44,231 bases of DNA. Origin: an uncultured Gammaproteobacteria bacterium. GTDB lineage: Bacteria > Patescibacteriota > Microgenomatia > Levybacterales > UBA12049. The notes beneath the pieces are model-generated. The model was not told the origin of the DNA and searched no databases. It worked only from the letters and a program-made list of their open reading frames with translations. A program made the translations under genes and the position numbers. The stretch is taken from NCBI GenBank assembly GCA_964457405.1, contig CAYWEP010000001.1, forward strand, positions 1-44,231. The letters are read 5' to 3'. Of the stretch, positions 1 to 44,231 are shown piece by piece; the first letter of the stretch is position 1, and each line of letters opens with the position of its first letter.

Positions 1-644
1 AGCTCTATCATCACTGAATAACCAGCAAGCCATGCACGGTGACACAAATCAGTTTCTTCAAAGTAAAACAGATAATTCGGATCAAATAATCCACCAACCT
101 CTTCAATCACCTCTCGTTTTGCTAATAGACATGCACCATACGCCGAAAAAATCTCATAAGGCTTTGAATATTTTTTCCTGACAAAATCTTTCCCGTAATC
201 TTTATGATATAAAAATCCAGTGTGTAAGAAGAAGCTCCCCACAGAATTTATTTTTTTGTGCAATGGTGTATTCGGTCTATAAAAAAGCAGGGTCGGCTGA
301 ACTATTCCCACAGACGGATTACGTTGAAGATATGAAACGAGGCCATTTAAAAAATTCTTAGTAACAATACAATCATTATTAAGAAGCAGTACATAGTCTC
401 CTTTGCTTTTTTTGTATCCCAAATTATTCGCTTCCGCAAAACCAAGTTTTCTGTTTGCCTCGACAATTAATTTTACTCGTGGAAATTTTTTCTTAATCAA
501 CTCAATAGACCCATCAGTAGATCCATTGTCAACAACAATAGTTTCGTACAGTTGAAATGAAATAACATTCAATGAATTCAAACATTCTTCGAGATCTTTT
601 TTACCATTGAAATTGACGATTATTATCGATACAAGTGGACTCAT
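1..644 (-). CDS. Glycosyltransferase family 2 (N-terminal 214 codons; C-terminus runs off the left window edge)
   Basis: Not in the ORF track because the window edge truncates it. My minus-strand translation from ATG 644..642 reads MSPLVSIIIVNFNGKKDLEECLNSLNVISFQLYETIVVDNGSTDGSIELIKKKFP... and ends ...YFEETDLCHRAWLAGYSVMIEL. 'VVDNGSTDGS' and 'EETDLCxRA' are classic GT2 (rhamnosyltransferase-like) signatures. Confidence 0.8.
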   Translation of the reverse strand, partial: MSPLVSIIIVNFNGKKDLEECLNSLNVISFQLYETIVVDNGSTDGSIELIKKKFPRVKLIVEANRKLGFAEANNLGYKKSKGDYVLLLNNDCIVTKNFLNGLVSYLQRNPSVGIVQPTLLFYRPNTPLHKKINSVGSFFLHTGFLYHKDYGKDFVRKKYSKPYEIFSAYGACLLAKREVIEEVGGLFDPNYLFYFEETDLCHRAWLAGYSVMIE

Positions 645-655
645 TATGAGTAGGA

Positions 656-1585
656 TTATATCCGATGTTGCTGATACCATTCAACCGTCTTTTCTAATCC
701 TTCCCGAAGAGTAGTTCTTGCCACAAACCCAAATTCACGCTCCGCTCTTGATATATCCAATCTCCTCCTTAACTGACCATCCGGCTTCGTGGCATCCCAT
801 TGTATCTTCCCCCTATAGCCGACAAGCTTCATAATGAGATTAGCAACTTCACGAATTGTTGTTTCAATTCCTGTACCTAGATTTACGGGCTCTACCCCAT
901 CATAATTTTCCGTTGCTAATACTATGCCTTCTGCAGCATCTTCAACATATAAAAATTCACGCGTTGCATTGCCAGATCCCCATACAGTAACAAAAGGGCT
1001 CTTTTTTTCGTTTGCTTCAATAACTTTTTTAATCAATGCCGGAATTACGTGGCTCAACTCCCTACTAAAATTGTCCCTTGGGCCATAAAGATTGACGGGA
1101 AGCAGGTGAATTGCACAAGATCCATATTGCTTTCTATATGCTTCTCCTTGAACAATAAGAATTTTTTTAGCCCAGCCGTATGGAGCCGTAGTCTCTTCAG
1201 GATAGCCATCCCAAAGACTTTCTTCTTTAAACGGAATTTGAGGACTCTTCGGATACTCACAAACTGTGCCTATGCTCACAAACTTCTCAACGCCTGCTAG
1301 TCGTGCCGCCTCCATAAGCTCAACGCCCAAAATGAGATTATTGTAGAAAACTTCTCCTGCATGTTCACCTATAAAACCGATTCCCCCTATTTGTGCAGCT
1401 AAATGAATAACAATCTGAGCATCTCCTATCACTTTTCGACAAATATCCCTTTCTCTTAAGTCGTAATCTTTTGATCTTGGAACAAAAATATGCTTTACCC
1501 CGCGCTTCTTAAGTGCCCTGACAACGTATCCCCCTAAAAAACCTCCGCCTCCTGTGACAACGATTTTTTTATCTTCCAGTTTCAT
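656..1585 (-). CDS. fcl: GDP-L-fucose synthase-like SDR (GDP-4-keto-6-deoxymannose 3,5-epimerase/4-reductase family), copy 1
   Basis: 309 aa with an ATG start. It has the Rossmann motif 'VVTGGGGFLGGYV'. 'YPEETTAPYGWAKK', 'SHVIPALI', 'VWGSGNATREFLYVEDAA', 'NLGTG' and 'DATKPDGQLRRRLDISRA' align by eye with E. coli Fcl motifs (SHVIPAL / VWGSGxPxREFL / SKPDGTPRKLLD). Its ATG forms an ATGA overlap with the stop of the upstream gene. Confidence 0.85.
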   Translation of the reverse strand: MKLEDKKIVVTGGGGFLGGYVVRALKKRGVKHIFVPRSKDYDLRERDICRKVIGDAQIVIHLAAQIGGIGFIGEHAGEVFYNNLILGVELMEAARLAGVEKFVSIGTVCEYPKSPQIPFKEESLWDGYPEETTAPYGWAKKILIVQGEAYRKQYGSCAIHLLPVNLYGPRDNFSRELSHVIPALIKKVIEANEKKSPFVTVWGSGNATREFLYVEDAAEGIVLATENYDGVEPVNLGTGIETTIREVANLIMKLVGYRGKIQWDATKPDGQLRRRLDISRAEREFGFVARTTLREGLEKTVEWYQQHRI

Positions 1586-3291
1586 TTGTTCCTTTCGATA
1601 TCTTGCTTAATCGTACTTCTTACCTTTTCTGTAATATCAATAAATTTCTCGCTTCGTTTTTCCCAGGAGAATGCGATAATCTCATCTGATTTAATATCAT
1701 TCGCTCTCACCGCCGCTGCAAGCTTATCATAGTTGCGAAAATACCCAAACCCTCGTCCATCACAAAAACGATATCCCTCCTCTAATAAATGAAGCAGAAA
1801 TCGACCTTCGTAAATACATCCAGGAAACCTTTCATCTTTTTGATACCACACCATGAGTATCCTTCCAAACCCAATTTGCACAGGTAACATTTTTTCTTTT
1901 TCCTCCATACCATAATATGCACTATCGCTTTGCGTATAAAAAATTGTTCTGTGCGGAAGCTGTGGATAAGACGCTCGGATTGTTGTTAAAAACATTTTTC
2001 GCAGTGCGCTTATTTTCACTATTTTGTCTAAATATGTTCGAATTGTAAAGACGTGACTCAACAGATAAAAACTGAATAAAAAGTACACAACAATTGTAAA
2101 TATTCTATGTTTCGAAAATTTCAAAAGCAGAGAGTATACAATAATTCCCACAAGAATACTTACGCCGATACTTCCGATGTATAAAAACTTAGACTCAATA
2201 ATCGACGCAAAACCGGCATTTCCCAAAACGAAAACATAGGGAGACAGACTGAGGGGCACAAAAGCCATCGCCCATATATATGCTTCTATAGTCTGTTTTT
2301 CTCGCATAATTCTCATGCTTAACACGAGGAGACAAATTATGACTACGGTAATCACATAGGAAACAAGATCATATACTATCGACTGTGCTATGAATGGATT
2401 AGGAATTTTATCAGAAGTTAAAAATTGTGGATATGCTAATCTTACCGCTTCATTTGAGATCTGAATAAGAATCTTTTCAGGAACTAAGCTTCCGGCGAAA
2501 GACTTCATGCTCAGGGAAATTAACCGATAGGGGTATACAGAGATAGAGGGGCGGGAAAAGCCCGTCATATCAGGTGCAGGTACGGTGAAACCAAAGAAAA
2601 GAGGTATCCGGATTAGAATAAAGATAGCGATACTGGTGAGTATTCCATGGGAAAAGGTGCGCAGTAAGTTTTTCCGATCTGACTTAGTGAAGAAATAAAA
2701 TACTACCGGATAAAAAAGGAAGAGAAATATACCATTTTCGTGAAACAGAAGAGATGCGACAAGTGTAAGCATGGAGATGAAGATGTTTCTTTTTCGATGT
2801 TTATCTCGGGCAAGAAATCGCTGGAAAAATATCAAGGAGATAAGAATAAAGGCTGTGGAAATTTCATAGCTATCAGCTGCTGCAACCCACGTAACTGCCT
2901 GATGAGAAATGCTATTAACTGCAAAAAATAGTGCTGCAAACAGAGCAATTTTTCTCTTATTCAGCCAAGATTGAATAAAGTAATAAAGTAAAAATGTATT
3001 AAAAATATGTAAAGTTATACTCAAATATGCATAGGGTTCAAAAGTAGAATAAAAAAATTGATGTGTAAACCAGACGTATATTAGACCCAGAGGAGTAAAA
3101 TGAGAAAAAGCAGTCGGAGGGAAAGAAGACTGAACTATTCCTAACCATCCCTTACTTTGATAATAATTGGCTGAAGCTAATACTTCCCATTCGTCTTGTA
3201 GAAAAAATGTATCTGACAGATTCCAATAGGCAAGACCAACCGCTAAAACTATCAAGGTTAACGCCAAAAAATGAAAACGTACATTAATCAT
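1582..3291 (-). CDS. Polytopic integral membrane protein, family unassigned (putative GT-C-type glycosyltransferase or polymerase)
   Basis: The ORF track gives 1582..3393. I place the start at ATG 3291..3289 (MINVRFHFLALTLIVLAVGLAYW...). That ATG forms an ATGA overlap with the stop of the upstream methyltransferase (3288..3290), and the 34 upstream codons lie inside that gene. The protein has many hydrophobic segments, a first loop 'FFLQDEWEVLASANYYQ', and a hydrophilic C-terminal domain of about 100 aa containing Cys. Confidence 0.55.
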   Translation of the reverse strand: MINVRFHFLALTLIVLAVGLAYWNLSDTFFLQDEWEVLASANYYQSKGWLGIVQSSFPPTAFSHFTPLGLIYVWFTHQFFYSTFEPYAYLSITLHIFNTFLLYYFIQSWLNKRKIALFAALFFAVNSISHQAVTWVAAADSYEISTAFILISLIFFQRFLARDKHRKRNIFISMLTLVASLLFHENGIFLFLFYPVVFYFFTKSDRKNLLRTFSHGILTSIAIFILIRIPLFFGFTVPAPDMTGFSRPSISVYPYRLISLSMKSFAGSLVPEKILIQISNEAVRLAYPQFLTSDKIPNPFIAQSIVYDLVSYVITVVIICLLVLSMRIMREKQTIEAYIWAMAFVPLSLSPYVFVLGNAGFASIIESKFLYIGSIGVSILVGIIVYSLLLKFSKHRIFTIVVYFLFSFYLLSHVFTIRTYLDKIVKISALRKMFLTTIRASYPQLPHRTIFYTQSDSAYYGMEEKEKMLPVQIGFGRILMVWYQKDERFPGCIYEGRFLLHLLEEGYRFCDGRGFGYFRNYDKLAAAVRANDIKSDEIIAFSWEKRSEKFIDITEKVRSTIKQDIERNK

Positions 3292-4016
3292 TTTATCGCT
3301 TTTATAATTACGACTACTTTTTCTATTGGTTGCAAAAAATGAGCAAGTCTTGAAGCAAAATCTGTTCGTACAGGATATGTTGTAAAAAAACATTGAAATG
3401 ACGTACCAAATACTTCGCTGATACGTGACTTTAATCGTGGAGCAGTAAAAAATGCAATATGGGTATTCGGACTAATAGACAGTAACGGAAATCTTACACC
3501 AAACATAATATTTACTCTCGTAAGATAAAATATAACCTTGGTGATTATGTCTGATCTGTTCGTGATCTCCTCAATGAATATCGCGCCGCCGGGTCGAACA
3601 AGCCGTCGCAGTTCTTTCAGTCCCCTTAACTGGTTTTGTACGGTCTCTTGGTAGTCTCTCCCCACCAAATGGTGGAGTACATCACGGATAATCAGCACAT
3701 CAAAGGATCGGTTTGCAAACCTCGAATGAAGTAATGACCGTAGCCTAAATGATATGTTCTTCGATACAAGATGATTTCGATATTGGGGCAGAATCTCTGC
3801 ATCAGTATACGAAGCCTTGGGATAGTGTTCTTGAAGTATTCCCAAAAGTTGTCCTGCTCCTCCACCAAATTCACAAATCTTTATTTTCTTCTTGAAATTT
3901 TTCTTCCTTAACCAGTCGATAATATAAGGTATGAGCAAAGAGTCAGTCGCCTGTTTTTTTCTCACATAATGGTCTATTTGTTCCTGGAACTGCCTAACAA
4001 CTGTCGGATTCTGCAT
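3288..4016 (-). CDS. Class I SAM-dependent methyltransferase
   Basis: The ORF track start at 4022 is a TTG; the first ATG is at 4016 (MQNPTVVRQF...). Motif I is 'ICEFGGGAGQLLGIL'. 'FDVLIIRDVLHHL' and 'LVRPGGAIFIEE' are typical Methyltransf_11/12-type motifs. Confidence 0.8.
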   Translation of the reverse strand: MQNPTVVRQFQEQIDHYVRKKQATDSLLIPYIIDWLRKKNFKKKIKICEFGGGAGQLLGILQEHYPKASYTDAEILPQYRNHLVSKNISFRLRSLLHSRFANRSFDVLIIRDVLHHLVGRDYQETVQNQLRGLKELRRLVRPGGAIFIEEITNRSDIITKVIFYLTRVNIMFGVRFPLLSISPNTHIAFFTAPRLKSRISEVFGTSFQCFFTTYPVRTDFASRLAHFLQPIEKVVVIIKAIK

Positions 4017-4037
4017 AAGCAAGTATAGCGACTGTCC

Positions 4038-5063
4038 TTAATTATATAATGATTTGACTGAATCTAATATAAACATTCTTCCCATCTTATCTTTTAAAAA
4101 AGTTATAATCAAAGCATCCACAACTCCAATCGTAATAATTGGTTCCATTAGAAGAACCCAGTCTTTGTGTTTTAAAAACCGAAATAGTCCTCTAGCAGCA
4201 GCGGGAAATAACAGGTTCGCATAAATGACAAATAAAATTAGCTTTAAAACTTCACTCTTTTTATTGGAATTTAGGAAAATATATTCCGAATTCTTATAAT
4301 ATGGAAGAAAATGCATTTTAACGTTACGAACCCTCTTATCGATAAGTTGCTTCAGGCTCTTTACCGTATAATGAACGTATCCGGGATTAGGAACGTAAGC
4401 AAAATAAGGATATCCAGACCTTACACAATTTATTACAAAGTCATGATCAAAGTAATTTTTCGCTTTCCAATTTGGGGTTCTTTTTAGATATTCGACTCTG
4501 TAAAACATTCTCACCGGAGATGGAAGTTTCTCATCAAATTTGCATAAGGCATACCCTTTTCTTTTCTCGATAATTTTACTTTCCACTGTATCTAAAAGAA
4601 ATTCGAGAAAAGGATCACACATTGCAATGTTGTATGTTAGAAAACGAGCAGCCCAGTGCATGTCCGAACTTGGTTTTTCGTCGGTAAATGAAGCAATGAT
4701 TCGATTATCCGCAAGCATTGGTGATACCATATTTTTTAGAAAATCCTTTCCAGCAAGAACGATGTCTGTTTCCAAGGAAAAAATGTAATCTCCTTGTATG
4801 TTGTGTAGTCCCAAAATCCAATTTTTGTAGATATAACCCTTTGGCTGTACGAACACTCTTGCACCAAAACTTTTGGCAACCTTAACCGAATCATCTGTTG
4901 AACCGTCATCGACAAAAACAATGTCAATTTTATCTTGAGGATAATCTTGATTTTTCACTGATCCCAAACACCGCCGGACCCCTTGTGCATCGTTGAAGGC
5001 GACGAAAATGAGGGATATTTTTGGCCATTTGATTTTGGACATATCTTGTGTTTCTTTAATCAT
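4038..5063 (-). CDS. Glycosyltransferase family 2 with hydrophobic C-terminal segments
   Basis: 341 aa. 'ISLIFVAFNDAQGVRRCLGSVKNQDYPQDKIDIVFVDDGSTDDS' is a canonical GT2 N-terminus. The C-terminus 'VLKLILFVIYANLLFPAAARGLF...MEPIITIGVVDALIITFL' is hydrophobic. Its start forms an ATGA overlap with the stop of the upstream gene. Confidence 0.85.
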   Translation of the reverse strand: MIKETQDMSKIKWPKISLIFVAFNDAQGVRRCLGSVKNQDYPQDKIDIVFVDDGSTDDSVKVAKSFGARVFVQPKGYIYKNWILGLHNIQGDYIFSLETDIVLAGKDFLKNMVSPMLADNRIIASFTDEKPSSDMHWAARFLTYNIAMCDPFLEFLLDTVESKIIEKRKGYALCKFDEKLPSPVRMFYRVEYLKRTPNWKAKNYFDHDFVINCVRSGYPYFAYVPNPGYVHYTVKSLKQLIDKRVRNVKMHFLPYYKNSEYIFLNSNKKSEVLKLILFVIYANLLFPAAARGLFRFLKHKDWVLLMEPIITIGVVDALIITFLKDKMGRMFILDSVKSLYN

Positions 5064-6871
5064 TGTTTAACTGAAACATTTTCTTTCTTGCTTAACAAAT
5101 AATTCCCTAGTAATAAATTCTCTAATTTTGAAGAACGAAATGTGCGAAGCGCATCAAATGGGGTGCAGACGATAGGTTCGCCATGAATATTAAACGAGGT
5201 GTTTAATAAGGCACCTATACCCGTTATTTTCTTAAACTCGTTAACAATATCATAATATTCCAGGTTCACCTTACGGTCGAGAATCTGTGGTCTGGCGGTA
5301 TAATCGTACGGATGCAATGCTGCGATAAGTTCCTTTCTTGCTCTCTTTTTTGTTTCATATGCAATCATCATATGGGGAGATTTTAGCCCGTGGGGCCTTA
5401 CGAGATACGCATCTGCGTCCTCTTCCAAGATGACAGGTGCAAAAGGCATCCAAAAATCTCGACTCTTTATCTGATCATTAATAGTTTTGATAACTTCTCG
5501 ATCCGAAGGATTTGCCAGGATCGATCGATTGCCGAGTGCGCGCGCTCCGAACTCCATGCGGCCGTCAAATCTGGCAATGATTTTCCCTTCAGACAATAGT
5601 TTGGCAACTACTTTGGCTGGAAAGGCTAGTTTTGTTACATGTATATTCTTATTATTCTTCACAAACGTGCGCACCGCCATGTCAATTTCTCTGTCGGTAA
5701 ATGAAGGCCCAAGATATAATGAAGACAATTGTTTTAGTTGGAACGGGTATCCATGTTTTCTACAGAATGTTTCATATCCATAATACGCCGCACCAATGGC
5801 AGTCGATTCGTCTCCACACGACGGCATAACAAAAAGTTTTTTTACCTCATCCAGACGACTGATCTCCATATTCGCTTTGACGTTCATAAATACTCCACCA
5901 CCTAAAACAACCGTATGAATGTTTGTTTTTTTAATTGCGTTTTTAATAAGAGTAGTGAGAATTTGCTCTGTAAATATCTGGATTCCTGCGGCAATTAGAT
6001 CGAATCGTTTCCTGGCTAAATGCTTTTCAAGAAACCGATAATACGAAAGCGCCGGGATTTTTGAGACTATCTTTAAACCGTCAACCCACATAAGATCATG
6101 AAAAACATTGACTATTGATTGAGCTGATTTCTGATGCGCATACGGAGCCAATCCCATTACTTTGTATTCATGCTCATTTGGTTTCATACCTAAATATTCC
6201 GTCACATATAGGTAAAGCCAGCCCAGAGAATACGCATTGGGTGTTGATGCTATTTCCTGCCATCTGTTTTCCCGAACTGTGTAGATTCTGCTACACACGG
6301 TGTCTCCCATTCCGTCGTTGGTCACCACCAAAACCGGTTCTCGTTTCTCTTCCTGTGCAAACGGGCTCATAAAATAAGCACCGATTGCATGTGCTTGATG
6401 GTGGTCCATAACGTTAATCTCTTTTTGATTTTTGTTAAAAATACGCGCAATAAATACTCGATGCGGCCTCTCCAAAGATAACCAGAGAAACCACAAATAT
6501 GCTGTCTTAATAAACAAGTCGTAGCACCAGTAGAATGCCGGAAAAATTCCCATTAGAGTCATCACGAGTGATCTCATACTTCTGATAATGTGAATAACGG
6601 TTCGACTTACTGAACTCACGGGTTGAGGGGAGGACCCATGAATAAAAAGAGAGAGATTCTTGAAGCCAAAAACAACGGAATCGACATCACTAGGCGAAAC
6701 TTGTGCTTTATTGAGGCAATAATTAATTGCATGCTGTGGATAACCCCATTGCCCCTTCTTTCGGGTAAATCTTTCTTCCGAAGCACAAGCAATTATTTCA
6801 CCATTTTTTAATAGGGCCGCTGATGCAACATGCGATTCATTAATGCCTAGTACATAAATATCTTTTCCCAT
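5060..6871 (-). CDS. Carbamoyltransferase (NodU/CmcH/TobZ family)
   Basis: 603 aa. The N-terminus 'IYVLGINESHVASAALLKNGEIIACASEERFTRKK' is the hallmark of the family. 'HHQAHAIGAYF', 'VVLGGGVFMNVKAN' and 'NTSFNIHGEPIV' match the Kae1-like and YrdC-like halves. AGGGGA lies about 8 nt upstream of the ATG. Confidence 0.9.
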   Translation of the reverse strand: MGKDIYVLGINESHVASAALLKNGEIIACASEERFTRKKGQWGYPQHAINYCLNKAQVSPSDVDSVVFGFKNLSLFIHGSSPQPVSSVSRTVIHIIRSMRSLVMTLMGIFPAFYWCYDLFIKTAYLWFLWLSLERPHRVFIARIFNKNQKEINVMDHHQAHAIGAYFMSPFAQEEKREPVLVVTNDGMGDTVCSRIYTVRENRWQEIASTPNAYSLGWLYLYVTEYLGMKPNEHEYKVMGLAPYAHQKSAQSIVNVFHDLMWVDGLKIVSKIPALSYYRFLEKHLARKRFDLIAAGIQIFTEQILTTLIKNAIKKTNIHTVVLGGGVFMNVKANMEISRLDEVKKLFVMPSCGDESTAIGAAYYGYETFCRKHGYPFQLKQLSSLYLGPSFTDREIDMAVRTFVKNNKNIHVTKLAFPAKVVAKLLSEGKIIARFDGRMEFGARALGNRSILANPSDREVIKTINDQIKSRDFWMPFAPVILEEDADAYLVRPHGLKSPHMMIAYETKKRARKELIAALHPYDYTARPQILDRKVNLEYYDIVNEFKKITGIGALLNTSFNIHGEPIVCTPFDALRTFRSSKLENLLLGNYLLSKKENVSVKQ

Positions 6872-6882
6872 AATAAATTCCC

Positions 6883-7671
6883 CTACTTTTTATACCCTAA
6901 TTTTTTACTCCATACAAAATAGTAAGGATATTTACCAAAATTTAAAACATTCGAGACCATGATTGATTTTCTACGCAAAAGAGAAAGAATATATATTATT
7001 TTTGCCAGCCTCCAAACTTGAAAAAATACCCGAATATTCAAAAAAAATACCCGATTCATTCTCGGCTTATATTGAAATGCCTCTACAAAGAATAAACCGG
7101 CCTTTTCTATCATGCCTATAAACACATTTGGCTCTGAGCCCTGTGAATTTTCAACAAAAAGTACAGATCCATTATCGTTTAAGTGTTTTTTAATGTTTGA
7201 GTAAAAAATTTTATGAATGTTCCAATTATTATCAATATAAAGGATATCTTCACTATGGGCCGTTTTAGAACCGTTAAAATGCGGAGGATTAGAAACAACA
7301 AGATCCCATTTCTCTTTTTCGGGTATATTTTTAAATATATCAGACTTATATAGCTTAACTTTTTTCTCCAGATTATTTCTTTTAACAGTTTCTTCACATG
7401 CCTGAATGGCCAAAGGATTAATATCTATGAGACAGAGAGTATTGCATAATCCATGAGCAAGAAGGGAGAATCCTATGAATCCGGGTCCACTTGCAAATTC
7501 GCAAATACTATCTACTCTCCCGATTTTTTCTCTTGTTATTGCTATAAACTCTTGAGCAAAATATCTGCCTCCACCATCAAGTTGAGGTAAATAGTAAACG
7601 GTAATATTTTTGTAATTGACTTTTTTCCAAGTCAGATTATTTCGCAAATTAAATGTTACGCTTTTCATCAT
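6883..7671 (-). CDS. SAM-dependent methyltransferase of the 'small domain' N-methyltransferase type (NPPH motif)
   Basis: The ORF track start at 7680 is a TTG; tandem ATGs sit at 7671 and 7668. Motif I is 'ICEFASGPGFIGFSLL'. The catalytic-type motif 'DLVVSNPPHFNG' is a (D/N/S)PP(Y/F/W/H) motif, as in PrmC/RsmC-type amino-group methyltransferases. Confidence 0.7.
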   Translation of the reverse strand: MMKSVTFNLRNNLTWKKVNYKNITVYYLPQLDGGGRYFAQEFIAITREKIGRVDSICEFASGPGFIGFSLLAHGLCNTLCLIDINPLAIQACEETVKRNNLEKKVKLYKSDIFKNIPEKEKWDLVVSNPPHFNGSKTAHSEDILYIDNNWNIHKIFYSNIKKHLNDNGSVLFVENSQGSEPNVFIGMIEKAGLFFVEAFQYKPRMNRVFFLNIRVFFQVWRLAKIIYILSLLRRKSIMVSNVLNFGKYPYYFVWSKKLGYKK

Positions 7672-7891
7672 AATATACAAAGCTAAAATCAGGCTTGAAC
7701 ATGAATGATAGTATACTGTGTTTGTTGGCTAACTTAAAGCAACACCTCGCGATCTAGAAGCGATCGAAACCCCTAATCGCCTTGATGGAACAGTAAAATT
7801 CAGTTCCTTCTGTGGATGAGATACTACTTTCTAAAAGGGGCGAATTTCAGTACAATCAGCGATGAAGAGCTAAAAGACGCTGAGTGGGCTT
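7672..7891. promoter_or_regulatory. Divergent intergenic region (220 bp) between the minus-strand operon 7671->1 and the plus-strand pair 7892->10097
   Basis: This is the only long spacer in the left half of the window. Candidate -10 hexamers are TACAAT at 7851..7856 (+, 35 nt before ATG 7892) and the palindromic AGTATACT at 7710..7717, which reads TATACT on both strands. These are pattern matches only, and the background is AT-rich. Confidence 0.25.
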
Positions 7892-9073
7892 ATGAAGAAT
7901 AATCCGGTAATTAAGGCTACTTCCACTATAGTGTATATTAATTATTCCCCATATGAAAATTCGGGTCATATTCTTGATTTTATCAAAGAAAAATTTCAAC
8001 GCGTGATAGTTTTTTATTTTAATTTTTATTCACTTAATAAGAAAAACGAATCAAGTTCGCTGAGAATTTTTAAGCGTGGGAGGCTTATCAGGCAGCAAAG
8101 GCTTTTTCAGATTCCTTCCCCCTCCAATATCTATATTCTGTTTCTACTTCTGCCAATTAGGTCATTCGTCAATTTTACACAAATTCTTTACTACACACAT
8201 AAAATCCGGCTTCTTTATAAATCTCCATTTTTGTATTTTACCGTTAATGCATTCACAGCTTGGGTTGGTATTATATTGCGTAAAATCAAACTCATCGATA
8301 AAACAATCTTTTGGGTTTGGGATTATTACCCAATGAAGAACAATAATAAAATTGTTATGGGTATGCGTTGGATTTATTGGCAATTTGATAAAATGGCCAA
8401 CAAGTCAGACCGTATAATATTTTTAAACAGTCGCCTAATCCAATTGAGAAAAGACGCGGGTGTTTTACCTAAACATGATCATTATCGTATAATACCAATT
8501 GGGACTGACCCAATTAAAACTGTTAAGCAAAAAAATCATCTACGGCCAATCCTAGGCTTTATTGGTGTAATAAAGCGCAGTCAAGGACTCGAAACTGTAT
8601 ATGACGCAGCTCCATTGCTGACAAAAAAATACTCAAATATAGAATTAGACGTCGTTGGGTCTGGGCCTGACGAAAGCTATTTTAAGAAACGTGCAAAAAA
8701 AGGCAACTTAAAAACTCATTTTTATGGATTTATCTCTGATGAAAAGGTTGTCATGCAAGTGGTGCAAAAATTTGAAATAGGCCTAGCTCTTTACATTCCT
8801 AATGAAAGCAATGTTTCTTATTATGGAGATCCTTCAAAAATAAAAGACTATCTAAGTCAGGGTATTCCAGTTATTACCACTGACGTATTTCAGTTTTCTC
8901 GAGAAATTCATAATTTAAATGCCGGAATTATAATACCCCATGACTCCCCTCAAAAACTTCTTCTTGCAATAGAAAAAATTATAAGGAATTATTACGAATA
9001 CCAGGTCAATGCATTAAAACTAGCAAAAAAATATGAATATAGAGCGTTATACCCAAAATTATTTAGTGATTAA
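7892..9073 (+). CDS. GT-B fold glycosyltransferase (GT4/GT1-like)
   Basis: 393 aa. The C-terminal half 'GFIGVIKRSQGLETVYDAAPLL...ELDVVGSGPDESYFKKRAKK...HFYGFISDEK' and 'PSKIKDYLSQGIPVITTD' match the GT4 retaining-transferase layout. The N-terminal half is divergent and partly hydrophobic. Confidence 0.75.
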   Translation: MKNNPVIKATSTIVYINYSPYENSGHILDFIKEKFQRVIVFYFNFYSLNKKNESSSLRIFKRGRLIRQQRLFQIPSPSNIYILFLLLPIRSFVNFTQILYYTHKIRLLYKSPFLYFTVNAFTAWVGIILRKIKLIDKTIFWVWDYYPMKNNNKIVMGMRWIYWQFDKMANKSDRIIFLNSRLIQLRKDAGVLPKHDHYRIIPIGTDPIKTVKQKNHLRPILGFIGVIKRSQGLETVYDAAPLLTKKYSNIELDVVGSGPDESYFKKRAKKGNLKTHFYGFISDEKVVMQVVQKFEIGLALYIPNESNVSYYGDPSKIKDYLSQGIPVITTDVFQFSREIHNLNAGIIIPHDSPQKLLLAIEKIIRNYYEYQVNALKLAKKYEYRALYPKLFSD

Positions 9074-9131
9074 GACAGCACGTTTTTTTATTCCCAAACG
9101 ATAACAATATTGATAGATTAAAAAATCAGAC

Positions 9132-10097
9132 ATGGAACTAAAAAATAAGAAGATTTTGGTTACTGGAGGTGCGGGCTTTCTGGGTTCAAATATCGTCAAA
9201 CAATTGATCCAGGAGGGTTTAGATTCAAAAAATATTATCGTTTATCGTTCCAAAGAATTAGACCTTCGAGAAAAAGAAAACTGTATAAAGGCCACGAAGG
9301 GAGTTGACATCGTCATACATGCAGCCGGCAATGTTGGCGGTATTGGCAAAAACAATATGTATCCGGCTACCTTATTTTATGATAACCTTATAATGGGAGC
9401 ACACATTCTAGAAGCATCCAAGATAAATAAAGTAAAAAAAATTGTTATAATAGGCACAATATGTGCGTATCCTAAATATACCCCAGTCCCCTTCAAGGAA
9501 GACAATCTTTGGATGGGCTATCCGGAGGAAACTAATGCTCCCTATGGGCTTGCAAAAAAAATTCTCTTAGTAGGCGCCCAAGCATACCGGAAGCAATATG
9601 GGCTTCAAAGTATCTATCTCTTACCCGTAAACTTGTTTGGCCCGGGCGATAATTTTGATCTAGAAAGTGCTCATGTTATTCCCGCTCTTATCAATAAAAT
9701 CTCTGTTGCTAAGTTAAAGAATAAAAAATATGTAACAATTTGGGGAGACGGAAGCCCAACCCGTGAGTTTCTGTATGTAGCAGATGCTGCTCGCGGAATT
9801 ATCCTTGCAACTAAAAACTACAGCAAGCATGAACCAGTTAACCTTGGAACGGGAAAAGAAACATCTATTCGTCAACTTGCAAACCTCATTTCAAAACTTC
9901 TAGGGTTTACCGGTAAAATAATATGGGATACTAGTAAGCCAAATGGTCAGCCAAAACGATCCCTAGATATTTCCAGAGCAGAAAAAGAATTTGGCTTTGT
10001 TGCTCGGACAAACTTCACTGATGCTCTTAAAAAAACTATAAGATGGTATGAAAGAACACAAAAAATATCAACTAGGCAAGCCTACGTAAAAACTTAA
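9132..10097 (+). CDS. fcl: GDP-L-fucose synthase-like SDR, copy 2 (paralog of 656..1585)
   Basis: 321 aa. 'ILVTGGAGFLGSNIV', 'YPEETNAPYGLAKKILLVGAQAYRKQYG', 'LLPVNLFGPGDNF', 'AHVIPALI', 'IWGDGSPTREFLYVADAA' and 'DTSKPNGQPKRSLDISRAEKEFGFVART' are collinear with copy 1 over the full length. Confidence 0.85.
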   Translation: MELKNKKILVTGGAGFLGSNIVKQLIQEGLDSKNIIVYRSKELDLREKENCIKATKGVDIVIHAAGNVGGIGKNNMYPATLFYDNLIMGAHILEASKINKVKKIVIIGTICAYPKYTPVPFKEDNLWMGYPEETNAPYGLAKKILLVGAQAYRKQYGLQSIYLLPVNLFGPGDNFDLESAHVIPALINKISVAKLKNKKYVTIWGDGSPTREFLYVADAARGIILATKNYSKHEPVNLGTGKETSIRQLANLISKLLGFTGKIIWDTSKPNGQPKRSLDISRAEKEFGFVARTNFTDALKKTIRWYERTQKISTRQAYVKT

Positions 10098-10490
10098 AAT
10101 GTTGATGTTTTATATTTTCATCTAAAAGGTGTTTTCCACCAGAGAAATAATATAAATCTTATTGTAAGAAAAAACCGAATGCTGGAGAATAAATAAACTG
10201 GGACTTTTTAAAAATTTAGAAACACTGATAGGAAAAATGATAACCGGCGGATAACCGAAGTTGAATTTGAAAATGTAACCATCTGAACATTGTTCTGATA
10301 GTTTTTATGAACACGTACATACTCTGCGAATTCAAGCCATTTCCACCTATCATCGCCAACCGCCAATATAGCGTTTTGTCAATCTTGGCCAAACCGGCAA
10401 TAAAAAGGAAAATGATGATACGATAAATCCGACTAGGTAAATTGACATATGAGAGTTGGGTTATCGTAAAGTACCGCTACGACCTAACCT

Positions 10491-11309
10491 TTATAATATT
10501 CTATGACCAGCTGTTTTACCTTGGGCTGCGCTGTGCCTCCCTAGAGGGCCAGCCTCGAGATCTGTTTCGTTCTGTATACTGCTTTTTTGTGCTACACAAA
10601 TGACTGAGCTACCCCAAGGCAGAGACAGGAAGTTGATCATAGTGCCCTCAAGCCTTAAAAGTTGAAATAGAAACGCCTCAAAAATAGGGTGCATGGCCTT
10701 TATATCGCTCGAGGGGACGCTTTTTGGCAATATCATTTGAAGGAGACGCCTCGCAAGTACGAAGGGAAAGATAAAAAAATTTGCGCTTGTGAGCTTTTTC
10801 ACATAGAATCCTACTCGAGACAGTTCGAGATGAAGTTCTCTTTTGGAAAATCTATGCTCTGTAAAGTCAACTTTGTCGTGCTCCCCCCGCATCCAGTTAT
10901 ATGCAGGTTCACGAATGAGCACGATGCCTCCTGGTCGAAGTACTCGATAAAACTCTCCGAGTGCTTTGCGATAGTCACCTACCCACCGGTGATATAAAAC
11001 ATCTAGACAGACAACAATATCAAAACTATTACTACGAAATGGGATGTCGATGATATCTCCTTTTTGAACTGTTCCCAATCGTTTCGCCAGTCTCAGCGCT
11101 TCAAAAGAGACATCAATGCCTATGACGTCCCCAAACTGTTTGAGATAGGAAAACGCAGACCCAGTCCCGCATCCGGCGTCCAAGATTTTATTCACGCTCT
11201 TTTTGAGTACAAACTCATCAAGGAGAGCAGTATTAATTTCGGCCATTCCTCTATACCACCAGAACTTCCTCTGGTTCCTGTACATGTTGATGTACTCATC
11301 CTTTCTCAT
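10491..11309 (-). CDS. Class I SAM-dependent methyltransferase
   Basis: The ORF track gives 10491..11363. I prefer ATG 11309 (MRKDEYINMYRNQRKFWWYRGM...) because the longer form overlaps the divergent gene's start at 11351. Both candidates are ATG, so the start is uncertain. Motif I is 'ILDAGCGTGSAFSYL'; 'FDIVVCLDVLYH' and 'VLRPGGIVLIRE' also fit. The last 30 or so aa (SSIQNETDLEAGPLGRHSAAQGKTAGHRIL) look like a non-conserved tail. Confidence 0.8.
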   Translation of the reverse strand: MRKDEYINMYRNQRKFWWYRGMAEINTALLDEFVLKKSVNKILDAGCGTGSAFSYLKQFGDVIGIDVSFEALRLAKRLGTVQKGDIIDIPFRSNSFDIVVCLDVLYHRWVGDYRKALGEFYRVLRPGGIVLIREPAYNWMRGEHDKVDFTEHRFSKRELHLELSRVGFYVKKLTSANFFIFPFVLARRLLQMILPKSVPSSDIKAMHPIFEAFLFQLLRLEGTMINFLSLPWGSSVICVAQKSSIQNETDLEAGPLGRHSAAQGKTAGHRIL

Positions 11310-11350
11310 ACGTTTCGAATATGTTAGTATAGCATGGTTGAAATACACAT
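11310..11350. promoter_or_regulatory. 41-bp divergent spacer with overlapping back-to-back -10-like hexamers
   Basis: The sequence TAGTATA at 11325..11331 reads TAGTAT on + (20 nt before ATG 11351) and TATACT on - (16 nt before ATG 11309). Any -35 elements would have to lie inside the opposing coding regions. Confidence 0.3.
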
Positions 11351-12457
11351 ATGAAGGTTGCATTTGTTGATCTGAAACGACAAAACAGAATTTATAAGAA
11401 AACTTTTTCTCGTATATTTAGTCAAACATTGGATGAATCAGTTTTCTTGGCCGGGCCCGCAAACGAACGCTTTGAGCAAGAATTCGCAACATTTTGTGGA
11501 AAAAAATTCTGCATCAGCCTCAATTCTGGTACCGATGCTATTTTATTCGCCCTTCTCGCATATGACATCGGACCTGGCGATGAAGTAATTACCCCGACAA
11601 ATAGTTATTTTTCTCCTGCCATGATGATTTCTCAGATTGGCGCCACTCCAATTTTTGTTGACGCTGATCCCAAGAGTGCACTCATTGATGTCAAACAAGT
11701 TCAACGTGCAATATCCAAAAAAACTCGCGCAATTATGCCGGTTCATTTATGTGGTCAGTCGGCAGACATGGATCCCATTATTACTCTTGCAAAAAAACAT
11801 AATGTAGTAATTATTGAAGATGCCTGTCAGGCCCATGGAGCAAAGTACAAGGGCAATGTCGTCCCAGTAACAGAAACAGGTGCATTTTCATTTTACCCAG
11901 GAAAAAATTTGGGTGCTTTTGGCGATGCTGGTGCTGTAGTCACTGATAGTAAAAAGGTCCGAGACGAAATATTAAAACTTCGAAACGACGGTTCCACAGA
12001 AAAATATGTACATACCCAATTTGGCTACAAAAGTAGACTAGATACAATTCAGGCAAAAATTCTGTTGGCCAAGCTCCCTCATCTTGAAGCATGGAATAGA
12101 AATCGTCGTAAAGCTGCTTCAGTTTATAACAAATTTCTTGCCACAATAAAACAAATCACTCTGCCTCAAGAAATGCCTTATGCGTACCACGTCTATCACC
12201 TTTACATGATTGAGTGCGAAAATCGTGATGAACTACAAGCGTACCTTGCGAAAAAAGGTATTACTACTGTTATTCATTATCCAACTCCCATACACCTGCA
12301 AAAACCTTACAGACAACAAGGATTTCACCCGGGCATGTTCCCTGTCGCGGAAAAAAGAAGCAAAAGAATTTTATCTCTTCCTATGTATCCTGAACTACGA
12401 GAAACTGAAATCCGTTATATCTGTCAAACGATCCGCTCTTTTTACTCATCTGGATGA
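11351..12457 (+). CDS. DegT/DnrJ/EryC1/StrS-family PLP-dependent nucleotide-sugar aminotransferase
   Basis: 368 aa. 'GPGDEVITPTNSYF', 'IIEDACQAHGAKYKG' and 'AFSFYPGKNLGAFGDAGAVVT' (containing the active-site Lys) are family signatures, closest by eye to the WecE/QdtB/FdtB/Per-type subgroup. Confidence 0.9.
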   Translation: MKVAFVDLKRQNRIYKKTFSRIFSQTLDESVFLAGPANERFEQEFATFCGKKFCISLNSGTDAILFALLAYDIGPGDEVITPTNSYFSPAMMISQIGATPIFVDADPKSALIDVKQVQRAISKKTRAIMPVHLCGQSADMDPIITLAKKHNVVIIEDACQAHGAKYKGNVVPVTETGAFSFYPGKNLGAFGDAGAVVTDSKKVRDEILKLRNDGSTEKYVHTQFGYKSRLDTIQAKILLAKLPHLEAWNRNRRKAASVYNKFLATIKQITLPQEMPYAYHVYHLYMIECENRDELQAYLAKKGITTVIHYPTPIHLQKPYRQQGFHPGMFPVAEKRSKRILSLPMYPELRETEIRYICQTIRSFYSSG

Positions 12458-13362
12458 AAAAATCAAATCCAACATACCGACTCTGTCCTTTGTGCGGCAA
12501 TACCTACGTGACGCTTGTAGCTAAAGCCACAAGTTTGCCGCCAGTATCTCCAAGGCAAATTCAGGTAACAGAAAAATATTTCGGTTTGCACGGGGATTTG
12601 GTCCGCTGTCAAAAATGCCAATTCACCTATGTTGGTGACAAAAAGTATATAAAGAATCTCTCCTCTTTATATGCCAAAATGAGTGACCAGGTATATCTCC
12701 AAGAAGAAAAAGAAAGGCGTTTAAGTTTTTTGAGAGTTATCACTACTATCGAGGCTCTACGAAAAGGCAAAAAAGGAAAATTACTTGATATTGGCTGCTG
12801 TACGGGCGGTCTTTTAATAGAAGCCAAAAAGCGGGGATGGGTAGTTGATGGCCTCGACCCTTCTTCCTGGGCCTGTAAAACCGCAAGACACCTCCATGGT
12901 TTATCGGTCCACAACACTACTATAGAAGCATATCATTCCAAAAACAATGTTTTTGATGCTATCACGCTTCTTGATGTCTTGGAACACGTTGAAGATCCTG
13001 ATATGTTGATCAGACGGGTACGCTCTATGTTAAAAGAAAACGGCATTTTCTGTATCGTTACACCCAATTACGGCAGCTTCACCGCAAAATTGTTTGGAAA
13101 AAGATGGTGGGGAATCCGCTTAGCTCATCTGTCTTATTTTAATAGAAATGACATTAACAGCCTCATTAAAAAAAACGGTTTGAAGATACTTCATCAAAGT
13201 ACATACGTTCGTTATTTTACCCTTTATTATATTCTTATTCGGCTATTTGCCTTTATCGAAAGAATGAACACAGTAAAGTCAGTACTGAAGCATATCATCA
13301 TTCCACTCGCACTTTTTGATACATTTGAAATATATATTGGCAAAAGGGGTAAGTTATTATAA
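12454..13362 (+). CDS. Class I SAM-dependent methyltransferase with N-terminal zinc-ribbon and hydrophobic C-terminus
   Basis: 302 aa, with an ATGA overlap with the aminotransferase stop. The Cys pairs 'CPLCG' ... 'CQKC' form the zinc ribbon. Motif I is 'LLDIGCCTGGLLIEA'; 'FDAITLLDVLEHV' also fits. The C-terminus 'FTLYYILIRLFAFI...IIIPLALF' is hydrophobic. Confidence 0.8.
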   Translation: MKKSNPTYRLCPLCGNTYVTLVAKATSLPPVSPRQIQVTEKYFGLHGDLVRCQKCQFTYVGDKKYIKNLSSLYAKMSDQVYLQEEKERRLSFLRVITTIEALRKGKKGKLLDIGCCTGGLLIEAKKRGWVVDGLDPSSWACKTARHLHGLSVHNTTIEAYHSKNNVFDAITLLDVLEHVEDPDMLIRRVRSMLKENGIFCIVTPNYGSFTAKLFGKRWWGIRLAHLSYFNRNDINSLIKKNGLKILHQSTYVRYFTLYYILIRLFAFIERMNTVKSVLKHIIIPLALFDTFEIYIGKRGKLL

Positions 13363-13372
13363 CGTGTAAACT

Positions 13373-14125
13373 ATGTTACGCCACCGGACACCAAAAAAGG
13401 TTATCATCATTATGCCCGCGTATAATGCCGAAAAGACGCTTGCCAAAACACTTGCTGACATCCCCAAGGGCGTCGCCGATGACGTTATTCTCGTAGACGA
13501 TGGAAGCCACGATAAGACAGTCGCTGTGGCTAAAAGACTTCGCCTGAAAACGATTGTTCATCCCCAGAACCGAGGATACGGCGGGAATCAAAAAACCTGC
13601 TATACACTCGCCCTGAGTGAAGGTGCTGACATTGTCGTCATGATTCACCCTGACTATCAATATGATAGTTCATTAACAGAAGAGATCATACGGCCCATCC
13701 AAAATCATCGTTTTGATATTATGCTTGGATCAAGAATTCGGACGCGTCAGGAAGCGCTTGCCGGCGGCATGCCTCTGTACAAATATATCGCTAATCGCTT
13801 CTTAACGACTATGGAGAACATCATTTTAGGTCAAAATCATTCGGAATATCACACCGGCTTTCGCGCGTTTCACCGAAAAGTTCTTACGAAGCTGCCTTTC
13901 CATAAATTCTCTGACGATTTCATTTTTGATCAAGAAATTCTCATCTCTGCAGTCTACTCTGGTTTTCGTATTGGTGAAATTCCGGTCCCGACACGGTATT
14001 TTCCGGAGGCTTCGTCTATAAATTTTGCGCGGTCAGTAAAATATGGCGCGGAAACACTCTGGACATTAGTAAAATACATACTGACCTCGGCAAAGATATA
14101 TCACGCCAGAATATTTCCCGCATAA
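13373..14125 (+). CDS. Glycosyltransferase family 2, Dpm1-like (candidate polyprenol-phosphate sugar synthase), soluble form
   Basis: 250 aa. Motifs seen: 'VIIIMPAYNAEKTLAKTLADIP', 'VILVDDGSHDKT', 'NRGYGGNQKT', 'HPDYQYD' (DxD region) and 'GFRAFHRKVL'. Confidence 0.85.
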   Translation: MLRHRTPKKVIIIMPAYNAEKTLAKTLADIPKGVADDVILVDDGSHDKTVAVAKRLRLKTIVHPQNRGYGGNQKTCYTLALSEGADIVVMIHPDYQYDSSLTEEIIRPIQNHRFDIMLGSRIRTRQEALAGGMPLYKYIANRFLTTMENIILGQNHSEYHTGFRAFHRKVLTKLPFHKFSDDFIFDQEILISAVYSGFRIGEIPVPTRYFPEASSINFARSVKYGAETLWTLVKYILTSAKIYHARIFPA

Positions 14126-14138
14126 TATATCTGAATTC

Positions 14139-15662
14139 ATGAAACGCATATTATTGCATGACTGTCTCTACCTATTCATTATCTCAATCACCACCCTTTC
14201 TATTTGGCATCCTCTTACCAAGCTCACATTACAATGGGAATCATATATGTTCCTTAATAGGGAGGGCTACCTTCCTCTATTTACCAACACGTGGAGTTCA
14301 TTTGCAAACTTTGAAGTTCAATCTATGCTTGCTGGAGCATTTCTTTCCAAGTATATCGGCTTAAATATGGCGCTCTATTTTTGGGTCGAAATATTTTTTA
14401 TCCTTATCATAAACATATCTGTATATTTTCTCGTTAAAACACTTACCGACAAGTCACTTACTGCTTTTATTGCGGCGTTTCTTTTTACTGTTTATTTTTT
14501 TGGTATCGGATTTTTTCTTCCGAACTGGTACGCTACGTTTGTTCAACGCGTGATATTCAATCTCCCATTATTACTCCTGAGTTTTTTGTTTTTACACCGA
14601 TTTCTCGCAGAAAACAAAGTTAATTATTACATTATATCAATATCATTATTCTTTCTTTCCATCTTTTTAGCTCAGTTTGGAATTTTATTTTCTTATTCTA
14701 TTATACTTTATTCAATCTATTGGGAAGTGCTTCGGTCATTTCGTATTCGCTCTCTCCTTCGAGGTTTATTAATATCCTTCCCTTACGTTGTTATTGTAAT
14801 TTTCTTCTTACTAATCCAACAAAAATTTGGGGAAAATGTTGGTTCAAAATATAATTTATTCTATTTTTTGTTTCATCCTGGAACGTATCACTATGTAGAA
14901 GGGGTAGCCCGCCAACTCGTGTATATGTCGCAATATCCTTCCGTTGTTCAAGCCATGAAGTCAGGGCGTCATCCATTGGCATTCACCGACCCAGTTTCAA
15001 CATATAAATTCGTTTTTCCTATCTTATTAACCTATGGCATGGGCTCCATTCTTATATGGGTAAGGGGGAAAGAGTATCGGCCGCTTCTTTTAACTATTGT
15101 TTCCGGTATTGTTATTAGCCTATTTATAAATATTCTCTTAGACCGATTTGACTTTAGGAGCGCAGCGGGGGTGAATCGGTATTATTATTACCCATCTATC
15201 CTCCTCTCAATGTATTGGGCCTTACTTTTAACCACAATTGTCAAAAGGGGAAAGTTTATTATCATTGGAGGCGCTTTGTTGGGATTTTTTCTCGTTAATG
15301 CGGCGCTCTTTCGGCAATTTTTTGGCGATTTACATCAGTATTCCGTACCAACAGCGCAATTATACCAGTACATCGTACGTAATTTTGATCAATTACCCCC
15401 TCATTCCTATGTCATCGTAGGCCCTACCGCTGATTTTGGCCCTTATGAAACGACGTTTATAACGGAACAGCTTGGCGAAAAGCGGGGTATAACATTTAGC
15501 ACCGAGAATGCATCATACCCGAAGGGAAAACCGCCGCCAACTGCAATAGACGTATTGAAACTCACTTATGACAAACAGTGTAGCTGCGTACAAAAGGAAA
15601 TACTAAAAAGGAACTGCAACAATAACGAATGTACCTGGTCGTCTAAGAATAATCTGGACTAG
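14139..15662 (+). CDS. Polytopic membrane protein, unassigned family 'B', paralog B1
   Basis: 507 aa with many hydrophobic segments. It shares 'FLFLHRFL', 'FHPGTYHY...QLVYMSQYP', 'NRYYYYPS' and a C-terminal 'FITEQLG ... CSC' with 19284..20753 and 20765..22255. Its last 60 nt overlap the convergent gene 15603..16493. Confidence 0.5.
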   Translation: MKRILLHDCLYLFIISITTLSIWHPLTKLTLQWESYMFLNREGYLPLFTNTWSSFANFEVQSMLAGAFLSKYIGLNMALYFWVEIFFILIINISVYFLVKTLTDKSLTAFIAAFLFTVYFFGIGFFLPNWYATFVQRVIFNLPLLLLSFLFLHRFLAENKVNYYIISISLFFLSIFLAQFGILFSYSIILYSIYWEVLRSFRIRSLLRGLLISFPYVVIVIFFLLIQQKFGENVGSKYNLFYFLFHPGTYHYVEGVARQLVYMSQYPSVVQAMKSGRHPLAFTDPVSTYKFVFPILLTYGMGSILIWVRGKEYRPLLLTIVSGIVISLFINILLDRFDFRSAAGVNRYYYYPSILLSMYWALLLTTIVKRGKFIIIGGALLGFFLVNAALFRQFFGDLHQYSVPTAQLYQYIVRNFDQLPPHSYVIVGPTADFGPYETTFITEQLGEKRGITFSTENASYPKGKPPPTAIDVLKLTYDKQCSCVQKEILKRNCNNNECTWSSKNNLD

Positions 15663-16493
15663 CCAAAATGCAATGACGAAAGGAGCACCAAGTGTCATCC
15701 AAAAAATACTCCAAAAAACCGCGGGAAGATTCATAACTGAAGACCCATCAGCTCGCTTGACTAATTTTTGAAGTGCAGCATTGGTGCCACTTGTCGCATT
15801 AATAAATGTCTGGAGAATTCCAGTCGGATGATGTTCAAGCGACCAATAGTCAATTTTTATGATGCGAAATCTTTCTTGACGGAGAAGTTTTGTAATGCTT
15901 TTGGGGGTAAAGTGCCAAAGATGATACTGTGGTACGAGGTGAAACCAACGATTACCAAAGAATCGATATTCCAAACTATCTATATTAGGAACAGCAACGA
16001 CAATGCGACCCTCTGGTTTAAGATTCTTCCTAGCCGCAGCTAAATATTTCCATGGTGAATTCATATGTTCCAAAACCTGCCAAAAGCTTATGATATCAGC
16101 GTTTCCGCCTCGCATCCGCAGAAATTGCTTATCGGAAAGAGCGTGTATACCTGCTCTCATCATGTGTTTTCTTGCCGCTTTTGAAATTTCTACACCAATC
16201 TTTGTTTGTGCTCGAATCGTCTGGAGATATCCTCCATCACCGGCTCCCACATCGATCCAGGTATTCTTTTTTGCGCTCGAAACGTAGCGAGTCCTAAGTA
16301 AATAAAAAAATTGCTCAATAGGGATAAACAGTTTTCGTGCAAGAGAGGATGAAGCTTGATAATACTCATCGCTGTATATCGATTTCGGAAAATCCCTACG
16401 TTTCGCAAGTGTGCAGCTGCAGCAGTAGAAATACCGCATGTCTCCGAACAGAGAATCTTCAAATTCTCGGCCACATAGTGGACATAGCTTCAT
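15603..16493 (-). CDS. Class I SAM-dependent methyltransferase with N-terminal zinc-ribbon and C-terminal TM segment
   Basis: 296 aa. The zinc ribbon is 'MKLCPLCG...YFYCCSC'. Motif I is 'WIDVGAGDGGYL'; 'ADIISFWQVLEHM' also fits. The C-terminus 'AVFWSIFWMTLGAPFVIAFWLVQIIL' is hydrophobic. The architecture matches 12454..13362. Confidence 0.8.
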   Translation of the reverse strand: MKLCPLCGREFEDSLFGDMRYFYCCSCTLAKRRDFPKSIYSDEYYQASSSLARKLFIPIEQFFYLLRTRYVSSAKKNTWIDVGAGDGGYLQTIRAQTKIGVEISKAARKHMMRAGIHALSDKQFLRMRGGNADIISFWQVLEHMNSPWKYLAAARKNLKPEGRIVVAVPNIDSLEYRFFGNRWFHLVPQYHLWHFTPKSITKLLRQERFRIIKIDYWSLEHHPTGILQTFINATSGTNAALQKLVKRADGSSVMNLPAVFWSIFWMTLGAPFVIAFWLVQIILRRPGTFVIVAVPF

Positions 16494-16521
16494 GCGTGCT
16501 ATTTTACTACAATAGGACTAC
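16494..16521. promoter_or_regulatory. 28-bp divergent spacer with back-to-back -10-like hexamers 7-8 nt from each ATG
   Basis: TACAAT at 16508..16513 (+) is followed by 8 nt and then ATG 16522. TAAAAT on the minus strand (plus-strand coordinates 16501..16506) is followed by 7 nt and then ATG 16493. Alternative reading for the + gene: 'AGGA' at 16514..16517 could be a very close Shine-Dalgarno. Confidence 0.35.
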
Positions 16522-17508
16522 ATGAATCATAATGTAAATCGAGTTGGCCTGGGAACATACCCTTTTTCTGGTGTCTATGGTCCAATTTCACCAGAACTAG
16601 CCAAACTGATAGTTATGCAGTTTATTGAAAAGAAAGGGTATTATATAGATACAGCACCGGTTTATGGATTCGGGCAGGTCGAAACACTACTTGGAGAAGC
16701 ACTCCGTGACTATTCAAGAGAAAGCTATTATATCGCAACAAAATGTGGATATATTGACGTTGAAGGAAAAACCTTTCGGTCGGTGCAAAAATCGGCAAAG
16801 TATAAAGACATAATTGCTGAATGCGAAAAATCTCTTAACAGGCTCCACACTGACTATATTGACCTCTATTTCGTTCATTGGCCAGATCCAAATACTCCAT
16901 TCGATGAAACAATGAAAGCTCTTCTAAAACTACGGGCTGATGGCAAAATACGAGAGATAGGAGTATCAAATGTAAACTTAGAAGAACTTCAACGGTATAA
17001 CAAGGGAGGTGCGGTCAGATTTGTGCAGAACCGGTTCAGCCTTTTAAACAGAAGTATTTCGAAAGAATTCGAAGAATATATGATCGATCATTCTATACAG
17101 CTTGTGCCTTATCAAGTTATTGATCGCGGTCAACTAACGGGCACGGTATTTGAGAGAATCGGGAACCTTCGTGACGGTGATATTCGGAATGGCAGAAGTG
17201 ATTGGCAACCAGAAAAGTTAGAAGTTATATCAGGCTGGGTAAAAACTTCGCTATCACCCATTGCTAGGCGATTAGGCATTACCCTTGGTCAACTGTCAAT
17301 CGCATGGGCATTACATCAAAAATATCTGGGCTTTGTAATAGTTGGATTGACAAACCCTGAATACATTAAAATCAATCTAAAGGCAAACTCAATTACATTA
17401 AGTAGAGAGATAATTGAGGAAGTAGATGAGGCATATAAAAAGCTCGAAAGCACTATTCAATCACTGTACAAACAGTCAATACGAGAATTTAGGGGCCTGT
17501 CTGACTAG
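16522..17508 (+). CDS. Aldo/keto reductase family oxidoreductase
   Basis: 328 aa. 'GLGTYPFSG', 'YIDTAPVYGFGQVETLLGEAL', 'IDLYFVHWPD' and 'IREIGVSNV' are standard AKR motifs. Confidence 0.85.
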   Translation: MNHNVNRVGLGTYPFSGVYGPISPELAKLIVMQFIEKKGYYIDTAPVYGFGQVETLLGEALRDYSRESYYIATKCGYIDVEGKTFRSVQKSAKYKDIIAECEKSLNRLHTDYIDLYFVHWPDPNTPFDETMKALLKLRADGKIREIGVSNVNLEELQRYNKGGAVRFVQNRFSLLNRSISKEFEEYMIDHSIQLVPYQVIDRGQLTGTVFERIGNLRDGDIRNGRSDWQPEKLEVISGWVKTSLSPIARRLGITLGQLSIAWALHQKYLGFVIVGLTNPEYIKINLKANSITLSREIIEEVDEAYKKLESTIQSLYKQSIREFRGLSD

Positions 17509-18565
17509 ACATCTTATACAATGCTTCAAAAAATGTACTCTGAATTGGGTGATGGCGCTGAAAAATTGTGCGCCACTTTTTAGGAATAGGATACTCTTTT
17601 TGTGTAATATGATCGTTATCTTTTGTACGGGATCTTAGCCATTGCTTCGTATAAAAATACCCCTTCGTCAAACGATCAACATGAGCAATATAATTTCGTA
17701 TCTGTTTACGCGTCATTTCATGGAATGAACTCACGGTAAGAATATGATCGAAATATTTTTCAGGCAGATATTCAATCTGATGAGCCATAAGAAATCTTAT
17801 CTTCGCAGACTCGAACTCATTTTTAACTTTCTTAAACGATCCGAATGGTCTAAAGTAAAAAATTTTCTCTCCAAAAAAGACTTTTGACAAATAATCCTGC
17901 GATATAAAAAGGGCTGGCGGAATATCTATGATAGTATAAGAAATTTTCGGAATCGCTTTGAGAAATACATAGGCCAGCCTTCCGTACCCCGCACCGATCT
18001 CGGCTACATCCATACGCTTATTTAAGTCAATTTCTTTCGTTATGCTGTAAAACTCGTGAACAGAATTACATAAGTCCTGAGAGAGAGATCTTTTTTTATA
18101 AGCGACAAGAAAGGGATTACCGATAAGCGGCTCTTCTATTTTGCTTAAGATTTTTAGAATGTCCTCTCGGGAAACGTACTCCCATAGCGAGGCGATAAAA
18201 ATTTTATATATCAGCGCAGAGACTATACCAAACGATTCCGCATATATAATGCGAAGAAATAAATTAGGGGATTCCTTATCAAAACGCATCTCGCTTCTTG
18301 GGTTAATAAAATGACTTTCAAAAATTGGCGCAAAATTTCTTCTTCTCATCTCTAAAAGAATCGGTGATAATTGATGTCTTAGGATACCTAAAATTCCCCA
18401 ATTAAAATACTTCAAGTTAATCGATCTTTTAAAATTATCCAAACCACCAGAAAACAGTCGTTGCGTATGAGTTCTTCCTGCCTCTATCCAATAATTTGAG
18501 GGCTGATACACCTCTGGTGCTTTTTTGAGTTCCTCTAGCATTTCTGTCAATACCTTTTTATTCAT
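17489..18565 (-). CDS. Putative sugar O-methyltransferase (class I SAM fold)
   Basis: 358 aa. The N-terminal 'YQPSNYW' and motif I 'VAEIGAGYGRLAYVFLKAIPKISYTIIDIPP' match my recollection of the family annotated as 'putative sugar O-methyltransferase' (NCBIfam TIGR04371-like). This is recalled, not searched. Its 3' end overlaps the AKR gene by 20 nt. Confidence 0.6.
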   Translation of the reverse strand: MNKKVLTEMLEELKKAPEVYQPSNYWIEAGRTHTQRLFSGGLDNFKRSINLKYFNWGILGILRHQLSPILLEMRRRNFAPIFESHFINPRSEMRFDKESPNLFLRIIYAESFGIVSALIYKIFIASLWEYVSREDILKILSKIEEPLIGNPFLVAYKKRSLSQDLCNSVHEFYSITKEIDLNKRMDVAEIGAGYGRLAYVFLKAIPKISYTIIDIPPALFISQDYLSKVFFGEKIFYFRPFGSFKKVKNEFESAKIRFLMAHQIEYLPEKYFDHILTVSSFHEMTRKQIRNYIAHVDRLTKGYFYTKQWLRSRTKDNDHITQKEYPIPKKWRTIFQRHHPIQSTFFEALYKMSSQTGP

Positions 18566-18580
18566 AGGGGTGATGACTTG

Positions 18581-19282
18581 TTATGTTATCCAAATTTTCC
18601 AAATGTAGTAGAATTTTCGTATCGCCCACCAGGCTTTCTTTGTAAAGGTTCCGGAAACAGATGAAATACCAATGCGTGATCGAAAATGAATTGGGATCTC
18701 AATAAAATTAACGTTTCCTTTAGCTGCAACCAACACCCATTCTGTTGCAAAAATTCCATCTGCAGAATTACATTCTGTGGAAATATGCTCCCATGCTTTT
18801 TTAGAAGTTAGTCTAAGTGTACACCCAAGATCTGTAAGCGGAGAACACGCATATAGATACGTAACGACTTTTGCAAGAAAGACGTCAAGAATTCTTTTAA
18901 TATATGACATATCAGAATCCTTGTGGACAAGCGAAAGATGAGTTCTCGATCCAAAAACCATAGGAAAATCGTCACTATAGGCAAGGAGCTTGATGACATC
19001 ACGACCGTCAAAGGAACCATCTGGCTCAGCGACAATCAAAAGATCACCCTTCGATGACGCCAGTCCCTTTCGAATGGCATGACCATAGCCTTGCCGATTT
19101 TCATGAACTAGAATTGCCCGAGTTTTTTTCACTTCCTCTCTGGTTCCTTTTTCCGCGTTATTATCAACAACGATAATTTCATCAACATAACCCGTGCCAT
19201 CAAACTCCTCTATTAATTTCCGTATTGACTTTTTTTCCCTGTAGGTGGGGAATATAACGCTGACTTTTTTTGATTTCCACAT
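18581..19282 (-). CDS. Glycosyltransferase family 2, Dpm1-like (candidate polyprenol-phosphate sugar synthase), soluble form
   Basis: 233 aa. Motifs seen: 'VSVIFPTYREKKSIRKLI', 'IIVVDNNAEKGT', 'NRQGYGHAIRKG', 'VAEPDGSFDG' (DxD-equivalent region) and 'VFGSR'. Confidence 0.8.
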   Translation of the reverse strand: MWKSKKVSVIFPTYREKKSIRKLIEEFDGTGYVDEIIVVDNNAEKGTREEVKKTRAILVHENRQGYGHAIRKGLASSKGDLLIVAEPDGSFDGRDVIKLLAYSDDFPMVFGSRTHLSLVHKDSDMSYIKRILDVFLAKVVTYLYACSPLTDLGCTLRLTSKKAWEHISTECNSADGIFATEWVLVAAKGNVNFIEIPIHFRSRIGISSVSGTFTKKAWWAIRKFYYIWKIWIT

Positions 19283-19283
19283 A

Positions 19284-20753
19284 TTACTTTACTTTGGTTT
19301 CTTTTACACAGTTGCAGGCGGCATCATACGCTATCGTTAAAACATGTTCATAGTCCGGTATTTTAGTTTTCCAATCTCTATAGGCCATGCTTTCGGTATC
19401 ATATGTGACAGTACCATTTCCGAGTTGCTCCGTAAAAAAATGAGCCTCTTGCACCCAGAATTCTGGATATGTAGCAACCACAAGCGTGCCAGGCTTGAGC
19501 ATATCACGGGTTTTTATCACATGTGAAAATAATGCCTTTGTGGATTCATTCCATTGAAATGTCCGACGGAATATATAATCGATGACAGTTACATTGATAA
19601 TATAGTACGCTATAAGGATACCGATACCGAGTAGCCTGCGAACGTCCTTGTGTCGAAGAAAAACGTACCAGGTGAATATTCCCCAAAAAATACCTAAGAA
19701 AAAGTTAGGGTAATATAAATATCTATTGGAATCTGGCACTATGACCGAGTCCAACCTGACGTACGCGTTGAGAAAAAAAATTGCTGGCACAGAAGTGATA
19801 CACGTAAGAAGGAGTGCTCTGAACTTTGGAAGGAATTTATAAAGGGTAACGAACGCGATGATGTAGACGAGCAGTACAAAAGGGATACTGGCTGCTGCAT
19901 GACGAGCGTCTATATCTCTGAGCGGACTTTCAGAAAAAAGATTGGGCAAAATAGAGCTATATTGAGACCAATGTGCAAGTTGGAGTGCAATTGCACGAAA
20001 ATAATCGTATTTGGCAGGATTTAAGACAAATTCAGTTAGCGTCCTACCTGGTCCCCAGTCTCCGTAAGTTGATCGTTGCAACAAAACTATACTTGTACTT
20101 GTAATAAAATACGCTGCTCCGATAAGTATTCCTTTCCACGTCTCTTTTTTCCAAGAACGCACCGTGCACCACCAGATAGGATAAAGTACAAAAGGAGGAG
20201 TCAGAAGAAGCGCCAAGTGACCAAGCTTAAGACCCACAAGATATAGAACCAAAGAAAATGCGAATATTTTTTTCTTTCCTGTCGTGAGAAATAAGTGGAG
20301 AAACAAAAAGCTAGCGAGTACGAATGGTATATTGGTAACGCGTTCTAGGAAAAAACAATAACAATGAGTGCCATACATATTCCAATTTCCGAAATAGCTA
20401 GTCCCTGCAATAAGTGTCGAAACAAAGGCTATACTGGAAGATTTTGTAATGACGCGTACCAAAACATAAAAAAGTAAAACAAGAAGCAATATAAATACCA
20501 ATTCAAACCATAGATAGCCGCGTATATTGGCCCCAAAGAATTTAGGTAAAATTGCTCCTAAGATAGAAGCGTCTAACTCTAATCCCGTTATCCAGTGCCG
20601 TTGACCCCAAAATCGCTGTTGTTCAGCCGCAAGCATATGAACAAATCCGTCGCTTCGAATAACAATCTCCGGCAAAAGCCGCCACGTGTATCCAGTAAGC
20701 ACAATAGATAAGAGAAGGAAAATAATGTCCAAAGACTTACCTTTAAAAAGCAT
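19284..20753 (-). CDS. Polytopic membrane protein, unassigned family 'B', paralog B2
   Basis: The ORF track start at 20786 is a GTG that overlaps the upstream gene. ATG 20753 (MLFKGKSLDIIFLLLSIVLTGYTW...) gives the same N-terminal length as paralog B3 and removes the overlap. Shared motifs are 'SDGFVH', 'HCYCFFLER', 'FLFLHLFL', 'NRYLYYPNFF' and 'FFTEQLG...CNC'. Confidence 0.5.
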   Translation of the reverse strand: MLFKGKSLDIIFLLLSIVLTGYTWRLLPEIVIRSDGFVHMLAAEQQRFWGQRHWITGLELDASILGAILPKFFGANIRGYLWFELVFILLLVLLFYVLVRVITKSSSIAFVSTLIAGTSYFGNWNMYGTHCYCFFLERVTNIPFVLASFLFLHLFLTTGKKKIFAFSLVLYLVGLKLGHLALLLTPPFVLYPIWWCTVRSWKKETWKGILIGAAYFITSTSIVLLQRSTYGDWGPGRTLTEFVLNPAKYDYFRAIALQLAHWSQYSSILPNLFSESPLRDIDARHAAASIPFVLLVYIIAFVTLYKFLPKFRALLLTCITSVPAIFFLNAYVRLDSVIVPDSNRYLYYPNFFLGIFWGIFTWYVFLRHKDVRRLLGIGILIAYYIINVTVIDYIFRRTFQWNESTKALFSHVIKTRDMLKPGTLVVATYPEFWVQEAHFFTEQLGNGTVTYDTESMAYRDWKTKIPDYEHVLTIAYDAACNCVKETKVK

Positions 20754-20764
20754 AGTTCTTATCT

Positions 20765-22255
20765 TTATTCTTTTCCTTTCAGCCACACCTCACGGAGACA
20801 GTTGCATGATCGTCTATAGTGCAAACGGACGACGTTTGTTGAAGACAATGCGGTCCGTTCCCACATGCTGGTCTCTGAAAACGTGTTTTCCTCGGACATC
20901 ACCGTTACTCCGAAAGGCTTCAGCTGTTCAGTAAAAAATGCTGCCTCATAAACACCCACTTCATCATACGGCGCAACAATTAATGTGTTTTTCGCAAATC
21001 CGCGAGCCTTCGTTTGTATATAATCATACACCAATTTTGTCGGTCGATTAAAACGCATACTCAGAAGATATGCATCTCGTATAAGAACCATATTCATGAG
21101 GACGTACCCTGCGACAAAAAGAGAGGCAACTATCCGAAATAGTTTTTTTCGACTTATTAGAAGCACCATAATAAAGAGAGTCCAAAACAAAGACAGAAAC
21201 ATCGTCGGGTAATATAAGTATCTATTGGCTCCTGCTTGGTACAGTACGTCATACTGTCCAAAAAGCGCATTTACATAAAAAATACTTATAGTGCCAAAAA
21301 CCATTGTTACTAGAAACGCTCGGTACTTTGGGAAAAAACGGAATATTATGTAGGAAACCAAGATATAGAGAGCCATAATATATGGCGTTATCGCCTCTAT
21401 GGCTCTAAAATTGTCGGTTTCCGGCTGCAATCCTTTTAATTGAAAGATATCAGCAATGAGCAAGGGATATTCCGTCCAATAGACGAATTGACGTATAATT
21501 TTTTGCGGCCAAAGATACACCTCGGGATGAAAAAAGAAGTCAACTGGCGACCACTTAAGTTGAAACCCGGATTCATGAACTCGTTGTATAAGGACAAAAA
21601 AAATGGTTATCCCAACATACGTGGCACCCAAAAGCCAATTTCTGATTCCCTTCCCTCTTTGCAAAAATAATGCCCAGCAAACGGGATAAAAGAAAAAATA
21701 GGCAGTAACAAATACGCTCCAGTGTCCCACACCAATACCCAAAAAATATAACATGAGCGAGACTATTCCGTCCCGCCTTTTTCTATTCTCTAAAAAACGA
21801 TGAAGATATACCGCCGCAGGCAACAAAAAAAGGACAGGAATAATGCGTTCGAGAAAAAAACAATAGCAATGTGAAGAGTACATACCCCAGTTGCCGAAAT
21901 AATTGGTAGCAAAAAAAACTGAGGCGATAAATGCGAAGATAGGCTTTTTAAATATCGTTATCGCGAGCCAATAAAATAATGCGTGGGTGGCCAGCATGAC
22001 AATATACGCCGTCCACCAATACAGCGCGATATTGATCCCGTAGAGTTTAGAGAAAAACCAACCAAGTGACACAGCAGACAGCTCAAACCCGGTATAAAAA
22101 AAGTCGCGACCGAAAAATTCCCGCTGTGTCTTGGATATAAGGTACACAAAACCATCTCCCCGTATGACTTGCTCTGGGATAAAACGCCATACATAGGCTG
22201 ACAGAATAAGGAGAAGGAATAGGTAGACTACATGAGTGCGCTTAGCTGCGTTCAT
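20765..22255 (-). CDS. Polytopic membrane protein, unassigned family 'B', paralog B3
   Basis: 496 aa. Shared motifs are 'GDGFVY', 'HCYCFFLER', 'YLHRFL', 'FHPEVY...QFVYWTEYP', 'NRYLYYPTMF' and 'FFTEQLK...CNC'. It lies in tandem with B2. Confidence 0.5.
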   Translation of the reverse strand: MNAAKRTHVVYLFLLLILSAYVWRFIPEQVIRGDGFVYLISKTQREFFGRDFFYTGFELSAVSLGWFFSKLYGINIALYWWTAYIVMLATHALFYWLAITIFKKPIFAFIASVFFATNYFGNWGMYSSHCYCFFLERIIPVLFLLPAAVYLHRFLENRKRRDGIVSLMLYFLGIGVGHWSVFVTAYFFFYPVCWALFLQRGKGIRNWLLGATYVGITIFFVLIQRVHESGFQLKWSPVDFFFHPEVYLWPQKIIRQFVYWTEYPLLIADIFQLKGLQPETDNFRAIEAITPYIMALYILVSYIIFRFFPKYRAFLVTMVFGTISIFYVNALFGQYDVLYQAGANRYLYYPTMFLSLFWTLFIMVLLISRKKLFRIVASLFVAGYVLMNMVLIRDAYLLSMRFNRPTKLVYDYIQTKARGFAKNTLIVAPYDEVGVYEAAFFTEQLKPFGVTVMSEENTFSETSMWERTALSSTNVVRLHYRRSCNCLREVWLKGKE

Positions 22256-23307
22256 TACAATTGGGTTTTATACCAACGAAGTGTTCGCGATAATCCTGTC
22301 TTTAAATCTATTTTTGGGGAATAGTCAAGAGCCTTTCGAATCTTTGTTAAATCTGGACACCGTCGTCGGGGTCCTTCCAAAGGATAATCTTGCGGGTAGC
22401 CAACTGATTTGATGGTGATTTTATTTAGAAAAAGTTCGCTGACCATTCGAGCTAAATTCATCATATTAACTTCAGGATAGTCATTTCCCACATTATATAC
22501 CTCTCCGTTCATTTTCGACAAAAGCACTTTGAAGAATGCGGTAACCGCGTCTGTAATGTAACAAAACGTTCGGGTTTGATTTCCGCCAACATGTACTGGA
22601 AGAGGAGCCTTTTTTAGTGCATTCGTAAGAAATGATGGTATTACTCGATAATCATCGAGTCGCATGCCCGGTCCATAGACATTAAATGGCCGCACTATTT
22701 TGACCGGTATTCCAAAACGCTGGTGATAGATAAGACTCATTGTTTCACCTAATCGCTTTGATTCATCGTAGCACGCACGTGGTCCAATTGAGGAAACATT
22801 TCCTGGATATGTTTCTGGAGTTGGTACAAAATTTGGATCAGGATCTCCGTAAACTTCACTCGATGAAAAAAATAGAAAACTCTTTACTTTTTTTTCTCGT
22901 GCCAGCTCAAGCATATTTCTCGTGCCAAGAGTTGCCACTTCGAGCGTTTCGAGCGGATACCTCATGTAATACACGGGAGAGGCAATTCCAGCAGCGTGAA
23001 TAATATAATCAATTGGTCTGTCGTACACTAATTTTGTTCGGACATCATGCTGAATAAATAAAAAGTCACTATCTTTTCCGAGAAAACTGCCATGCTGTTT
23101 TGTGCCTGTTATGTAGTTATCGACGCTGATTATTGTGCATTTTTTCTTCAAAGAACTGTTAAGATGCCACAGAGTATAAAGCAAGTATTTACCTAAAAAT
23201 CCGGATCCTCCAGTTATAAGAATGGTTTTTCCAGAAATATCACGAGCCTCATGTTTTATCTCTTTGGCAATTTTTTTTACGTCTTCTAGGATAACTCTAT
23301 TGGTCAT
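22255..23307 (-). CDS. NAD-dependent SDR of the UDP-glucuronate decarboxylase (UXS) / ArnA-C-terminal-like group, copy 1
   Basis: 350 aa. 'ILITGGSGFLGKYL', 'SSSEVYGDP', 'CYDESKRLGE' and 'RPFNVYGPGM' match the UXS-type motifs (STSEVYGDP / YDEGKR / NTYGP). The substrate cannot be told by eye. In this context it could equally be a 4-ketoreductase. Confidence 0.7.
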   Translation of the reverse strand: MTNRVILEDVKKIAKEIKHEARDISGKTILITGGSGFLGKYLLYTLWHLNSSLKKKCTIISVDNYITGTKQHGSFLGKDSDFLFIQHDVRTKLVYDRPIDYIIHAAGIASPVYYMRYPLETLEVATLGTRNMLELAREKKVKSFLFFSSSEVYGDPDPNFVPTPETYPGNVSSIGPRACYDESKRLGETMSLIYHQRFGIPVKIVRPFNVYGPGMRLDDYRVIPSFLTNALKKAPLPVHVGGNQTRTFCYITDAVTAFFKVLLSKMNGEVYNVGNDYPEVNMMNLARMVSELFLNKITIKSVGYPQDYPLEGPRRRCPDLTKIRKALDYSPKIDLKTGLSRTLRWYKTQL

Positions 23308-24545
23308 ATGACTTTCGGGGTGGGAACAGGAATGATAAATTTTCCTCCGAAATCCTTATATTTTTTATGTATAGTCATAATTGAATCTGCAAAATTCCAG
23401 GCCAAGATTAAAACATAATCTGGTTTTTGTACGTAGAGTTGTTTTGTCGCAACCACGGGAATATGAGTTCCCGGCGTAAACAAACCGACTTTAAATGGAC
23501 TATCATCAACAATAAAATCGAGTGTTTCTTTTCCTAGATGAAAGTAGTGAAGTAGCGTGGTTGATTTGGCCGGCGCTCCATACGCTGCTATACGCTTCTT
23601 CTGTTTTTTGAGCTTGGTGAGCAGCGTCGTTAAATCTGTTTTGTTTTTCCAGATTTTTTTTGCAAACACTCTATATGTGTCAATGTCATGAAGCTTCATG
23701 CGCTCCTCCAGGTCGAGAAACCTCTGCACTGACTTCTTCGTAGTGAATTTCGCGCCTTCTAGGCATACGAACAGTCTTACCGACCCGCCGTGAACCGGTG
23801 TTTTGACAACATCGAAAATCCGCATGCCGAAACGCCGAAAAAACCGGGCAAGCGGCCGGAGAGAGAGATACGAAAGGTGTTCATGATACACGATGTCAAA
23901 TAATTTTTTTTCAACCATGTCTCCGTTATACGGTGCCTCTATGACAAAGACGCCTTCGTTGTCAAGAAGCTCATGGACGGCGCGCATTATCTCATCCAAA
24001 TCATGAATGTGTGCAAATACATTGTTGGCCGTGATGACAGCTGCCTTCCCATGCTTTTTTGCAATGCGTTTGGCCACATTGACGTTGAAAAAACTGGATA
24101 ACGTTGGAATTCCTTCACGGGTGGCGCGGGCCGCAACATTTCTAGCAGGATCTACTCCCAAAACTTTTGCCCCCAAAGCCTTAAACGGCCGCAGCAGTAC
24201 CCCATCGTTACTTCCCATTTCCACGACTAAATCACCCTTTTTCAGCTGGAAACGCGAAAAAACCGAACGCGCGTACTCTTCAAAATGAGCGACCGTCACT
24301 TTTGACGTCGACGATACCCAGACGTAGTGACGAAAGAGAATCTCCGGATTAACCACATGGCTTAATTGGAGCTGCCCGCAGCGAGTACAAAAATTTACCT
24401 TGAGCGGAAAAAAATCCTCTGCCTTACGAAGCTCGCTTTTTTTCAGAAATGAATTTGCCGGCGGCGTTTGGCCGAAATCAAGCACTTGGTGAAGCTTTGA
24501 ATTTCCGCATAGCCGACAGGAGGTAGTGACCGTGACTTTTTCCAT
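23304..24545 (-). CDS. NDP-hexose C-methyltransferase (TylC3/NovU-like; zinc-binding N-domain plus class I MT plus C-methyltransferase C-domain)
   Basis: 413 aa. The N-terminal Cys pairs 'CRLCGNSKL' ... 'CTRCGQLQL' are followed by 'VVEMGSNDGVLL'. The long C-terminal domain ('AAYGAPAKSTTLL', 'FIVDDSPFKVGLFTPGTHIPV') matches the layout I associate with Pfam Methyltransf_13/_14 sugar C-methyltransferases. Confidence 0.8.
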   Translation of the reverse strand: MEKVTVTTSCRLCGNSKLHQVLDFGQTPPANSFLKKSELRKAEDFFPLKVNFCTRCGQLQLSHVVNPEILFRHYVWVSSTSKVTVAHFEEYARSVFSRFQLKKGDLVVEMGSNDGVLLRPFKALGAKVLGVDPARNVAARATREGIPTLSSFFNVNVAKRIAKKHGKAAVITANNVFAHIHDLDEIMRAVHELLDNEGVFVIEAPYNGDMVEKKLFDIVYHEHLSYLSLRPLARFFRRFGMRIFDVVKTPVHGGSVRLFVCLEGAKFTTKKSVQRFLDLEERMKLHDIDTYRVFAKKIWKNKTDLTTLLTKLKKQKKRIAAYGAPAKSTTLLHYFHLGKETLDFIVDDSPFKVGLFTPGTHIPVVATKQLYVQKPDYVLILAWNFADSIMTIHKKYKDFGGKFIIPVPTPKVI

Positions 24546-24560
24546 TTTCCATTTGTATCA

Positions 24561-24953
24561 TTACGGGACAATCGTGACGCGCATGGTATCTTCCTCGTAG
24601 GCATCCTGTTTTCGCTTCTCCGTGGTAAAAGCATACAACACAGTGTCTTCCAAAAATTTCACGGCATGAACGATGTCGGGACCCGTGTAAACTAAATCAC
24701 CGGGTCCCAGAACAACCATTTCTATTTTTGCCTTCGGGTCATTTGCAGGCTTTTCGGAATATTCACACTTTCCGCTTTCCACATAAAGGCAATGGGAATC
24801 CCTCTTGTGATAGTGGTTGGACCGTACGGTTCCGGCTTTGCTCGTGATACGCAGGACAACGCGAAAAACAAAACCGTCCTGATCAACAACTCGGGCAATG
24901 CCGCCCCGGTCGTCGACAAATTCGTCCGTAACATGCGTCACACGGATAGCCAT
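24561..24953 (-). CDS. Small cupin-fold protein, probable NDP-4-keto-6-deoxyhexose isomerase/epimerase (FdtA/WxcM-C-like)
   Basis: The ORF track start at 24959 is a TTG; the first ATG is at 24953 (MAIRVTHV...). 'DDRGGIARVV' and 'GTVRSNHYHKRDSHCLYVESG' resemble the DERGxL / RGxHxHK pattern of sugar ketoisomerase or epimerase cupins. The gene sits directly between the 4,6-dehydratase and the C-methyltransferase. Confidence 0.5.
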   Translation of the reverse strand: MAIRVTHVTDEFVDDRGGIARVVDQDGFVFRVVLRITSKAGTVRSNHYHKRDSHCLYVESGKCEYSEKPANDPKAKIEMVVLGPGDLVYTGPDIVHAVKFLEDTVLYAFTTEKRKQDAYEEDTMRVTIVP

Positions 24954-24962
24954 AGGCAATCA

Positions 24963-25964
24963 TTATGCAAAAAATGACTTCCGAAAGTCAATGATCGATT
25001 GCTTGATCGAGGACTTTTTCCACCACCATTCGTTCGCTTTATACCATTGCACCGTTTCCTGGAGCCATCGTTCAAAGCCGTGTTTGGGCTTCCAACCGAG
25101 CTTTCGGATTTTTGTGTCATCGAGCGCATAACGAAAATCGTTTACTGCACGGTTCCATACAAAATCGATCCAGGATTTATCCTTTCTCAGAATTTTGAGA
25201 ATATGGAGTGTAATCTCCAGGTTTGTTTTCTCTTCTCCGCCGACGCAATAACTTTCCCCGATTCTTCCTTTTTTCAACACGATATCAATGGCCCGGCAAT
25301 GATCCACCACAGCAAGCCAGCTGCGGATATTCTCGCCCTGACTCATAAGCGGCGCTTTTTTTTCGGTCAGAAGTCTCGTGATAAATCGGGGAATCAGCTT
25401 TTCCGGATCCTGGTACGGACCGTAATTATTTGCGCAATTGGTGATTGTTATCGGCAATCCGTACGCGGTATAGTACATTTTGACGAGTAAATCCGATGCA
25501 GCCTTAGACGCGGCATACGGGCTGCGCGGCTGGAGGGGTGATTTTTCATTAAAGGGCGGATCGTGCGGTCCAAGCTCTCCATACACTTCGTCGGTCGATA
25601 CGTGGTGAAACCGCTTCCTTCCGTGGCGCAGACATGCGTCCAAGAGTACCCCCGTTCCCAAAACATTCGTCTGAACAAAAATCATGGGGTCCTCAATCGA
25701 ACGATCCACATGACTTTCTGCAGCAAAATGCACAACGGCGTCGGCTTCTTTTATGGCAAAATTTACATCTGCCCTGTCATTGATGTCGCCTTTCATGAAG
25801 GTATAGCGGGGATTTTTTTCAACGCTGTGAAGGCTCTCTCGTCTTCCCGCATACGTCAGTTTGTCCAAATTTATGATTCGGTCCCGGGGATAGCGCCCAA
25901 GCCAATAGAGTATAAAATTTGCGCCGATAAAACCGGCGCCGCCGGTCACTAGAAGAGTTGCCAT
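24963..25964 (-). CDS. rfbB: dTDP-glucose 4,6-dehydratase
   Basis: The ORF track extends to 26078, but 'MATLLVTGGAGFIGANF' starting at ATG 25964 is the canonical N-terminus and leaves a 53-nt gap to the upstream gene. 'HVSTDEVYG', 'PYAASKAASDLLV', 'ITNCANNYGPYQDPEKLIP' and 'RSWLAVVDHC' are RfbB/RmlB signatures. Confidence 0.9.
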   Translation of the reverse strand: MATLLVTGGAGFIGANFILYWLGRYPRDRIINLDKLTYAGRRESLHSVEKNPRYTFMKGDINDRADVNFAIKEADAVVHFAAESHVDRSIEDPMIFVQTNVLGTGVLLDACLRHGRKRFHHVSTDEVYGELGPHDPPFNEKSPLQPRSPYAASKAASDLLVKMYYTAYGLPITITNCANNYGPYQDPEKLIPRFITRLLTEKKAPLMSQGENIRSWLAVVDHCRAIDIVLKKGRIGESYCVGGEEKTNLEITLHILKILRKDKSWIDFVWNRAVNDFRYALDDTKIRKLGWKPKHGFERWLQETVQWYKANEWWWKKSSIKQSIIDFRKSFFA

Positions 25965-26017
25965 TCCAAAAAAAATTCTAGCCGAAAAAGACCGAAATAG
26001 CAAGCCGGAAGCCCCGA

Positions 26018-26743
26018 CTAGAGGCGTCCTGTGGCTATTTTCCACCGAAGCTTGAGCATACTGACAAAGGTCCTCCAAACGACATCGATACCGGTATTTT
26101 TGTTGTCGCCGCCATAGCGCGGCCGATAGGGTGCGGAGGCCTCACCTATTTTCAGGCCCTTCCGTTTAAATTTGACCAGACTCTCAACCAAAAGAAAGAT
26201 ACCGCCGCGTGCATCAAGCCGGAGTTTTTGTACTTCTCTGGTCTTCCAGATGTATACCCAGTGAACATCCTCGTGGGTAATACCAAACAATGCCCAATAA
26301 AGAATGAGCGTGCCGTAGGAAAGAACTGTTCTGTACAGACTATAGTCAATACGCCGGCCCCGTATACCCAACACCAAGTCATAATGCTGCATAATTCGTA
26401 TGCAGTTCACCATGTCGCGAATCAGGTCCTGACCGCCGGCATGCAGATATGCTACATACTGCTTTCGCGCCGCTCGTAAGCCCGTAATCATTGCCTTATT
26501 GAATCCGCCGTGCCGTTGGTGTAGAACGCGCACTCTTCGGTTTTTTTTCGCGAATGACTCGGCAATCAGAGGAGTCCTATCTGTTGATCCGTCATCAACG
26601 ACTATCACTTCAAAATTGCGCACTGCCCGGGGCAAGTCTCTCAGGGTGTCCCGGAGCACAAACCCTAAACTTTCCTCCTCGTTGAATGCCGGAATAACGA
26701 CCGAAAGGCTTATGCGCTTATGCAATGGTTTATTTGACTTCAT
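26018..26743 (-). CDS. Glycosyltransferase family 2 (GtrB/Dpm1-like N-domain), tandem copy 1
   Basis: 241 aa. Motifs seen: 'LSVVIPAFNEEESLGFVL', 'VIVVDDGSTDRT', 'RRVRVLHQ' and 'NKAMITGL'. It aligns end to end with 26759..27487. Confidence 0.8.
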   Translation of the reverse strand: MKSNKPLHKRISLSVVIPAFNEEESLGFVLRDTLRDLPRAVRNFEVIVVDDGSTDRTPLIAESFAKKNRRVRVLHQRHGGFNKAMITGLRAARKQYVAYLHAGGQDLIRDMVNCIRIMQHYDLVLGIRGRRIDYSLYRTVLSYGTLILYWALFGITHEDVHWVYIWKTREVQKLRLDARGGIFLLVESLVKFKRKGLKIGEASAPYRPRYGGDNKNTGIDVVWRTFVSMLKLRWKIATGRL

Positions 26744-26758
26744 ATCCTGGTTCGTATT

Positions 26759-27487
26759 TTATGTTTTTCCGGTTATAATTTCCCACCACAAGCAGAGAAC
26801 ACTCTTCAGTGTCCGTATAATTACCTTTATTTTCACTGCTTTTTGCTCTCCGCCCATCCGCGATCGGTACTGAACCGGTGGCATCTCGAGAATTTTGAGC
26901 CCCTTTCGCCGGAAGCGGACAAGACTTTCTACCAGTAAAAACACACCGCCGGTCGGGTCGAGCTGAAGTTTTTGTATTTCTTTTGTCCTCCAAAAATATA
27001 CCCAGTGCGGATCTTCATACCGGAGTCCAAAAAGAATAAAGTACAAAACAAACCCGCCGTAGTGAAAAAACAGCCGCAGAGGACTATAGTCCGCCGGTTT
27101 CCCCCGCCCGACAAGAATGAGATCATACTTGGAAAGATGCGTGTAGCAATTCCAAAAATCATCAATCAAATTCTGGCCGTCCGCCTGCATGTAGCCGACA
27201 TACTCCTTCGTAGCCGCGGAAATCCCCGTGATCATCGCCTTGTTGTACCCTGCGTTCGGCTGATGTATAACGCGCACCCTCCTGCTCCTTTTTGCATAAG
27301 AGTCAGCGATTTCACCCGTCGTGTCGGTCGATCCGTCGTCGACCACGATAATTTCATAATCTCGAAAATATTTAGGTAACTGCTTGAGCGAGTCTTTCAG
27401 GACAAACCCTAGGCTCTCCTGTTCGTTGTATGCAGGAATAACGATAGCGAGACTTGGATGTACCAGCGGACGCACCTGGCGTTTCAT
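26759..27487 (-). CDS. Glycosyltransferase family 2 (GtrB/Dpm1-like N-domain), tandem copy 2
   Basis: 242 aa. Motifs seen: 'LAIVIPAYNEQESLGFVL', 'IIVVDDGSTDTT', 'RRVRVIHQ', 'NKAMITGI', 'HWVYFW' and 'LLVESLVRFRRKGLKI'. Confidence 0.8.
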   Translation of the reverse strand: MKRQVRPLVHPSLAIVIPAYNEQESLGFVLKDSLKQLPKYFRDYEIIVVDDGSTDTTGEIADSYAKRSRRVRVIHQPNAGYNKAMITGISAATKEYVGYMQADGQNLIDDFWNCYTHLSKYDLILVGRGKPADYSPLRLFFHYGGFVLYFILFGLRYEDPHWVYFWRTKEIQKLQLDPTGGVFLLVESLVRFRRKGLKILEMPPVQYRSRMGGEQKAVKIKVIIRTLKSVLCLWWEIITGKT

Positions 27488-27574
27488 GAGCGTATTATAA
27501 ACAAACTCGTTTCATACACAAGCAGAGGCTCCTATGAGTGCACCGGAGAAGTTTTTTGTGCTACTATACGGCGT
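27488..27574. promoter_or_regulatory. 87-bp divergent spacer with -10-like hexamers 6-7 nt from both ATGs
   Basis: On the minus strand a perfect TATAAT (plus-strand coordinates 27494..27499) is followed by 6 nt and then ATG 27487. On the plus strand TGcTACTAT (27559..27567, an extended -10-like element) is followed by 7 nt and then ATG 27575. Neither gene has a Shine-Dalgarno-like purine run. Confidence 0.4.
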
Positions 27575-28231
27575 ATGAAAAATTTCCAGAATATCCGCAA
27601 CAAGGCGATATCCCTGTATTCAACCAACCCGTGGGAAACCTTCCTTTCACATTTTAAATTCTGGGAGGAGCCGTATGAGGTGGTCGACCGCATGATCCCA
27701 GAAACCGGCACGATCATTGAGCTGGGATGCGGCGAGGGCCTGTTGTCAAACTATCTGGCTCTGTCGTCTCCGAAGCGAAAAATTATCGGCATTGAAATAG
27801 TCCCCGAGCGCATGGAACGCGCCAAAAAAGGACTGCCCAACGCAGTCTATAGGGTCGGGGACATCGTCAAAACTAAATTTCCCAAAGCAGATGTGTTTAT
27901 TCTTTTTCATGTTCTGCATCACTTACCGGGGAAACCTGCACAGGAACTGGTGTTGGAAAAAGTAAAAAGGGCCCTCAAGAGTCGGGGGAAGCTCATCATC
28001 GTTGAAGTCCATATCCAGCCATCGGTAAAGTATCTTGCGGCGTGGATTGCGGATCACTTTCTGGTCCCCTGGGTGTTTGAAAAACGGTTCTTCACGCGAG
28101 CGTATTTTCGAAGCCAAAGAGAATGGGCGACGCTTCTTGCGAGTCTCGGCTTCCGGTCGCGCATTTCCGAAGAAATTAAAGGTAGACCATTTCCCAATAT
28201 TATCTTTGAGTGTTTTCCCCGTTCCTTGTAG
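27575..28231 (+). CDS. Class I SAM-dependent methyltransferase
   Basis: The ORF track starts at 27458, inside the divergent gene. I place the start at ATG 27575 (MKNFQNIRNKA...). Motif I is 'IIELGCGEGLLSNYL'; 'ADVFILFHVLHHL' and 'LKSRGKLIIVE' also fit. Confidence 0.8.
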   Translation: MKNFQNIRNKAISLYSTNPWETFLSHFKFWEEPYEVVDRMIPETGTIIELGCGEGLLSNYLALSSPKRKIIGIEIVPERMERAKKGLPNAVYRVGDIVKTKFPKADVFILFHVLHHLPGKPAQELVLEKVKRALKSRGKLIIVEVHIQPSVKYLAAWIADHFLVPWVFEKRFFTRAYFRSQREWATLLASLGFRSRISEEIKGRPFPNIIFECFPRSL

Positions 28232-29054
28232 GCCGGTACCCCGTAAAAAAAGCAACGGCAAAACCGAGGCCTCCGGCAAAAAACTTTGTCACCGTCATAA
28301 CGACTAACCCTGCGGTCAAAACCGGATGGCGGAGTATAGTCGGAAAATGCCGGACATAACTCCCCCGCAGGGGACTAAACTGCAGCAAAGAAACGAAACG
28401 GTGCTTGCGAAAGTAAAATAACATTTGTTTGCCGTACCAATAGTGCTTGCGATAAATATCCCCTAAAGACCTGGGTTCGCCTAGATGCCGTTCAATTGCG
28501 CGAATTCTCCCCCAACGGAATCCCGCCGCTACAAATCTGTTGTGGAAGTCATAGTCCTCCGGGCCGTACAATGATTCATCAAAACCACCGATATGTTCCC
28601 AGGATTTCTTCGTAAAAAATCGGACCGCAACGATAAGTGAGTCATCTATATACGTGTTGCGTTCAAGCTTTCTCACTTCTGCCCAAAAACCCAAACCATC
28701 TGCTGAAGTATTGTGAACTGCAATGCCGTCCAATTTCTGCTTCTCACTTGCTTCGACACATTGACGTATGACATCGGGATCTACCACAAAGTCCGAATCC
28801 ACACGATAGAGGTACTTCCCCTTTGCATGACGGCTACCGAAATTTATTTGCGCGGATCGCTCTGGACCGTGCGTATAGATCTTCTTCGTGTATCGCTTTG
28901 CGATGTTGACTGTTTCATCTTTTGATCCCCTATCGACGACAATAATCTCAACGTGTTTATATGTCTGCTGTTTGAGGCTCTCGAGCGTCTGACCTATAGT
29001 TGAAGCAGAATTAAAACTTGGGATAATGACGGTAACCAATGGCAATCCTTTCAT
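28200..29054 (-). CDS. Glycosyltransferase family 2 with C-terminal hydrophobic segment
   Basis: 284 aa. 'VTVIIPSFNSASTIGQTLESLKQQTYKHVEIIVVDRGSKDET' is the GT2 N-terminus. The C-terminus 'HPVLTAGLVVMTVTKFFAGGLGFAVAFFTGY' is hydrophobic. Its 3' end overlaps the convergent methyltransferase by 32 nt. Confidence 0.85.
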   Translation of the reverse strand: MKGLPLVTVIIPSFNSASTIGQTLESLKQQTYKHVEIIVVDRGSKDETVNIAKRYTKKIYTHGPERSAQINFGSRHAKGKYLYRVDSDFVVDPDVIRQCVEASEKQKLDGIAVHNTSADGLGFWAEVRKLERNTYIDDSLIVAVRFFTKKSWEHIGGFDESLYGPEDYDFHNRFVAAGFRWGRIRAIERHLGEPRSLGDIYRKHYWYGKQMLFYFRKHRFVSLLQFSPLRGSYVRHFPTILRHPVLTAGLVVMTVTKFFAGGLGFAVAFFTGYRPTRNGENTQR

Positions 29055-30319
29055 AGCGCGTTTCTGCCAATGCCAAAAACTTTCTTTCCGACCTTCTTCA
29101 AAAAGAAATTCCTGCCGTCGACAACGACCGTATCTCCCGACACGAAACTCCGATACTCCTCTGCGAGCTGTGCATGGTCGCTTCCTACAACAAAAATATC
29201 AACCGGTTCCTTCTTTCCCGCGGTAACGTTCATCTTTTGAAGCTCGGCCGCGGTAAACAACGGATCATATACTGTAACGGGAATCTTCATGCCTTGTAAG
29301 ATGTGTAAAAGCCGCATCACCGGGCTCTCTCTCATGTCCTTCACGTCTTTTTTATACGTGATCCCATAGACAAGCACCCGCATACCGGCCCGGTAGACAT
29401 CGGCAATCTTTTTGGCAGTAAAGTGAGCCATGGATTCGTTGTCGATAAGTGCCTGGGTGATAAGCGGCAATGACACGCGTTTTTTCTTCCCGAGCTCCAC
29501 CAAATACCACGGGTCAACCGGTATGCAATGGCCACCGACTCCTAGGCTCGGATAGTGCGCATGGAACGACCATTTCGTTTTTGCCGCTTCTATCACCTCA
29601 AGGATGTCCACATGAATTGATTCAGCGAGCTGTGCACACTCGTTGACAAGCGCTATATTGACTGCCCGATACGTATTTTCAAGCATTTTTGTCATCTCCG
29701 CCGCTTCAAGACTCGAAACCGCGACAACATCGGACGACAGGACGCTCTCATACAGCGCCTTTGCAAGATCCAGACTCTGAAGGTCGCGACCACCGACAAC
29801 CTTGGTAATATTTGCGACATTTTTCTCTGTATTGCCGGGATCTATTCTCTCGGGGGAACATGCGAGAAAATACTTGCCTGCAAATTGTCCGAATTCCTCC
29901 CTGGTCGTCCCCGGTGCCACCGTGGATTCGTTGATAATAAGCTTTCCCGCAAGCGAAATCTTTGCAAGTTTCCCTGCAACATCCCGAATCGGTGTGAGAT
30001 CTGGCTGTTTTTTTTCATCAACGGGGGTCGGTACGCAAACAATATATACATCCTGACTTTCCAAAGGCCTCCCATCGATATGCTCAATATTGAGAGCGCC
30101 GTGCTGGACCAATCGACGAAGTTCAGTTTCCGAAACGGCCTCAATACCGGAAATTCCCTTCATCAGTTGGTCTAATTTCTTCCATTCTCCCCCAAACCCT
30201 GAGACACGAAAGCCCTTTTTTGCAAACAGAACCGCAAGCGGCAAGCCAACATACCCCAGGCCGATAACTCCGATGGCAGCCTGTTTCGTAGCGATTTTAT
30301 TCGAGAGTTCTGCACTCAT
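29051..30319 (-). CDS. Nucleotide-sugar 6-dehydrogenase (UDP-glucose/GDP-mannose dehydrogenase family; WecC/Cap5O/TviB-like UDP-HexNAc subgroup by catalytic motif)
   Basis: 422 aa. The Rossmann motif is 'IGVIGLGYVGLPLAVLFAKKG'. The catalytic Cys sits in 'GVGGHCIPVDPWYL'. From memory, 'GGHCI.VDP.Y' is the form seen in UDP-ManNAc/GlcNAc/GalNAc dehydrogenases, whereas UDP-glucose and GDP-mannose dehydrogenases carry 'GGSC(F/L)(P/Q)KD'. Confidence 0.8.
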   Translation of the reverse strand: MSAELSNKIATKQAAIGVIGLGYVGLPLAVLFAKKGFRVSGFGGEWKKLDQLMKGISGIEAVSETELRRLVQHGALNIEHIDGRPLESQDVYIVCVPTPVDEKKQPDLTPIRDVAGKLAKISLAGKLIINESTVAPGTTREEFGQFAGKYFLACSPERIDPGNTEKNVANITKVVGGRDLQSLDLAKALYESVLSSDVVAVSSLEAAEMTKMLENTYRAVNIALVNECAQLAESIHVDILEVIEAAKTKWSFHAHYPSLGVGGHCIPVDPWYLVELGKKKRVSLPLITQALIDNESMAHFTAKKIADVYRAGMRVLVYGITYKKDVKDMRESPVMRLLHILQGMKIPVTVYDPLFTAAELQKMNVTAGKKEPVDIFVVGSDHAQLAEEYRSFVSGDTVVVDGRNFFLKKVGKKVFGIGRNAL

Positions 30320-30326
30320 AGAATAG

Positions 30327-31289
30327 TTATTGGCGAGAAAACAGAGTACGAAAATAGACGATGGTATCTTTGAGGCCGTCCTTCAGATTGACGGATGGGT
30401 GCCAATCCAATAGCTTTTCCGCCTTGGCAATATCCGGCATCCGTCGCGATGGATCATCCGGCGGCCGCGGCAGAAAAGAAATTCTGGAGGAAGAACCCGT
30501 CAGTGAGAGGACTAAACTTGCAACATCCAAGATGCGCACCTCCTCTGGGTTGCCGAGGTTGACTGGCGATCTTTCACTGCTCTCCATAAGTCGCACCAAT
30601 CCATCCACCAGATCCTTGACAAAGCAAAATGATCTGGTCTGCGTACCGTCGCCGTGCACGGGTAACGGGCTTTCCGAGAGGGCCGATATCACAAACCTGG
30701 GTACCACACGGCCGTCTTTAGGAGATGAGTTGGGTCCGTATGTGTTAAATATGCGGGCAATTCTTGTCTCGAGGCCGAATTCCCTGGTATAGGCGGCAAC
30801 CAGAGCTTCCCCAAAGCGTTTCCCTTCATCGTAGCCGCTTCGAACTCCAATGGGATTAACGTTCCCCCAGTACGATTCTTTCTGTGGGTGTTCGAGCGGA
30901 TCACCATAAACCTCACTTGAAGAGGCAAAAAGAATTTTTGCTTTTCCTTTTTTTGCAAATTCAAGAATGTTATGAAGCCCCAGACTATTTACCGTAGCCG
31001 CTTCTACGGGATGAGCACTGATGTAGTCGACACTTGCTGGGCTTGCCAAATCGTATATTTCGCTGATGTCAAAACGCGTCAGATCAGCAAAAAAACGCTC
31101 GTTCCGTATGTCACCCTCAACAAACTGAAATGAAGAGTTCGTTTCCAGAGAAGCAATGTTGCTCCTGTTTCCCGTAGCCAGATTGTCAACAGAAACCACG
31201 CTGTTCCCCCGATCTAAAAGTGTACGGCAGACGTGGGAGCCGATAAACCCCGCGCCTCCGGTAACCAACACCACCTTGTTCTTCGCCAT
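30327..31289 (-). CDS. UDP-glucuronate decarboxylase (UXS)/ArnA-C-terminal-like SDR, copy 2
   Basis: The ORF track extends to 31316 (also an ATG). I prefer ATG 31289 (MAKNKVVLVTGGAGFIGSH...), but the start is uncertain by 9 codons. 'SSSEVYGDP', 'GYDEGKRFGEAL' and 'RIFNTYGP' are near-canonical UXS motifs. Confidence 0.85.
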   Translation of the reverse strand: MAKNKVVLVTGGAGFIGSHVCRTLLDRGNSVVSVDNLATGNRSNIASLETNSSFQFVEGDIRNERFFADLTRFDISEIYDLASPASVDYISAHPVEAATVNSLGLHNILEFAKKGKAKILFASSSEVYGDPLEHPQKESYWGNVNPIGVRSGYDEGKRFGEALVAAYTREFGLETRIARIFNTYGPNSSPKDGRVVPRFVISALSESPLPVHGDGTQTRSFCFVKDLVDGLVRLMESSERSPVNLGNPEEVRILDVASLVLSLTGSSSRISFLPRPPDDPSRRMPDIAKAEKLLDWHPSVNLKDGLKDTIVYFRTLFSRQ

Positions 31290-31389
31290 GGATCCTATTG
31301 TAGCAAACAGCCCCATAAACCGCTATGGACCTACTTGTGGTATCGTATGCTTGCAAGCAAAATCCCTTTCGGTATATACTCGTGCTCAC
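31290..31389. promoter_or_regulatory. 100-bp divergent spacer with promoter-like elements close to both ATGs
   Basis: On the plus strand, TTGCAA (31351..31356), an 18-nt spacer and TATACT (31375..31380) are followed by 9 nt and then ATG 31390. On the minus strand, TACAAT (plus-strand coordinates 31297..31302) is followed by 7 nt ('AGGATCC') and then ATG 31289. The minus-strand string CTACAATAGGA is identical to the 11-mer upstream of ATG 16522. Confidence 0.4.
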
Positions 31390-32295
31390 ATGATTAGCGT
31401 TATCGTTCCGGTCAAAGACGAGGCACGATCGCTCCCTATTCTTCTTTCGGAACTTCGCCAAGTGCTCCGCAGCATTCAAAAAACTCACGAGATAATTTTC
31501 GTTAATGATGGGTCGCGCGATGATACAGGAGCCGTGTTGGATCGTCTTGCGCGGGGCGACGGGCGAATCCGGGTATTTCATTTTCGTGCAAATTTTGGCA
31601 AATCCGACGCACTTGCATTCGGATGGAGTCAGGCCAAAGGCGAGATCCTCGCCATGCTTGATGCGGATCTACAGGATGATCCGAAGGATATCCCTCGTCT
31701 TCTTTATACACTGGAGAAAGGATTCGATTTGGTTTCGGGGTGGCGCAAAAGAAGGCAAGACACGCTCTCGAAACGTATCTCAAGTTATTGCTTTAACATT
31801 GGTACACGGCTCCTCTCGGGCGTTCCCCTTCATGATTATAACTGCGGGCTAAAAGTTATGACCGCGGCTGTTGCCAAAAATCTGCAGCTTCATGGCGAAC
31901 TCCATCGGTTCATTCCCATCCTCGCAGCAAAACAAAAGTATCGGGTGACGGAACAACCGGTAACCAATCGCGCACGTCGCTTTGGCACATCGAAGTTTGG
32001 CATAGGCAGAAGTTGGCGCGCGATCATTGATCTTCTCACGGTCCTGTTTCTCACCCACTATGAGGGCAAGCCCGCGCACTTCTTCGGGCTCTATGGGTTC
32101 CTGCTTACGGCAATCGGTTTTGTGATGAACTCGTATGTCACATATATTCGACTGACTACGGGAACGGTCGGACACAGGACCCCGCTTTTGCTTGCGGGAA
32201 TCCTTCTTATGGTCATCGGCGTTCAACTGGTCTGTGTCGGACTTATTGCCGAACTCGTAACCTCTGTTTCTCGGAAAGAAAAAGATTATTTATAG
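31390..32295 (+). CDS. Polyprenol-phosphate glycosyltransferase, GtrB/ArnC-like GT2 with two C-terminal TM helices
   Basis: The ORF track starts at 31156, antisense to the UXS gene. The real start is ATG 31390 (MISVIVPVKDEARSLPILL...). Motifs seen: 'IIFVNDGSRDDT', 'LDADLQDDPKDIPRLL' and 'HGELHRFIPILA' (the GtrB-family hallmark). The C-terminal TM helices are 'HFFGLYGFLLTAIGFVM' and 'LLLAGILLMVIGVQLVCVGLIAEL'. Confidence 0.85.
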   Translation: MISVIVPVKDEARSLPILLSELRQVLRSIQKTHEIIFVNDGSRDDTGAVLDRLARGDGRIRVFHFRANFGKSDALAFGWSQAKGEILAMLDADLQDDPKDIPRLLYTLEKGFDLVSGWRKRRQDTLSKRISSYCFNIGTRLLSGVPLHDYNCGLKVMTAAVAKNLQLHGELHRFIPILAAKQKYRVTEQPVTNRARRFGTSKFGIGRSWRAIIDLLTVLFLTHYEGKPAHFFGLYGFLLTAIGFVMNSYVTYIRLTTGTVGHRTPLLLAGILLMVIGVQLVCVGLIAELVTSVSRKEKDYL

Positions 32296-33485
32296 AAGTA
32301 CGTCAACACCTTGCGTACCGCAGCAATAACATCCTCAACGTCACTATTGGTTAATTTTGCTGACAGTGGCAATGACAGCGTTCGGTCTGAGTAAAATAAG
32401 GCATTTGGAAAATCAGATGTATGAAATCCAAATCGCTTTTTATAATATTCATGAACGTGAAGTGAAAGAAAGTGAACTCCAGCGCCAATATTTTCTTTAT
32501 GAAGGGCTTGCAAGAAAAAATCTCTCGATATGTTTAACTTTTCCGTTTTGAGAAGAAGGGTATAGAGATGCAGTGCATGAACTCTATCTTTTTCTGTTGG
32601 CGCCGGTAATTCCACTGGCAAGTCGGCAAATGCATTGTTATATCGATTCCAGATTTCAGCCCTCCTCTCTTGCATGGCTGGGAATCGTTTCAATTGATGA
32701 ATACCCATGGCTGCTTGTAAATCCATCATGTTGTATTTATACCCAGGCACTTCAATTGTGTAGTGCTTGTAACCTTTATCAGAATATCTCTTCCATGCTC
32801 CTCTACTCATGCCGTGGAGCGCATACATTTCTATCAATTTTGAGAATTTCTTATTCTTACAGGTTACCATTCCTCCTTCTCCGGTCATGAGATTTTTAGT
32901 GACATAAAAAGAAAAACTCGTAAAGTCGCCAACTGTGCCAATTTTCTTTCCCTTATATGTGGCTCCAAACGCATGGGCAGCATCTTCGATGACAAAGAGG
33001 TCGTGTTTCTTTGCAAGCGCCATAATATCGCTCATTGAGCACGGCCTTCCATATAAATGCACCGGAAGAATTGCTCGCGTTTTCTTCGTAATGCGTTTTT
33101 TAATTTGGTCAGGGTCAATATTCCCAGTTTTTCGATCAACGTCAACAAATATTGGCGTTGCACCACAGTGAATAATGACGTTAGCAGTTGCAGAAAACGT
33201 TAACGGTGTCGTAATAACCTCGTCACCAGGACCGATACCTGCTGCAATGAGTGATAGATGCATCGCTGCGGTGCAAGAATGAACTGCCTTCGCGAATCGA
33301 CTTCCTAAATATGCGTTTACATCATTTTCAAATTGCGTAACTTTCGGTCCGGTCGATAGCCATCCTGAACGCAAACTTTTTACAACTTCACGGATTTCCG
33401 CTTCTCCTACTAATGGAGCGCCAAAGATGAGATACGAATCTCTCACTGGTCTTCCTCCTGCGATTGCTGGTTTTACTGATTTCAT
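32286..33485 (-). CDS. DegT/DnrJ/EryC1/StrS-family aminotransferase (ArnB/PglE/PseC-like subgroup)
   Basis: 399 aa. 'GPGDEVITTPLTFSAT', 'VIEDAAHAFGATYKGKKIG' and 'SFSFYVTKNLMTGEGGMV' (the Lys-containing motif with the 'GEGG' typical of the ArnB/PglE group). Its 3' end overlaps the GtrB-like gene by 10 nt. Confidence 0.9.
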   Translation of the reverse strand: MKSVKPAIAGGRPVRDSYLIFGAPLVGEAEIREVVKSLRSGWLSTGPKVTQFENDVNAYLGSRFAKAVHSCTAAMHLSLIAAGIGPGDEVITTPLTFSATANVIIHCGATPIFVDVDRKTGNIDPDQIKKRITKKTRAILPVHLYGRPCSMSDIMALAKKHDLFVIEDAAHAFGATYKGKKIGTVGDFTSFSFYVTKNLMTGEGGMVTCKNKKFSKLIEMYALHGMSRGAWKRYSDKGYKHYTIEVPGYKYNMMDLQAAMGIHQLKRFPAMQERRAEIWNRYNNAFADLPVELPAPTEKDRVHALHLYTLLLKTEKLNISRDFFLQALHKENIGAGVHFLSLHVHEYYKKRFGFHTSDFPNALFYSDRTLSLPLSAKLTNSDVEDVIAAVRKVLTYFYK

Positions 33486-34201
33486 GTTTTTTTCTCAAGC
33501 ACCCAAAAAAAGCTTGGTAAAAATGGGTACAACAATGCGTATATTTTTGCAGGCACAAAGGAGAGGATACCAGAGAATGGATGGCTAGCAAAAAACTTCT
33601 TGGGTTCCTTCATAACAGCAAGAGTATAATCATTGATGGTAAATTGTGCAACTAAACTTCGCAAGTCGCCCGGCGAACGCAACGTTTCATAATAGAACGG
33701 CACAAGTCTTTTAGGGATCCAGGAAAGAAAAGGAATGTGGTAGTGCGGCTCGATAATCGAATATTTTTGAGGTCCTGAAAAATAGCAAAAACCCCTCTTT
33801 TGAAGCACTCTGTATACCTGCCGCAATAAAATTGCGGCATCGGGTACATGTTCATATACATGATTGAGTATGACAACGTCAAATGCAGCATTCTTAAACG
33901 GAAGATGAAGTGCATCTGCGTAGCGATATGTTATGTTTTTTTTCATATGTTTTTTTCGCGCAACAGCAAGTGCATGGGTGTCAAGATCAACTGCAACTAC
34001 CTTTTGAAAAATCCGGGAAAATTCTACGGTCATTCCCCCTGCAGAGCAGCCTATTTCTAAAACATGAAGATTCGTTAGTTTTTTGTTACGTTTTTGACAA
34101 TAATCACGAAGAATAGCAATTATTTTCTGTGCCTTTTGTTTTCTTTGATCACTCTCTAGCATAGAGGGATCGAGCGAAGAATAGTGAAGTTGATATCTCA
34201 T
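33482..34201 (-). CDS. Class I SAM-dependent methyltransferase
   Basis: 239 aa. Motif I is 'VLEIGCSAGGMTVEF'; 'FDVVILNHVYEHV' and 'VLQKRGFCYF' also fit. It has ATGA overlaps at both ends. Confidence 0.8.
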   Translation of the reverse strand: MRYQLHYSSLDPSMLESDQRKQKAQKIIAILRDYCQKRNKKLTNLHVLEIGCSAGGMTVEFSRIFQKVVAVDLDTHALAVARKKHMKKNITYRYADALHLPFKNAAFDVVILNHVYEHVPDAAILLRQVYRVLQKRGFCYFSGPQKYSIIEPHYHIPFLSWIPKRLVPFYYETLRSPGDLRSLVAQFTINDYTLAVMKEPKKFFASHPFSGILSFVPAKIYALLYPFLPSFFWVLEKKT

Positions 34202-34980
34202 TTATGGATGCTCCACGTAACAAAATAAGAAAAATCTGGATTGGGAAAAGATCGATCAAGAGATCTAGCTATATGTAATAAAAGCTTTGCTCCGGTTGGA
34301 AATATTTTTCCTATTATTACTGACGGCAGAAGAACTAGCGTAAGAAATGGATATCCCTTCCTGTAGAAAATTTTTCCTCCTGCTTCATCAATTCGATTCT
34401 CAAGATCCTTGAGATGAAATGCGATACCATATGTTTCAACTTTCTTTTTCCGCAATAAGGTCCTATAGAAAAAAGGGATAAATCCACCCAGCCGAACGAT
34501 ACTTACGCCTGTTTTATTTGGCTCAATTAGAATGAGTCGCCCGCGAGGTTTAAGTACGCGCAACATTTCTGACAATGCTCCCGTTTGATCTTTTTGAAAA
34601 GAAAGATACATTAGTGACACGACGCAATACACACAATCAAATGTGTTTTCTTTAAAAGGAAGCTTTTGCATGTTACTCGCGACTGCTTTCCCTCGCCCTT
34701 TTAATCGACGGTTAAATAACGCAACAAATGTTTTTGATATGTCTACCCCGGAGACAAAGACTTTTTTTTGTTTTGTTATGTCTGCTGCGATTCGTCCCCA
34801 TCCACAACCCACATCGAGTACTCTTGTTGCTTCTGTCGGCATTGCGTGCATTATTTCCTCGACATGAATCGCATGGATTATCTCATTGACTATCAACGGA
34901 AATGACTGCTCCATAACTGATTTCATCGAATCACCAAACAGTTTCGCCCGTGATTGCCAAAGTTGTTGAATACTAAGCAT
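34198..34980 (-). CDS. Class I SAM-dependent methyltransferase
   Basis: 260 aa. Motif I is 'VLDVGCGWGRIAADI'; 'FDCVYCVVSLMYL' and 'VLKPRGRLILIEP' also fit. Confidence 0.8.
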   Translation of the reverse strand: MLSIQQLWQSRAKLFGDSMKSVMEQSFPLIVNEIIHAIHVEEIMHAMPTEATRVLDVGCGWGRIAADITKQKKVFVSGVDISKTFVALFNRRLKGRGKAVASNMQKLPFKENTFDCVYCVVSLMYLSFQKDQTGALSEMLRVLKPRGRLILIEPNKTGVSIVRLGGFIPFFYRTLLRKKKVETYGIAFHLKDLENRIDEAGGKIFYRKGYPFLTLVLLPSVIIGKIFPTGAKLLLHIARSLDRSFPNPDFSYFVTWSIHK

Positions 34981-36196
34981 TGTGTGATGTTAGAAAAAAG
35001 AAAAGTTTATGATAATGTTTTCCAATAGTCGTATGGCTAAATTTGGCCTTAACTCGTTTTTGCGCTTCTTTTCCTAATCGTCGCCGTAATGCAGGAGAAT
35101 GAAACAGCTGAAGAACCGCCCTTTCAATTGCCTGTGGATTTTTCTGAGGAATGAGCATACCACTTTTTCCTTGATCGATCGAAAGCGTGTTTCCGGGAAA
35201 CCGAGTGGCTATAACAGGCTTGCCGCAAGCCATTGATTCAATGAGAGCCACCGGCCGATCATCTATGTTGCCTTCATGATCTTTGATTGATGGAACAACA
35301 ATAACATCAGCCAAGCTATAATAACGACTAATTTCACCTCGACCAATATTTCCAACAAAATGTACATGGGTTGCAATATTTAATTTCCTTGTCTCCCCTT
35401 CAAGGAGATCACGCATATCACCATCTCCGACTATGACATACTGGGCGTTAGGAAAATGTCGGAGGATAGCCGGTACAGCCCTCAGAGCATAAATAATGCC
35501 TTTTTTTTCAACTAAGCGGCCAACTGAAACAAGGATAAGTCCAGTGGGGCTTATTCCAAGTTTTTTCCGCAGCGATTGAGTGTCGCGGGTTGCGTGAACG
35601 GTTTGAAGATCAACCGGATACGGAATGACTTCGCGTCTTTTGGCTTGTGCACCAGTGAAACCAAGCTCTGTTAAGTATTGAGGGCTATCTGCACATACAA
35701 TTGCAGCCCGTTCAGCCGCCCAACGGGTAAGGAATGAAAAAATCGCATTTTTTTGCGCCACATAAACATCTGAACCGGGAAGAGTGACGGTAAAAGGAAT
35801 GTTCCGTATCAACGAAACGACAGCTGCAATAATGCCGTTTGGGATAATCCAGTGAGCTGATATGAGATCATATCTTTTGTTTTTCGTTAATCGAAGGAGT
35901 GTAATAATTCCACAGATGACCAGAAAAGGAATAAGGAGATATGAAGAAAGTCGCAGATGAGCCCCCTGTCTGAGTGTTTGCGAATACCCAAGAACATGAA
36001 GTCGGTCCGGCCAAATGTATTTATATGAAATGATTGGATAGGGAAAACTCGAGGGCACAAGCTCAGAATGAAATGGAGTAAGAACCGTAACTTCATCCCC
36101 CGCATTTTTAATACCCATAACAAGCGGGTGCATGAATGCCGCCGTCACATCATCAGGATATTTGGGAAATGTGTGGGTAAGAATACAAATATTCAT
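34973..36196 (-). CDS. Glycosyltransferase family 4 (GT-B fold)
   Basis: 407 aa. The N-terminus is 'MNICILTHTFPKYPDDVTAAF'. 'LVSVGRLVEKKGIIYAL', 'YVIVGDGDMRDLLE' and 'PVALIESMACGKPVIATRFPG' are GT4 motifs (E-x7-E region). Confidence 0.85.
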   Translation of the reverse strand: MNICILTHTFPKYPDDVTAAFMHPLVMGIKNAGDEVTVLTPFHSELVPSSFPYPIISYKYIWPDRLHVLGYSQTLRQGAHLRLSSYLLIPFLVICGIITLLRLTKNKRYDLISAHWIIPNGIIAAVVSLIRNIPFTVTLPGSDVYVAQKNAIFSFLTRWAAERAAIVCADSPQYLTELGFTGAQAKRREVIPYPVDLQTVHATRDTQSLRKKLGISPTGLILVSVGRLVEKKGIIYALRAVPAILRHFPNAQYVIVGDGDMRDLLEGETRKLNIATHVHFVGNIGRGEISRYYSLADVIVVPSIKDHEGNIDDRPVALIESMACGKPVIATRFPGNTLSIDQGKSGMLIPQKNPQAIERAVLQLFHSPALRRRLGKEAQKRVKAKFSHTTIGKHYHKLFFFLTSHNA

Positions 36197-36201
36197 CGTG
36201 C

Positions 36202-38250
36202 TTACTCTATTCCTTCCGCTTCTACTCGTATAGGATACTTACGTAAACATGATGTTTCATCGTTACCGGTAATTTTGAGATATCGAACCCGGTCAGCAGC
36301 AAATATATATCGAAGTTTTCCTTTTTCACTATGAGGTTTAAACCAATTATAGGAAGCAGTTTCTAGTAAATTACCTACAAAAGATTGCGCCCAGTTTTGA
36401 CCATCCACGGACATCAGTAATTGTCCATTCTCTGGAAGCGTACAGTCTTCCTCTATAAAAGAAATTGTTATGTTCATGAGTTTTTGTACTTCATCCGGAA
36501 ACTCGATGATAACCTTTTCACCAATTACTTCTGTTTGAATACCCTTTATTGAGCTGATTTCTCGCAAAATTTCCGGCTTCGTGTGCTGCTCGTCATTTTT
36601 CCATACTTTGAGAATTGGCACACCGTCAATGACTACTTCATAGACTGGCTGGAGGAAATGCTGGCTGTAACGATAATTAAAATATCTCGTCGCATCCCCC
36701 TCATGAGTGACTCCTATAATGTATTCCCCTTCACGCTTCGGGCCGCTTCTGTATAAATTACTAAATTTGATATCGGACCGGAACTCACTTCTGGGGATAC
36801 TACTCATGAGCTCAAATCCGAATGCCACCTTTGCTTCTGGTTCTGCGTGTTTATTTATCCATTTCACTCCTTGTCGATACACGTTCCCCAGCGAGTTTCC
36901 CCATCCGGGAATATTGCGCATTGCTGCTCCTTTGAATCCGCCGATGAGAAAGTTGAAGTAGAGACTTTCATTCGGATGCATCCGAATCATTTTTAGAGTA
37001 ATCGGAAGGAATGAGAGCATAATAATTACTTGCAAACAGTATGTAACAAGTAATTTTTTCTTTCTCAGTGATCTTTTCCAAATGACCAAGTAACCGACGA
37101 ACCAAGTAACTATACTTGTCGCTCCAATCCCTGCTAAAATTGCCATCGGCGGAATGTATTCCATAATCTGCCGCACACCGCCGTAAATAGAAGTGAATGG
37201 AAGAGATACACGCATGATGGGAACGAGGAATAGAAAAAGGATGAACAGACTGGTTTTATTTTTTTCTTTCCAACTGTGCCGCAGTACCCACCATATGCCC
37301 AAAAGCGTCAAAAAAAGTGTCCCAGGAGGAGTTATAAAAAGTATCCACTGAAGCGCATACGTATTGAGTCCCCCGACATAATACCCAGGAGGCATTATTG
37401 GGCTTGATGTCGTTCCTATACTTCGATAATATCCAAGACTTAAAAGTATATTTTGTATAGGATTTTGCCAAAGCCAAGGCCAGCTTGCGATATATATACC
37501 GACTGCAAAAATCGGAATCAATAAGAAAGCTAAATGAAACTTTTTTGAGCCGGCTCGTATCTGAAGGAGAAAACGACGAACGCCATAGATAATTATCCAG
37601 AGGACTATCGTAATGGGGAGAAACACTACATTAAGTTTTGTGCCGAGCGCCGCTCCAGCCAAAATTCCTGTTGCCAGCATCAATCGCGGAGACTTTTGTA
37701 CAAATCCAGTGTAAAAAGATAGTGCTGCTGCGGTCAGATACACTGCCTCAGGGATGTCTTTTTGCACGTTAAAGTGTGATTCCCCATAAAATAATGGGTA
37801 GAGAGTAAGCGCTAGGATCGAGGTAAGTGCTGCAAATCCACCATAGTATCTCTCCACCCAAAAAAAGAGAAAAAGAAGAAAAGCGGTAACCAAGGTAACA
37901 CCATAGAAATGATATGCTTCAAAGTCTCCAAGAATACCTAATCGTTGATAAAAAATATAATTAAAGAGCGATGAAGCAACATCACTAAACACCGGATGGT
38001 CCCCGTCGCGACGCATCTGGTAACCGAAATCAAAACCGATCATCTGATAGAAACTGGATCGATGTCCTTCTTGGAAAACTGCTTGGTCATATTGCTTCTT
38101 TCCGGTAAGAAAATAATAGAGGTATGTTTGGCCACGCGTTAAGTGACTCGCCTCATCCCAATTCACACCGTACTGTGGCAGAGTCCATATACCAATGACG
38201 AAATATATGAGAATAATCAAACCAGCAAGGAGTCGATAAATTTTTTTCAT
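36202..38250 (-). CDS. GT-C fold membrane glycosyltransferase, PMT/ArnT-like (GT39/GT83-type), paralog A1, with a C-terminal extracytoplasmic domain of about 250 aa
   Basis: 682 aa. The first-loop 'YGVNWDEASHLTRGQ' resembles the essential 'DE.HF' loop-1 motif of protein O-mannosyltransferases. Many TM segments follow. 'IYGGVRQIMEYIPPMAILAGIGA' and 'LSFLPITLKMIRMHPNESLYFNFLIGGFKGA' are shared with A2 and A3. The C-terminal domain is hydrophilic and contains two Cys. Confidence 0.7.
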   Translation of the reverse strand: MKKIYRLLAGLIILIYFVIGIWTLPQYGVNWDEASHLTRGQTYLYYFLTGKKQYDQAVFQEGHRSSFYQMIGFDFGYQMRRDGDHPVFSDVASSLFNYIFYQRLGILGDFEAYHFYGVTLVTAFLLFLFFWVERYYGGFAALTSILALTLYPLFYGESHFNVQKDIPEAVYLTAAALSFYTGFVQKSPRLMLATGILAGAALGTKLNVVFLPITIVLWIIIYGVRRFLLQIRAGSKKFHLAFLLIPIFAVGIYIASWPWLWQNPIQNILLSLGYYRSIGTTSSPIMPPGYYVGGLNTYALQWILFITPPGTLFLTLLGIWWVLRHSWKEKNKTSLFILFLFLVPIMRVSLPFTSIYGGVRQIMEYIPPMAILAGIGATSIVTWFVGYLVIWKRSLRKKKLLVTYCLQVIIMLSFLPITLKMIRMHPNESLYFNFLIGGFKGAAMRNIPGWGNSLGNVYRQGVKWINKHAEPEAKVAFGFELMSSIPRSEFRSDIKFSNLYRSGPKREGEYIIGVTHEGDATRYFNYRYSQHFLQPVYEVVIDGVPILKVWKNDEQHTKPEILREISSIKGIQTEVIGEKVIIEFPDEVQKLMNITISFIEEDCTLPENGQLLMSVDGQNWAQSFVGNLLETASYNWFKPHSEKGKLRYIFAADRVRYLKITGNDETSCLRKYPIRVEAEGIE

Positions 38251-38265
38251 ACAATCAAAATAAAG

Positions 38266-40335
38266 CTACTCTTTTACGACGTACACCTGAGCCGCCTTTA
38301 TCGTTCTATAACAAGGATGATCAAGAGTGAGATTAATATCGACAACCTTAGCGAGTTCTGCCGCAAAGAGAAAAAATGGCTCTCTATATATAAGTTGATC
38401 ATTATAGTCGTAACCACTGGCTGGAAAGATCCTTGGCCTAGTGAGCGTATCGCTCTCATAGAGTTGAATTATTCCTACGTGATCATTGATCTCTCTGCAT
38501 AAGAGAGGATTGTCGTTTTCAAGTTCTATCCGTAAGAGTCTTCGTGCTGTCGGCAGCGTTACTCTGACAGATAAATCTTTTTGACTTATGGTAACGCTCG
38601 AAAGTTTCTCTTCCTCCATATCTTTGTATTCCTCTTTCACGTGATCGCGATCATTTTTCCATACCTTAAGGATTGTTACGTCATCTACCGCGACTTGATA
38701 GACTGGGTCAACGAATGTTTCCAATTCCCGAAGTCTATACCTATCGAGAAAATCACTTTTATTTGTTACGGTCATAATATATTCACCCAGTCGCAGGGGG
38801 CCACTTTTGGTTCGATTCTCAAAAATTAAATCATTGCGTACCCATATATATGGTACATTGGTTTGCTGTTCATACACGAGGGCAAGTTTTGCTCCCTGTT
38901 CTGCGTGCTCGTTGATCCACACAATTCCCTGACGATACGGATTACCGAGTGTCTGCCCCCAGTCTGGAATATTATGCTCTTTGGCCCCCTTTAAACCTCC
39001 TATAAGACTATTAAAATACACCCCCTCGTTGGGGTGTATGGAAATCATTTTTAACGTTATGGGGAGAAATGAGAGTAGGGCAGCTGCTTGCAGGCCCAGT
39101 GTTAAGTTTGCTCGCTTCCTATTGCCTACTAATAAACGAAAGATCCAACTCGCCCCGATTCCTGAAAGTACCGCCATCGCCGGTATATATTCCATAATCT
39201 GACGAACCCCCCCATAAATAACTGTGTGCGGGAGCATCACGCGAACAATAGGAACAAGAAGCCACGATACTGCAAAAAGAGTAAAGTCTTTTTCTCTTTT
39301 TGTACCTTTCAAAAAAGGAAGCGCTATTCCTGCAGCGGCATAAATAAGAATAACGGGCGGGGTAGTAAACAACAGATAGTATAAAGAATATAACGAAAAG
39401 GTCGCACCAGCTGTTCTCCCCATATAGTTGTAATAAGAAATCGATAATGCAAGTAGTTTAGGCTCAAACCAAGCGGCGGGAAATGTCACAACCCAAAGAA
39501 AAACAGCAACGAAAGGAACGGCGAGAAAGGTCAGGAAGAATGCCTTGTGTGACCGCAGAATAAGAATGGCTCGGGATAATTTTTGTGGATATAAAATAAG
39601 GCATCGAGATATGAGCCATAAAAGAATGGTTGGGAGGATAAAAACAGCGTTAAATTTTGTAGCAAAAGCAGATCCAAACATGAGCGCAAAGAGCCAGACG
39701 AATTTGATTTTTTTCTGCACTACGGCTTCATACAATGCCATCATCGCAAACGAATAAAAAACAGCTTGTGGAACATCTTTGACGTTATAGTGCGACTCAG
39801 CCCAAAAAACTGGAAAAAGAGCAAGTGACAGCGAGGAAACGGCCGCGGCTATGGTATCAAAACGTCGCTTCATCCATATGTACAGTCCAGCTACCAATGC
39901 TCCAGAAACAAACACAACATAGTAGTTATACGAATGCACATCTGGCGCAACCCCCAATTTAACAAAAAAAATATTGTTAAAAAGTGCCGCCATAACATCG
40001 GAAAACGCGGGGTGCGTCCCGCGCTTTTCAATTTCCCATGTGTAGTAGAATGGGAGTGTCCTCTCCCAGTGTTGGTAGATACTTCGGCGTATGACACGAC
40101 CAGTTTGTTCATCTCTGAATTCGTAGCCAAAGTTCAGTTTATAATTTTTCAGATCTAGCTCGGGAAGTCCGGAATAATCTTGCCTTCCCGTGAAAAGAAA
40201 GCGGAAAAAAGCCTGCCCCCTCATAAAATGAGCTGGTTCATCCCAATTCACGCCATAGTTTGGTAAACTAACCAACCCCGTGACTACATATAGAATGCCA
40301 AGAATAAGTCCAAAAAAAGCCGGAAATTTTTTCAT
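38266..40335 (-). CDS. GT-C fold membrane glycosyltransferase, PMT/ArnT-like, paralog A2
   Basis: 689 aa. Motifs seen: 'YGVNWDEPAHFMRGQ', 'IYGGVRQIMEYIPAMAVLSGIGAS', 'LSFLPITLKMISIHPNEGVYFNSLIGGLKGAKE', 'LGNPYRQGIVWINEHAE' and 'ILKVWKND'. Confidence 0.7.
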   Translation of the reverse strand: MKKFPAFFGLILGILYVVTGLVSLPNYGVNWDEPAHFMRGQAFFRFLFTGRQDYSGLPELDLKNYKLNFGYEFRDEQTGRVIRRSIYQHWERTLPFYYTWEIEKRGTHPAFSDVMAALFNNIFFVKLGVAPDVHSYNYYVVFVSGALVAGLYIWMKRRFDTIAAAVSSLSLALFPVFWAESHYNVKDVPQAVFYSFAMMALYEAVVQKKIKFVWLFALMFGSAFATKFNAVFILPTILLWLISRCLILYPQKLSRAILILRSHKAFFLTFLAVPFVAVFLWVVTFPAAWFEPKLLALSISYYNYMGRTAGATFSLYSLYYLLFTTPPVILIYAAAGIALPFLKGTKREKDFTLFAVSWLLVPIVRVMLPHTVIYGGVRQIMEYIPAMAVLSGIGASWIFRLLVGNRKRANLTLGLQAAALLSFLPITLKMISIHPNEGVYFNSLIGGLKGAKEHNIPDWGQTLGNPYRQGIVWINEHAEQGAKLALVYEQQTNVPYIWVRNDLIFENRTKSGPLRLGEYIMTVTNKSDFLDRYRLRELETFVDPVYQVAVDDVTILKVWKNDRDHVKEEYKDMEEEKLSSVTISQKDLSVRVTLPTARRLLRIELENDNPLLCREINDHVGIIQLYESDTLTRPRIFPASGYDYNDQLIYREPFFLFAAELAKVVDINLTLDHPCYRTIKAAQVYVVKE

Positions 40336-40438
40336 GCGTTCGTTACGGAATCTTCCATAGTATGGTCATTTTACAGCAAATAACCGCTTCTTTATAGTGG
40401 CTATTGATTCTCTATTTTTACTATGGTAGAGTACATTT
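40336..40438. promoter_or_regulatory. 103-bp divergent spacer; sigma70-like promoter abutting the ATG of the secreted-protein gene
   Basis: On the plus strand, TTGATT (40404..40409), a 17-nt spacer and TAGAGT (40427..40432) are followed by 6 nt and then ATG 40439. On the minus strand, TAAAAT and TACTAT candidates lie 32 and 21 nt upstream of ATG 40335. Confidence 0.35.
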
Positions 40439-40999
40439 ATGAAACGAATTCTTGCAAGTATTGTATTAACTTCTCTCGTTGTAGTTCCTGCCTTCGCCCA
40501 AATACCAGAGGTTCTCCCTTCTTCAGCGCCTTCCGCGATCTCCTACCAAGCACCAGACGTTACCCTTTTACCCACTCATCCACTCTATAAACTTCAACTC
40601 ATTTGGAATAGACTCTCAATACTTACTACCTCTAATCCGTCCGCGAAAGCAATGAAGTATATAACGCTCGCGGATAAAGATCTTATTGCTGCAGACAAAA
40701 TTATGGGAGGAGAAAATGATGCACTTGCACTTCACACGGCTTTTCGGGGAGAGCATTATATGACGCTACTTGTAAATACGATGAAAAACGCAGCCTACAA
40801 TTTCGGTTCACTTGACATGAGTGTCACAAAACGCGCTCACGAGGCATTTCCCTATCACCAACAGCTCATACAATCTATGATTAGTAAAGCCTCCGGAGAT
40901 ACAGAGCGAAACCTGCGAAATATTTTAGAATTCTCTCAGAGAAACGAGCAGCAAATTACTTTGCTTGAACAGGAGTATTCACTGGACGAAAACGAGTAA
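40439..40999 (+). CDS. Small secreted protein, DUF5667-like helical domain
   Basis: 186 aa. The signal peptide is 'MKRILASIVLTSLVVVPAFA/Q'. An S/P/A-rich stretch 'IPEVLPSSAPSAISYQAPD' follows. 'LLPTHPLYKLQLIWNRLSILTTSNPSAKAMKYITLADKDLIAA' matches my recollection of the DUF5667 N-terminal pattern (LP.sPlY.lK...e.....ft.np..Ka......A..RL.E). This is recalled, not searched. Confidence 0.5.
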   Translation: MKRILASIVLTSLVVVPAFAQIPEVLPSSAPSAISYQAPDVTLLPTHPLYKLQLIWNRLSILTTSNPSAKAMKYITLADKDLIAADKIMGGENDALALHTAFRGEHYMTLLVNTMKNAAYNFGSLDMSVTKRAHEAFPYHQQLIQSMISKASGDTERNLRNILEFSQRNEQQITLLEQEYSLDENE

Positions 41000-41009
41000 A
41001 CAGAAAAAT

Positions 41010-42979
41010 TTATTCCTCACGAATCGCATAAACAGCCGCGGCCTGTATTGTTTTGTAACAAGGATGATCCACAGCAACGTTGAAGACGATAATTTTTGCC
41101 TCTTCTGCTGCAAAAAGAAACGATGGCTTCGTATAGGTAATTCTGTCATTAAAATCATAGCTACTGGCTCGCAGTGCTCGTGGTTTGCCACCCTTTTCTT
41201 TGTATAAGTGAAAGCTGCCAACCACGTCATTAAATTCTTCACACAACGTTGGATCTGCATTTGCAAATTCTATCCGGAGAAGTTTACGGACGTTGGGAAG
41301 CGTAACAGTAATTGATTGATCTTGTTTGAGAAAGTGAACATCAGCAACTTTTTCTTCTTTCATATCTTTATATTCATCTTTTACGTGTTGCAAGTCGTTT
41401 TTCCAAATCTTGAGAAGTGATACACCATCGACTTCGACCTGGTATACGGGATTGAGGAAGGTATCCATGATTTTGAACCGATACCAGTCAAGAAAATCAC
41501 TTGTGTTGGTCACCGACATGACATACTCTCCTTGACGTAAAGGTCCACTTTTAAGACGGCTATCGTAATAAATATCCTTACGAACCCAAATGTGTGGAAG
41601 ATTTGCCCAAAGTTCAAAATCAAGGGAAAGCGTTGCGTTTGGCTCCGCGTTTTTGTTGAGCCATATGATACCTTGTCTATGGGGATTACCGAGTGTCTGC
41701 CCCCAATCTTTAATGTTTTTTTCCTTTGCGCCTTTGAGTCCACCAATGAGCGAGTTAAAATACACTCCTTCGTTGGGATGAAGCCTAACTAGCGTGATTA
41801 CCAAGGGAATAAATGAGAGGAGGATCAATGCTTTTGGCACTCTGATAAGCTTGCTGGCTCCGATACCTGCGAGGATTGCAAGGGCGGGAATGTACTCCAT
41901 TATTTGGCGAACCCCTCCATAAATAGCTGTTCCCGGGAACATCACGCGTGTTATCGGCACCAAAAACCAAAATACCGCGAGAAGAAGCGCATCCTTTTCT
42001 TTCTTATGGATTTTTAAAAAAGCACTCGCGACGGCAATAGCGGAAAAAATAAGTATTACAGGAGGTGTCGTAAACAAAAGATACGTCAGTGGATAAGTCC
42101 AATCATTGCCAACAGGTGACGTACCAATCGATTTATAATATGAAAACGATGCAAGCAGTAATTTGGGCTCAAACCATGACGCCGGAAAGGTAATAATCCA
42201 AAATAGCACCATTGCAAATGGAATGAGAAGAAATGAAAAATGAAGAGGAGGACGTTTTCTTGTTACAACAAGCCACAGAATAATGGTGGGAATGACAAAA
42301 AGAAAATTGAATTTGGTTGCAAATGCCATGCCCGCCAATATTGCGGACATCCATATATACTTTTTTTCTCTTGTCATCACCGCTTCATAAAAGGAAAAAA
42401 GAAAGAGAGAATAAAAGACGGCTTCGGGAATGTCTTTAACATTGTTATGTGATTCCGCCCAGAAAATAGGAAATAATCCGAGAGAAAACGCGCTCACAAG
42501 CACAGCGAAACTTCCAAATGTTTTTCTCACCCAGAGATACGTCACAGCCACTAAAATCGCTGCTACAAAGATCACATAGTAATTGTAAGAAAAAACATCC
42601 GGAGCAATACCGAGTTTGACAAACAATACGTAGTTAAAAAGGGCAGACAATACATCGGAGAATGCAGGATGTGTACCTCTTTTTGCAACGTCTTCTGTGT
42701 AATACAGAAGTCCCCCCTCCCGGTGCTGGTAGATGCTATGGCGAGTCGTTTTGCCTGTTTGTGGATCGGTAAATTCATATCCCCAATCCTGCTTGTAGCT
42801 TTTTAGGTCGATTGCAAGAGGATCAGAGTGCTTTTCCCCTCAAGAAGAAAGCGCAAGAATGCCTGACCACGCATAAAGTGCGCTGGCTCATCCCAATTAA
42901 TTCCGTAATGCTTAATAGTAAACATGCCGAAGGTGAAATACAGAAGAAATAATAGAATAGGAATCTTGAGGGCTTTCAT
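41010..42979 (-). pseudogene. PMT/ArnT-like GT-C glycosyltransferase paralog A3, interrupted by a 1-nt frameshift
   Basis: The track ORF 41010..42650 begins at residue 105 or so of the A2 alignment. My translation from ATG 42979 gives MKALKIPILLFLLYFTFGMFTIKHYGINWDEPAHFMRGQAFLRFLLEG, which then runs out of frame to a TAA at 42803..42805. The -1 frame, open from 42839 downward, continues EKHSDPLAIDLKSYKQDWGYEFTDPQTGKTTRHSIYQHREGGLLYYTEDVAKRGTHPAFSDVLSALFNYVLF... into the 546-aa ORF. This is collinear with A2. The frame switch maps to the GGGGAAAA run (plus strand ttttcccc, 42832..42839). Confidence 0.7.
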
Positions 42980-43007
42980 GGTGTATAATTTATTGTACCA
43001 TTTTCAT
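42980..43007. promoter_or_regulatory. 28-bp divergent spacer with -10-like hexamers on both strands
   Basis: A perfect TATAAT at 42984..42989 (+) lies 18 nt before ATG 43008. TACAAT on the minus strand lies 12 nt before ATG 42979. There is no room for -35 elements outside coding sequence. Confidence 0.3.
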
Positions 43008-44066
43008 ATGACTGACATTAAGCAAATTGTCTTCCTGACGCGCCCCATTGCTCCTCCCTGGGATGAGGCAAGTAAGAACCTTGCATACTATCTTGCTCTC
43101 CACGTACAAATTCCATCTATTCAATGTATTCTATTGACCACACAAACAAAACTCGCGCTCCCTTCAAACATAATACAAGAGTCAATTCATACGACAAAAG
43201 CATTAAACCTGAAGAGCAAATTTCGCCTGCTTTGGTACCTCATCAGAAGCGATATAGATTGTGTTCATGCTCTTTTTGTCTTTACCCCAATAACCGGCAT
43301 GATCATAAAAATGCTTAAATTATGGAAACGATTCAAAGTAATTCAGACAGTGGCTTCAATATCCAGAAATACTTACTTTCTTCATTTCACTGTATTTGGA
43401 GATGAAGTCGTCTGTTTTTCAAAAACGACGGCTGCACTACTAAAAAGTCTTGGAGTTCAGCCTCATGTTATCCCCCCAGCGGTTTCCCTTGAACGTTTTA
43501 AGCCTAGCAAAAAAAACAAAAGCATTGCATTCTTAGGAGAATTACATAGGCAGAATAGTTATGCTATTGTTGAGCCACTTATAGATTTACTACACAAAAA
43601 ACTGCCTGACTATCAAATACTTTTGGGTTTTCGAACAACAAGAAAACCACGCAAAGAAGGCGAGCTCGTGATGAAACTCAAGCGAAAATTGACTGGTGTT
43701 AAAAATATTGTGTTTATGGATATCATCGAAGACATGCCGACGGTTTTAGCAAAAACAACACTTGTTATTCTCCCCGCTCGCAGCGTGACAGAAAAATTCG
43801 ATTATCCCCTGGTACTCTTGGAAGCACTCGCCTGTGGCACTCCTATTGTCATTTCAAACATTGGACCCCTTGGAGAACTTTCTTCGTATCCGGGGGTGTT
43901 GACACCAAAAAGTAATACTCCTCAGGCATTTTTAGATACAATAATCCGATCACTTACGTCCTACCCAAAACTCTCAAAGTCTGCACGAACGACTGCTGAA
44001 GTCAATTTTAACATTGAAGCTATTTCAAAAAAATATGAAGCTCTCTACAAAAAAGTACTCATCTAA
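43008..44066 (+). CDS. GT-B fold glycosyltransferase (GT4/GT1-like)
   Basis: The ORF track starts at 42924, overlapping the divergent gene. I place the start at ATG 43008 (MTDIKQIVFLTRPIAPPWDEASKN...). 'SIAFLGELHRQNSY' and 'EKFDYPLVLLEALACGTPIVISNIGPLGEL' form the GT-B C-domain motif. Confidence 0.75.
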   Translation: MTDIKQIVFLTRPIAPPWDEASKNLAYYLALHVQIPSIQCILLTTQTKLALPSNIIQESIHTTKALNLKSKFRLLWYLIRSDIDCVHALFVFTPITGMIIKMLKLWKRFKVIQTVASISRNTYFLHFTVFGDEVVCFSKTTAALLKSLGVQPHVIPPAVSLERFKPSKKNKSIAFLGELHRQNSYAIVEPLIDLLHKKLPDYQILLGFRTTRKPRKEGELVMKLKRKLTGVKNIVFMDIIEDMPTVLAKTTLVILPARSVTEKFDYPLVLLEALACGTPIVISNIGPLGELSSYPGVLTPKSNTPQAFLDTIIRSLTSYPKLSKSARTTAEVNFNIEAISKKYEALYKKVLI

Positions 44067-44097
44067 ATTTTTACTTGCAGCAAAACTTCAAAACATT

Positions 44098-44231
44098 ATG
44101 TTGTCTCATGGTGTGGAAGTTATGTTTATGAAGATGTACTCTAATGATCTCGATATTGATATGGTTGTTATTCATCTTAAGACCTATCAAGTCGCCATGA
44201 GTGCCCTGCAACAAAATGGTTGGCGTATGAA
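44098..44231 (+). CDS. Partial ORF at the right window edge; possibly the start of an uncharacterised nucleotidyltransferase-like (NTP_transf_5-like) protein
   Basis: My translation from ATG 44098 reads MLSHGVEVMFMKMYSNDLDIDMVVIHLKTYQVAMSALQQNGWRM... The 'DIDxxV' and 'A...L...G(W/Y)' spacing is reminiscent of that family. Only 44 codons are visible and the start is uncertain. Confidence 0.25.
   Translation, partial: MLSHGVEVMFMKMYSNDLDIDMVVIHLKTYQVAMSALQQNGWRM

What the first reader, a model, noticed from the sequence alone, without database searches (positions are those of the whole stretch)
1..44231. A glycosylation super-locus of about 40 genes built on lipid-P-sugar synthases plus seven GT-C-like membrane proteins, with no classical export or initiation machinery
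Every recognisable gene in the window is glycan-related. There are 8 GT2, 3 GT-B, 7 large polytopic membrane proteins, 10 methyltransferases, a carbamoyltransferase, 5 SDRs, a dehydrogenase, 2 aminotransferases, a cupin and an AKR.

No ORF looks like a Wzx flippase, an ABC exporter (no Walker A/B ATPase), a WecA/WbaP-type initiating phosphoglycosyltransferase, a chain-length regulator or an O-antigen ligase. At least five GT2s instead have the Dpm1/GtrB/ArnC layout, and they sit beside GT-C-like membrane proteins.

In known systems this is the logic of extracytoplasmic decoration: Gtr O-antigen glucosylation, ArnC/ArnT, protein O-mannosylation, and YfhO/CsbB teichoic-acid glycosylation. Seven such transferases concentrated in one locus, combined with very heavy methylation capacity, is unusual. 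It suggests a multi-step periplasmic or surface glycan-decoration system acting on a protein or polymer acceptor.
Basis: partly seen in the sequence, partly recalled or inferred. Interest (0 to 1): 0.7.

Follow-up and report, generated by a model that had tools for sequence, protein, structure and literature searches.

The report
Surface-glycan assembly island with seven GT-C enzymes
This 44-kb stretch, probably from an uncultured ultra-small bacterium (Levybacteria), is filled with genes that modify sugars, load them onto a membrane lipid and attach them outside the cell with seven large membrane enzymes, four of which belong to families no database recognises.

Summary
The window is about 98% coding.

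All seven membrane proteins are GT-C-fold. Three pass Pfam PMT_2. The other four form two related families with no Pfam or NCBIfam model. Confident AlphaFold models of two of them match only GT-C enzymes (STT3/PglB/AglB, ALG9/12, ArnT, Pmt, Emb/Aft), not Wzy, WaaL or Wzx.

One GT2 is a full-length ArnC/GtrB type, two are clearly Dpm1/PpgS-like, two plausibly so, and three are generic.

The window holds no phosphoglycosyltransferase, flippase, ABC transporter, Wzy, Wzz or ligase. Syntenic loci in other Levybacteria and Microgenomates extend to at least 44–70 kb. Several of the more distant ones carry Wzx/MOP-type flippases next to these GT-Cs, and 15 kb of this contig could not be seen. "No export machinery" is therefore true of the window, not shown for the system.

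Best reading: a modular island for extracytoplasmic glycan assembly from polyprenyl-phosphate sugars via GT-C enzymes. This is known logic at unusual scale, with new GT-C families. The acceptor is unknown.

The parts
1..644 (-). g00, GT2 glycosyltransferase (N-terminal 214 aa; runs off the window)
   Evidence: Translation. 72% identical to the L002 345-aa GT2 carrying PF00535/PF13632.
656..1585 (-). g01, SDR, GDP-fucose-synthase-like 3,5-epimerase/4-reductase type
   Evidence: PF01370 at 1e-50. NF047922 Fcl 262 bits, below its cut-off.
1582..3291 (-). g02, GT-C-fold glycosyltransferase, family C (569 aa; invariant QQDEW after TM1)
   Evidence: No Pfam or NCBIfam hit. AF2 model pLDDT 90.5, pTM 0.90. 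Foldseek hits are AglB/STT3/PglB/Pmt4/ArnT/ALG9/12 at prob 1.00. Invariant D33 E34 W35.
3288..4022 (-). g03, class I SAM methyltransferase
   Evidence: PF13489/PF08241.
4038..5063 (-). g04, GT2 with two C-terminal TM helices (generic by similarity)
   Evidence: PF00535. TM helices at 272-321. PDB hits are generic GT2. This GT2 type flanks family-C GT-Cs in 23 of 42 cases.
5060..6871 (-). g05, NodU/CmcH-type O-carbamoyltransferase
   Evidence: PF02543 plus PF16861. NodU 119 bits.
6883..7680 (-). g06, MTS-type methyltransferase
   Evidence: PF05175.
7892..9073 (+). g07, GT4 (GT-B) glycosyltransferase
   Evidence: PF00534/PF13692.
9132..10097 (+). g08, SDR, GDP-fucose-synthase-like
   Evidence: PF01370. 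Fcl 289 bits.
10491..11363 (-). g09, methyltransferase
   Evidence: PF08241 at 1.6e-22.
11351..12457 (+). g10, DegT/PseC/ArnB-family sugar aminotransferase
   Evidence: PF01041 at 7e-112. PseC 231 bits, ArnB 220 bits.
12454..13362 (+). g11, methyltransferase
   Evidence: PF13489 at 4e-27.
13373..14125 (+). g12, short soluble GT2, Dpm1/PpgS/AglJ-like putative polyprenyl-phosphate glycosyltransferase
   Evidence: AglJ 7e-20 and PpgS 2e-18, both full-length. Best PDB hits are DPMS 5mlz and ArnC. No TM helix.
14139..15662 (+). g13, GT-C-fold glycosyltransferase, family B (507 aa)
   Evidence: 29% identical over its full length to g19 and g18. Member of alignment A1. No Pfam hit.
15603..16493 (-). 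g14, methyltransferase with a C-terminal hydrophobic helix
   Evidence: PF13489. TM helix at 256-284.
16522..17508 (+). g15, aldo/keto reductase
   Evidence: PF00248 at 4e-61.
17489..18565 (-). g16, NanM-type putative sugar O-methyltransferase
   Evidence: TIGR04371 132 bits, above its cut-off of 44.
18581..19282 (-). g17, short soluble GT2, Dpm1/AglJ-like putative polyprenyl-phosphate glycosyltransferase
   Evidence: AglJ 1e-15 and Dol-P-hexose transferase 5e-10. Best PDB hits are DPMS and ArnC.
19284..20786 (-). g18, GT-C-fold glycosyltransferase, family B (500 aa)
   Evidence: 32% identical over its full length to g19. RSDGF motif.
20765..22255 (-). g19, GT-C-fold glycosyltransferase, family B (496 aa; RGDGF after TM1)
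   Evidence: AF2 model pLDDT 88, pTM 0.90. Foldseek hits are STT3/PglB/ALG12/DPY19/Pmt4/EmbC at prob 1.00. No Pfam family in 43 members. Only 239 relatives among 1.84e9 representatives.
22255..23307 (-). g20, SDR (NDP-sugar ketoreductase/dehydratase type)
   Evidence: PF01370..
23304..24545 (-). g21, NDP-hexose C-methyltransferase type
   Evidence: PF08421 plus PF08484.
24561..24959 (-). g22, small cupin (candidate NDP-ketosugar isomerase/epimerase)
   Evidence: PF07883, 29 bits. The functional role is inferred.
24963..26078 (-). g23, dTDP-glucose 4,6-dehydratase (RmlB)
   Evidence: TIGR01181 431 bits, above its cut-off of 365.
26018..26743 (-). g24, short soluble GT2, possibly Dpm1-like
   Evidence: PF00535. 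AglJ positions 3-196 at 3e-7. 57% identical to g25.
26759..27487 (-). g25, short soluble GT2, possibly Dpm1-like
   Evidence: The only full-length PDB match is DPMS 5mlz, residues 13-233.
27458..28231 (+). g26, methyltransferase
   Evidence: PF08241/PF00891.
28200..29054 (-). g27, GT2 with a C-terminal TM helix (generic by similarity)
   Evidence: PF00535. TM helix at 245-263. Best PDB hit is chondroitin synthase.
29051..30319 (-). g28, NDP-sugar 6-dehydrogenase
   Evidence: TIGR03026 347 bits, above its cut-off of 190. Closest equivalogs are UDP-ManNAc DH and TviB.
30327..31316 (-). g29, SDR (dehydratase/decarboxylase/epimerase type)
   Evidence: PF16363/PF01370. UXS and ArnA-C about 83 bits, below cut-off.
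31387..32295 (+). g30, ArnC/GtrB/PgfS-type polyprenyl-phosphate glycosyltransferase with two C-terminal TM helices. The ORF extends to 31156; the probable start is M78.
   Evidence: ArnC NF007986 1.5e-47, covering positions 6-295 of 316. PgfS 2e-33.
32286..33485 (-). g31, DegT-family aminotransferase (ArnB/PseC-like)
   Evidence: PF01041 at 7.5e-129. ArnB 359 bits, PseC 355 bits.
33482..34201 (-). g32, methyltransferase
   Evidence: PF08241.
34198..34980 (-). g33, methyltransferase with a C-terminal hydrophobic helix
   Evidence: PF08241. TM helix at 212-230.
34973..36196 (-). g34, GT4 glycosyltransferase
   Evidence: PF00534 at 2.7e-40.
36202..38250 (-). g35, GT-C glycosyltransferase, family A (PMT_2/GT39-83-like; NWDE after TM1; about 250-aa C-terminal extracytoplasmic domain)
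   Evidence: PF13231 36.6 bits, above its cut-off of 26.1. 41% identical to g36.
38266..40335 (-). g36, GT-C glycosyltransferase, family A
   Evidence: PF13231 35.7 bits. Homologues are named 'glycosyltransferase family 39 protein' or 'Ara4N transferase-like'.
40439..40999 (+). g37, 186-aa signal-anchored protein of unknown function, conserved between the PMT_2 genes
   Evidence: 74% identical to its L004 orthologue. Weak DUF5667, E 0.04.
41010..42979 (-). g38, GT-C family A paralogue of g36 with one frameshift (546-aa ORF at 41010-42650 plus an out-of-frame N-terminus)
   Evidence: PF13231 42.7 bits. 55% identical to g36. Frameshift shown.
42924..44066 (+). g39, GT4 glycosyltransferase (true start probably at 42978 or 43008)
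   Evidence: PF13692/PF00534. Overlap with the g38 N-terminus.
44098..44231 (+). Partial ORF of unknown function, running off the window
   Evidence: Translation. In the closest relative an NTP_transf_5 gene lies at this position, two genes from the PMT_2 gene (L004). No significant similarity was obtained.

Best explanation
The window is the core of a conserved, modular cell-envelope glycan island of a Levybacteria-like bacterium (Microgenomates, Candidate Phyla Radiation). The proposed mechanism has four stages.

1. Cytoplasmic enzymes tailor nucleotide sugars. RmlB, a cupin, a C-methyltransferase and a reductase would make a C-methylated 6-deoxyhexose. An NDP-sugar dehydrogenase, an SDR and a DegT aminotransferase would make a uronic or amino sugar. 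Fcl-like reductases, about ten SAM methyltransferases and a carbamoyltransferase add further modifications.

2. Dpm1/ArnC-type GT2 enzymes load single tailored sugars onto polyprenyl phosphate. These are g30, g12 and g17, probably g24 and g25, and possibly the membrane-anchored g04 and g27.

3. The lipid-P-sugars are flipped by a flippase that is not encoded in the window.

4. Seven GT-C enzymes of three families each transfer a sugar, outside the membrane, to a growing envelope glycan. The three GT4 and three generic GT2 enzymes most likely build a lipid-linked primer or backbone in the cytoplasm.

Shown: the gene inventory; the GT-C fold with a conserved acidic motif after TM1; the ArnC/Dpm1 similarity; the conserved GT2/GT-C pairing and synteny; and the absence of PGT, flippase and ABC genes in the window.

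Inferred: the donors, the sugar identities, the order of steps, the acceptor (glycopolymer or lipoglycan favoured over protein), and the location of the flippase and initiating enzyme elsewhere in the genome.
For: - **Inventory:**
- **GT-C fold, family A:** g35, g36 and g38 pass the Pfam PMT_2 gathering score.
- **GT-C fold, families B and C:** the g19 and g02 models (pLDDT 88 and 90.5, pTM 0.90) match only GT-C enzymes at Foldseek prob 1.00 with TM 0.40-0.49. Transporters score TM 0.10-0.15 and MurJ prob 0.09.
- **Family relationships:** families B and C are homologous (hhalign 99.5%, E 1e-22). g13 and g18 are full-length paralogues of g19.
- **Catalytic motif:** an acidic motif follows TM1 and is invariant in each family: NWDE, RGDGF (E in g13) and QQDEW. 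This is where GT-C enzymes carry their catalytic Asp/Glu (established knowledge).
- **GT2 synthases:** g30 matches ArnC over its full length (1.5e-47) and has two C-terminal TM helices. The best solved relatives of g12 and g17 are Dol-P-Man synthase and ArnC.
- **Soluble synthases and flippases have precedent:** soluble GT-A synthases that work with a separate membrane protein, Wzx-type donor flippases, and one shared flippase encoded elsewhere are all described (PMC8035078; PMC11127046).
- **Conserved pairing:** a Dpm1-like GT2 lies within two genes of family-B GT-Cs in 5 of 7 cases. A TM-anchored GT2 and a methyltransferase lie next to family-C GT-Cs in 23 and 22 of 42 cases.
- **Synteny:** orthologues are 57-86% identical in Levybacteria contigs, and those loci continue beyond both window edges with more GT-C, GT2, GT4 and methyltransferase genes.
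- **No rival machinery in the window:**
Against: - No flippase of any type (GtrA, SMR or MOP) is in the window, so a defining component of every known system of this kind is missing here.
- No biochemical evidence exists for any donor or acceptor.
- g24 and g25 are only weakly Dpm1-like. g04, g27 and g00 are generic GT2s.
- Six Leloir glycosyltransferases and the Wzx-type flippases in related loci fit a conventional Und-PP-oligosaccharide stage equally well.
- 15 kb of the window's own contig and the rest of the genome were not visible.
- TM-scores of 0.4-0.5 show a shared fold, not a shared function.
- g38 may be a pseudogene.
Confidence: 0.7

Rival explanations
1. This is an ordinary, if large, Wzx/Wzy-type or ABC-type surface polysaccharide cluster. 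A phosphoglycosyltransferase, flippase or exporter and polymerase lie just outside the window. The GT-C/GT2 pairs are only side-chain decoration cassettes, as in Gtr seroconversion.
For: - The window contains six cytoplasmic Leloir glycosyltransferases.
- Polysacc_synt (Wzx/MOP) proteins sit inside homologous loci of more distant relatives, directly beside g02-family GT-Cs: L007 505 aa, L006 428 aa, L014 441 aa, L020 423 aa, and a 439-aa L008 protein 60% identical to the L014 one.
- 15 kb of the 59-kb source contig are unseen.
Against: - No Wzy, Wzz, ligase, PGT or ABC component was found in any of the roughly 44 kb (closest relative) or roughly 54 kb (more distant relative) of annotated syntenic DNA.
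- GT-Cs outnumber every other transferase class: 7 here, and 9 in 44 kb of the closest relative. This is the opposite of a backbone cluster with one decoration cassette.
- Wzx-type flippases are also used for lipid-P-monosaccharide donors (PMC8035078, PMC11127046). Their presence does not establish a Und-PP repeat-unit route.
Confidence: 0.15
2. The acceptors are proteins (S-layer, pilins, or Ser/Thr-rich envelope proteins). The island is then a protein O-glycosylation system in which PMT-like GT-Cs start and extend O-glycans from polyprenyl-P-sugars. Comparable systems are actinobacterial Ppm1/Pmt, the S. mutans Pgf operon and streptococcal GtrB/PgtC2.
For: - g35, g36 and g38 hit the PMT_2 model and carry the DE motif.
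- g30 matches PgfS at 2e-33.
- The top fold matches include the protein-modifying enzymes STT3/PglB/AglB, DPY19 and Pmt4.
- Extracytoplasmic protein glycosylation by GtrB plus a GT-C is documented in streptococci (PMC12041528).
- A conserved secreted protein, g37, with a Ser/Pro-rich stretch after its signal anchor, lies among the PMT_2 genes.
Against: - There is no MIR domain, no WWDYG-type oligosaccharyltransferase motif and no large OST-like periplasmic domain. The C-terminal domains of g19 and g02 are about 75-120 aa.
- PMT_2 also covers ArnT-like lipid and glycan modifiers.
- Some family-A homologues carry F5/8-type-C carbohydrate-binding domains, which hints at glycan acceptors.
- Seven transferases and heavy sugar tailoring suggest a long heteroglycan.
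- Nothing identifies a target protein.
Confidence: 0.25
3. The window is not one system. It is an aggregation of several independent synthase/GT-C modification cassettes plus unrelated sugar-nucleotide genes. Each acts on a different envelope target, and they are merely co-located in a variable genomic island.
For: - There are at least 14 transcription units on alternating strands.
- Cassettes come and go between relatives. g11-g13, g15 and g16 have no orthologues in the closest relative.
- L. lactis uses three separate GT-A/GT-C pairs for three different polymers (PMC8035078).
- The 23-32 kb block has a different G+C content.
Against: - The same gene kinds stay clustered over 44-70 kb in several lineages, from Levybacteria to Gottesmanbacteria.
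- Such clustering is unusual for functionally unrelated cassettes in streamlined genomes of about 1 Mb. One Gottesmanbacteria contig of 1.02 Mb is seen; the typical genome size is my own inference.
Confidence: 0.2

Closest known systems
Three-component / multi-component transmembrane glycosylation systems (GtrA/GtrB/Gtr*; CsbB/GtcA/YfhO; GacI-J/GacK/GacL; Citrobacter ORF15/14/12)
   Same: A GT-A-fold polyprenyl-phosphate sugar synthase is paired with a polytopic GT-C transferase that acts outside the membrane. Synthase and GT-C genes are adjacent (g12-g13, g17-g18). Soluble synthases and Wzx-type donor flippases have precedent (PMC8035078, PMC11127046).
   Different: Known systems are single cassettes that add one side-chain sugar to a polymer made by another pathway. 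Here seven GT-Cs (nine or more in a relative) and up to seven candidate synthases are packed together with extensive sugar tailoring. No flippase is in the window, and no backbone pathway is identifiable.
Arn pathway for lipid A modification (Ugd, ArnA, ArnB, ArnC, ArnD, ArnT, ArnE/F)
   Same: The block g28-g36 has the same logic: an NDP-sugar dehydrogenase, an SDR, an ArnC-like GT2 (best NCBIfam hit), an ArnB-like DegT aminotransferase (best hit) and ArnT/PMT_2-type GT-Cs.
   Different: All scores are far below the equivalog cut-offs. The dehydrogenase is closer to UDP-ManNAc/GlcNAc dehydrogenases. There is no formyltransferase, no ArnD deformylase and no ArnE/F. Two methyltransferases and a GT4 are inserted. 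The presumed host has no lipid A (inference: Candidate Phyla Radiation bacteria are thought to have a single membrane).
Mycobacterial/corynebacterial lipomannan, lipoarabinomannan and arabinogalactan assembly (Ppm1, PimE, MptA/B/C, EmbA-C, AftA-D)
   Same: A cytoplasmic GT4 stage is followed by stepwise extracytoplasmic elongation by many GT-Cs using polyprenyl-P-monosaccharide donors. Emb/Aft enzymes are among the fold matches. An MptA_B_family protein occurs in a related locus.
   Different: There is no sequence-level membership of the Emb, Aft or Mpt families. The mycobacterial genes are dispersed rather than in one island. Here the donors appear to be methylated, aminated, carbamoylated or deoxy sugars rather than Man or Araf.
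Eukaryotic/archaeal lipid-linked oligosaccharide assembly (Alg1/2/11 GT4s, Dpm1/Alg5, Rft1, ALG3/9/12/6/8/10, STT3/AglB)
   Same: The parts list is the same: GT4s, Dpm1-like synthases, a MOP-type flippase (in relatives) and several GT-Cs. The best structural matches of g02 and g19 are STT3/PglB/AglB and ALG12/ALG9.
   Different: The similarity is at fold level only (10-13% identity). There is no WWDYG or OST-type domain, and no evidence of en-bloc transfer to protein.
Protein O-mannosyltransferases (GT39 PMT) and the S. mutans Pgf system
   Same: g35, g36 and g38 pass PMT_2 and have the DE motif in loop 1. g30 resembles PgfS.
   Different: There are no MIR domains. The C-terminal domain is unrelated. 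The acceptor is unknown.

Membership tests
GT-C fold glycosyltransferase superfamily (seven membrane proteins) | Polytopic membrane protein with roughly 8-13 TM helices | tested here: met
   7-11 hydrophobic segments in each protein. The AF2 models are all-helical membrane bundles with a small C-terminal domain.
GT-C fold glycosyltransferase superfamily (seven membrane proteins) | Structural similarity to solved GT-C enzymes and not to other membrane folds | tested here: met
   For g19 and g02, every Foldseek hit at prob 1.00 is a GT-C enzyme. Transporters score prob 0.28 or less with TM 0.15 or less. g13 and g18 qualify by 29-32% full-length identity to g19. g35, g36 and g38 qualify by Pfam PMT_2 above the gathering score and were not modelled.
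GT-C fold glycosyltransferase superfamily (seven membrane proteins) | Conserved acidic residue(s) in the first extracytoplasmic loop | tested here: met
   NWDE (family A), RGDGF or QWES (family B) and QQDEW (family C) lie directly after TM1. They are invariant or at least 90% conserved in 43-sequence alignments.
GT-C fold glycosyltransferase superfamily (seven membrane proteins) | Uses a lipid-phosphate-linked sugar donor | not testable with these tools
   Requires biochemistry.
Three-component (multi-component) extracytoplasmic glycosylation system | GT-A-fold polyprenyl-phosphate sugar synthase | tested here: met
   g30 is a full-length ArnC/PgfS type with two TM helices. g12 and g17 are closest to DPMS, ArnC, PpgS and AglJ. 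g24 and g25 are only plausible.
Three-component (multi-component) extracytoplasmic glycosylation system | Flippase for the lipid-P-sugar (GtrA, SMR or Wzx/MOP type) | tested here: not met
   None was found in the window by Pfam or NCBIfam on all ORFs, by a small-ORF scan, or by tblastn. Wzx-type proteins are present in related loci. The rest of the genome was not visible.
Three-component (multi-component) extracytoplasmic glycosylation system | GT-C transferase genetically linked to the synthase | tested here: met
   g12-g13 and g17-g18 are adjacent on the same strand. The pairing recurs in relatives in 5 of 7 cases.
Wzx/Wzy-dependent O-antigen or capsule cluster | Initiating phosphoglycosyltransferase (WecA/MraY or WbaP/Bac_transf type) | tested here: not met
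   No PF00953 or PF02397 hit in the window, nor among the annotated genes of L001-L007.
Wzx/Wzy-dependent O-antigen or capsule cluster | Wzx flippase | tested here: not met
   Absent from the window and from 44 kb of the closest relative. Present in more distant relatives.
Wzx/Wzy-dependent O-antigen or capsule cluster | Wzy polymerase, chain-length regulator, ligase | tested here: not met
   There are no Wzy_C or Wzz hits. The unassigned membrane proteins are GT-C, not Wzy or WaaL. One 418-aa, 10-TM protein in L004 remains unassigned.
ABC-transporter-dependent polysaccharide cluster | ABC ATPase and ABC-2 permease | tested here: not met
   There is no ABC_tran or ABC2_membrane hit, no LSGGQ motif and no in-frame Walker A in a plausible ATPase.
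Arn (L-Ara4N) pathway | Equivalog-level ArnA, ArnB, ArnC and ArnT, plus ArnD and ArnE/F | tested here: not met
   ArnC 162 bits against a cut-off of 529. ArnB 359 against 631. ArnA 82 against 777. No deformylase, formyltransferase or ArnE/F.
GT39 protein O-mannosyltransferase (PMT) | PMT/PMT_2 membrane domain with a loop-1 DE motif | tested here: met
   PF13231 at 36-43 bits, and an NWDE motif.
GT39 protein O-mannosyltransferase (PMT) | Luminal MIR domain between TM helices; PMT_4TMC C-terminal module | tested here: not met
   No MIR or PMT_4TMC hit at E up to 0.01. These proteins instead have an unassigned C-terminal domain of about 250 aa.
Oligosaccharyltransferase (STT3/PglB/AglB) | Large C-terminal periplasmic domain with a WWDYG motif | tested here: not met
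   g19 and g02 have C-terminal domains of 75-120 aa and no WWD motif in their sequences.

The most novel reading that the evidence does not exclude
The GT-Cs are not decorators but the main assembly line. In these ultra-small bacteria, a complex heteroglycan would be built largely outside the cytoplasm, one tailored sugar at a time. Seven to nine or more GT-C enzymes would do this, each fed by its own polyprenyl-P-(methyl/amino/carbamoyl/deoxy)sugar synthase. This would be a bacterial counterpart of the lumenal ALG stage of eukaryotic LLO assembly or of mycobacterial LAM synthesis. It would use two GT-C families (B and C) that no database models yet, and it would occupy several per cent of a roughly 1-Mb genome.
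Probability: 0.25. Interest if true: 0.8.

Novelty: new variant of a known kind. Interest (0 to 1): 0.55.

Why it matters
Candidate Phyla Radiation bacteria are thought to live attached to other cells, and almost nothing is known about their surface chemistry. I found no paper on their GT-C loci in the searchable library.

A conserved island of 44-70 kb or more suggests that the surface glycan is central to their biology, for example in host attachment or in evading phages and predators. The island is devoted to lipid-phosphate-sugar/GT-C glycosylation, with heavy methylation, C-methylation, amination and carbamoylation.

The island also supplies two GT-C families without any Pfam or NCBIfam model. 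Family B has only 239 cluster representatives among 1.84 billion. These give concrete candidates for new CAZy families and for glyco-engineering enzymes that handle unusual sugars.

If the GT-Cs turn out to be the principal assembly route, this would extend the mycobacterial and ER-lumenal mode of glycan synthesis to a third, deeply branching lineage.

Tried and rejected
- **Retrieving the window's own 59-kb contig.** Exact-protein look-ups for g01, g37 and P0051 found nothing. Exact 52-mer scans of genome and metagenome contigs also found nothing. The flanks could only be inferred from relatives.
- **Sequence-only comparison with solved structures.** g19, g02 and g36 as single sequences, and A1 and A2 as profiles, gave no hits. 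The fold had to be established by modelling.
- **Linking family A to families B and C.** hhalign of family A (three sequences) against B and C was not significant. The link is fold-level only, plus two distant family-C homologues and one weak family-B homologue that hit PMT_2.
- **Hypothesis that g28-g36 is a true Arn (Ara4N) operon.** Rejected as membership, because scores are far below cut-offs and ArnD, ArnE/F and the formyltransferase are missing. Kept as an analogy.
- **Hypothesis that the G+C-rich 23-32 kb block is a recent foreign insertion.** Not supported. Orthologue identity to the closest relative (58-82%) does not drop there.
- **Idea that g04 and g27 are GtrB-like by sequence.** Rejected. 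Their solved relatives are generic GT2s. Only their architecture and conserved neighbourhood suggest a synthase role.
- **Identifying unknown membrane proteins in related loci.** The targets were a 418-aa 10-TM protein in L004, proteins of 1000-1150 aa, and small 4-5-TM proteins of 120-137 aa. Pfam and hhalign gave nothing usable.
- **Literature searches for CPR or Levybacteria GT-C glycosylation.** Nothing relevant was found.

Full report
**1. Observation**

The window is 44,231 bp with 36-50% G+C and no tRNA genes. It is about 98% coding, with 39 complete ORFs and two partial ones.

- 8 GT2: g00 partial, g04, g12, g17, g24, g25, g27, g30.
- 3 GT4: g07, g34, g39.
- 7 polytopic membrane proteins: g02, g13, g18, g19, g35, g36, g38.
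- 10 methyltransferases. These include a NanM-type sugar O-methyltransferase above its curated cut-off (g16) and an NDP-hexose C-methyltransferase type (g21).
- A NodU-type carbamoyltransferase (g05).
- 5 SDRs. g23 passes the dTDP-glucose 4,6-dehydratase equivalog cut-off. g01 and g08 are GDP-fucose-synthase-like.
- An NDP-sugar dehydrogenase (g28), two DegT aminotransferases (g10, g31), a cupin (g22) and an aldo-keto reductase (g15).
- Only g37 (186 aa, signal-anchored) and the last 134 bases are unassigned.

No ORF hits any model for Wzx/MOP flippases, GtrA, ABC transporters, phosphoglycosyltransferases, Wzy, Wzz or O-antigen ligase. There is no ABC signature and no in-frame Walker A in a plausible ATPase. 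No hidden small ORFs exist. tblastn with flippases taken from related loci finds nothing.

One of the seven membrane genes, g38, has a frameshift. Its N-terminal 50 residues (MKALK...HYGINWDEPAHF...) are present upstream in another frame.

**2. The seven membrane proteins**

BLASTP sorts the seven proteins into three families.

- **Family A (g35, g36, g38):** 36-55% mutual identity. All pass the Pfam PMT_2 gathering score at 36-43 bits against a cut-off of 26.1. Public homologues are named 'glycosyltransferase family 39 protein' or 'Ara4N-transferase-like'.
- **Family B (g13, g18, g19):** 29-32% mutual identity. No Pfam or NCBIfam hit.
- **Family C (g02):** no Pfam or NCBIfam hit.

Scans of 43 homologues of each of families B and C gave little. 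Family C had two PMT_2 hits, and family B had one weak hit at E 0.005. Sequence and profile searches against PDB sequences found nothing. Families B and C are homologous to each other over the whole membrane domain (hhalign 99.5%, E 1e-22).

AlphaFold2 models built on 43-sequence alignments are confident. g19 has pLDDT 88.1 and pTM 0.90. g02 has pLDDT 90.5 and pTM 0.90. Against the PDB, every hit at Foldseek probability 1.00 is a GT-C enzyme. The hits are STT3/PglB/AglB, ALG12, ALG9, DPY19, Pmt4, Pmt1/2, ArnT, EmbC and AftA/B, with TM-scores of 0.40-0.49. Transporters score TM 0.10-0.15 at probability 0.28 or less, and MurJ scores 0.09. No Wzy, WaaL or SEDS protein appears.

Each family has an invariant acidic motif directly after TM1: NWDE in A, RGDGF in B (QWES in g13) and QQDEW in C. 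This is the position of the catalytic Asp/Glu in loop 1 of GT-C enzymes (established knowledge).

All seven are therefore GT-C-fold.

Family B is rare. A profile search of 1.84 billion cluster representatives finds only 239 relatives.

**3. The GT2 enzymes**

- **g30:** matches ArnC over its full length (1.5e-47, positions 6-295 of 316) and PgfS (2e-33). It has the two C-terminal TM helices of GtrB/ArnC enzymes. Its real start is probably M78, because the longer ORF overlaps g29.
- **g12 and g17:** 233-250 aa with no TM helix. They match AglJ, PpgS and Dol-P-hexose transferase over their full length. Their best solved relatives are Pyrococcus Dol-P-Man synthase and ArnC.
- **g24 and g25:** 57% identical to each other. 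They are mostly generic, but the only full-length solved match of g25 is Dol-P-Man synthase.
- **g04 and g27:** C-terminal TM helices are present, but similarity is to generic GT2s such as chondroitin synthase and TarP-like enzymes.

Soluble GT-A synthases that work with a separate membrane protein are known, for example GacI/GacJ (PMC8035078).

For g04 and g27 it rests only on architecture and on conserved neighbourhood.

**4. Surroundings and relatives**

The window's own proteins are recorded on a 59,379-bp contig. That contig could not be retrieved.

The closest relatives are Levybacteria.

- A Candidatus Levybacteria metagenome-assembled genome carries g02 at 72% identity.
- Its contig (L002) is syntenic with window 1-10 kb. 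It continues past the window's left edge with a methyltransferase, a second family-C GT-C, a GT2, a C-methyltransferase, a methyltransferase, an SDR and a GT2.
- An 85-kb contig (L001 plus L004) is syntenic with window 11-44 kb at 57-82% protein identity.
- It continues past the right edge with NTP_transf_5, a thymidylate-kinase-like gene, a 735-aa PMT, a GT4, a 435-aa PMT_2, a GT4 and a GT2.
- That gives nine GT-Cs in 44 kb, with no PGT, flippase or ABC gene.

A more distant 135-kb contig (L005-L007) has the same gene kinds spread over at least 70 kb. It includes two Polysacc_synt (Wzx/MOP) proteins, one directly beside a family-C GT-C. It also has MptA_B-family and PTPS_related membrane proteins.

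Family-C homologues in species-representative genomes come from Levy-, Gottesman-, Shapiro- and Daviesbacteria and from other Patescibacteria. In several of these a 420-440-aa Polysacc_synt protein lies next to the GT-C.

Neighbourhood counts over 30 loci support functional pairing:

- A Dpm1-like GT2 lies within two genes of family-B GT-Cs in 5 of 7 cases.
- A TM-anchored GT2 and a methyltransferase lie beside family-C GT-Cs in 23 and 22 of 42 cases.

Cassettes differ between relatives. g11-g13, g15 and g16 have no orthologues in the closest relative. This is expected for a variable surface-glycan locus.

**5. Mechanism**

The best-supported model has two stages.

*Cytoplasmic stage.*
- Nucleotide sugars are tailored. 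One route is g23-g22-g21-g20: dTDP-glucose to a 4-keto-6-deoxy intermediate, then C-methylation and reduction.
- A second route is g28-g29-g31: oxidation to a uronic acid, possible decarboxylation or epimerisation, then 4-amination.
- Fcl-like reductases, a second aminotransferase, about ten SAM methyltransferases and a carbamoyltransferase add further modifications.
- The methyltransferases and the carbamoyltransferase need cytoplasmic cofactors. Modification must therefore happen before export, on nucleotide-linked or lipid-linked sugars. Two methyltransferases (g14, g33) carry C-terminal hydrophobic helices.
- Dpm1/ArnC-type GT2s then load single sugars onto polyprenyl phosphate.

*Extracytoplasmic stage.*
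- After flipping, the seven GT-Cs transfer the sugars to an acceptor outside the membrane.
- The three GT4 and three generic GT2 enzymes probably assemble a lipid-linked primer or backbone.

The flippase is not in the window. In known systems one flippase can serve several synthase/GT-C pairs and be encoded elsewhere, as with L. lactis CflA. Wzx/MATE-type proteins can also flip lipid-P-monosaccharide donors, as with GacK and Citrobacter ORF14 (PMC8035078, PMC11127046). The Wzx-like genes in relatives are therefore compatible with either a donor flippase or a Und-PP-oligosaccharide flippase.

The fold, motifs, similarities, synteny and absences are shown. The donors, sugar identities, order of steps and acceptor are inferred.

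**6. Comparison with known systems**

- **Three-component systems.** The logic matches these systems, but a defining component, the flippase, was tested and not found in the window. The scale also differs. Known systems are single cassettes that decorate a polymer made by another pathway.
- **Arn pathway.** The g28-g36 block resembles the Arn pathway in gene order and best hits. It fails equivalog thresholds and lacks ArnD, ArnE/F and the formyltransferase.
- **Multi-GT-C assembly lines.** The closest functional analogies are mycobacterial LM/LAM/arabinogalactan synthesis and the ER-lumenal ALG stage of N-glycan precursor assembly. Similarity to both is at fold level only.
- **PMT and OST membership.** Family A meets the PMT_2 model and DE motif but lacks MIR domains. 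Families B and C lack the OST periplasmic domain and the WWDYG motif.

**7. Verdict**

The lipid-P-sugar/GT-C logic is well supported, and the GT-C assignment is now firm for all seven proteins. 'No export or initiation machinery' holds only for the window. Homologous loci in more distant relatives do contain Wzx-type flippases, and 15 kb of this contig plus the rest of the genome are unseen. The Leloir transferases argue for a cytoplasmic stage as well.

This is a new variant of a known kind: an unusually large, modular, methylation-rich array of polyprenyl-P-sugar/GT-C modules. It is conserved in Microgenomates and includes two GT-C families without database models. I found no description of such loci in the searchable literature.

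Interest is moderate to high for glycobiology and for the biology of Candidate Phyla Radiation bacteria. It is limited by the absence of any functional or acceptor evidence.

Noticed in passing
window 41010-42979 (-), frameshift near 42.75 kb: g38, a 55%-identical paralogue of g36, is split by one frameshift. Its N-terminus, including TM1 and the NWDE motif, is in another frame. The reconstructed gene overlaps the long-ORF start of g39, whose real start is probably 42978 or 43008. This is either a pseudogene or an assembly error.
   Followed up: partly
window 23300-32300: Genes g21-g30 have 45-50% G+C, against 36-43% in the rest of the window. The syntenic block in the closest relative (L001) is flat at 40-43.5%. 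Orthologue identity (58-82%) does not drop there, so a simple recent foreign insertion is not supported. The cause is unexplained.
   Followed up: partly
window 12454-15662 and 16522-18565: g11-g13 (methyltransferase, Dpm1-like GT2, family-B GT-C), g15 (AKR) and g16 (NanM-type O-methyltransferase) have no orthologues in the closest relative's syntenic region. This suggests cassette gain or loss, as in serotype-variable glycan loci.
   Followed up: partly
window 15603-16493 (g14) and 34198-34980 (g33): Two SAM methyltransferases end in hydrophobic helices. This suggests membrane anchoring and possibly action on lipid-linked sugars.
   Followed up: no
window 40439-40999 (g37); L004 12764-13321; L006 6847-7512: A 186-aa signal-anchored protein with a Ser/Pro-rich stretch after the anchor is conserved (74% identity) between the PMT_2 genes. 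It has a weak DUF5667 similarity, and its L006 homologue has a recorded DUF5667 hit. It could be an accessory factor or an acceptor.
   Followed up: partly
L008 17770-21126; L012 18117-21467; L023 3048-6485 and 6478-6840; L029 72-3518 and 3515-3913: Many related loci carry a 1000-1150-aa protein with 9-12 TM helices and no Pfam family. It is often followed by a 120-137-aa protein with 4-5 TM helices. By synteny with L002, L007 and L008, such a gene may lie just left of the window. These could be further Emb/AftD-sized GT-Cs with GtrA-like partners.
   Followed up: partly
L008 2621-5825: A CDP-alcohol phosphatidyltransferase and a 795-aa protein with a PEP-utilising/PPDK_N domain sit inside a related Levybacteria glycan locus. 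This hints at phospho-alcohol (teichoic-acid-like) substituents in some relatives.
   Followed up: no
L011, L015, L020, L024-L026, L030, L031 (record titles): Several genome records that carry family-C GT-C loci typical of Microgenomates are titled 'uncultured Gammaproteobacteria bacterium' (third-party-annotated assemblies). They are probably mislabelled.
   Followed up: no

Follow-up and report, generated by a model that had tools for sequence, protein, structure and literature searches.

Three paralogous membrane proteins, B1, B2 and B3, encoded in the 44,231-nucleotide stretch of DNA analyzed here (the window), are quite probably inverting-type GT-C (GT-CA) glycosyltransferases belonging to a multi-component extracytoplasmic system that would install rare deoxy-sugars made by the locus. 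We read them as GT-C enzymes because of their predicted fold, their membrane topology and their gene partners.

The B1, B2 and B3 proteins and their relatives

The B1 ORF (14139..15662, plus strand) encodes a 507-residue family member with a glutamate, E34, at the acidic position of the first outer loop. A shorter gene call of 471 residues, starting at M37, would lose both E34 and the first transmembrane (TM) helix; pLDDT and the coverage by homologs favor the longer reading. B2 (19284..20753, minus strand) has 489 residues from its ATG, or 500 from an alternative GTG start at 20786, and B3 (20765..22255, minus strand) has 496; their acidic residues are D35 and D34, respectively. By BLASTP, B1 was 29% identical to both B2 (E = 9e-49) and B3 (E = 3e-57, residues 10–490), and B2 and B3 were 32% identical end to end (E = 1e-92), bearing out an earlier note, made from the sequence, that had described the three ORFs as paralogous over their full length. 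These pairwise identities of 28–32% far exceed chance similarity, and B2 scored 616.9 bits against the family HMM. Each protein has orthologs elsewhere at 63–67% identity (53–64% among those of B1; 63% for P0055, the closest to B2), compared with 28–32% between neighbors in the window, so the tripling in this locus was not recent and the three are ancient paralogs. The expansion to three copies proposed in the note thus stands as to the three paralogs, but it is old, and the window holds a distant fourth relative, a 603-residue polytopic ORF (1582..3393, minus strand). This ORF had no Pfam or NCBIfam match, aligned to the A2 family profile in hhalign (probability 96.2%, E = 2.3e-9, 344 columns) and has an ortholog of 36.6% identity in homologous locus L006.

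All the motifs quoted in the note were found in the alignment. The three proteins have in common (F/Y)LH(R/L)FL, NRY(Y/L)YYP, F(I/F)TEQL(G/K) and (H/N)P..Y.......Q(L/F)(V/A)(Y/H)(M/W)(S/T)(Q/E)Y, while WR..PE.VIR(S/G)DGFV and HCYCFFLER are found in B2 and B3, with ..QWESY (E at the position of the D) and NWYATFVQRV as their counterparts in B1. B2 and B3 therefore represent an HCYC plus CNC subtype, and B1 lacks HCYC and retains CSC. The CxC motif is present in all three (CSC, CNC and CNC), 8–25 residues ahead of the C-terminus and not at the very end, where the note had placed it. Across 179 members, HCYC (54/179) and CxC (77/179) are subfamily features and not family-wide ones; the family signature is W23, [D/E]34-G35, Y79, Y131, R137, Q256, Y297, N329, R345-Y346, P350, W358 and N388.

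Neither Pfam nor NCBIfam gave a match to B1, B2 or B3, even at E ≤ 10, and the family profile matched none of the PDB sequences. When 1.84 billion representatives were searched exhaustively with a profile, only 236 relatives emerged, so far confined to genomes and metagenomes of uncultivated Microgenomates (CPR), and the sole name given to them by any source was "hypothetical protein" (Candidatus Daviesbacteria). The one family with a sequence-level link is PMT_2 (PF13231), that of the ArnT-type GT-Cs (GtrC-like, GtlB, CsdD, GacL). The B1 ortholog P0204 narrowly passed the PMT_2 cutoff (27.3 versus 26.1 bits); seven of the eight B1 orthologs had no PMT_2 match, and only one of 48 A2 members matched weakly (E = 0.005). 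In hhalign, the family profile aligned with local PMT_2 proteins at 85% probability (E = 5.9e-6, 153 columns, TM2–TM7), and the A2 family profile gave no alignment with the PMT_2 protein encoded in the window (2.5% probability). The note's view that the family could not be placed is therefore correct for B1–B3 in the curated databases, but it does not extend to P0204 or to the profile alignment. Recognizable PMT_2 GT-Cs occur in the same loci, and the family differs from them in its motif set and its length (≈490–510 residues versus 546–756 for the local PMT_2 proteins).

Predicted fold and membrane topology

The AlphaFold2 models of B1 (pLDDT 93.6, pTM 0.93) and B3 (pLDDT 89.6, pTM 0.91) have 7+4 TM helices followed by a C-terminal outer domain of ≈75–100 residues; in B1, these are 11 TM helices and an α/β domain. 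A Foldseek search of the PDB, a check suggested in the note, matched both models to GT-C enzymes, which filled ranks 1–24 for B1 (STT3, PglB, AglB, DPY19, Pmt4, EmbC and ArnT, the last as 5f15 and 5ezm) and ranks 1–19 for B3 (ALG12, STT3, PglB, DPY19, AftA and Pmt4). These matches had probability 1.0, TM-scores of 0.35–0.49, thus all below 0.5, identities of about 12% and large RMSDs. The best whole-chain match to B3 was ALG12 (9s6t; E = 2.2e-4, TM-scores 0.48/0.49, 498 columns, 479-residue chain), which was absent from the B1 matches listed. With a topology that fits and no curated family claiming B1–B3, the matches of the two models support the note's suggestion of an undescribed GT-C clade.

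When the positive-inside rule was applied to the 179 members, the N-terminus was placed inside, followed by 11 TM helices and an outer C-terminal domain, with lysine and arginine making up 26–46% of the six predicted inner loops versus 1–13% of the outer loops. In this predicted topology, which the note had proposed to check for the DGFV loop and the CxC domain, the residues conserved across the family all point outward: [D/E]34-G of the first outer loop, R137 in EL2, Q256, R345-Y in the TM9–TM10 loop and N388. R137 and R345 are each conserved in 178 of the 179 members, N388 in 168 and Q256 in 162; position 34 is acidic in 169 and N, Q, L or V in the other ten, and lies within the first EL1 helix (H33–39 in B3, H33–36 in B1).

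The same arrangement of 7+4 TM helices and a C-terminal outer domain is found in ALG9 and ALG12; in ALG12, the catalytic base E35 lies in the first luminal-loop helix and an arginine of the TM9–TM10 loop binds the donor phosphate (PMC13503287). ALG12, which like ALG9 is a Dol-P-Man-dependent mannosyltransferase of the GT-CA class and CAZy family GT22, also resembles the family in size, in its conserved 7-TM and variable 4-TM modules and in its C-terminal extracytoplasmic domain. E35 and the arginine of ALG12 correspond to D/E34 and R345 of the family; these residues and R137 were matched to known catalytic or phosphate-binding residues by their position in the topology, not by superposition. 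By analogy with ALG12, ArnT and PMT, the first-loop carboxylate (D34 in B2 and B3, E34 in B1) may serve as the general base, while the invariant R137 and R345 may bind the donor phosphate on the outer face. Identity to ALG12 in the structural alignment was 12%, with no Pfam GT22 or PDB profile match, and unlike ALG12, the family is bacterial (CPR), has a small α/β C-terminal domain with a CxC motif and carries the invariant R137 in EL2.

GT2 partners and the proposed sugar-donor pathway

GT2a (13373..14125, plus strand, 250 residues) lies directly upstream of B1, and GT2b (18581..19282, minus strand, 233 residues) follows B2 directly, in the same operon direction; both match PF00535. The best PDB matches of both were the Dol-P-Man synthase 5mlz and ArnC, and the best NCBIfam matches were AglJ and Dol-P-hexose transferase, together with PpgS for GT2a. 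These NCBIfam matches to polyprenyl-P-sugar synthases all fell far under the equivalog cutoffs (for PpgS, second-best for GT2a, E = 1.9e-18 and 66.7 bits against 370), so the type of donor, a lipid-monophosphate sugar like that of ALG12, is one that we infer from the GT2 partner. PpgS, which pairs with Rv3779, is a mycobacterial polyprenyl-P-GalNAc synthase without TM anchors that feeds a GT-C adding an amino sugar to a cell-wall glycan; no sequence link between the family and Rv3779 was apparent. GT2a, like PpgS, has no TM helix (maximum hydropathy 1.01), and neither does GT2b.

In answer to the note's call for a synteny check, a GT2b or GT2a ortholog was found beside family copies in loci L001–L010, and in every homologous locus examined at full flank the family copies directly adjoined a small TM-less GT2 akin to Dol-P/Und-P-sugar synthases. 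GT2b orthologs (38–81% identity) adjoin family members in L001–L008, and a 252-residue GT2 is again paired with a B1 ortholog in L009 and L010. In one protein, P0155, the two are naturally fused: a GT2 domain 34% identical to GT2b (E = 7e-27) is attached straight to TM1 of the family portion. We propose that GT2a is the polyprenyl-phosphate-sugar synthase supplying B1, and that GT2b is the one supplying B2 and B3.

Upstream of GT2a–B1 are genes for a DegT-type sugar aminotransferase (11351..12457, plus strand; PF01041, E = 7e-112), of which a family member also adjoins the family in L001 and L003, and a methyltransferase (12454..13362, plus strand; Methyltransf_23). Between B1 and GT2b lie a methyltransferase (15603..16493, minus strand) and an aldo-keto reductase (16522..17508, plus strand), both assigned by Pfam, and a NanM-like sugar O-methyltransferase (17489..18565, minus strand; TIGR04371, 131.8 bits versus a cutoff of 44); the order and orientation of these tailoring genes are repeated in L008 and L011. 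Co-directional with B3 are an SDR epimerase/reductase (22255..23307, minus strand; Pfam Epimerase), which overlaps the B3 start, and an NDP-hexose C-methyltransferase (23304..24545, minus strand; Methyltransf_13 and Methyltransf_14). These two belong to the sugar-donor pathway, and the order C-methyltransferase, SDR, family member, GT2b is kept in L001, L004, L006 and L007. The 6-deoxyhexose pathway begins with a cupin (24561..24959, minus strand; Cupin_2) and a dTDP-glucose 4,6-dehydratase (24963..26078, minus strand; TIGR01181, 430.8 bits versus a cutoff of 365.1).

Together, these enzymes would make at least one rare NDP-6-deoxyhexose modified by C-methylation, amination or O-methylation. 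The TM-less cytoplasmic GT2 would then load the sugar onto polyprenyl phosphate, GT2a for B1 and GT2b for B2 and B3, and it is probably kept at the membrane by docking to the cytoplasmic side of the GT-C with which it pairs, as the natural fusion suggests. After being flipped across the membrane by a further protein, the lipid-linked sugar would be passed by the GT-C to a surface acceptor, which might be a lipid, a protein or a glycan. We found no flippase candidate of the GtrA, Wzx, MATE or SMR type within the 44 kb of the window.

Alternative readings and known systems

Membrane anchors or activators of GT2 enzymes have precedents in GacJ for GacI and DPM3 for DPM1. B1–B3 might similarly be mainly non-catalytic, acting as anchor or activator of the GT2, as the missing polyprenyl-P-sugar flippase, or as both, with the GT-C fold kept and its activity lost or secondary. 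The TM-less GT2 partners, the fusion onto TM1, the absence of a flippase gene from the window and the PMT_2 GT-Cs of the same loci, which could perform the transfer, are all consistent with such a role. We nevertheless consider it unlikely, since conservation peaks on the outer face, where a GT-C active site would be expected to lie ([D/E]34-G, R137, Q256, R345-Y), whereas an anchor would be constrained on its cytoplasmic face, and since the three to four ancient, specialized paralogs of a locus, which have separate sets of orthologs, better fit specialization for acceptor or donor. The same protein could both anchor and catalyze, and the favored GT-C explanation already includes an anchoring role.

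The prominence of STT3, PglB and AglB among the Foldseek matches, chiefly for B1 but also at ranks 2–12 for B3, raises the question of whether B1–B3 are oligosaccharyltransferases, which move a pre-assembled glycan as a whole from polyprenyl-diphosphate onto protein, in N- or O-linkage. Cytoplasmic GT1, GT2 and GT4 enzymes, which could assemble a lipid-linked oligosaccharide, are numerous in the window. However, B1, B2 and B3 lack a WWD(Y/W)G-type motif, their outer domain is far shorter than the several hundred residues of the matched 640–870-residue oligosaccharyltransferase chains, and the TM-scores to these enzymes (0.36–0.48) are not above that to ALG12. The outer face is marked by two invariant arginines, not by an acidic metal-binding DxD/ExD set, and the conserved, once-fused GT2 partner resembles monophosphate-sugar synthases, making this alternative quite improbable.

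The note had also raised a new type of polymerase or ligase. In favor of Wzy/WaaL/BP-Pol-type enzymes acting on polyprenyl-diphosphate repeat units, B1–B3 are polytopic, have about 500 residues, with conserved Arg, Tyr and His facing outward, and lie in a polysaccharide locus. This suggestion found no support and is very improbable: Pfam gave no match to Wzy_C, O-antigen ligase or EpsG at E ≤ 10 in B1–B3 or any of the 48 members, no WaaL, Wzy or SEDS/RodA-type structure was among the best 50 Foldseek matches of B1 or B3, where all confident matches were GT-C, the remote sequence link goes to PMT_2, and the family is paired with, and once fused to, a Dpm1/ArnC-like GT2 that resembles polyprenyl-monophosphate-sugar synthases. 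That B1–B3 are polytopic helical bundles with MFS and other transporters low among their matches might suggest permeases unrelated to glycosyl transfer, but the fold searches effectively refute this for the predicted models, the best-ranked non-GT-C matches being MFS-type transporters with probability 0.03–0.25 and TM-scores of 0.09–0.17, and the 11-helix membrane architecture, with its long structured outer loops and outward C-terminal domain, also speaks against it.

The GT-C reading places B1–B3 beside systems of a GT-A, a flippase and a GT-C, which are established, including some whose GT-C has no Pfam domain and some whose soluble GT-A requires a membrane partner (PMC8035078, PMC11127046). 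PMT_2/ArnT-type GT-Cs each work together with a GT-A encoded by a neighboring gene (PMC8035078). We compared the family with GtrA-GtrB-GtrC, CsbB-GtcA-YfhO, GacI/J-GacK-GacL and Citrobacter youngae ORF15-ORF14-ORF12. The logic would be the same, with adjacent genes for a GT-A/GT2 that loads the sugar onto polyprenyl phosphate and for a polytopic GT-C that transfers it outside the membrane, and there are precedents for GT-Cs without a Pfam domain (GltB, CsdB, YkoS) and for such an orphan founding a CAZy family (GT136, from the C. youngae system). Unlike these systems, the window has no flippase gene, tandems of the family comprise one to three copies and a locus may contain more (four relatives in the window), and a tailored 6-deoxyhexose, not Glc, Gal or GlcNAc, is the probable donor. 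The C-terminal TM helices that GtrB, CsbB and ArnC possess are missing from GT2a and GT2b, which resemble the soluble GacI-type variant, but in contrast to GacI/GacJ, no GacJ-like small membrane partner was evident, and a GT2–GT-C fusion is found instead.

B1, B2 and B3 most likely differ in donor sugar, acceptor site or both. Since predicted fold, topology and gene partners indicate GT-C membrane glycosyltransferases, this small, unnamed, sequence-orphan group is a new family within a well-known kind of enzyme system.

B1, B2, B3 and their relatives

The genes for the three paralogous membrane proteins, referred to in the following as B1, B2 and B3, lie at 14139..15662 (+, 507 aa), 19284..20753 (−, 489 aa when read from the ATG; a GTG at 20786 is an alternative start, with which it would overlap B3) and 20765..22255 (−, 496 aa). 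By BLASTP, B1 was 29% identical to B2 (E 9e-49) and 29% identical to B3 (E 3e-57), while B2 and B3 shared 32% identity (E 1e-92), with alignments spanning essentially the full length in every pair. The earlier note had described three ORFs at these positions as alike from end to end, and the comparison bore this out. All the motifs that it had listed were found in a three-way alignment of the proteins; in B1, E replaces the D of the "R(S/G)DGF" motif of B2 and B3.

In a public protein collection, B1 is represented by a 471-aa product (P0198), apparently started from M37, which loses TM1 and the putative catalytic residue E34. The longer ORF from 14139, which includes the segment ahead of M37 (window 14139..14246), is probably correct, since homologs cover 95–97% of the 507-aa query and the predicted structure has a pLDDT of 89–98 over residues 1–40. 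At its 3′ end, B1 overlaps a convergent methyltransferase gene (15603..16493, −) by 60 nt, at 15603..15662. The B1 tail past about residue 491 was modeled with low confidence and is missing from B2 and B3.

Pfam-A and NCBIfam scans of B1, B2 and B3 gave no credible match at E ≤ 10, in agreement with the first reading of the sequence, which could place the proteins in no recognizable family. Weak matches to DUF6328, Wzz and TIGR01098 were discarded as noise. Neither YfhO nor Wzy_C, O-antigen_lig, EpsG or GT87 (DUF2029) was matched in Pfam at E ≤ 10 by B1–B3, by the 48 members of the family set A2 or by 10 distant members, and there was no Pfam match to STT3 in B1–B3 or the A2 members. Among PDB sequences, the 48-sequence profile had no matches, and a 142-sequence profile had three at chance level (E > 1). 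PMT_2 (PF13231, cutoff 26.1 bits) was likewise not matched by B1, B2 or B3 at E ≤ 10. One of the 48 A2 members had a weak, sub-threshold match to it (E 0.005), and one of eight B1 orthologs, P0204, passed (27.3 vs. 26.1 bits, residues 64–203). When the A2 profile was compared by hhalign with one PMT_2 protein from the window, the probability was 2.5%; a family profile built from 178 sequences, compared with eight PMT_2 proteins of the window and related loci, reached 85% (E 5.9e-6, 153 columns). This faint sequence bridge places the family (B1–B3 and their homologs) in the GT-C clan as a strongly diverged branch, outside PMT_2 as now defined.

A word-indexed search of 5.8 billion clusters returned just 50 relatives for B3, none of them named or with a Pfam domain, and 12 for B1, with a single name among them. 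An exhaustive hmmsearch of 1.84 billion representatives with the 48-sequence profile gave 236 matches at E ≤ 1e-3, of which 141 also reached E ≤ 1e-30; with few exceptions the proteins are about 470–520 aa long. In GTDB species genomes, patterns of the subtype carrying the HCYC motif occurred in two genomes of Levybacteria, in one of Gottesmanbacteria and on a contig of 16 kb in a MAG labelled Gammaproteobacteria. Contig L001 (CAYSOR010000011.1), assigned to an "uncultured Gammaproteobacteria" MAG, carries two complete Microgenomates-type cassettes, 62–80% identical to the window genes. The Gammaproteobacteria-labelled contig is probably mis-binned, since its gene content is that same cassette. 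From the search counts and the GTDB pattern matches, the family is a small one, and within the sampling it is restricted to Microgenomates (CPR).

The closest orthologs elsewhere of the three window paralogs were 64%, 63% and 67% identical to them, compared with 28–32% between neighbors in the window. The earlier note had seen an expansion to three copies in one locus. The copies are there; since each is nearer to an outside ortholog (63–67%) than to its neighbors, the triplication is old and the copies are specialized.

The window has a fourth, distantly related member of this group, a 603-aa polytopic ORF at 1582..3393 (−) (hhalign against A2: 96.2%, E 2.3e-9, 344 columns), with no match in Pfam and NCBIfam scans. 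An ortholog (36.6% identity) lies in locus L006 at 14288–16090, beside a weak family match at 16087–17754 (34.6 bits). The 236 representatives may thus be only part of a wider superfamily.

Fold, topology and conserved residues

The AlphaFold2 model of B3, made from a 48-sequence alignment, had a pLDDT of 89.6 and a pTM of 0.91. It has 11 long TM helices, with structured loops behind TM1 and TM7; residues 420–496 make up a small alpha/beta domain. B1, modeled from a 142-sequence alignment (pLDDT 93.6, pTM 0.93), had the same layout; the 11 TM helices of both models are within the 7–13 or more of polytopic GT-C enzymes. In a Foldseek search of the PDB, the best match of B3 was ALG12 (9s6t; E 2.2e-4, TM-scores 0.48/0.49, 498 columns), followed by STT3, PglB, DPY19, AftA, Pmt4 and Emb proteins. 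The B1 model matched STT3, PglB, AglB, DPY19, ArnT, Pmt4, EmbC and AftD. Among the matches listed, those of high probability (≈1.0) were to GT-C enzymes only for both models, with TM-scores of 0.35–0.49, and the best outside this class were MFS-type transporters at a probability below 0.25 and TM-scores of ≈0.1. Structures of the Wzy, WaaL and SEDS types, and of EpsG, YfhO or GT87 (DUF2029), were absent from the matches listed for B3 and B1. The predicted fold is thus clearly of the GT-C class, but no solved structure is a close relative, because the TM-scores are below 0.5 and the identity is about 12%. The helix count of 7+4 and the restriction of the hhalign match with PMT_2 to TM2–TM7 would fit a conserved N-terminal 7-TM module ahead of a variable C-terminal one, as in the GT-CA class, in a comparison at the level of helix count and profile.

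With loop boundaries taken from the B3 model, K and R were counted over 179 full-length family members. They made up 26–46% of the six short, predicted cytoplasmic loops, compared with 1–13% of the outer loops. This positive-inside distribution argues for a topology with the N-terminus inside, 11 TM helices and the C-terminal domain outside. The first-loop DGFV motif and the domain with the CxC motif, whose orientation the earlier note had left to topology prediction, would then both face outward.

The same 179 members were used to score conservation (B3 numbering). W23, Y79, Y131, Q256, Y297, N329, P350, W358 and N388 are conserved throughout the family. Residue 34 is D or E in 169 members and is followed by G35 in 162; R137 is present in 178, as is R345, followed by Y346. 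These residues yield a compact signature by which the family can be diagnosed: TM1 is followed by [D/E]-G-[F/Y], outer loop 2 has an invariant Arg, and the TM9–TM10 loop has an invariant R-Y. In the B3 and B1 models, the first outer loop (EL1, residues 23–75) forms three to four short helices, the first of which carries [D/E]34, by analogy a candidate for the catalytic carboxylate of the GT-C first outer loop. Given an 11-TM protein with its N-terminus inside, D/E34, R137, Q256 and R345 would lie on the outer face, the site of GT-C active sites.

ALG12, an enzyme of the GT-CA class, combines a conserved module of 7 TM helices with a variable one of 4 and a luminal domain at the C-terminus; the first luminal loop carries the catalytic base, E35, in its first helix, and three arginines, one of them in the TM9–TM10 loop, hold the phosphate of Dol-P-Man (PMC13503287). 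The family appears to have the same 7+4+domain plan, with D/E34 in the first short helix after TM1, like E35, and the invariant R345 in the TM9–TM10 loop, like the ALG12 arginine. By this parallel, which is one of position in the topology and not of residue-level superposition, D/E34 would act as the base and R345 would sit at the donor phosphate. The invariant, outward-facing Arg pair could bind that phosphate.

The cysteine motifs are subfamily traits, HCYC being present in 54 and CxC in 77 of the 179 members. In B3, HCYC comprises residues 129–132 (window 21860..21871) in outer loop 2, and CxC residues 484–486 (window 20798..20806) in the C-terminal outer domain; B2 has equivalents of both. 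CxC accompanies HCYC in 52 of 54 cases and occurs without it in 25 members, including B1. The co-occurrence suggests a metal site or a disulfide clamp between loop and domain, though phylogeny confounds the statistic.

GT2 partners and the glycan island

Two small GT2 proteins are coded beside the paralogs: GT2a (250 aa), 13 nt upstream of B1, and GT2b (233 aa), 1 nt downstream of B2. Neither has a TM helix. The pairing is kept in ten homolog loci (L001–L010), where one to three tandem family copies stand beside a GT2b ortholog (38–81% identity), or a B1 ortholog stands beside a 252-aa GT2. The usual gene order is C-methyltransferase, SDR, family, GT2b, NanM-like O-methyltransferase, AKR, methyltransferase and DegT. 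In L011, which codes for the distant member P0208, the order is that of the B1-to-GT2b segment of the window, with the contig ending inside the ORF that takes the place of GT2b. In one homolog, P0155 (742 aa), a GT2 domain 34% identical to GT2b (E 7e-27) is fused to the N-terminus of the family domain, a junction that fits a cytoplasmic N-terminus topologically.

Among solved structures and curated families, the nearest relatives of GT2a and GT2b, all at sub-equivalog scores, were the P. furiosus Dol-P-Man synthase, ArnC, AglJ, a haloarchaeal Dol-P-hexose transferase and PpgS. GT2a and GT2b are thus putative polyprenyl-phosphate-sugar synthases, with a specificity proposed from sub-threshold similarity, and a gene of this kind is coded with the GT-C gene, as looked for in a three-component system. 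Indirectly, the adjacent or fused Dpm1/ArnC/AglJ/PpgS-like GT2 suggests that the donor used by the family would be a polyprenyl- or dolichyl-phosphate sugar.

Pfam scans of the ORFs showed the window to be one long glycan island. Its donor-pathway genes include a dTDP-glucose 4,6-dehydratase above the TIGR01181 cutoff and a NanM-like O-methyltransferase above the TIGR04371 cutoff, together with a cupin, TylC3-type C-methyltransferase domains, an SDR and a DegT. The genes around the family indicate a tailored 6-deoxyhexose as the probable donor sugar. A NodU/CmcH-type carbamoyltransferase with Carbam_trans_N and Carbam_trans_C domains (5060..6871, −), amid GT2 and methyltransferase genes, suggests that the glycan of the island may contain an O-carbamoylated sugar. 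The GC content rises to 0.48–0.49 over ≈24000..32000, compared with ≈0.37–0.41 in most other parts of the window. This stretch codes for the dTDP-glucose dehydratase, several GT2s, a methyltransferase, a UDP-glucose/GDP-mannose dehydrogenase and an SDR. Because the gene set is syntenic in L007 and L009, the rise is not obviously due to recent horizontal transfer.

Three PMT_2 (GT-C) genes lie at 36202..38250, 38266..40335 and 41010..42650 (all −; 682, 689 and 546 aa), bringing the GT-C-type membrane proteins in the 44 kb to at least seven when B1–B3 and the ORF at 1582–3393 are included. In L005, L006, L008 and L011, too, family members are flanked by PMT_2 genes. Between the second and third of those in the window is a gene for a 186-aa secreted protein with a weak DUF5667 match (40439..40999, +; E 0.04). 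DUF5667 genes flank the family in L005 (1–86 and 6847–7512), and the family member P0169 has an outward-facing DUF5667 domain at its C-terminus. Proteins with DUF5667 could act as acceptors for the family or as its partners.

Of 37 ORFs of the window scanned, none had a Pfam match to a flippase (GtrA, Polysacc_synt, MATE, SMR), and no membrane ORF was found in the gaps at 10098–10490 and 40336–41009. The ORF at 40439–40999 was rejected as a flippase, being a secreted protein with a signal peptide. L005 is the only one of the loci with a Wzx-like gene. The flippase may be coded elsewhere in the genome.

Assignment of the family and its significance

In GT-A/flippase/GT-C systems, the flippase carries a lipid-linked sugar across the membrane and the GT-C then passes it to a surface polymer; the GT-Cs often lack a Pfam domain, the soluble GT-As may need a membrane partner, and a CAZy family can be newly established on an orphan GT-C, as with GT136 (PMC11127046, PMC8035078). 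We infer that B1–B3 and their homologs are a new GT-C family in a system of this known kind, with a putative donor, acceptor, flippase and catalytic residues. Of the two possibilities raised in the earlier note, that of an undescribed GT-C clade is backed by the restriction of high-probability fold matches to GT-C enzymes, the outward-facing conserved residues and the lack of a family match. Within this kind, the family stands out as a sequence orphan found so far only in Microgenomates, with a compact 11-TM build like that of ALG12, a small outer domain that bears cysteines, a GT2 that lacks TM helices and is sometimes fused to the GT-C, several ancient paralogs per locus and no flippase gene nearby.

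A more far-reaching picture, which we consider improbable, is that of a Microgenomates/CPR-specific GT-C lineage complexed with its TM-less polyprenyl-phosphate-sugar synthase, coupling synthesis, translocation and outward transfer without a separate flippase. With one to three tandem paralogs and as many as four relatives in a locus, the sets would encode rare deoxy-sugars (C-methyl, amino and O-methyl) in combination on a CPR-specific surface component, possibly secreted DUF5667 proteins, and a clamp of HCYC and CxC, by metal or disulfide, may be peculiar to the lineage. It is likewise improbable that B1, B2 and B3 are purely non-catalytic anchors or flippases, which would leave the outward-facing conserved residues unexplained. 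Transfer of a glycan en bloc, as by the oligosaccharyltransferases (OST) STT3/PglB/AglB, is disfavored: the WWDxG/WWD motif is missing from all three proteins, the outer C-terminal domain is just ≈75–100 aa, and the GT2 partner is of the monophosphate type. The other suggestion of the earlier note, a new polymerase or ligase, here of the Wzy/WaaL type, is disfavored by the fold matches, the Pfam results and the GT2 partner. A transporter is excluded by the Foldseek statistics of the models. The OST, Wzy/WaaL and transporter readings were thus rejected on motif, fold, Pfam and partner evidence. The assignment as a GT-C family within a three-component system retains one part of the anchor reading, namely that the GT2 would be anchored by the family GT-C.

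CPR bacteria (Patescibacteria) are uncultivated episymbionts with reduced genomes, whose cell surface mediates attachment to the host. Full-text searches turned up no paper on GT-C enzymes or on the glycosylation of the surface in CPR, Patescibacteria or Microgenomates. The assignment gives a set of "hypothetical proteins" a testable function, and the window shows Microgenomates glycan islands to combine at least seven GT-C-type genes and rare-sugar pathways within 44 kb. Should biochemistry confirm the assignment, the proteins would probably become the founders of a CAZy GT family of their own, as happened with GT136, and would provide structural studies and glyco-engineering with a minimal 11-TM GT-C scaffold that has a natural fusion with the synthase of its donor. 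Leaving the known logic of extracytoplasmic glycosylation unchanged, the finding is of use for CPR surface biology and for the classification of GT-C enzymes.
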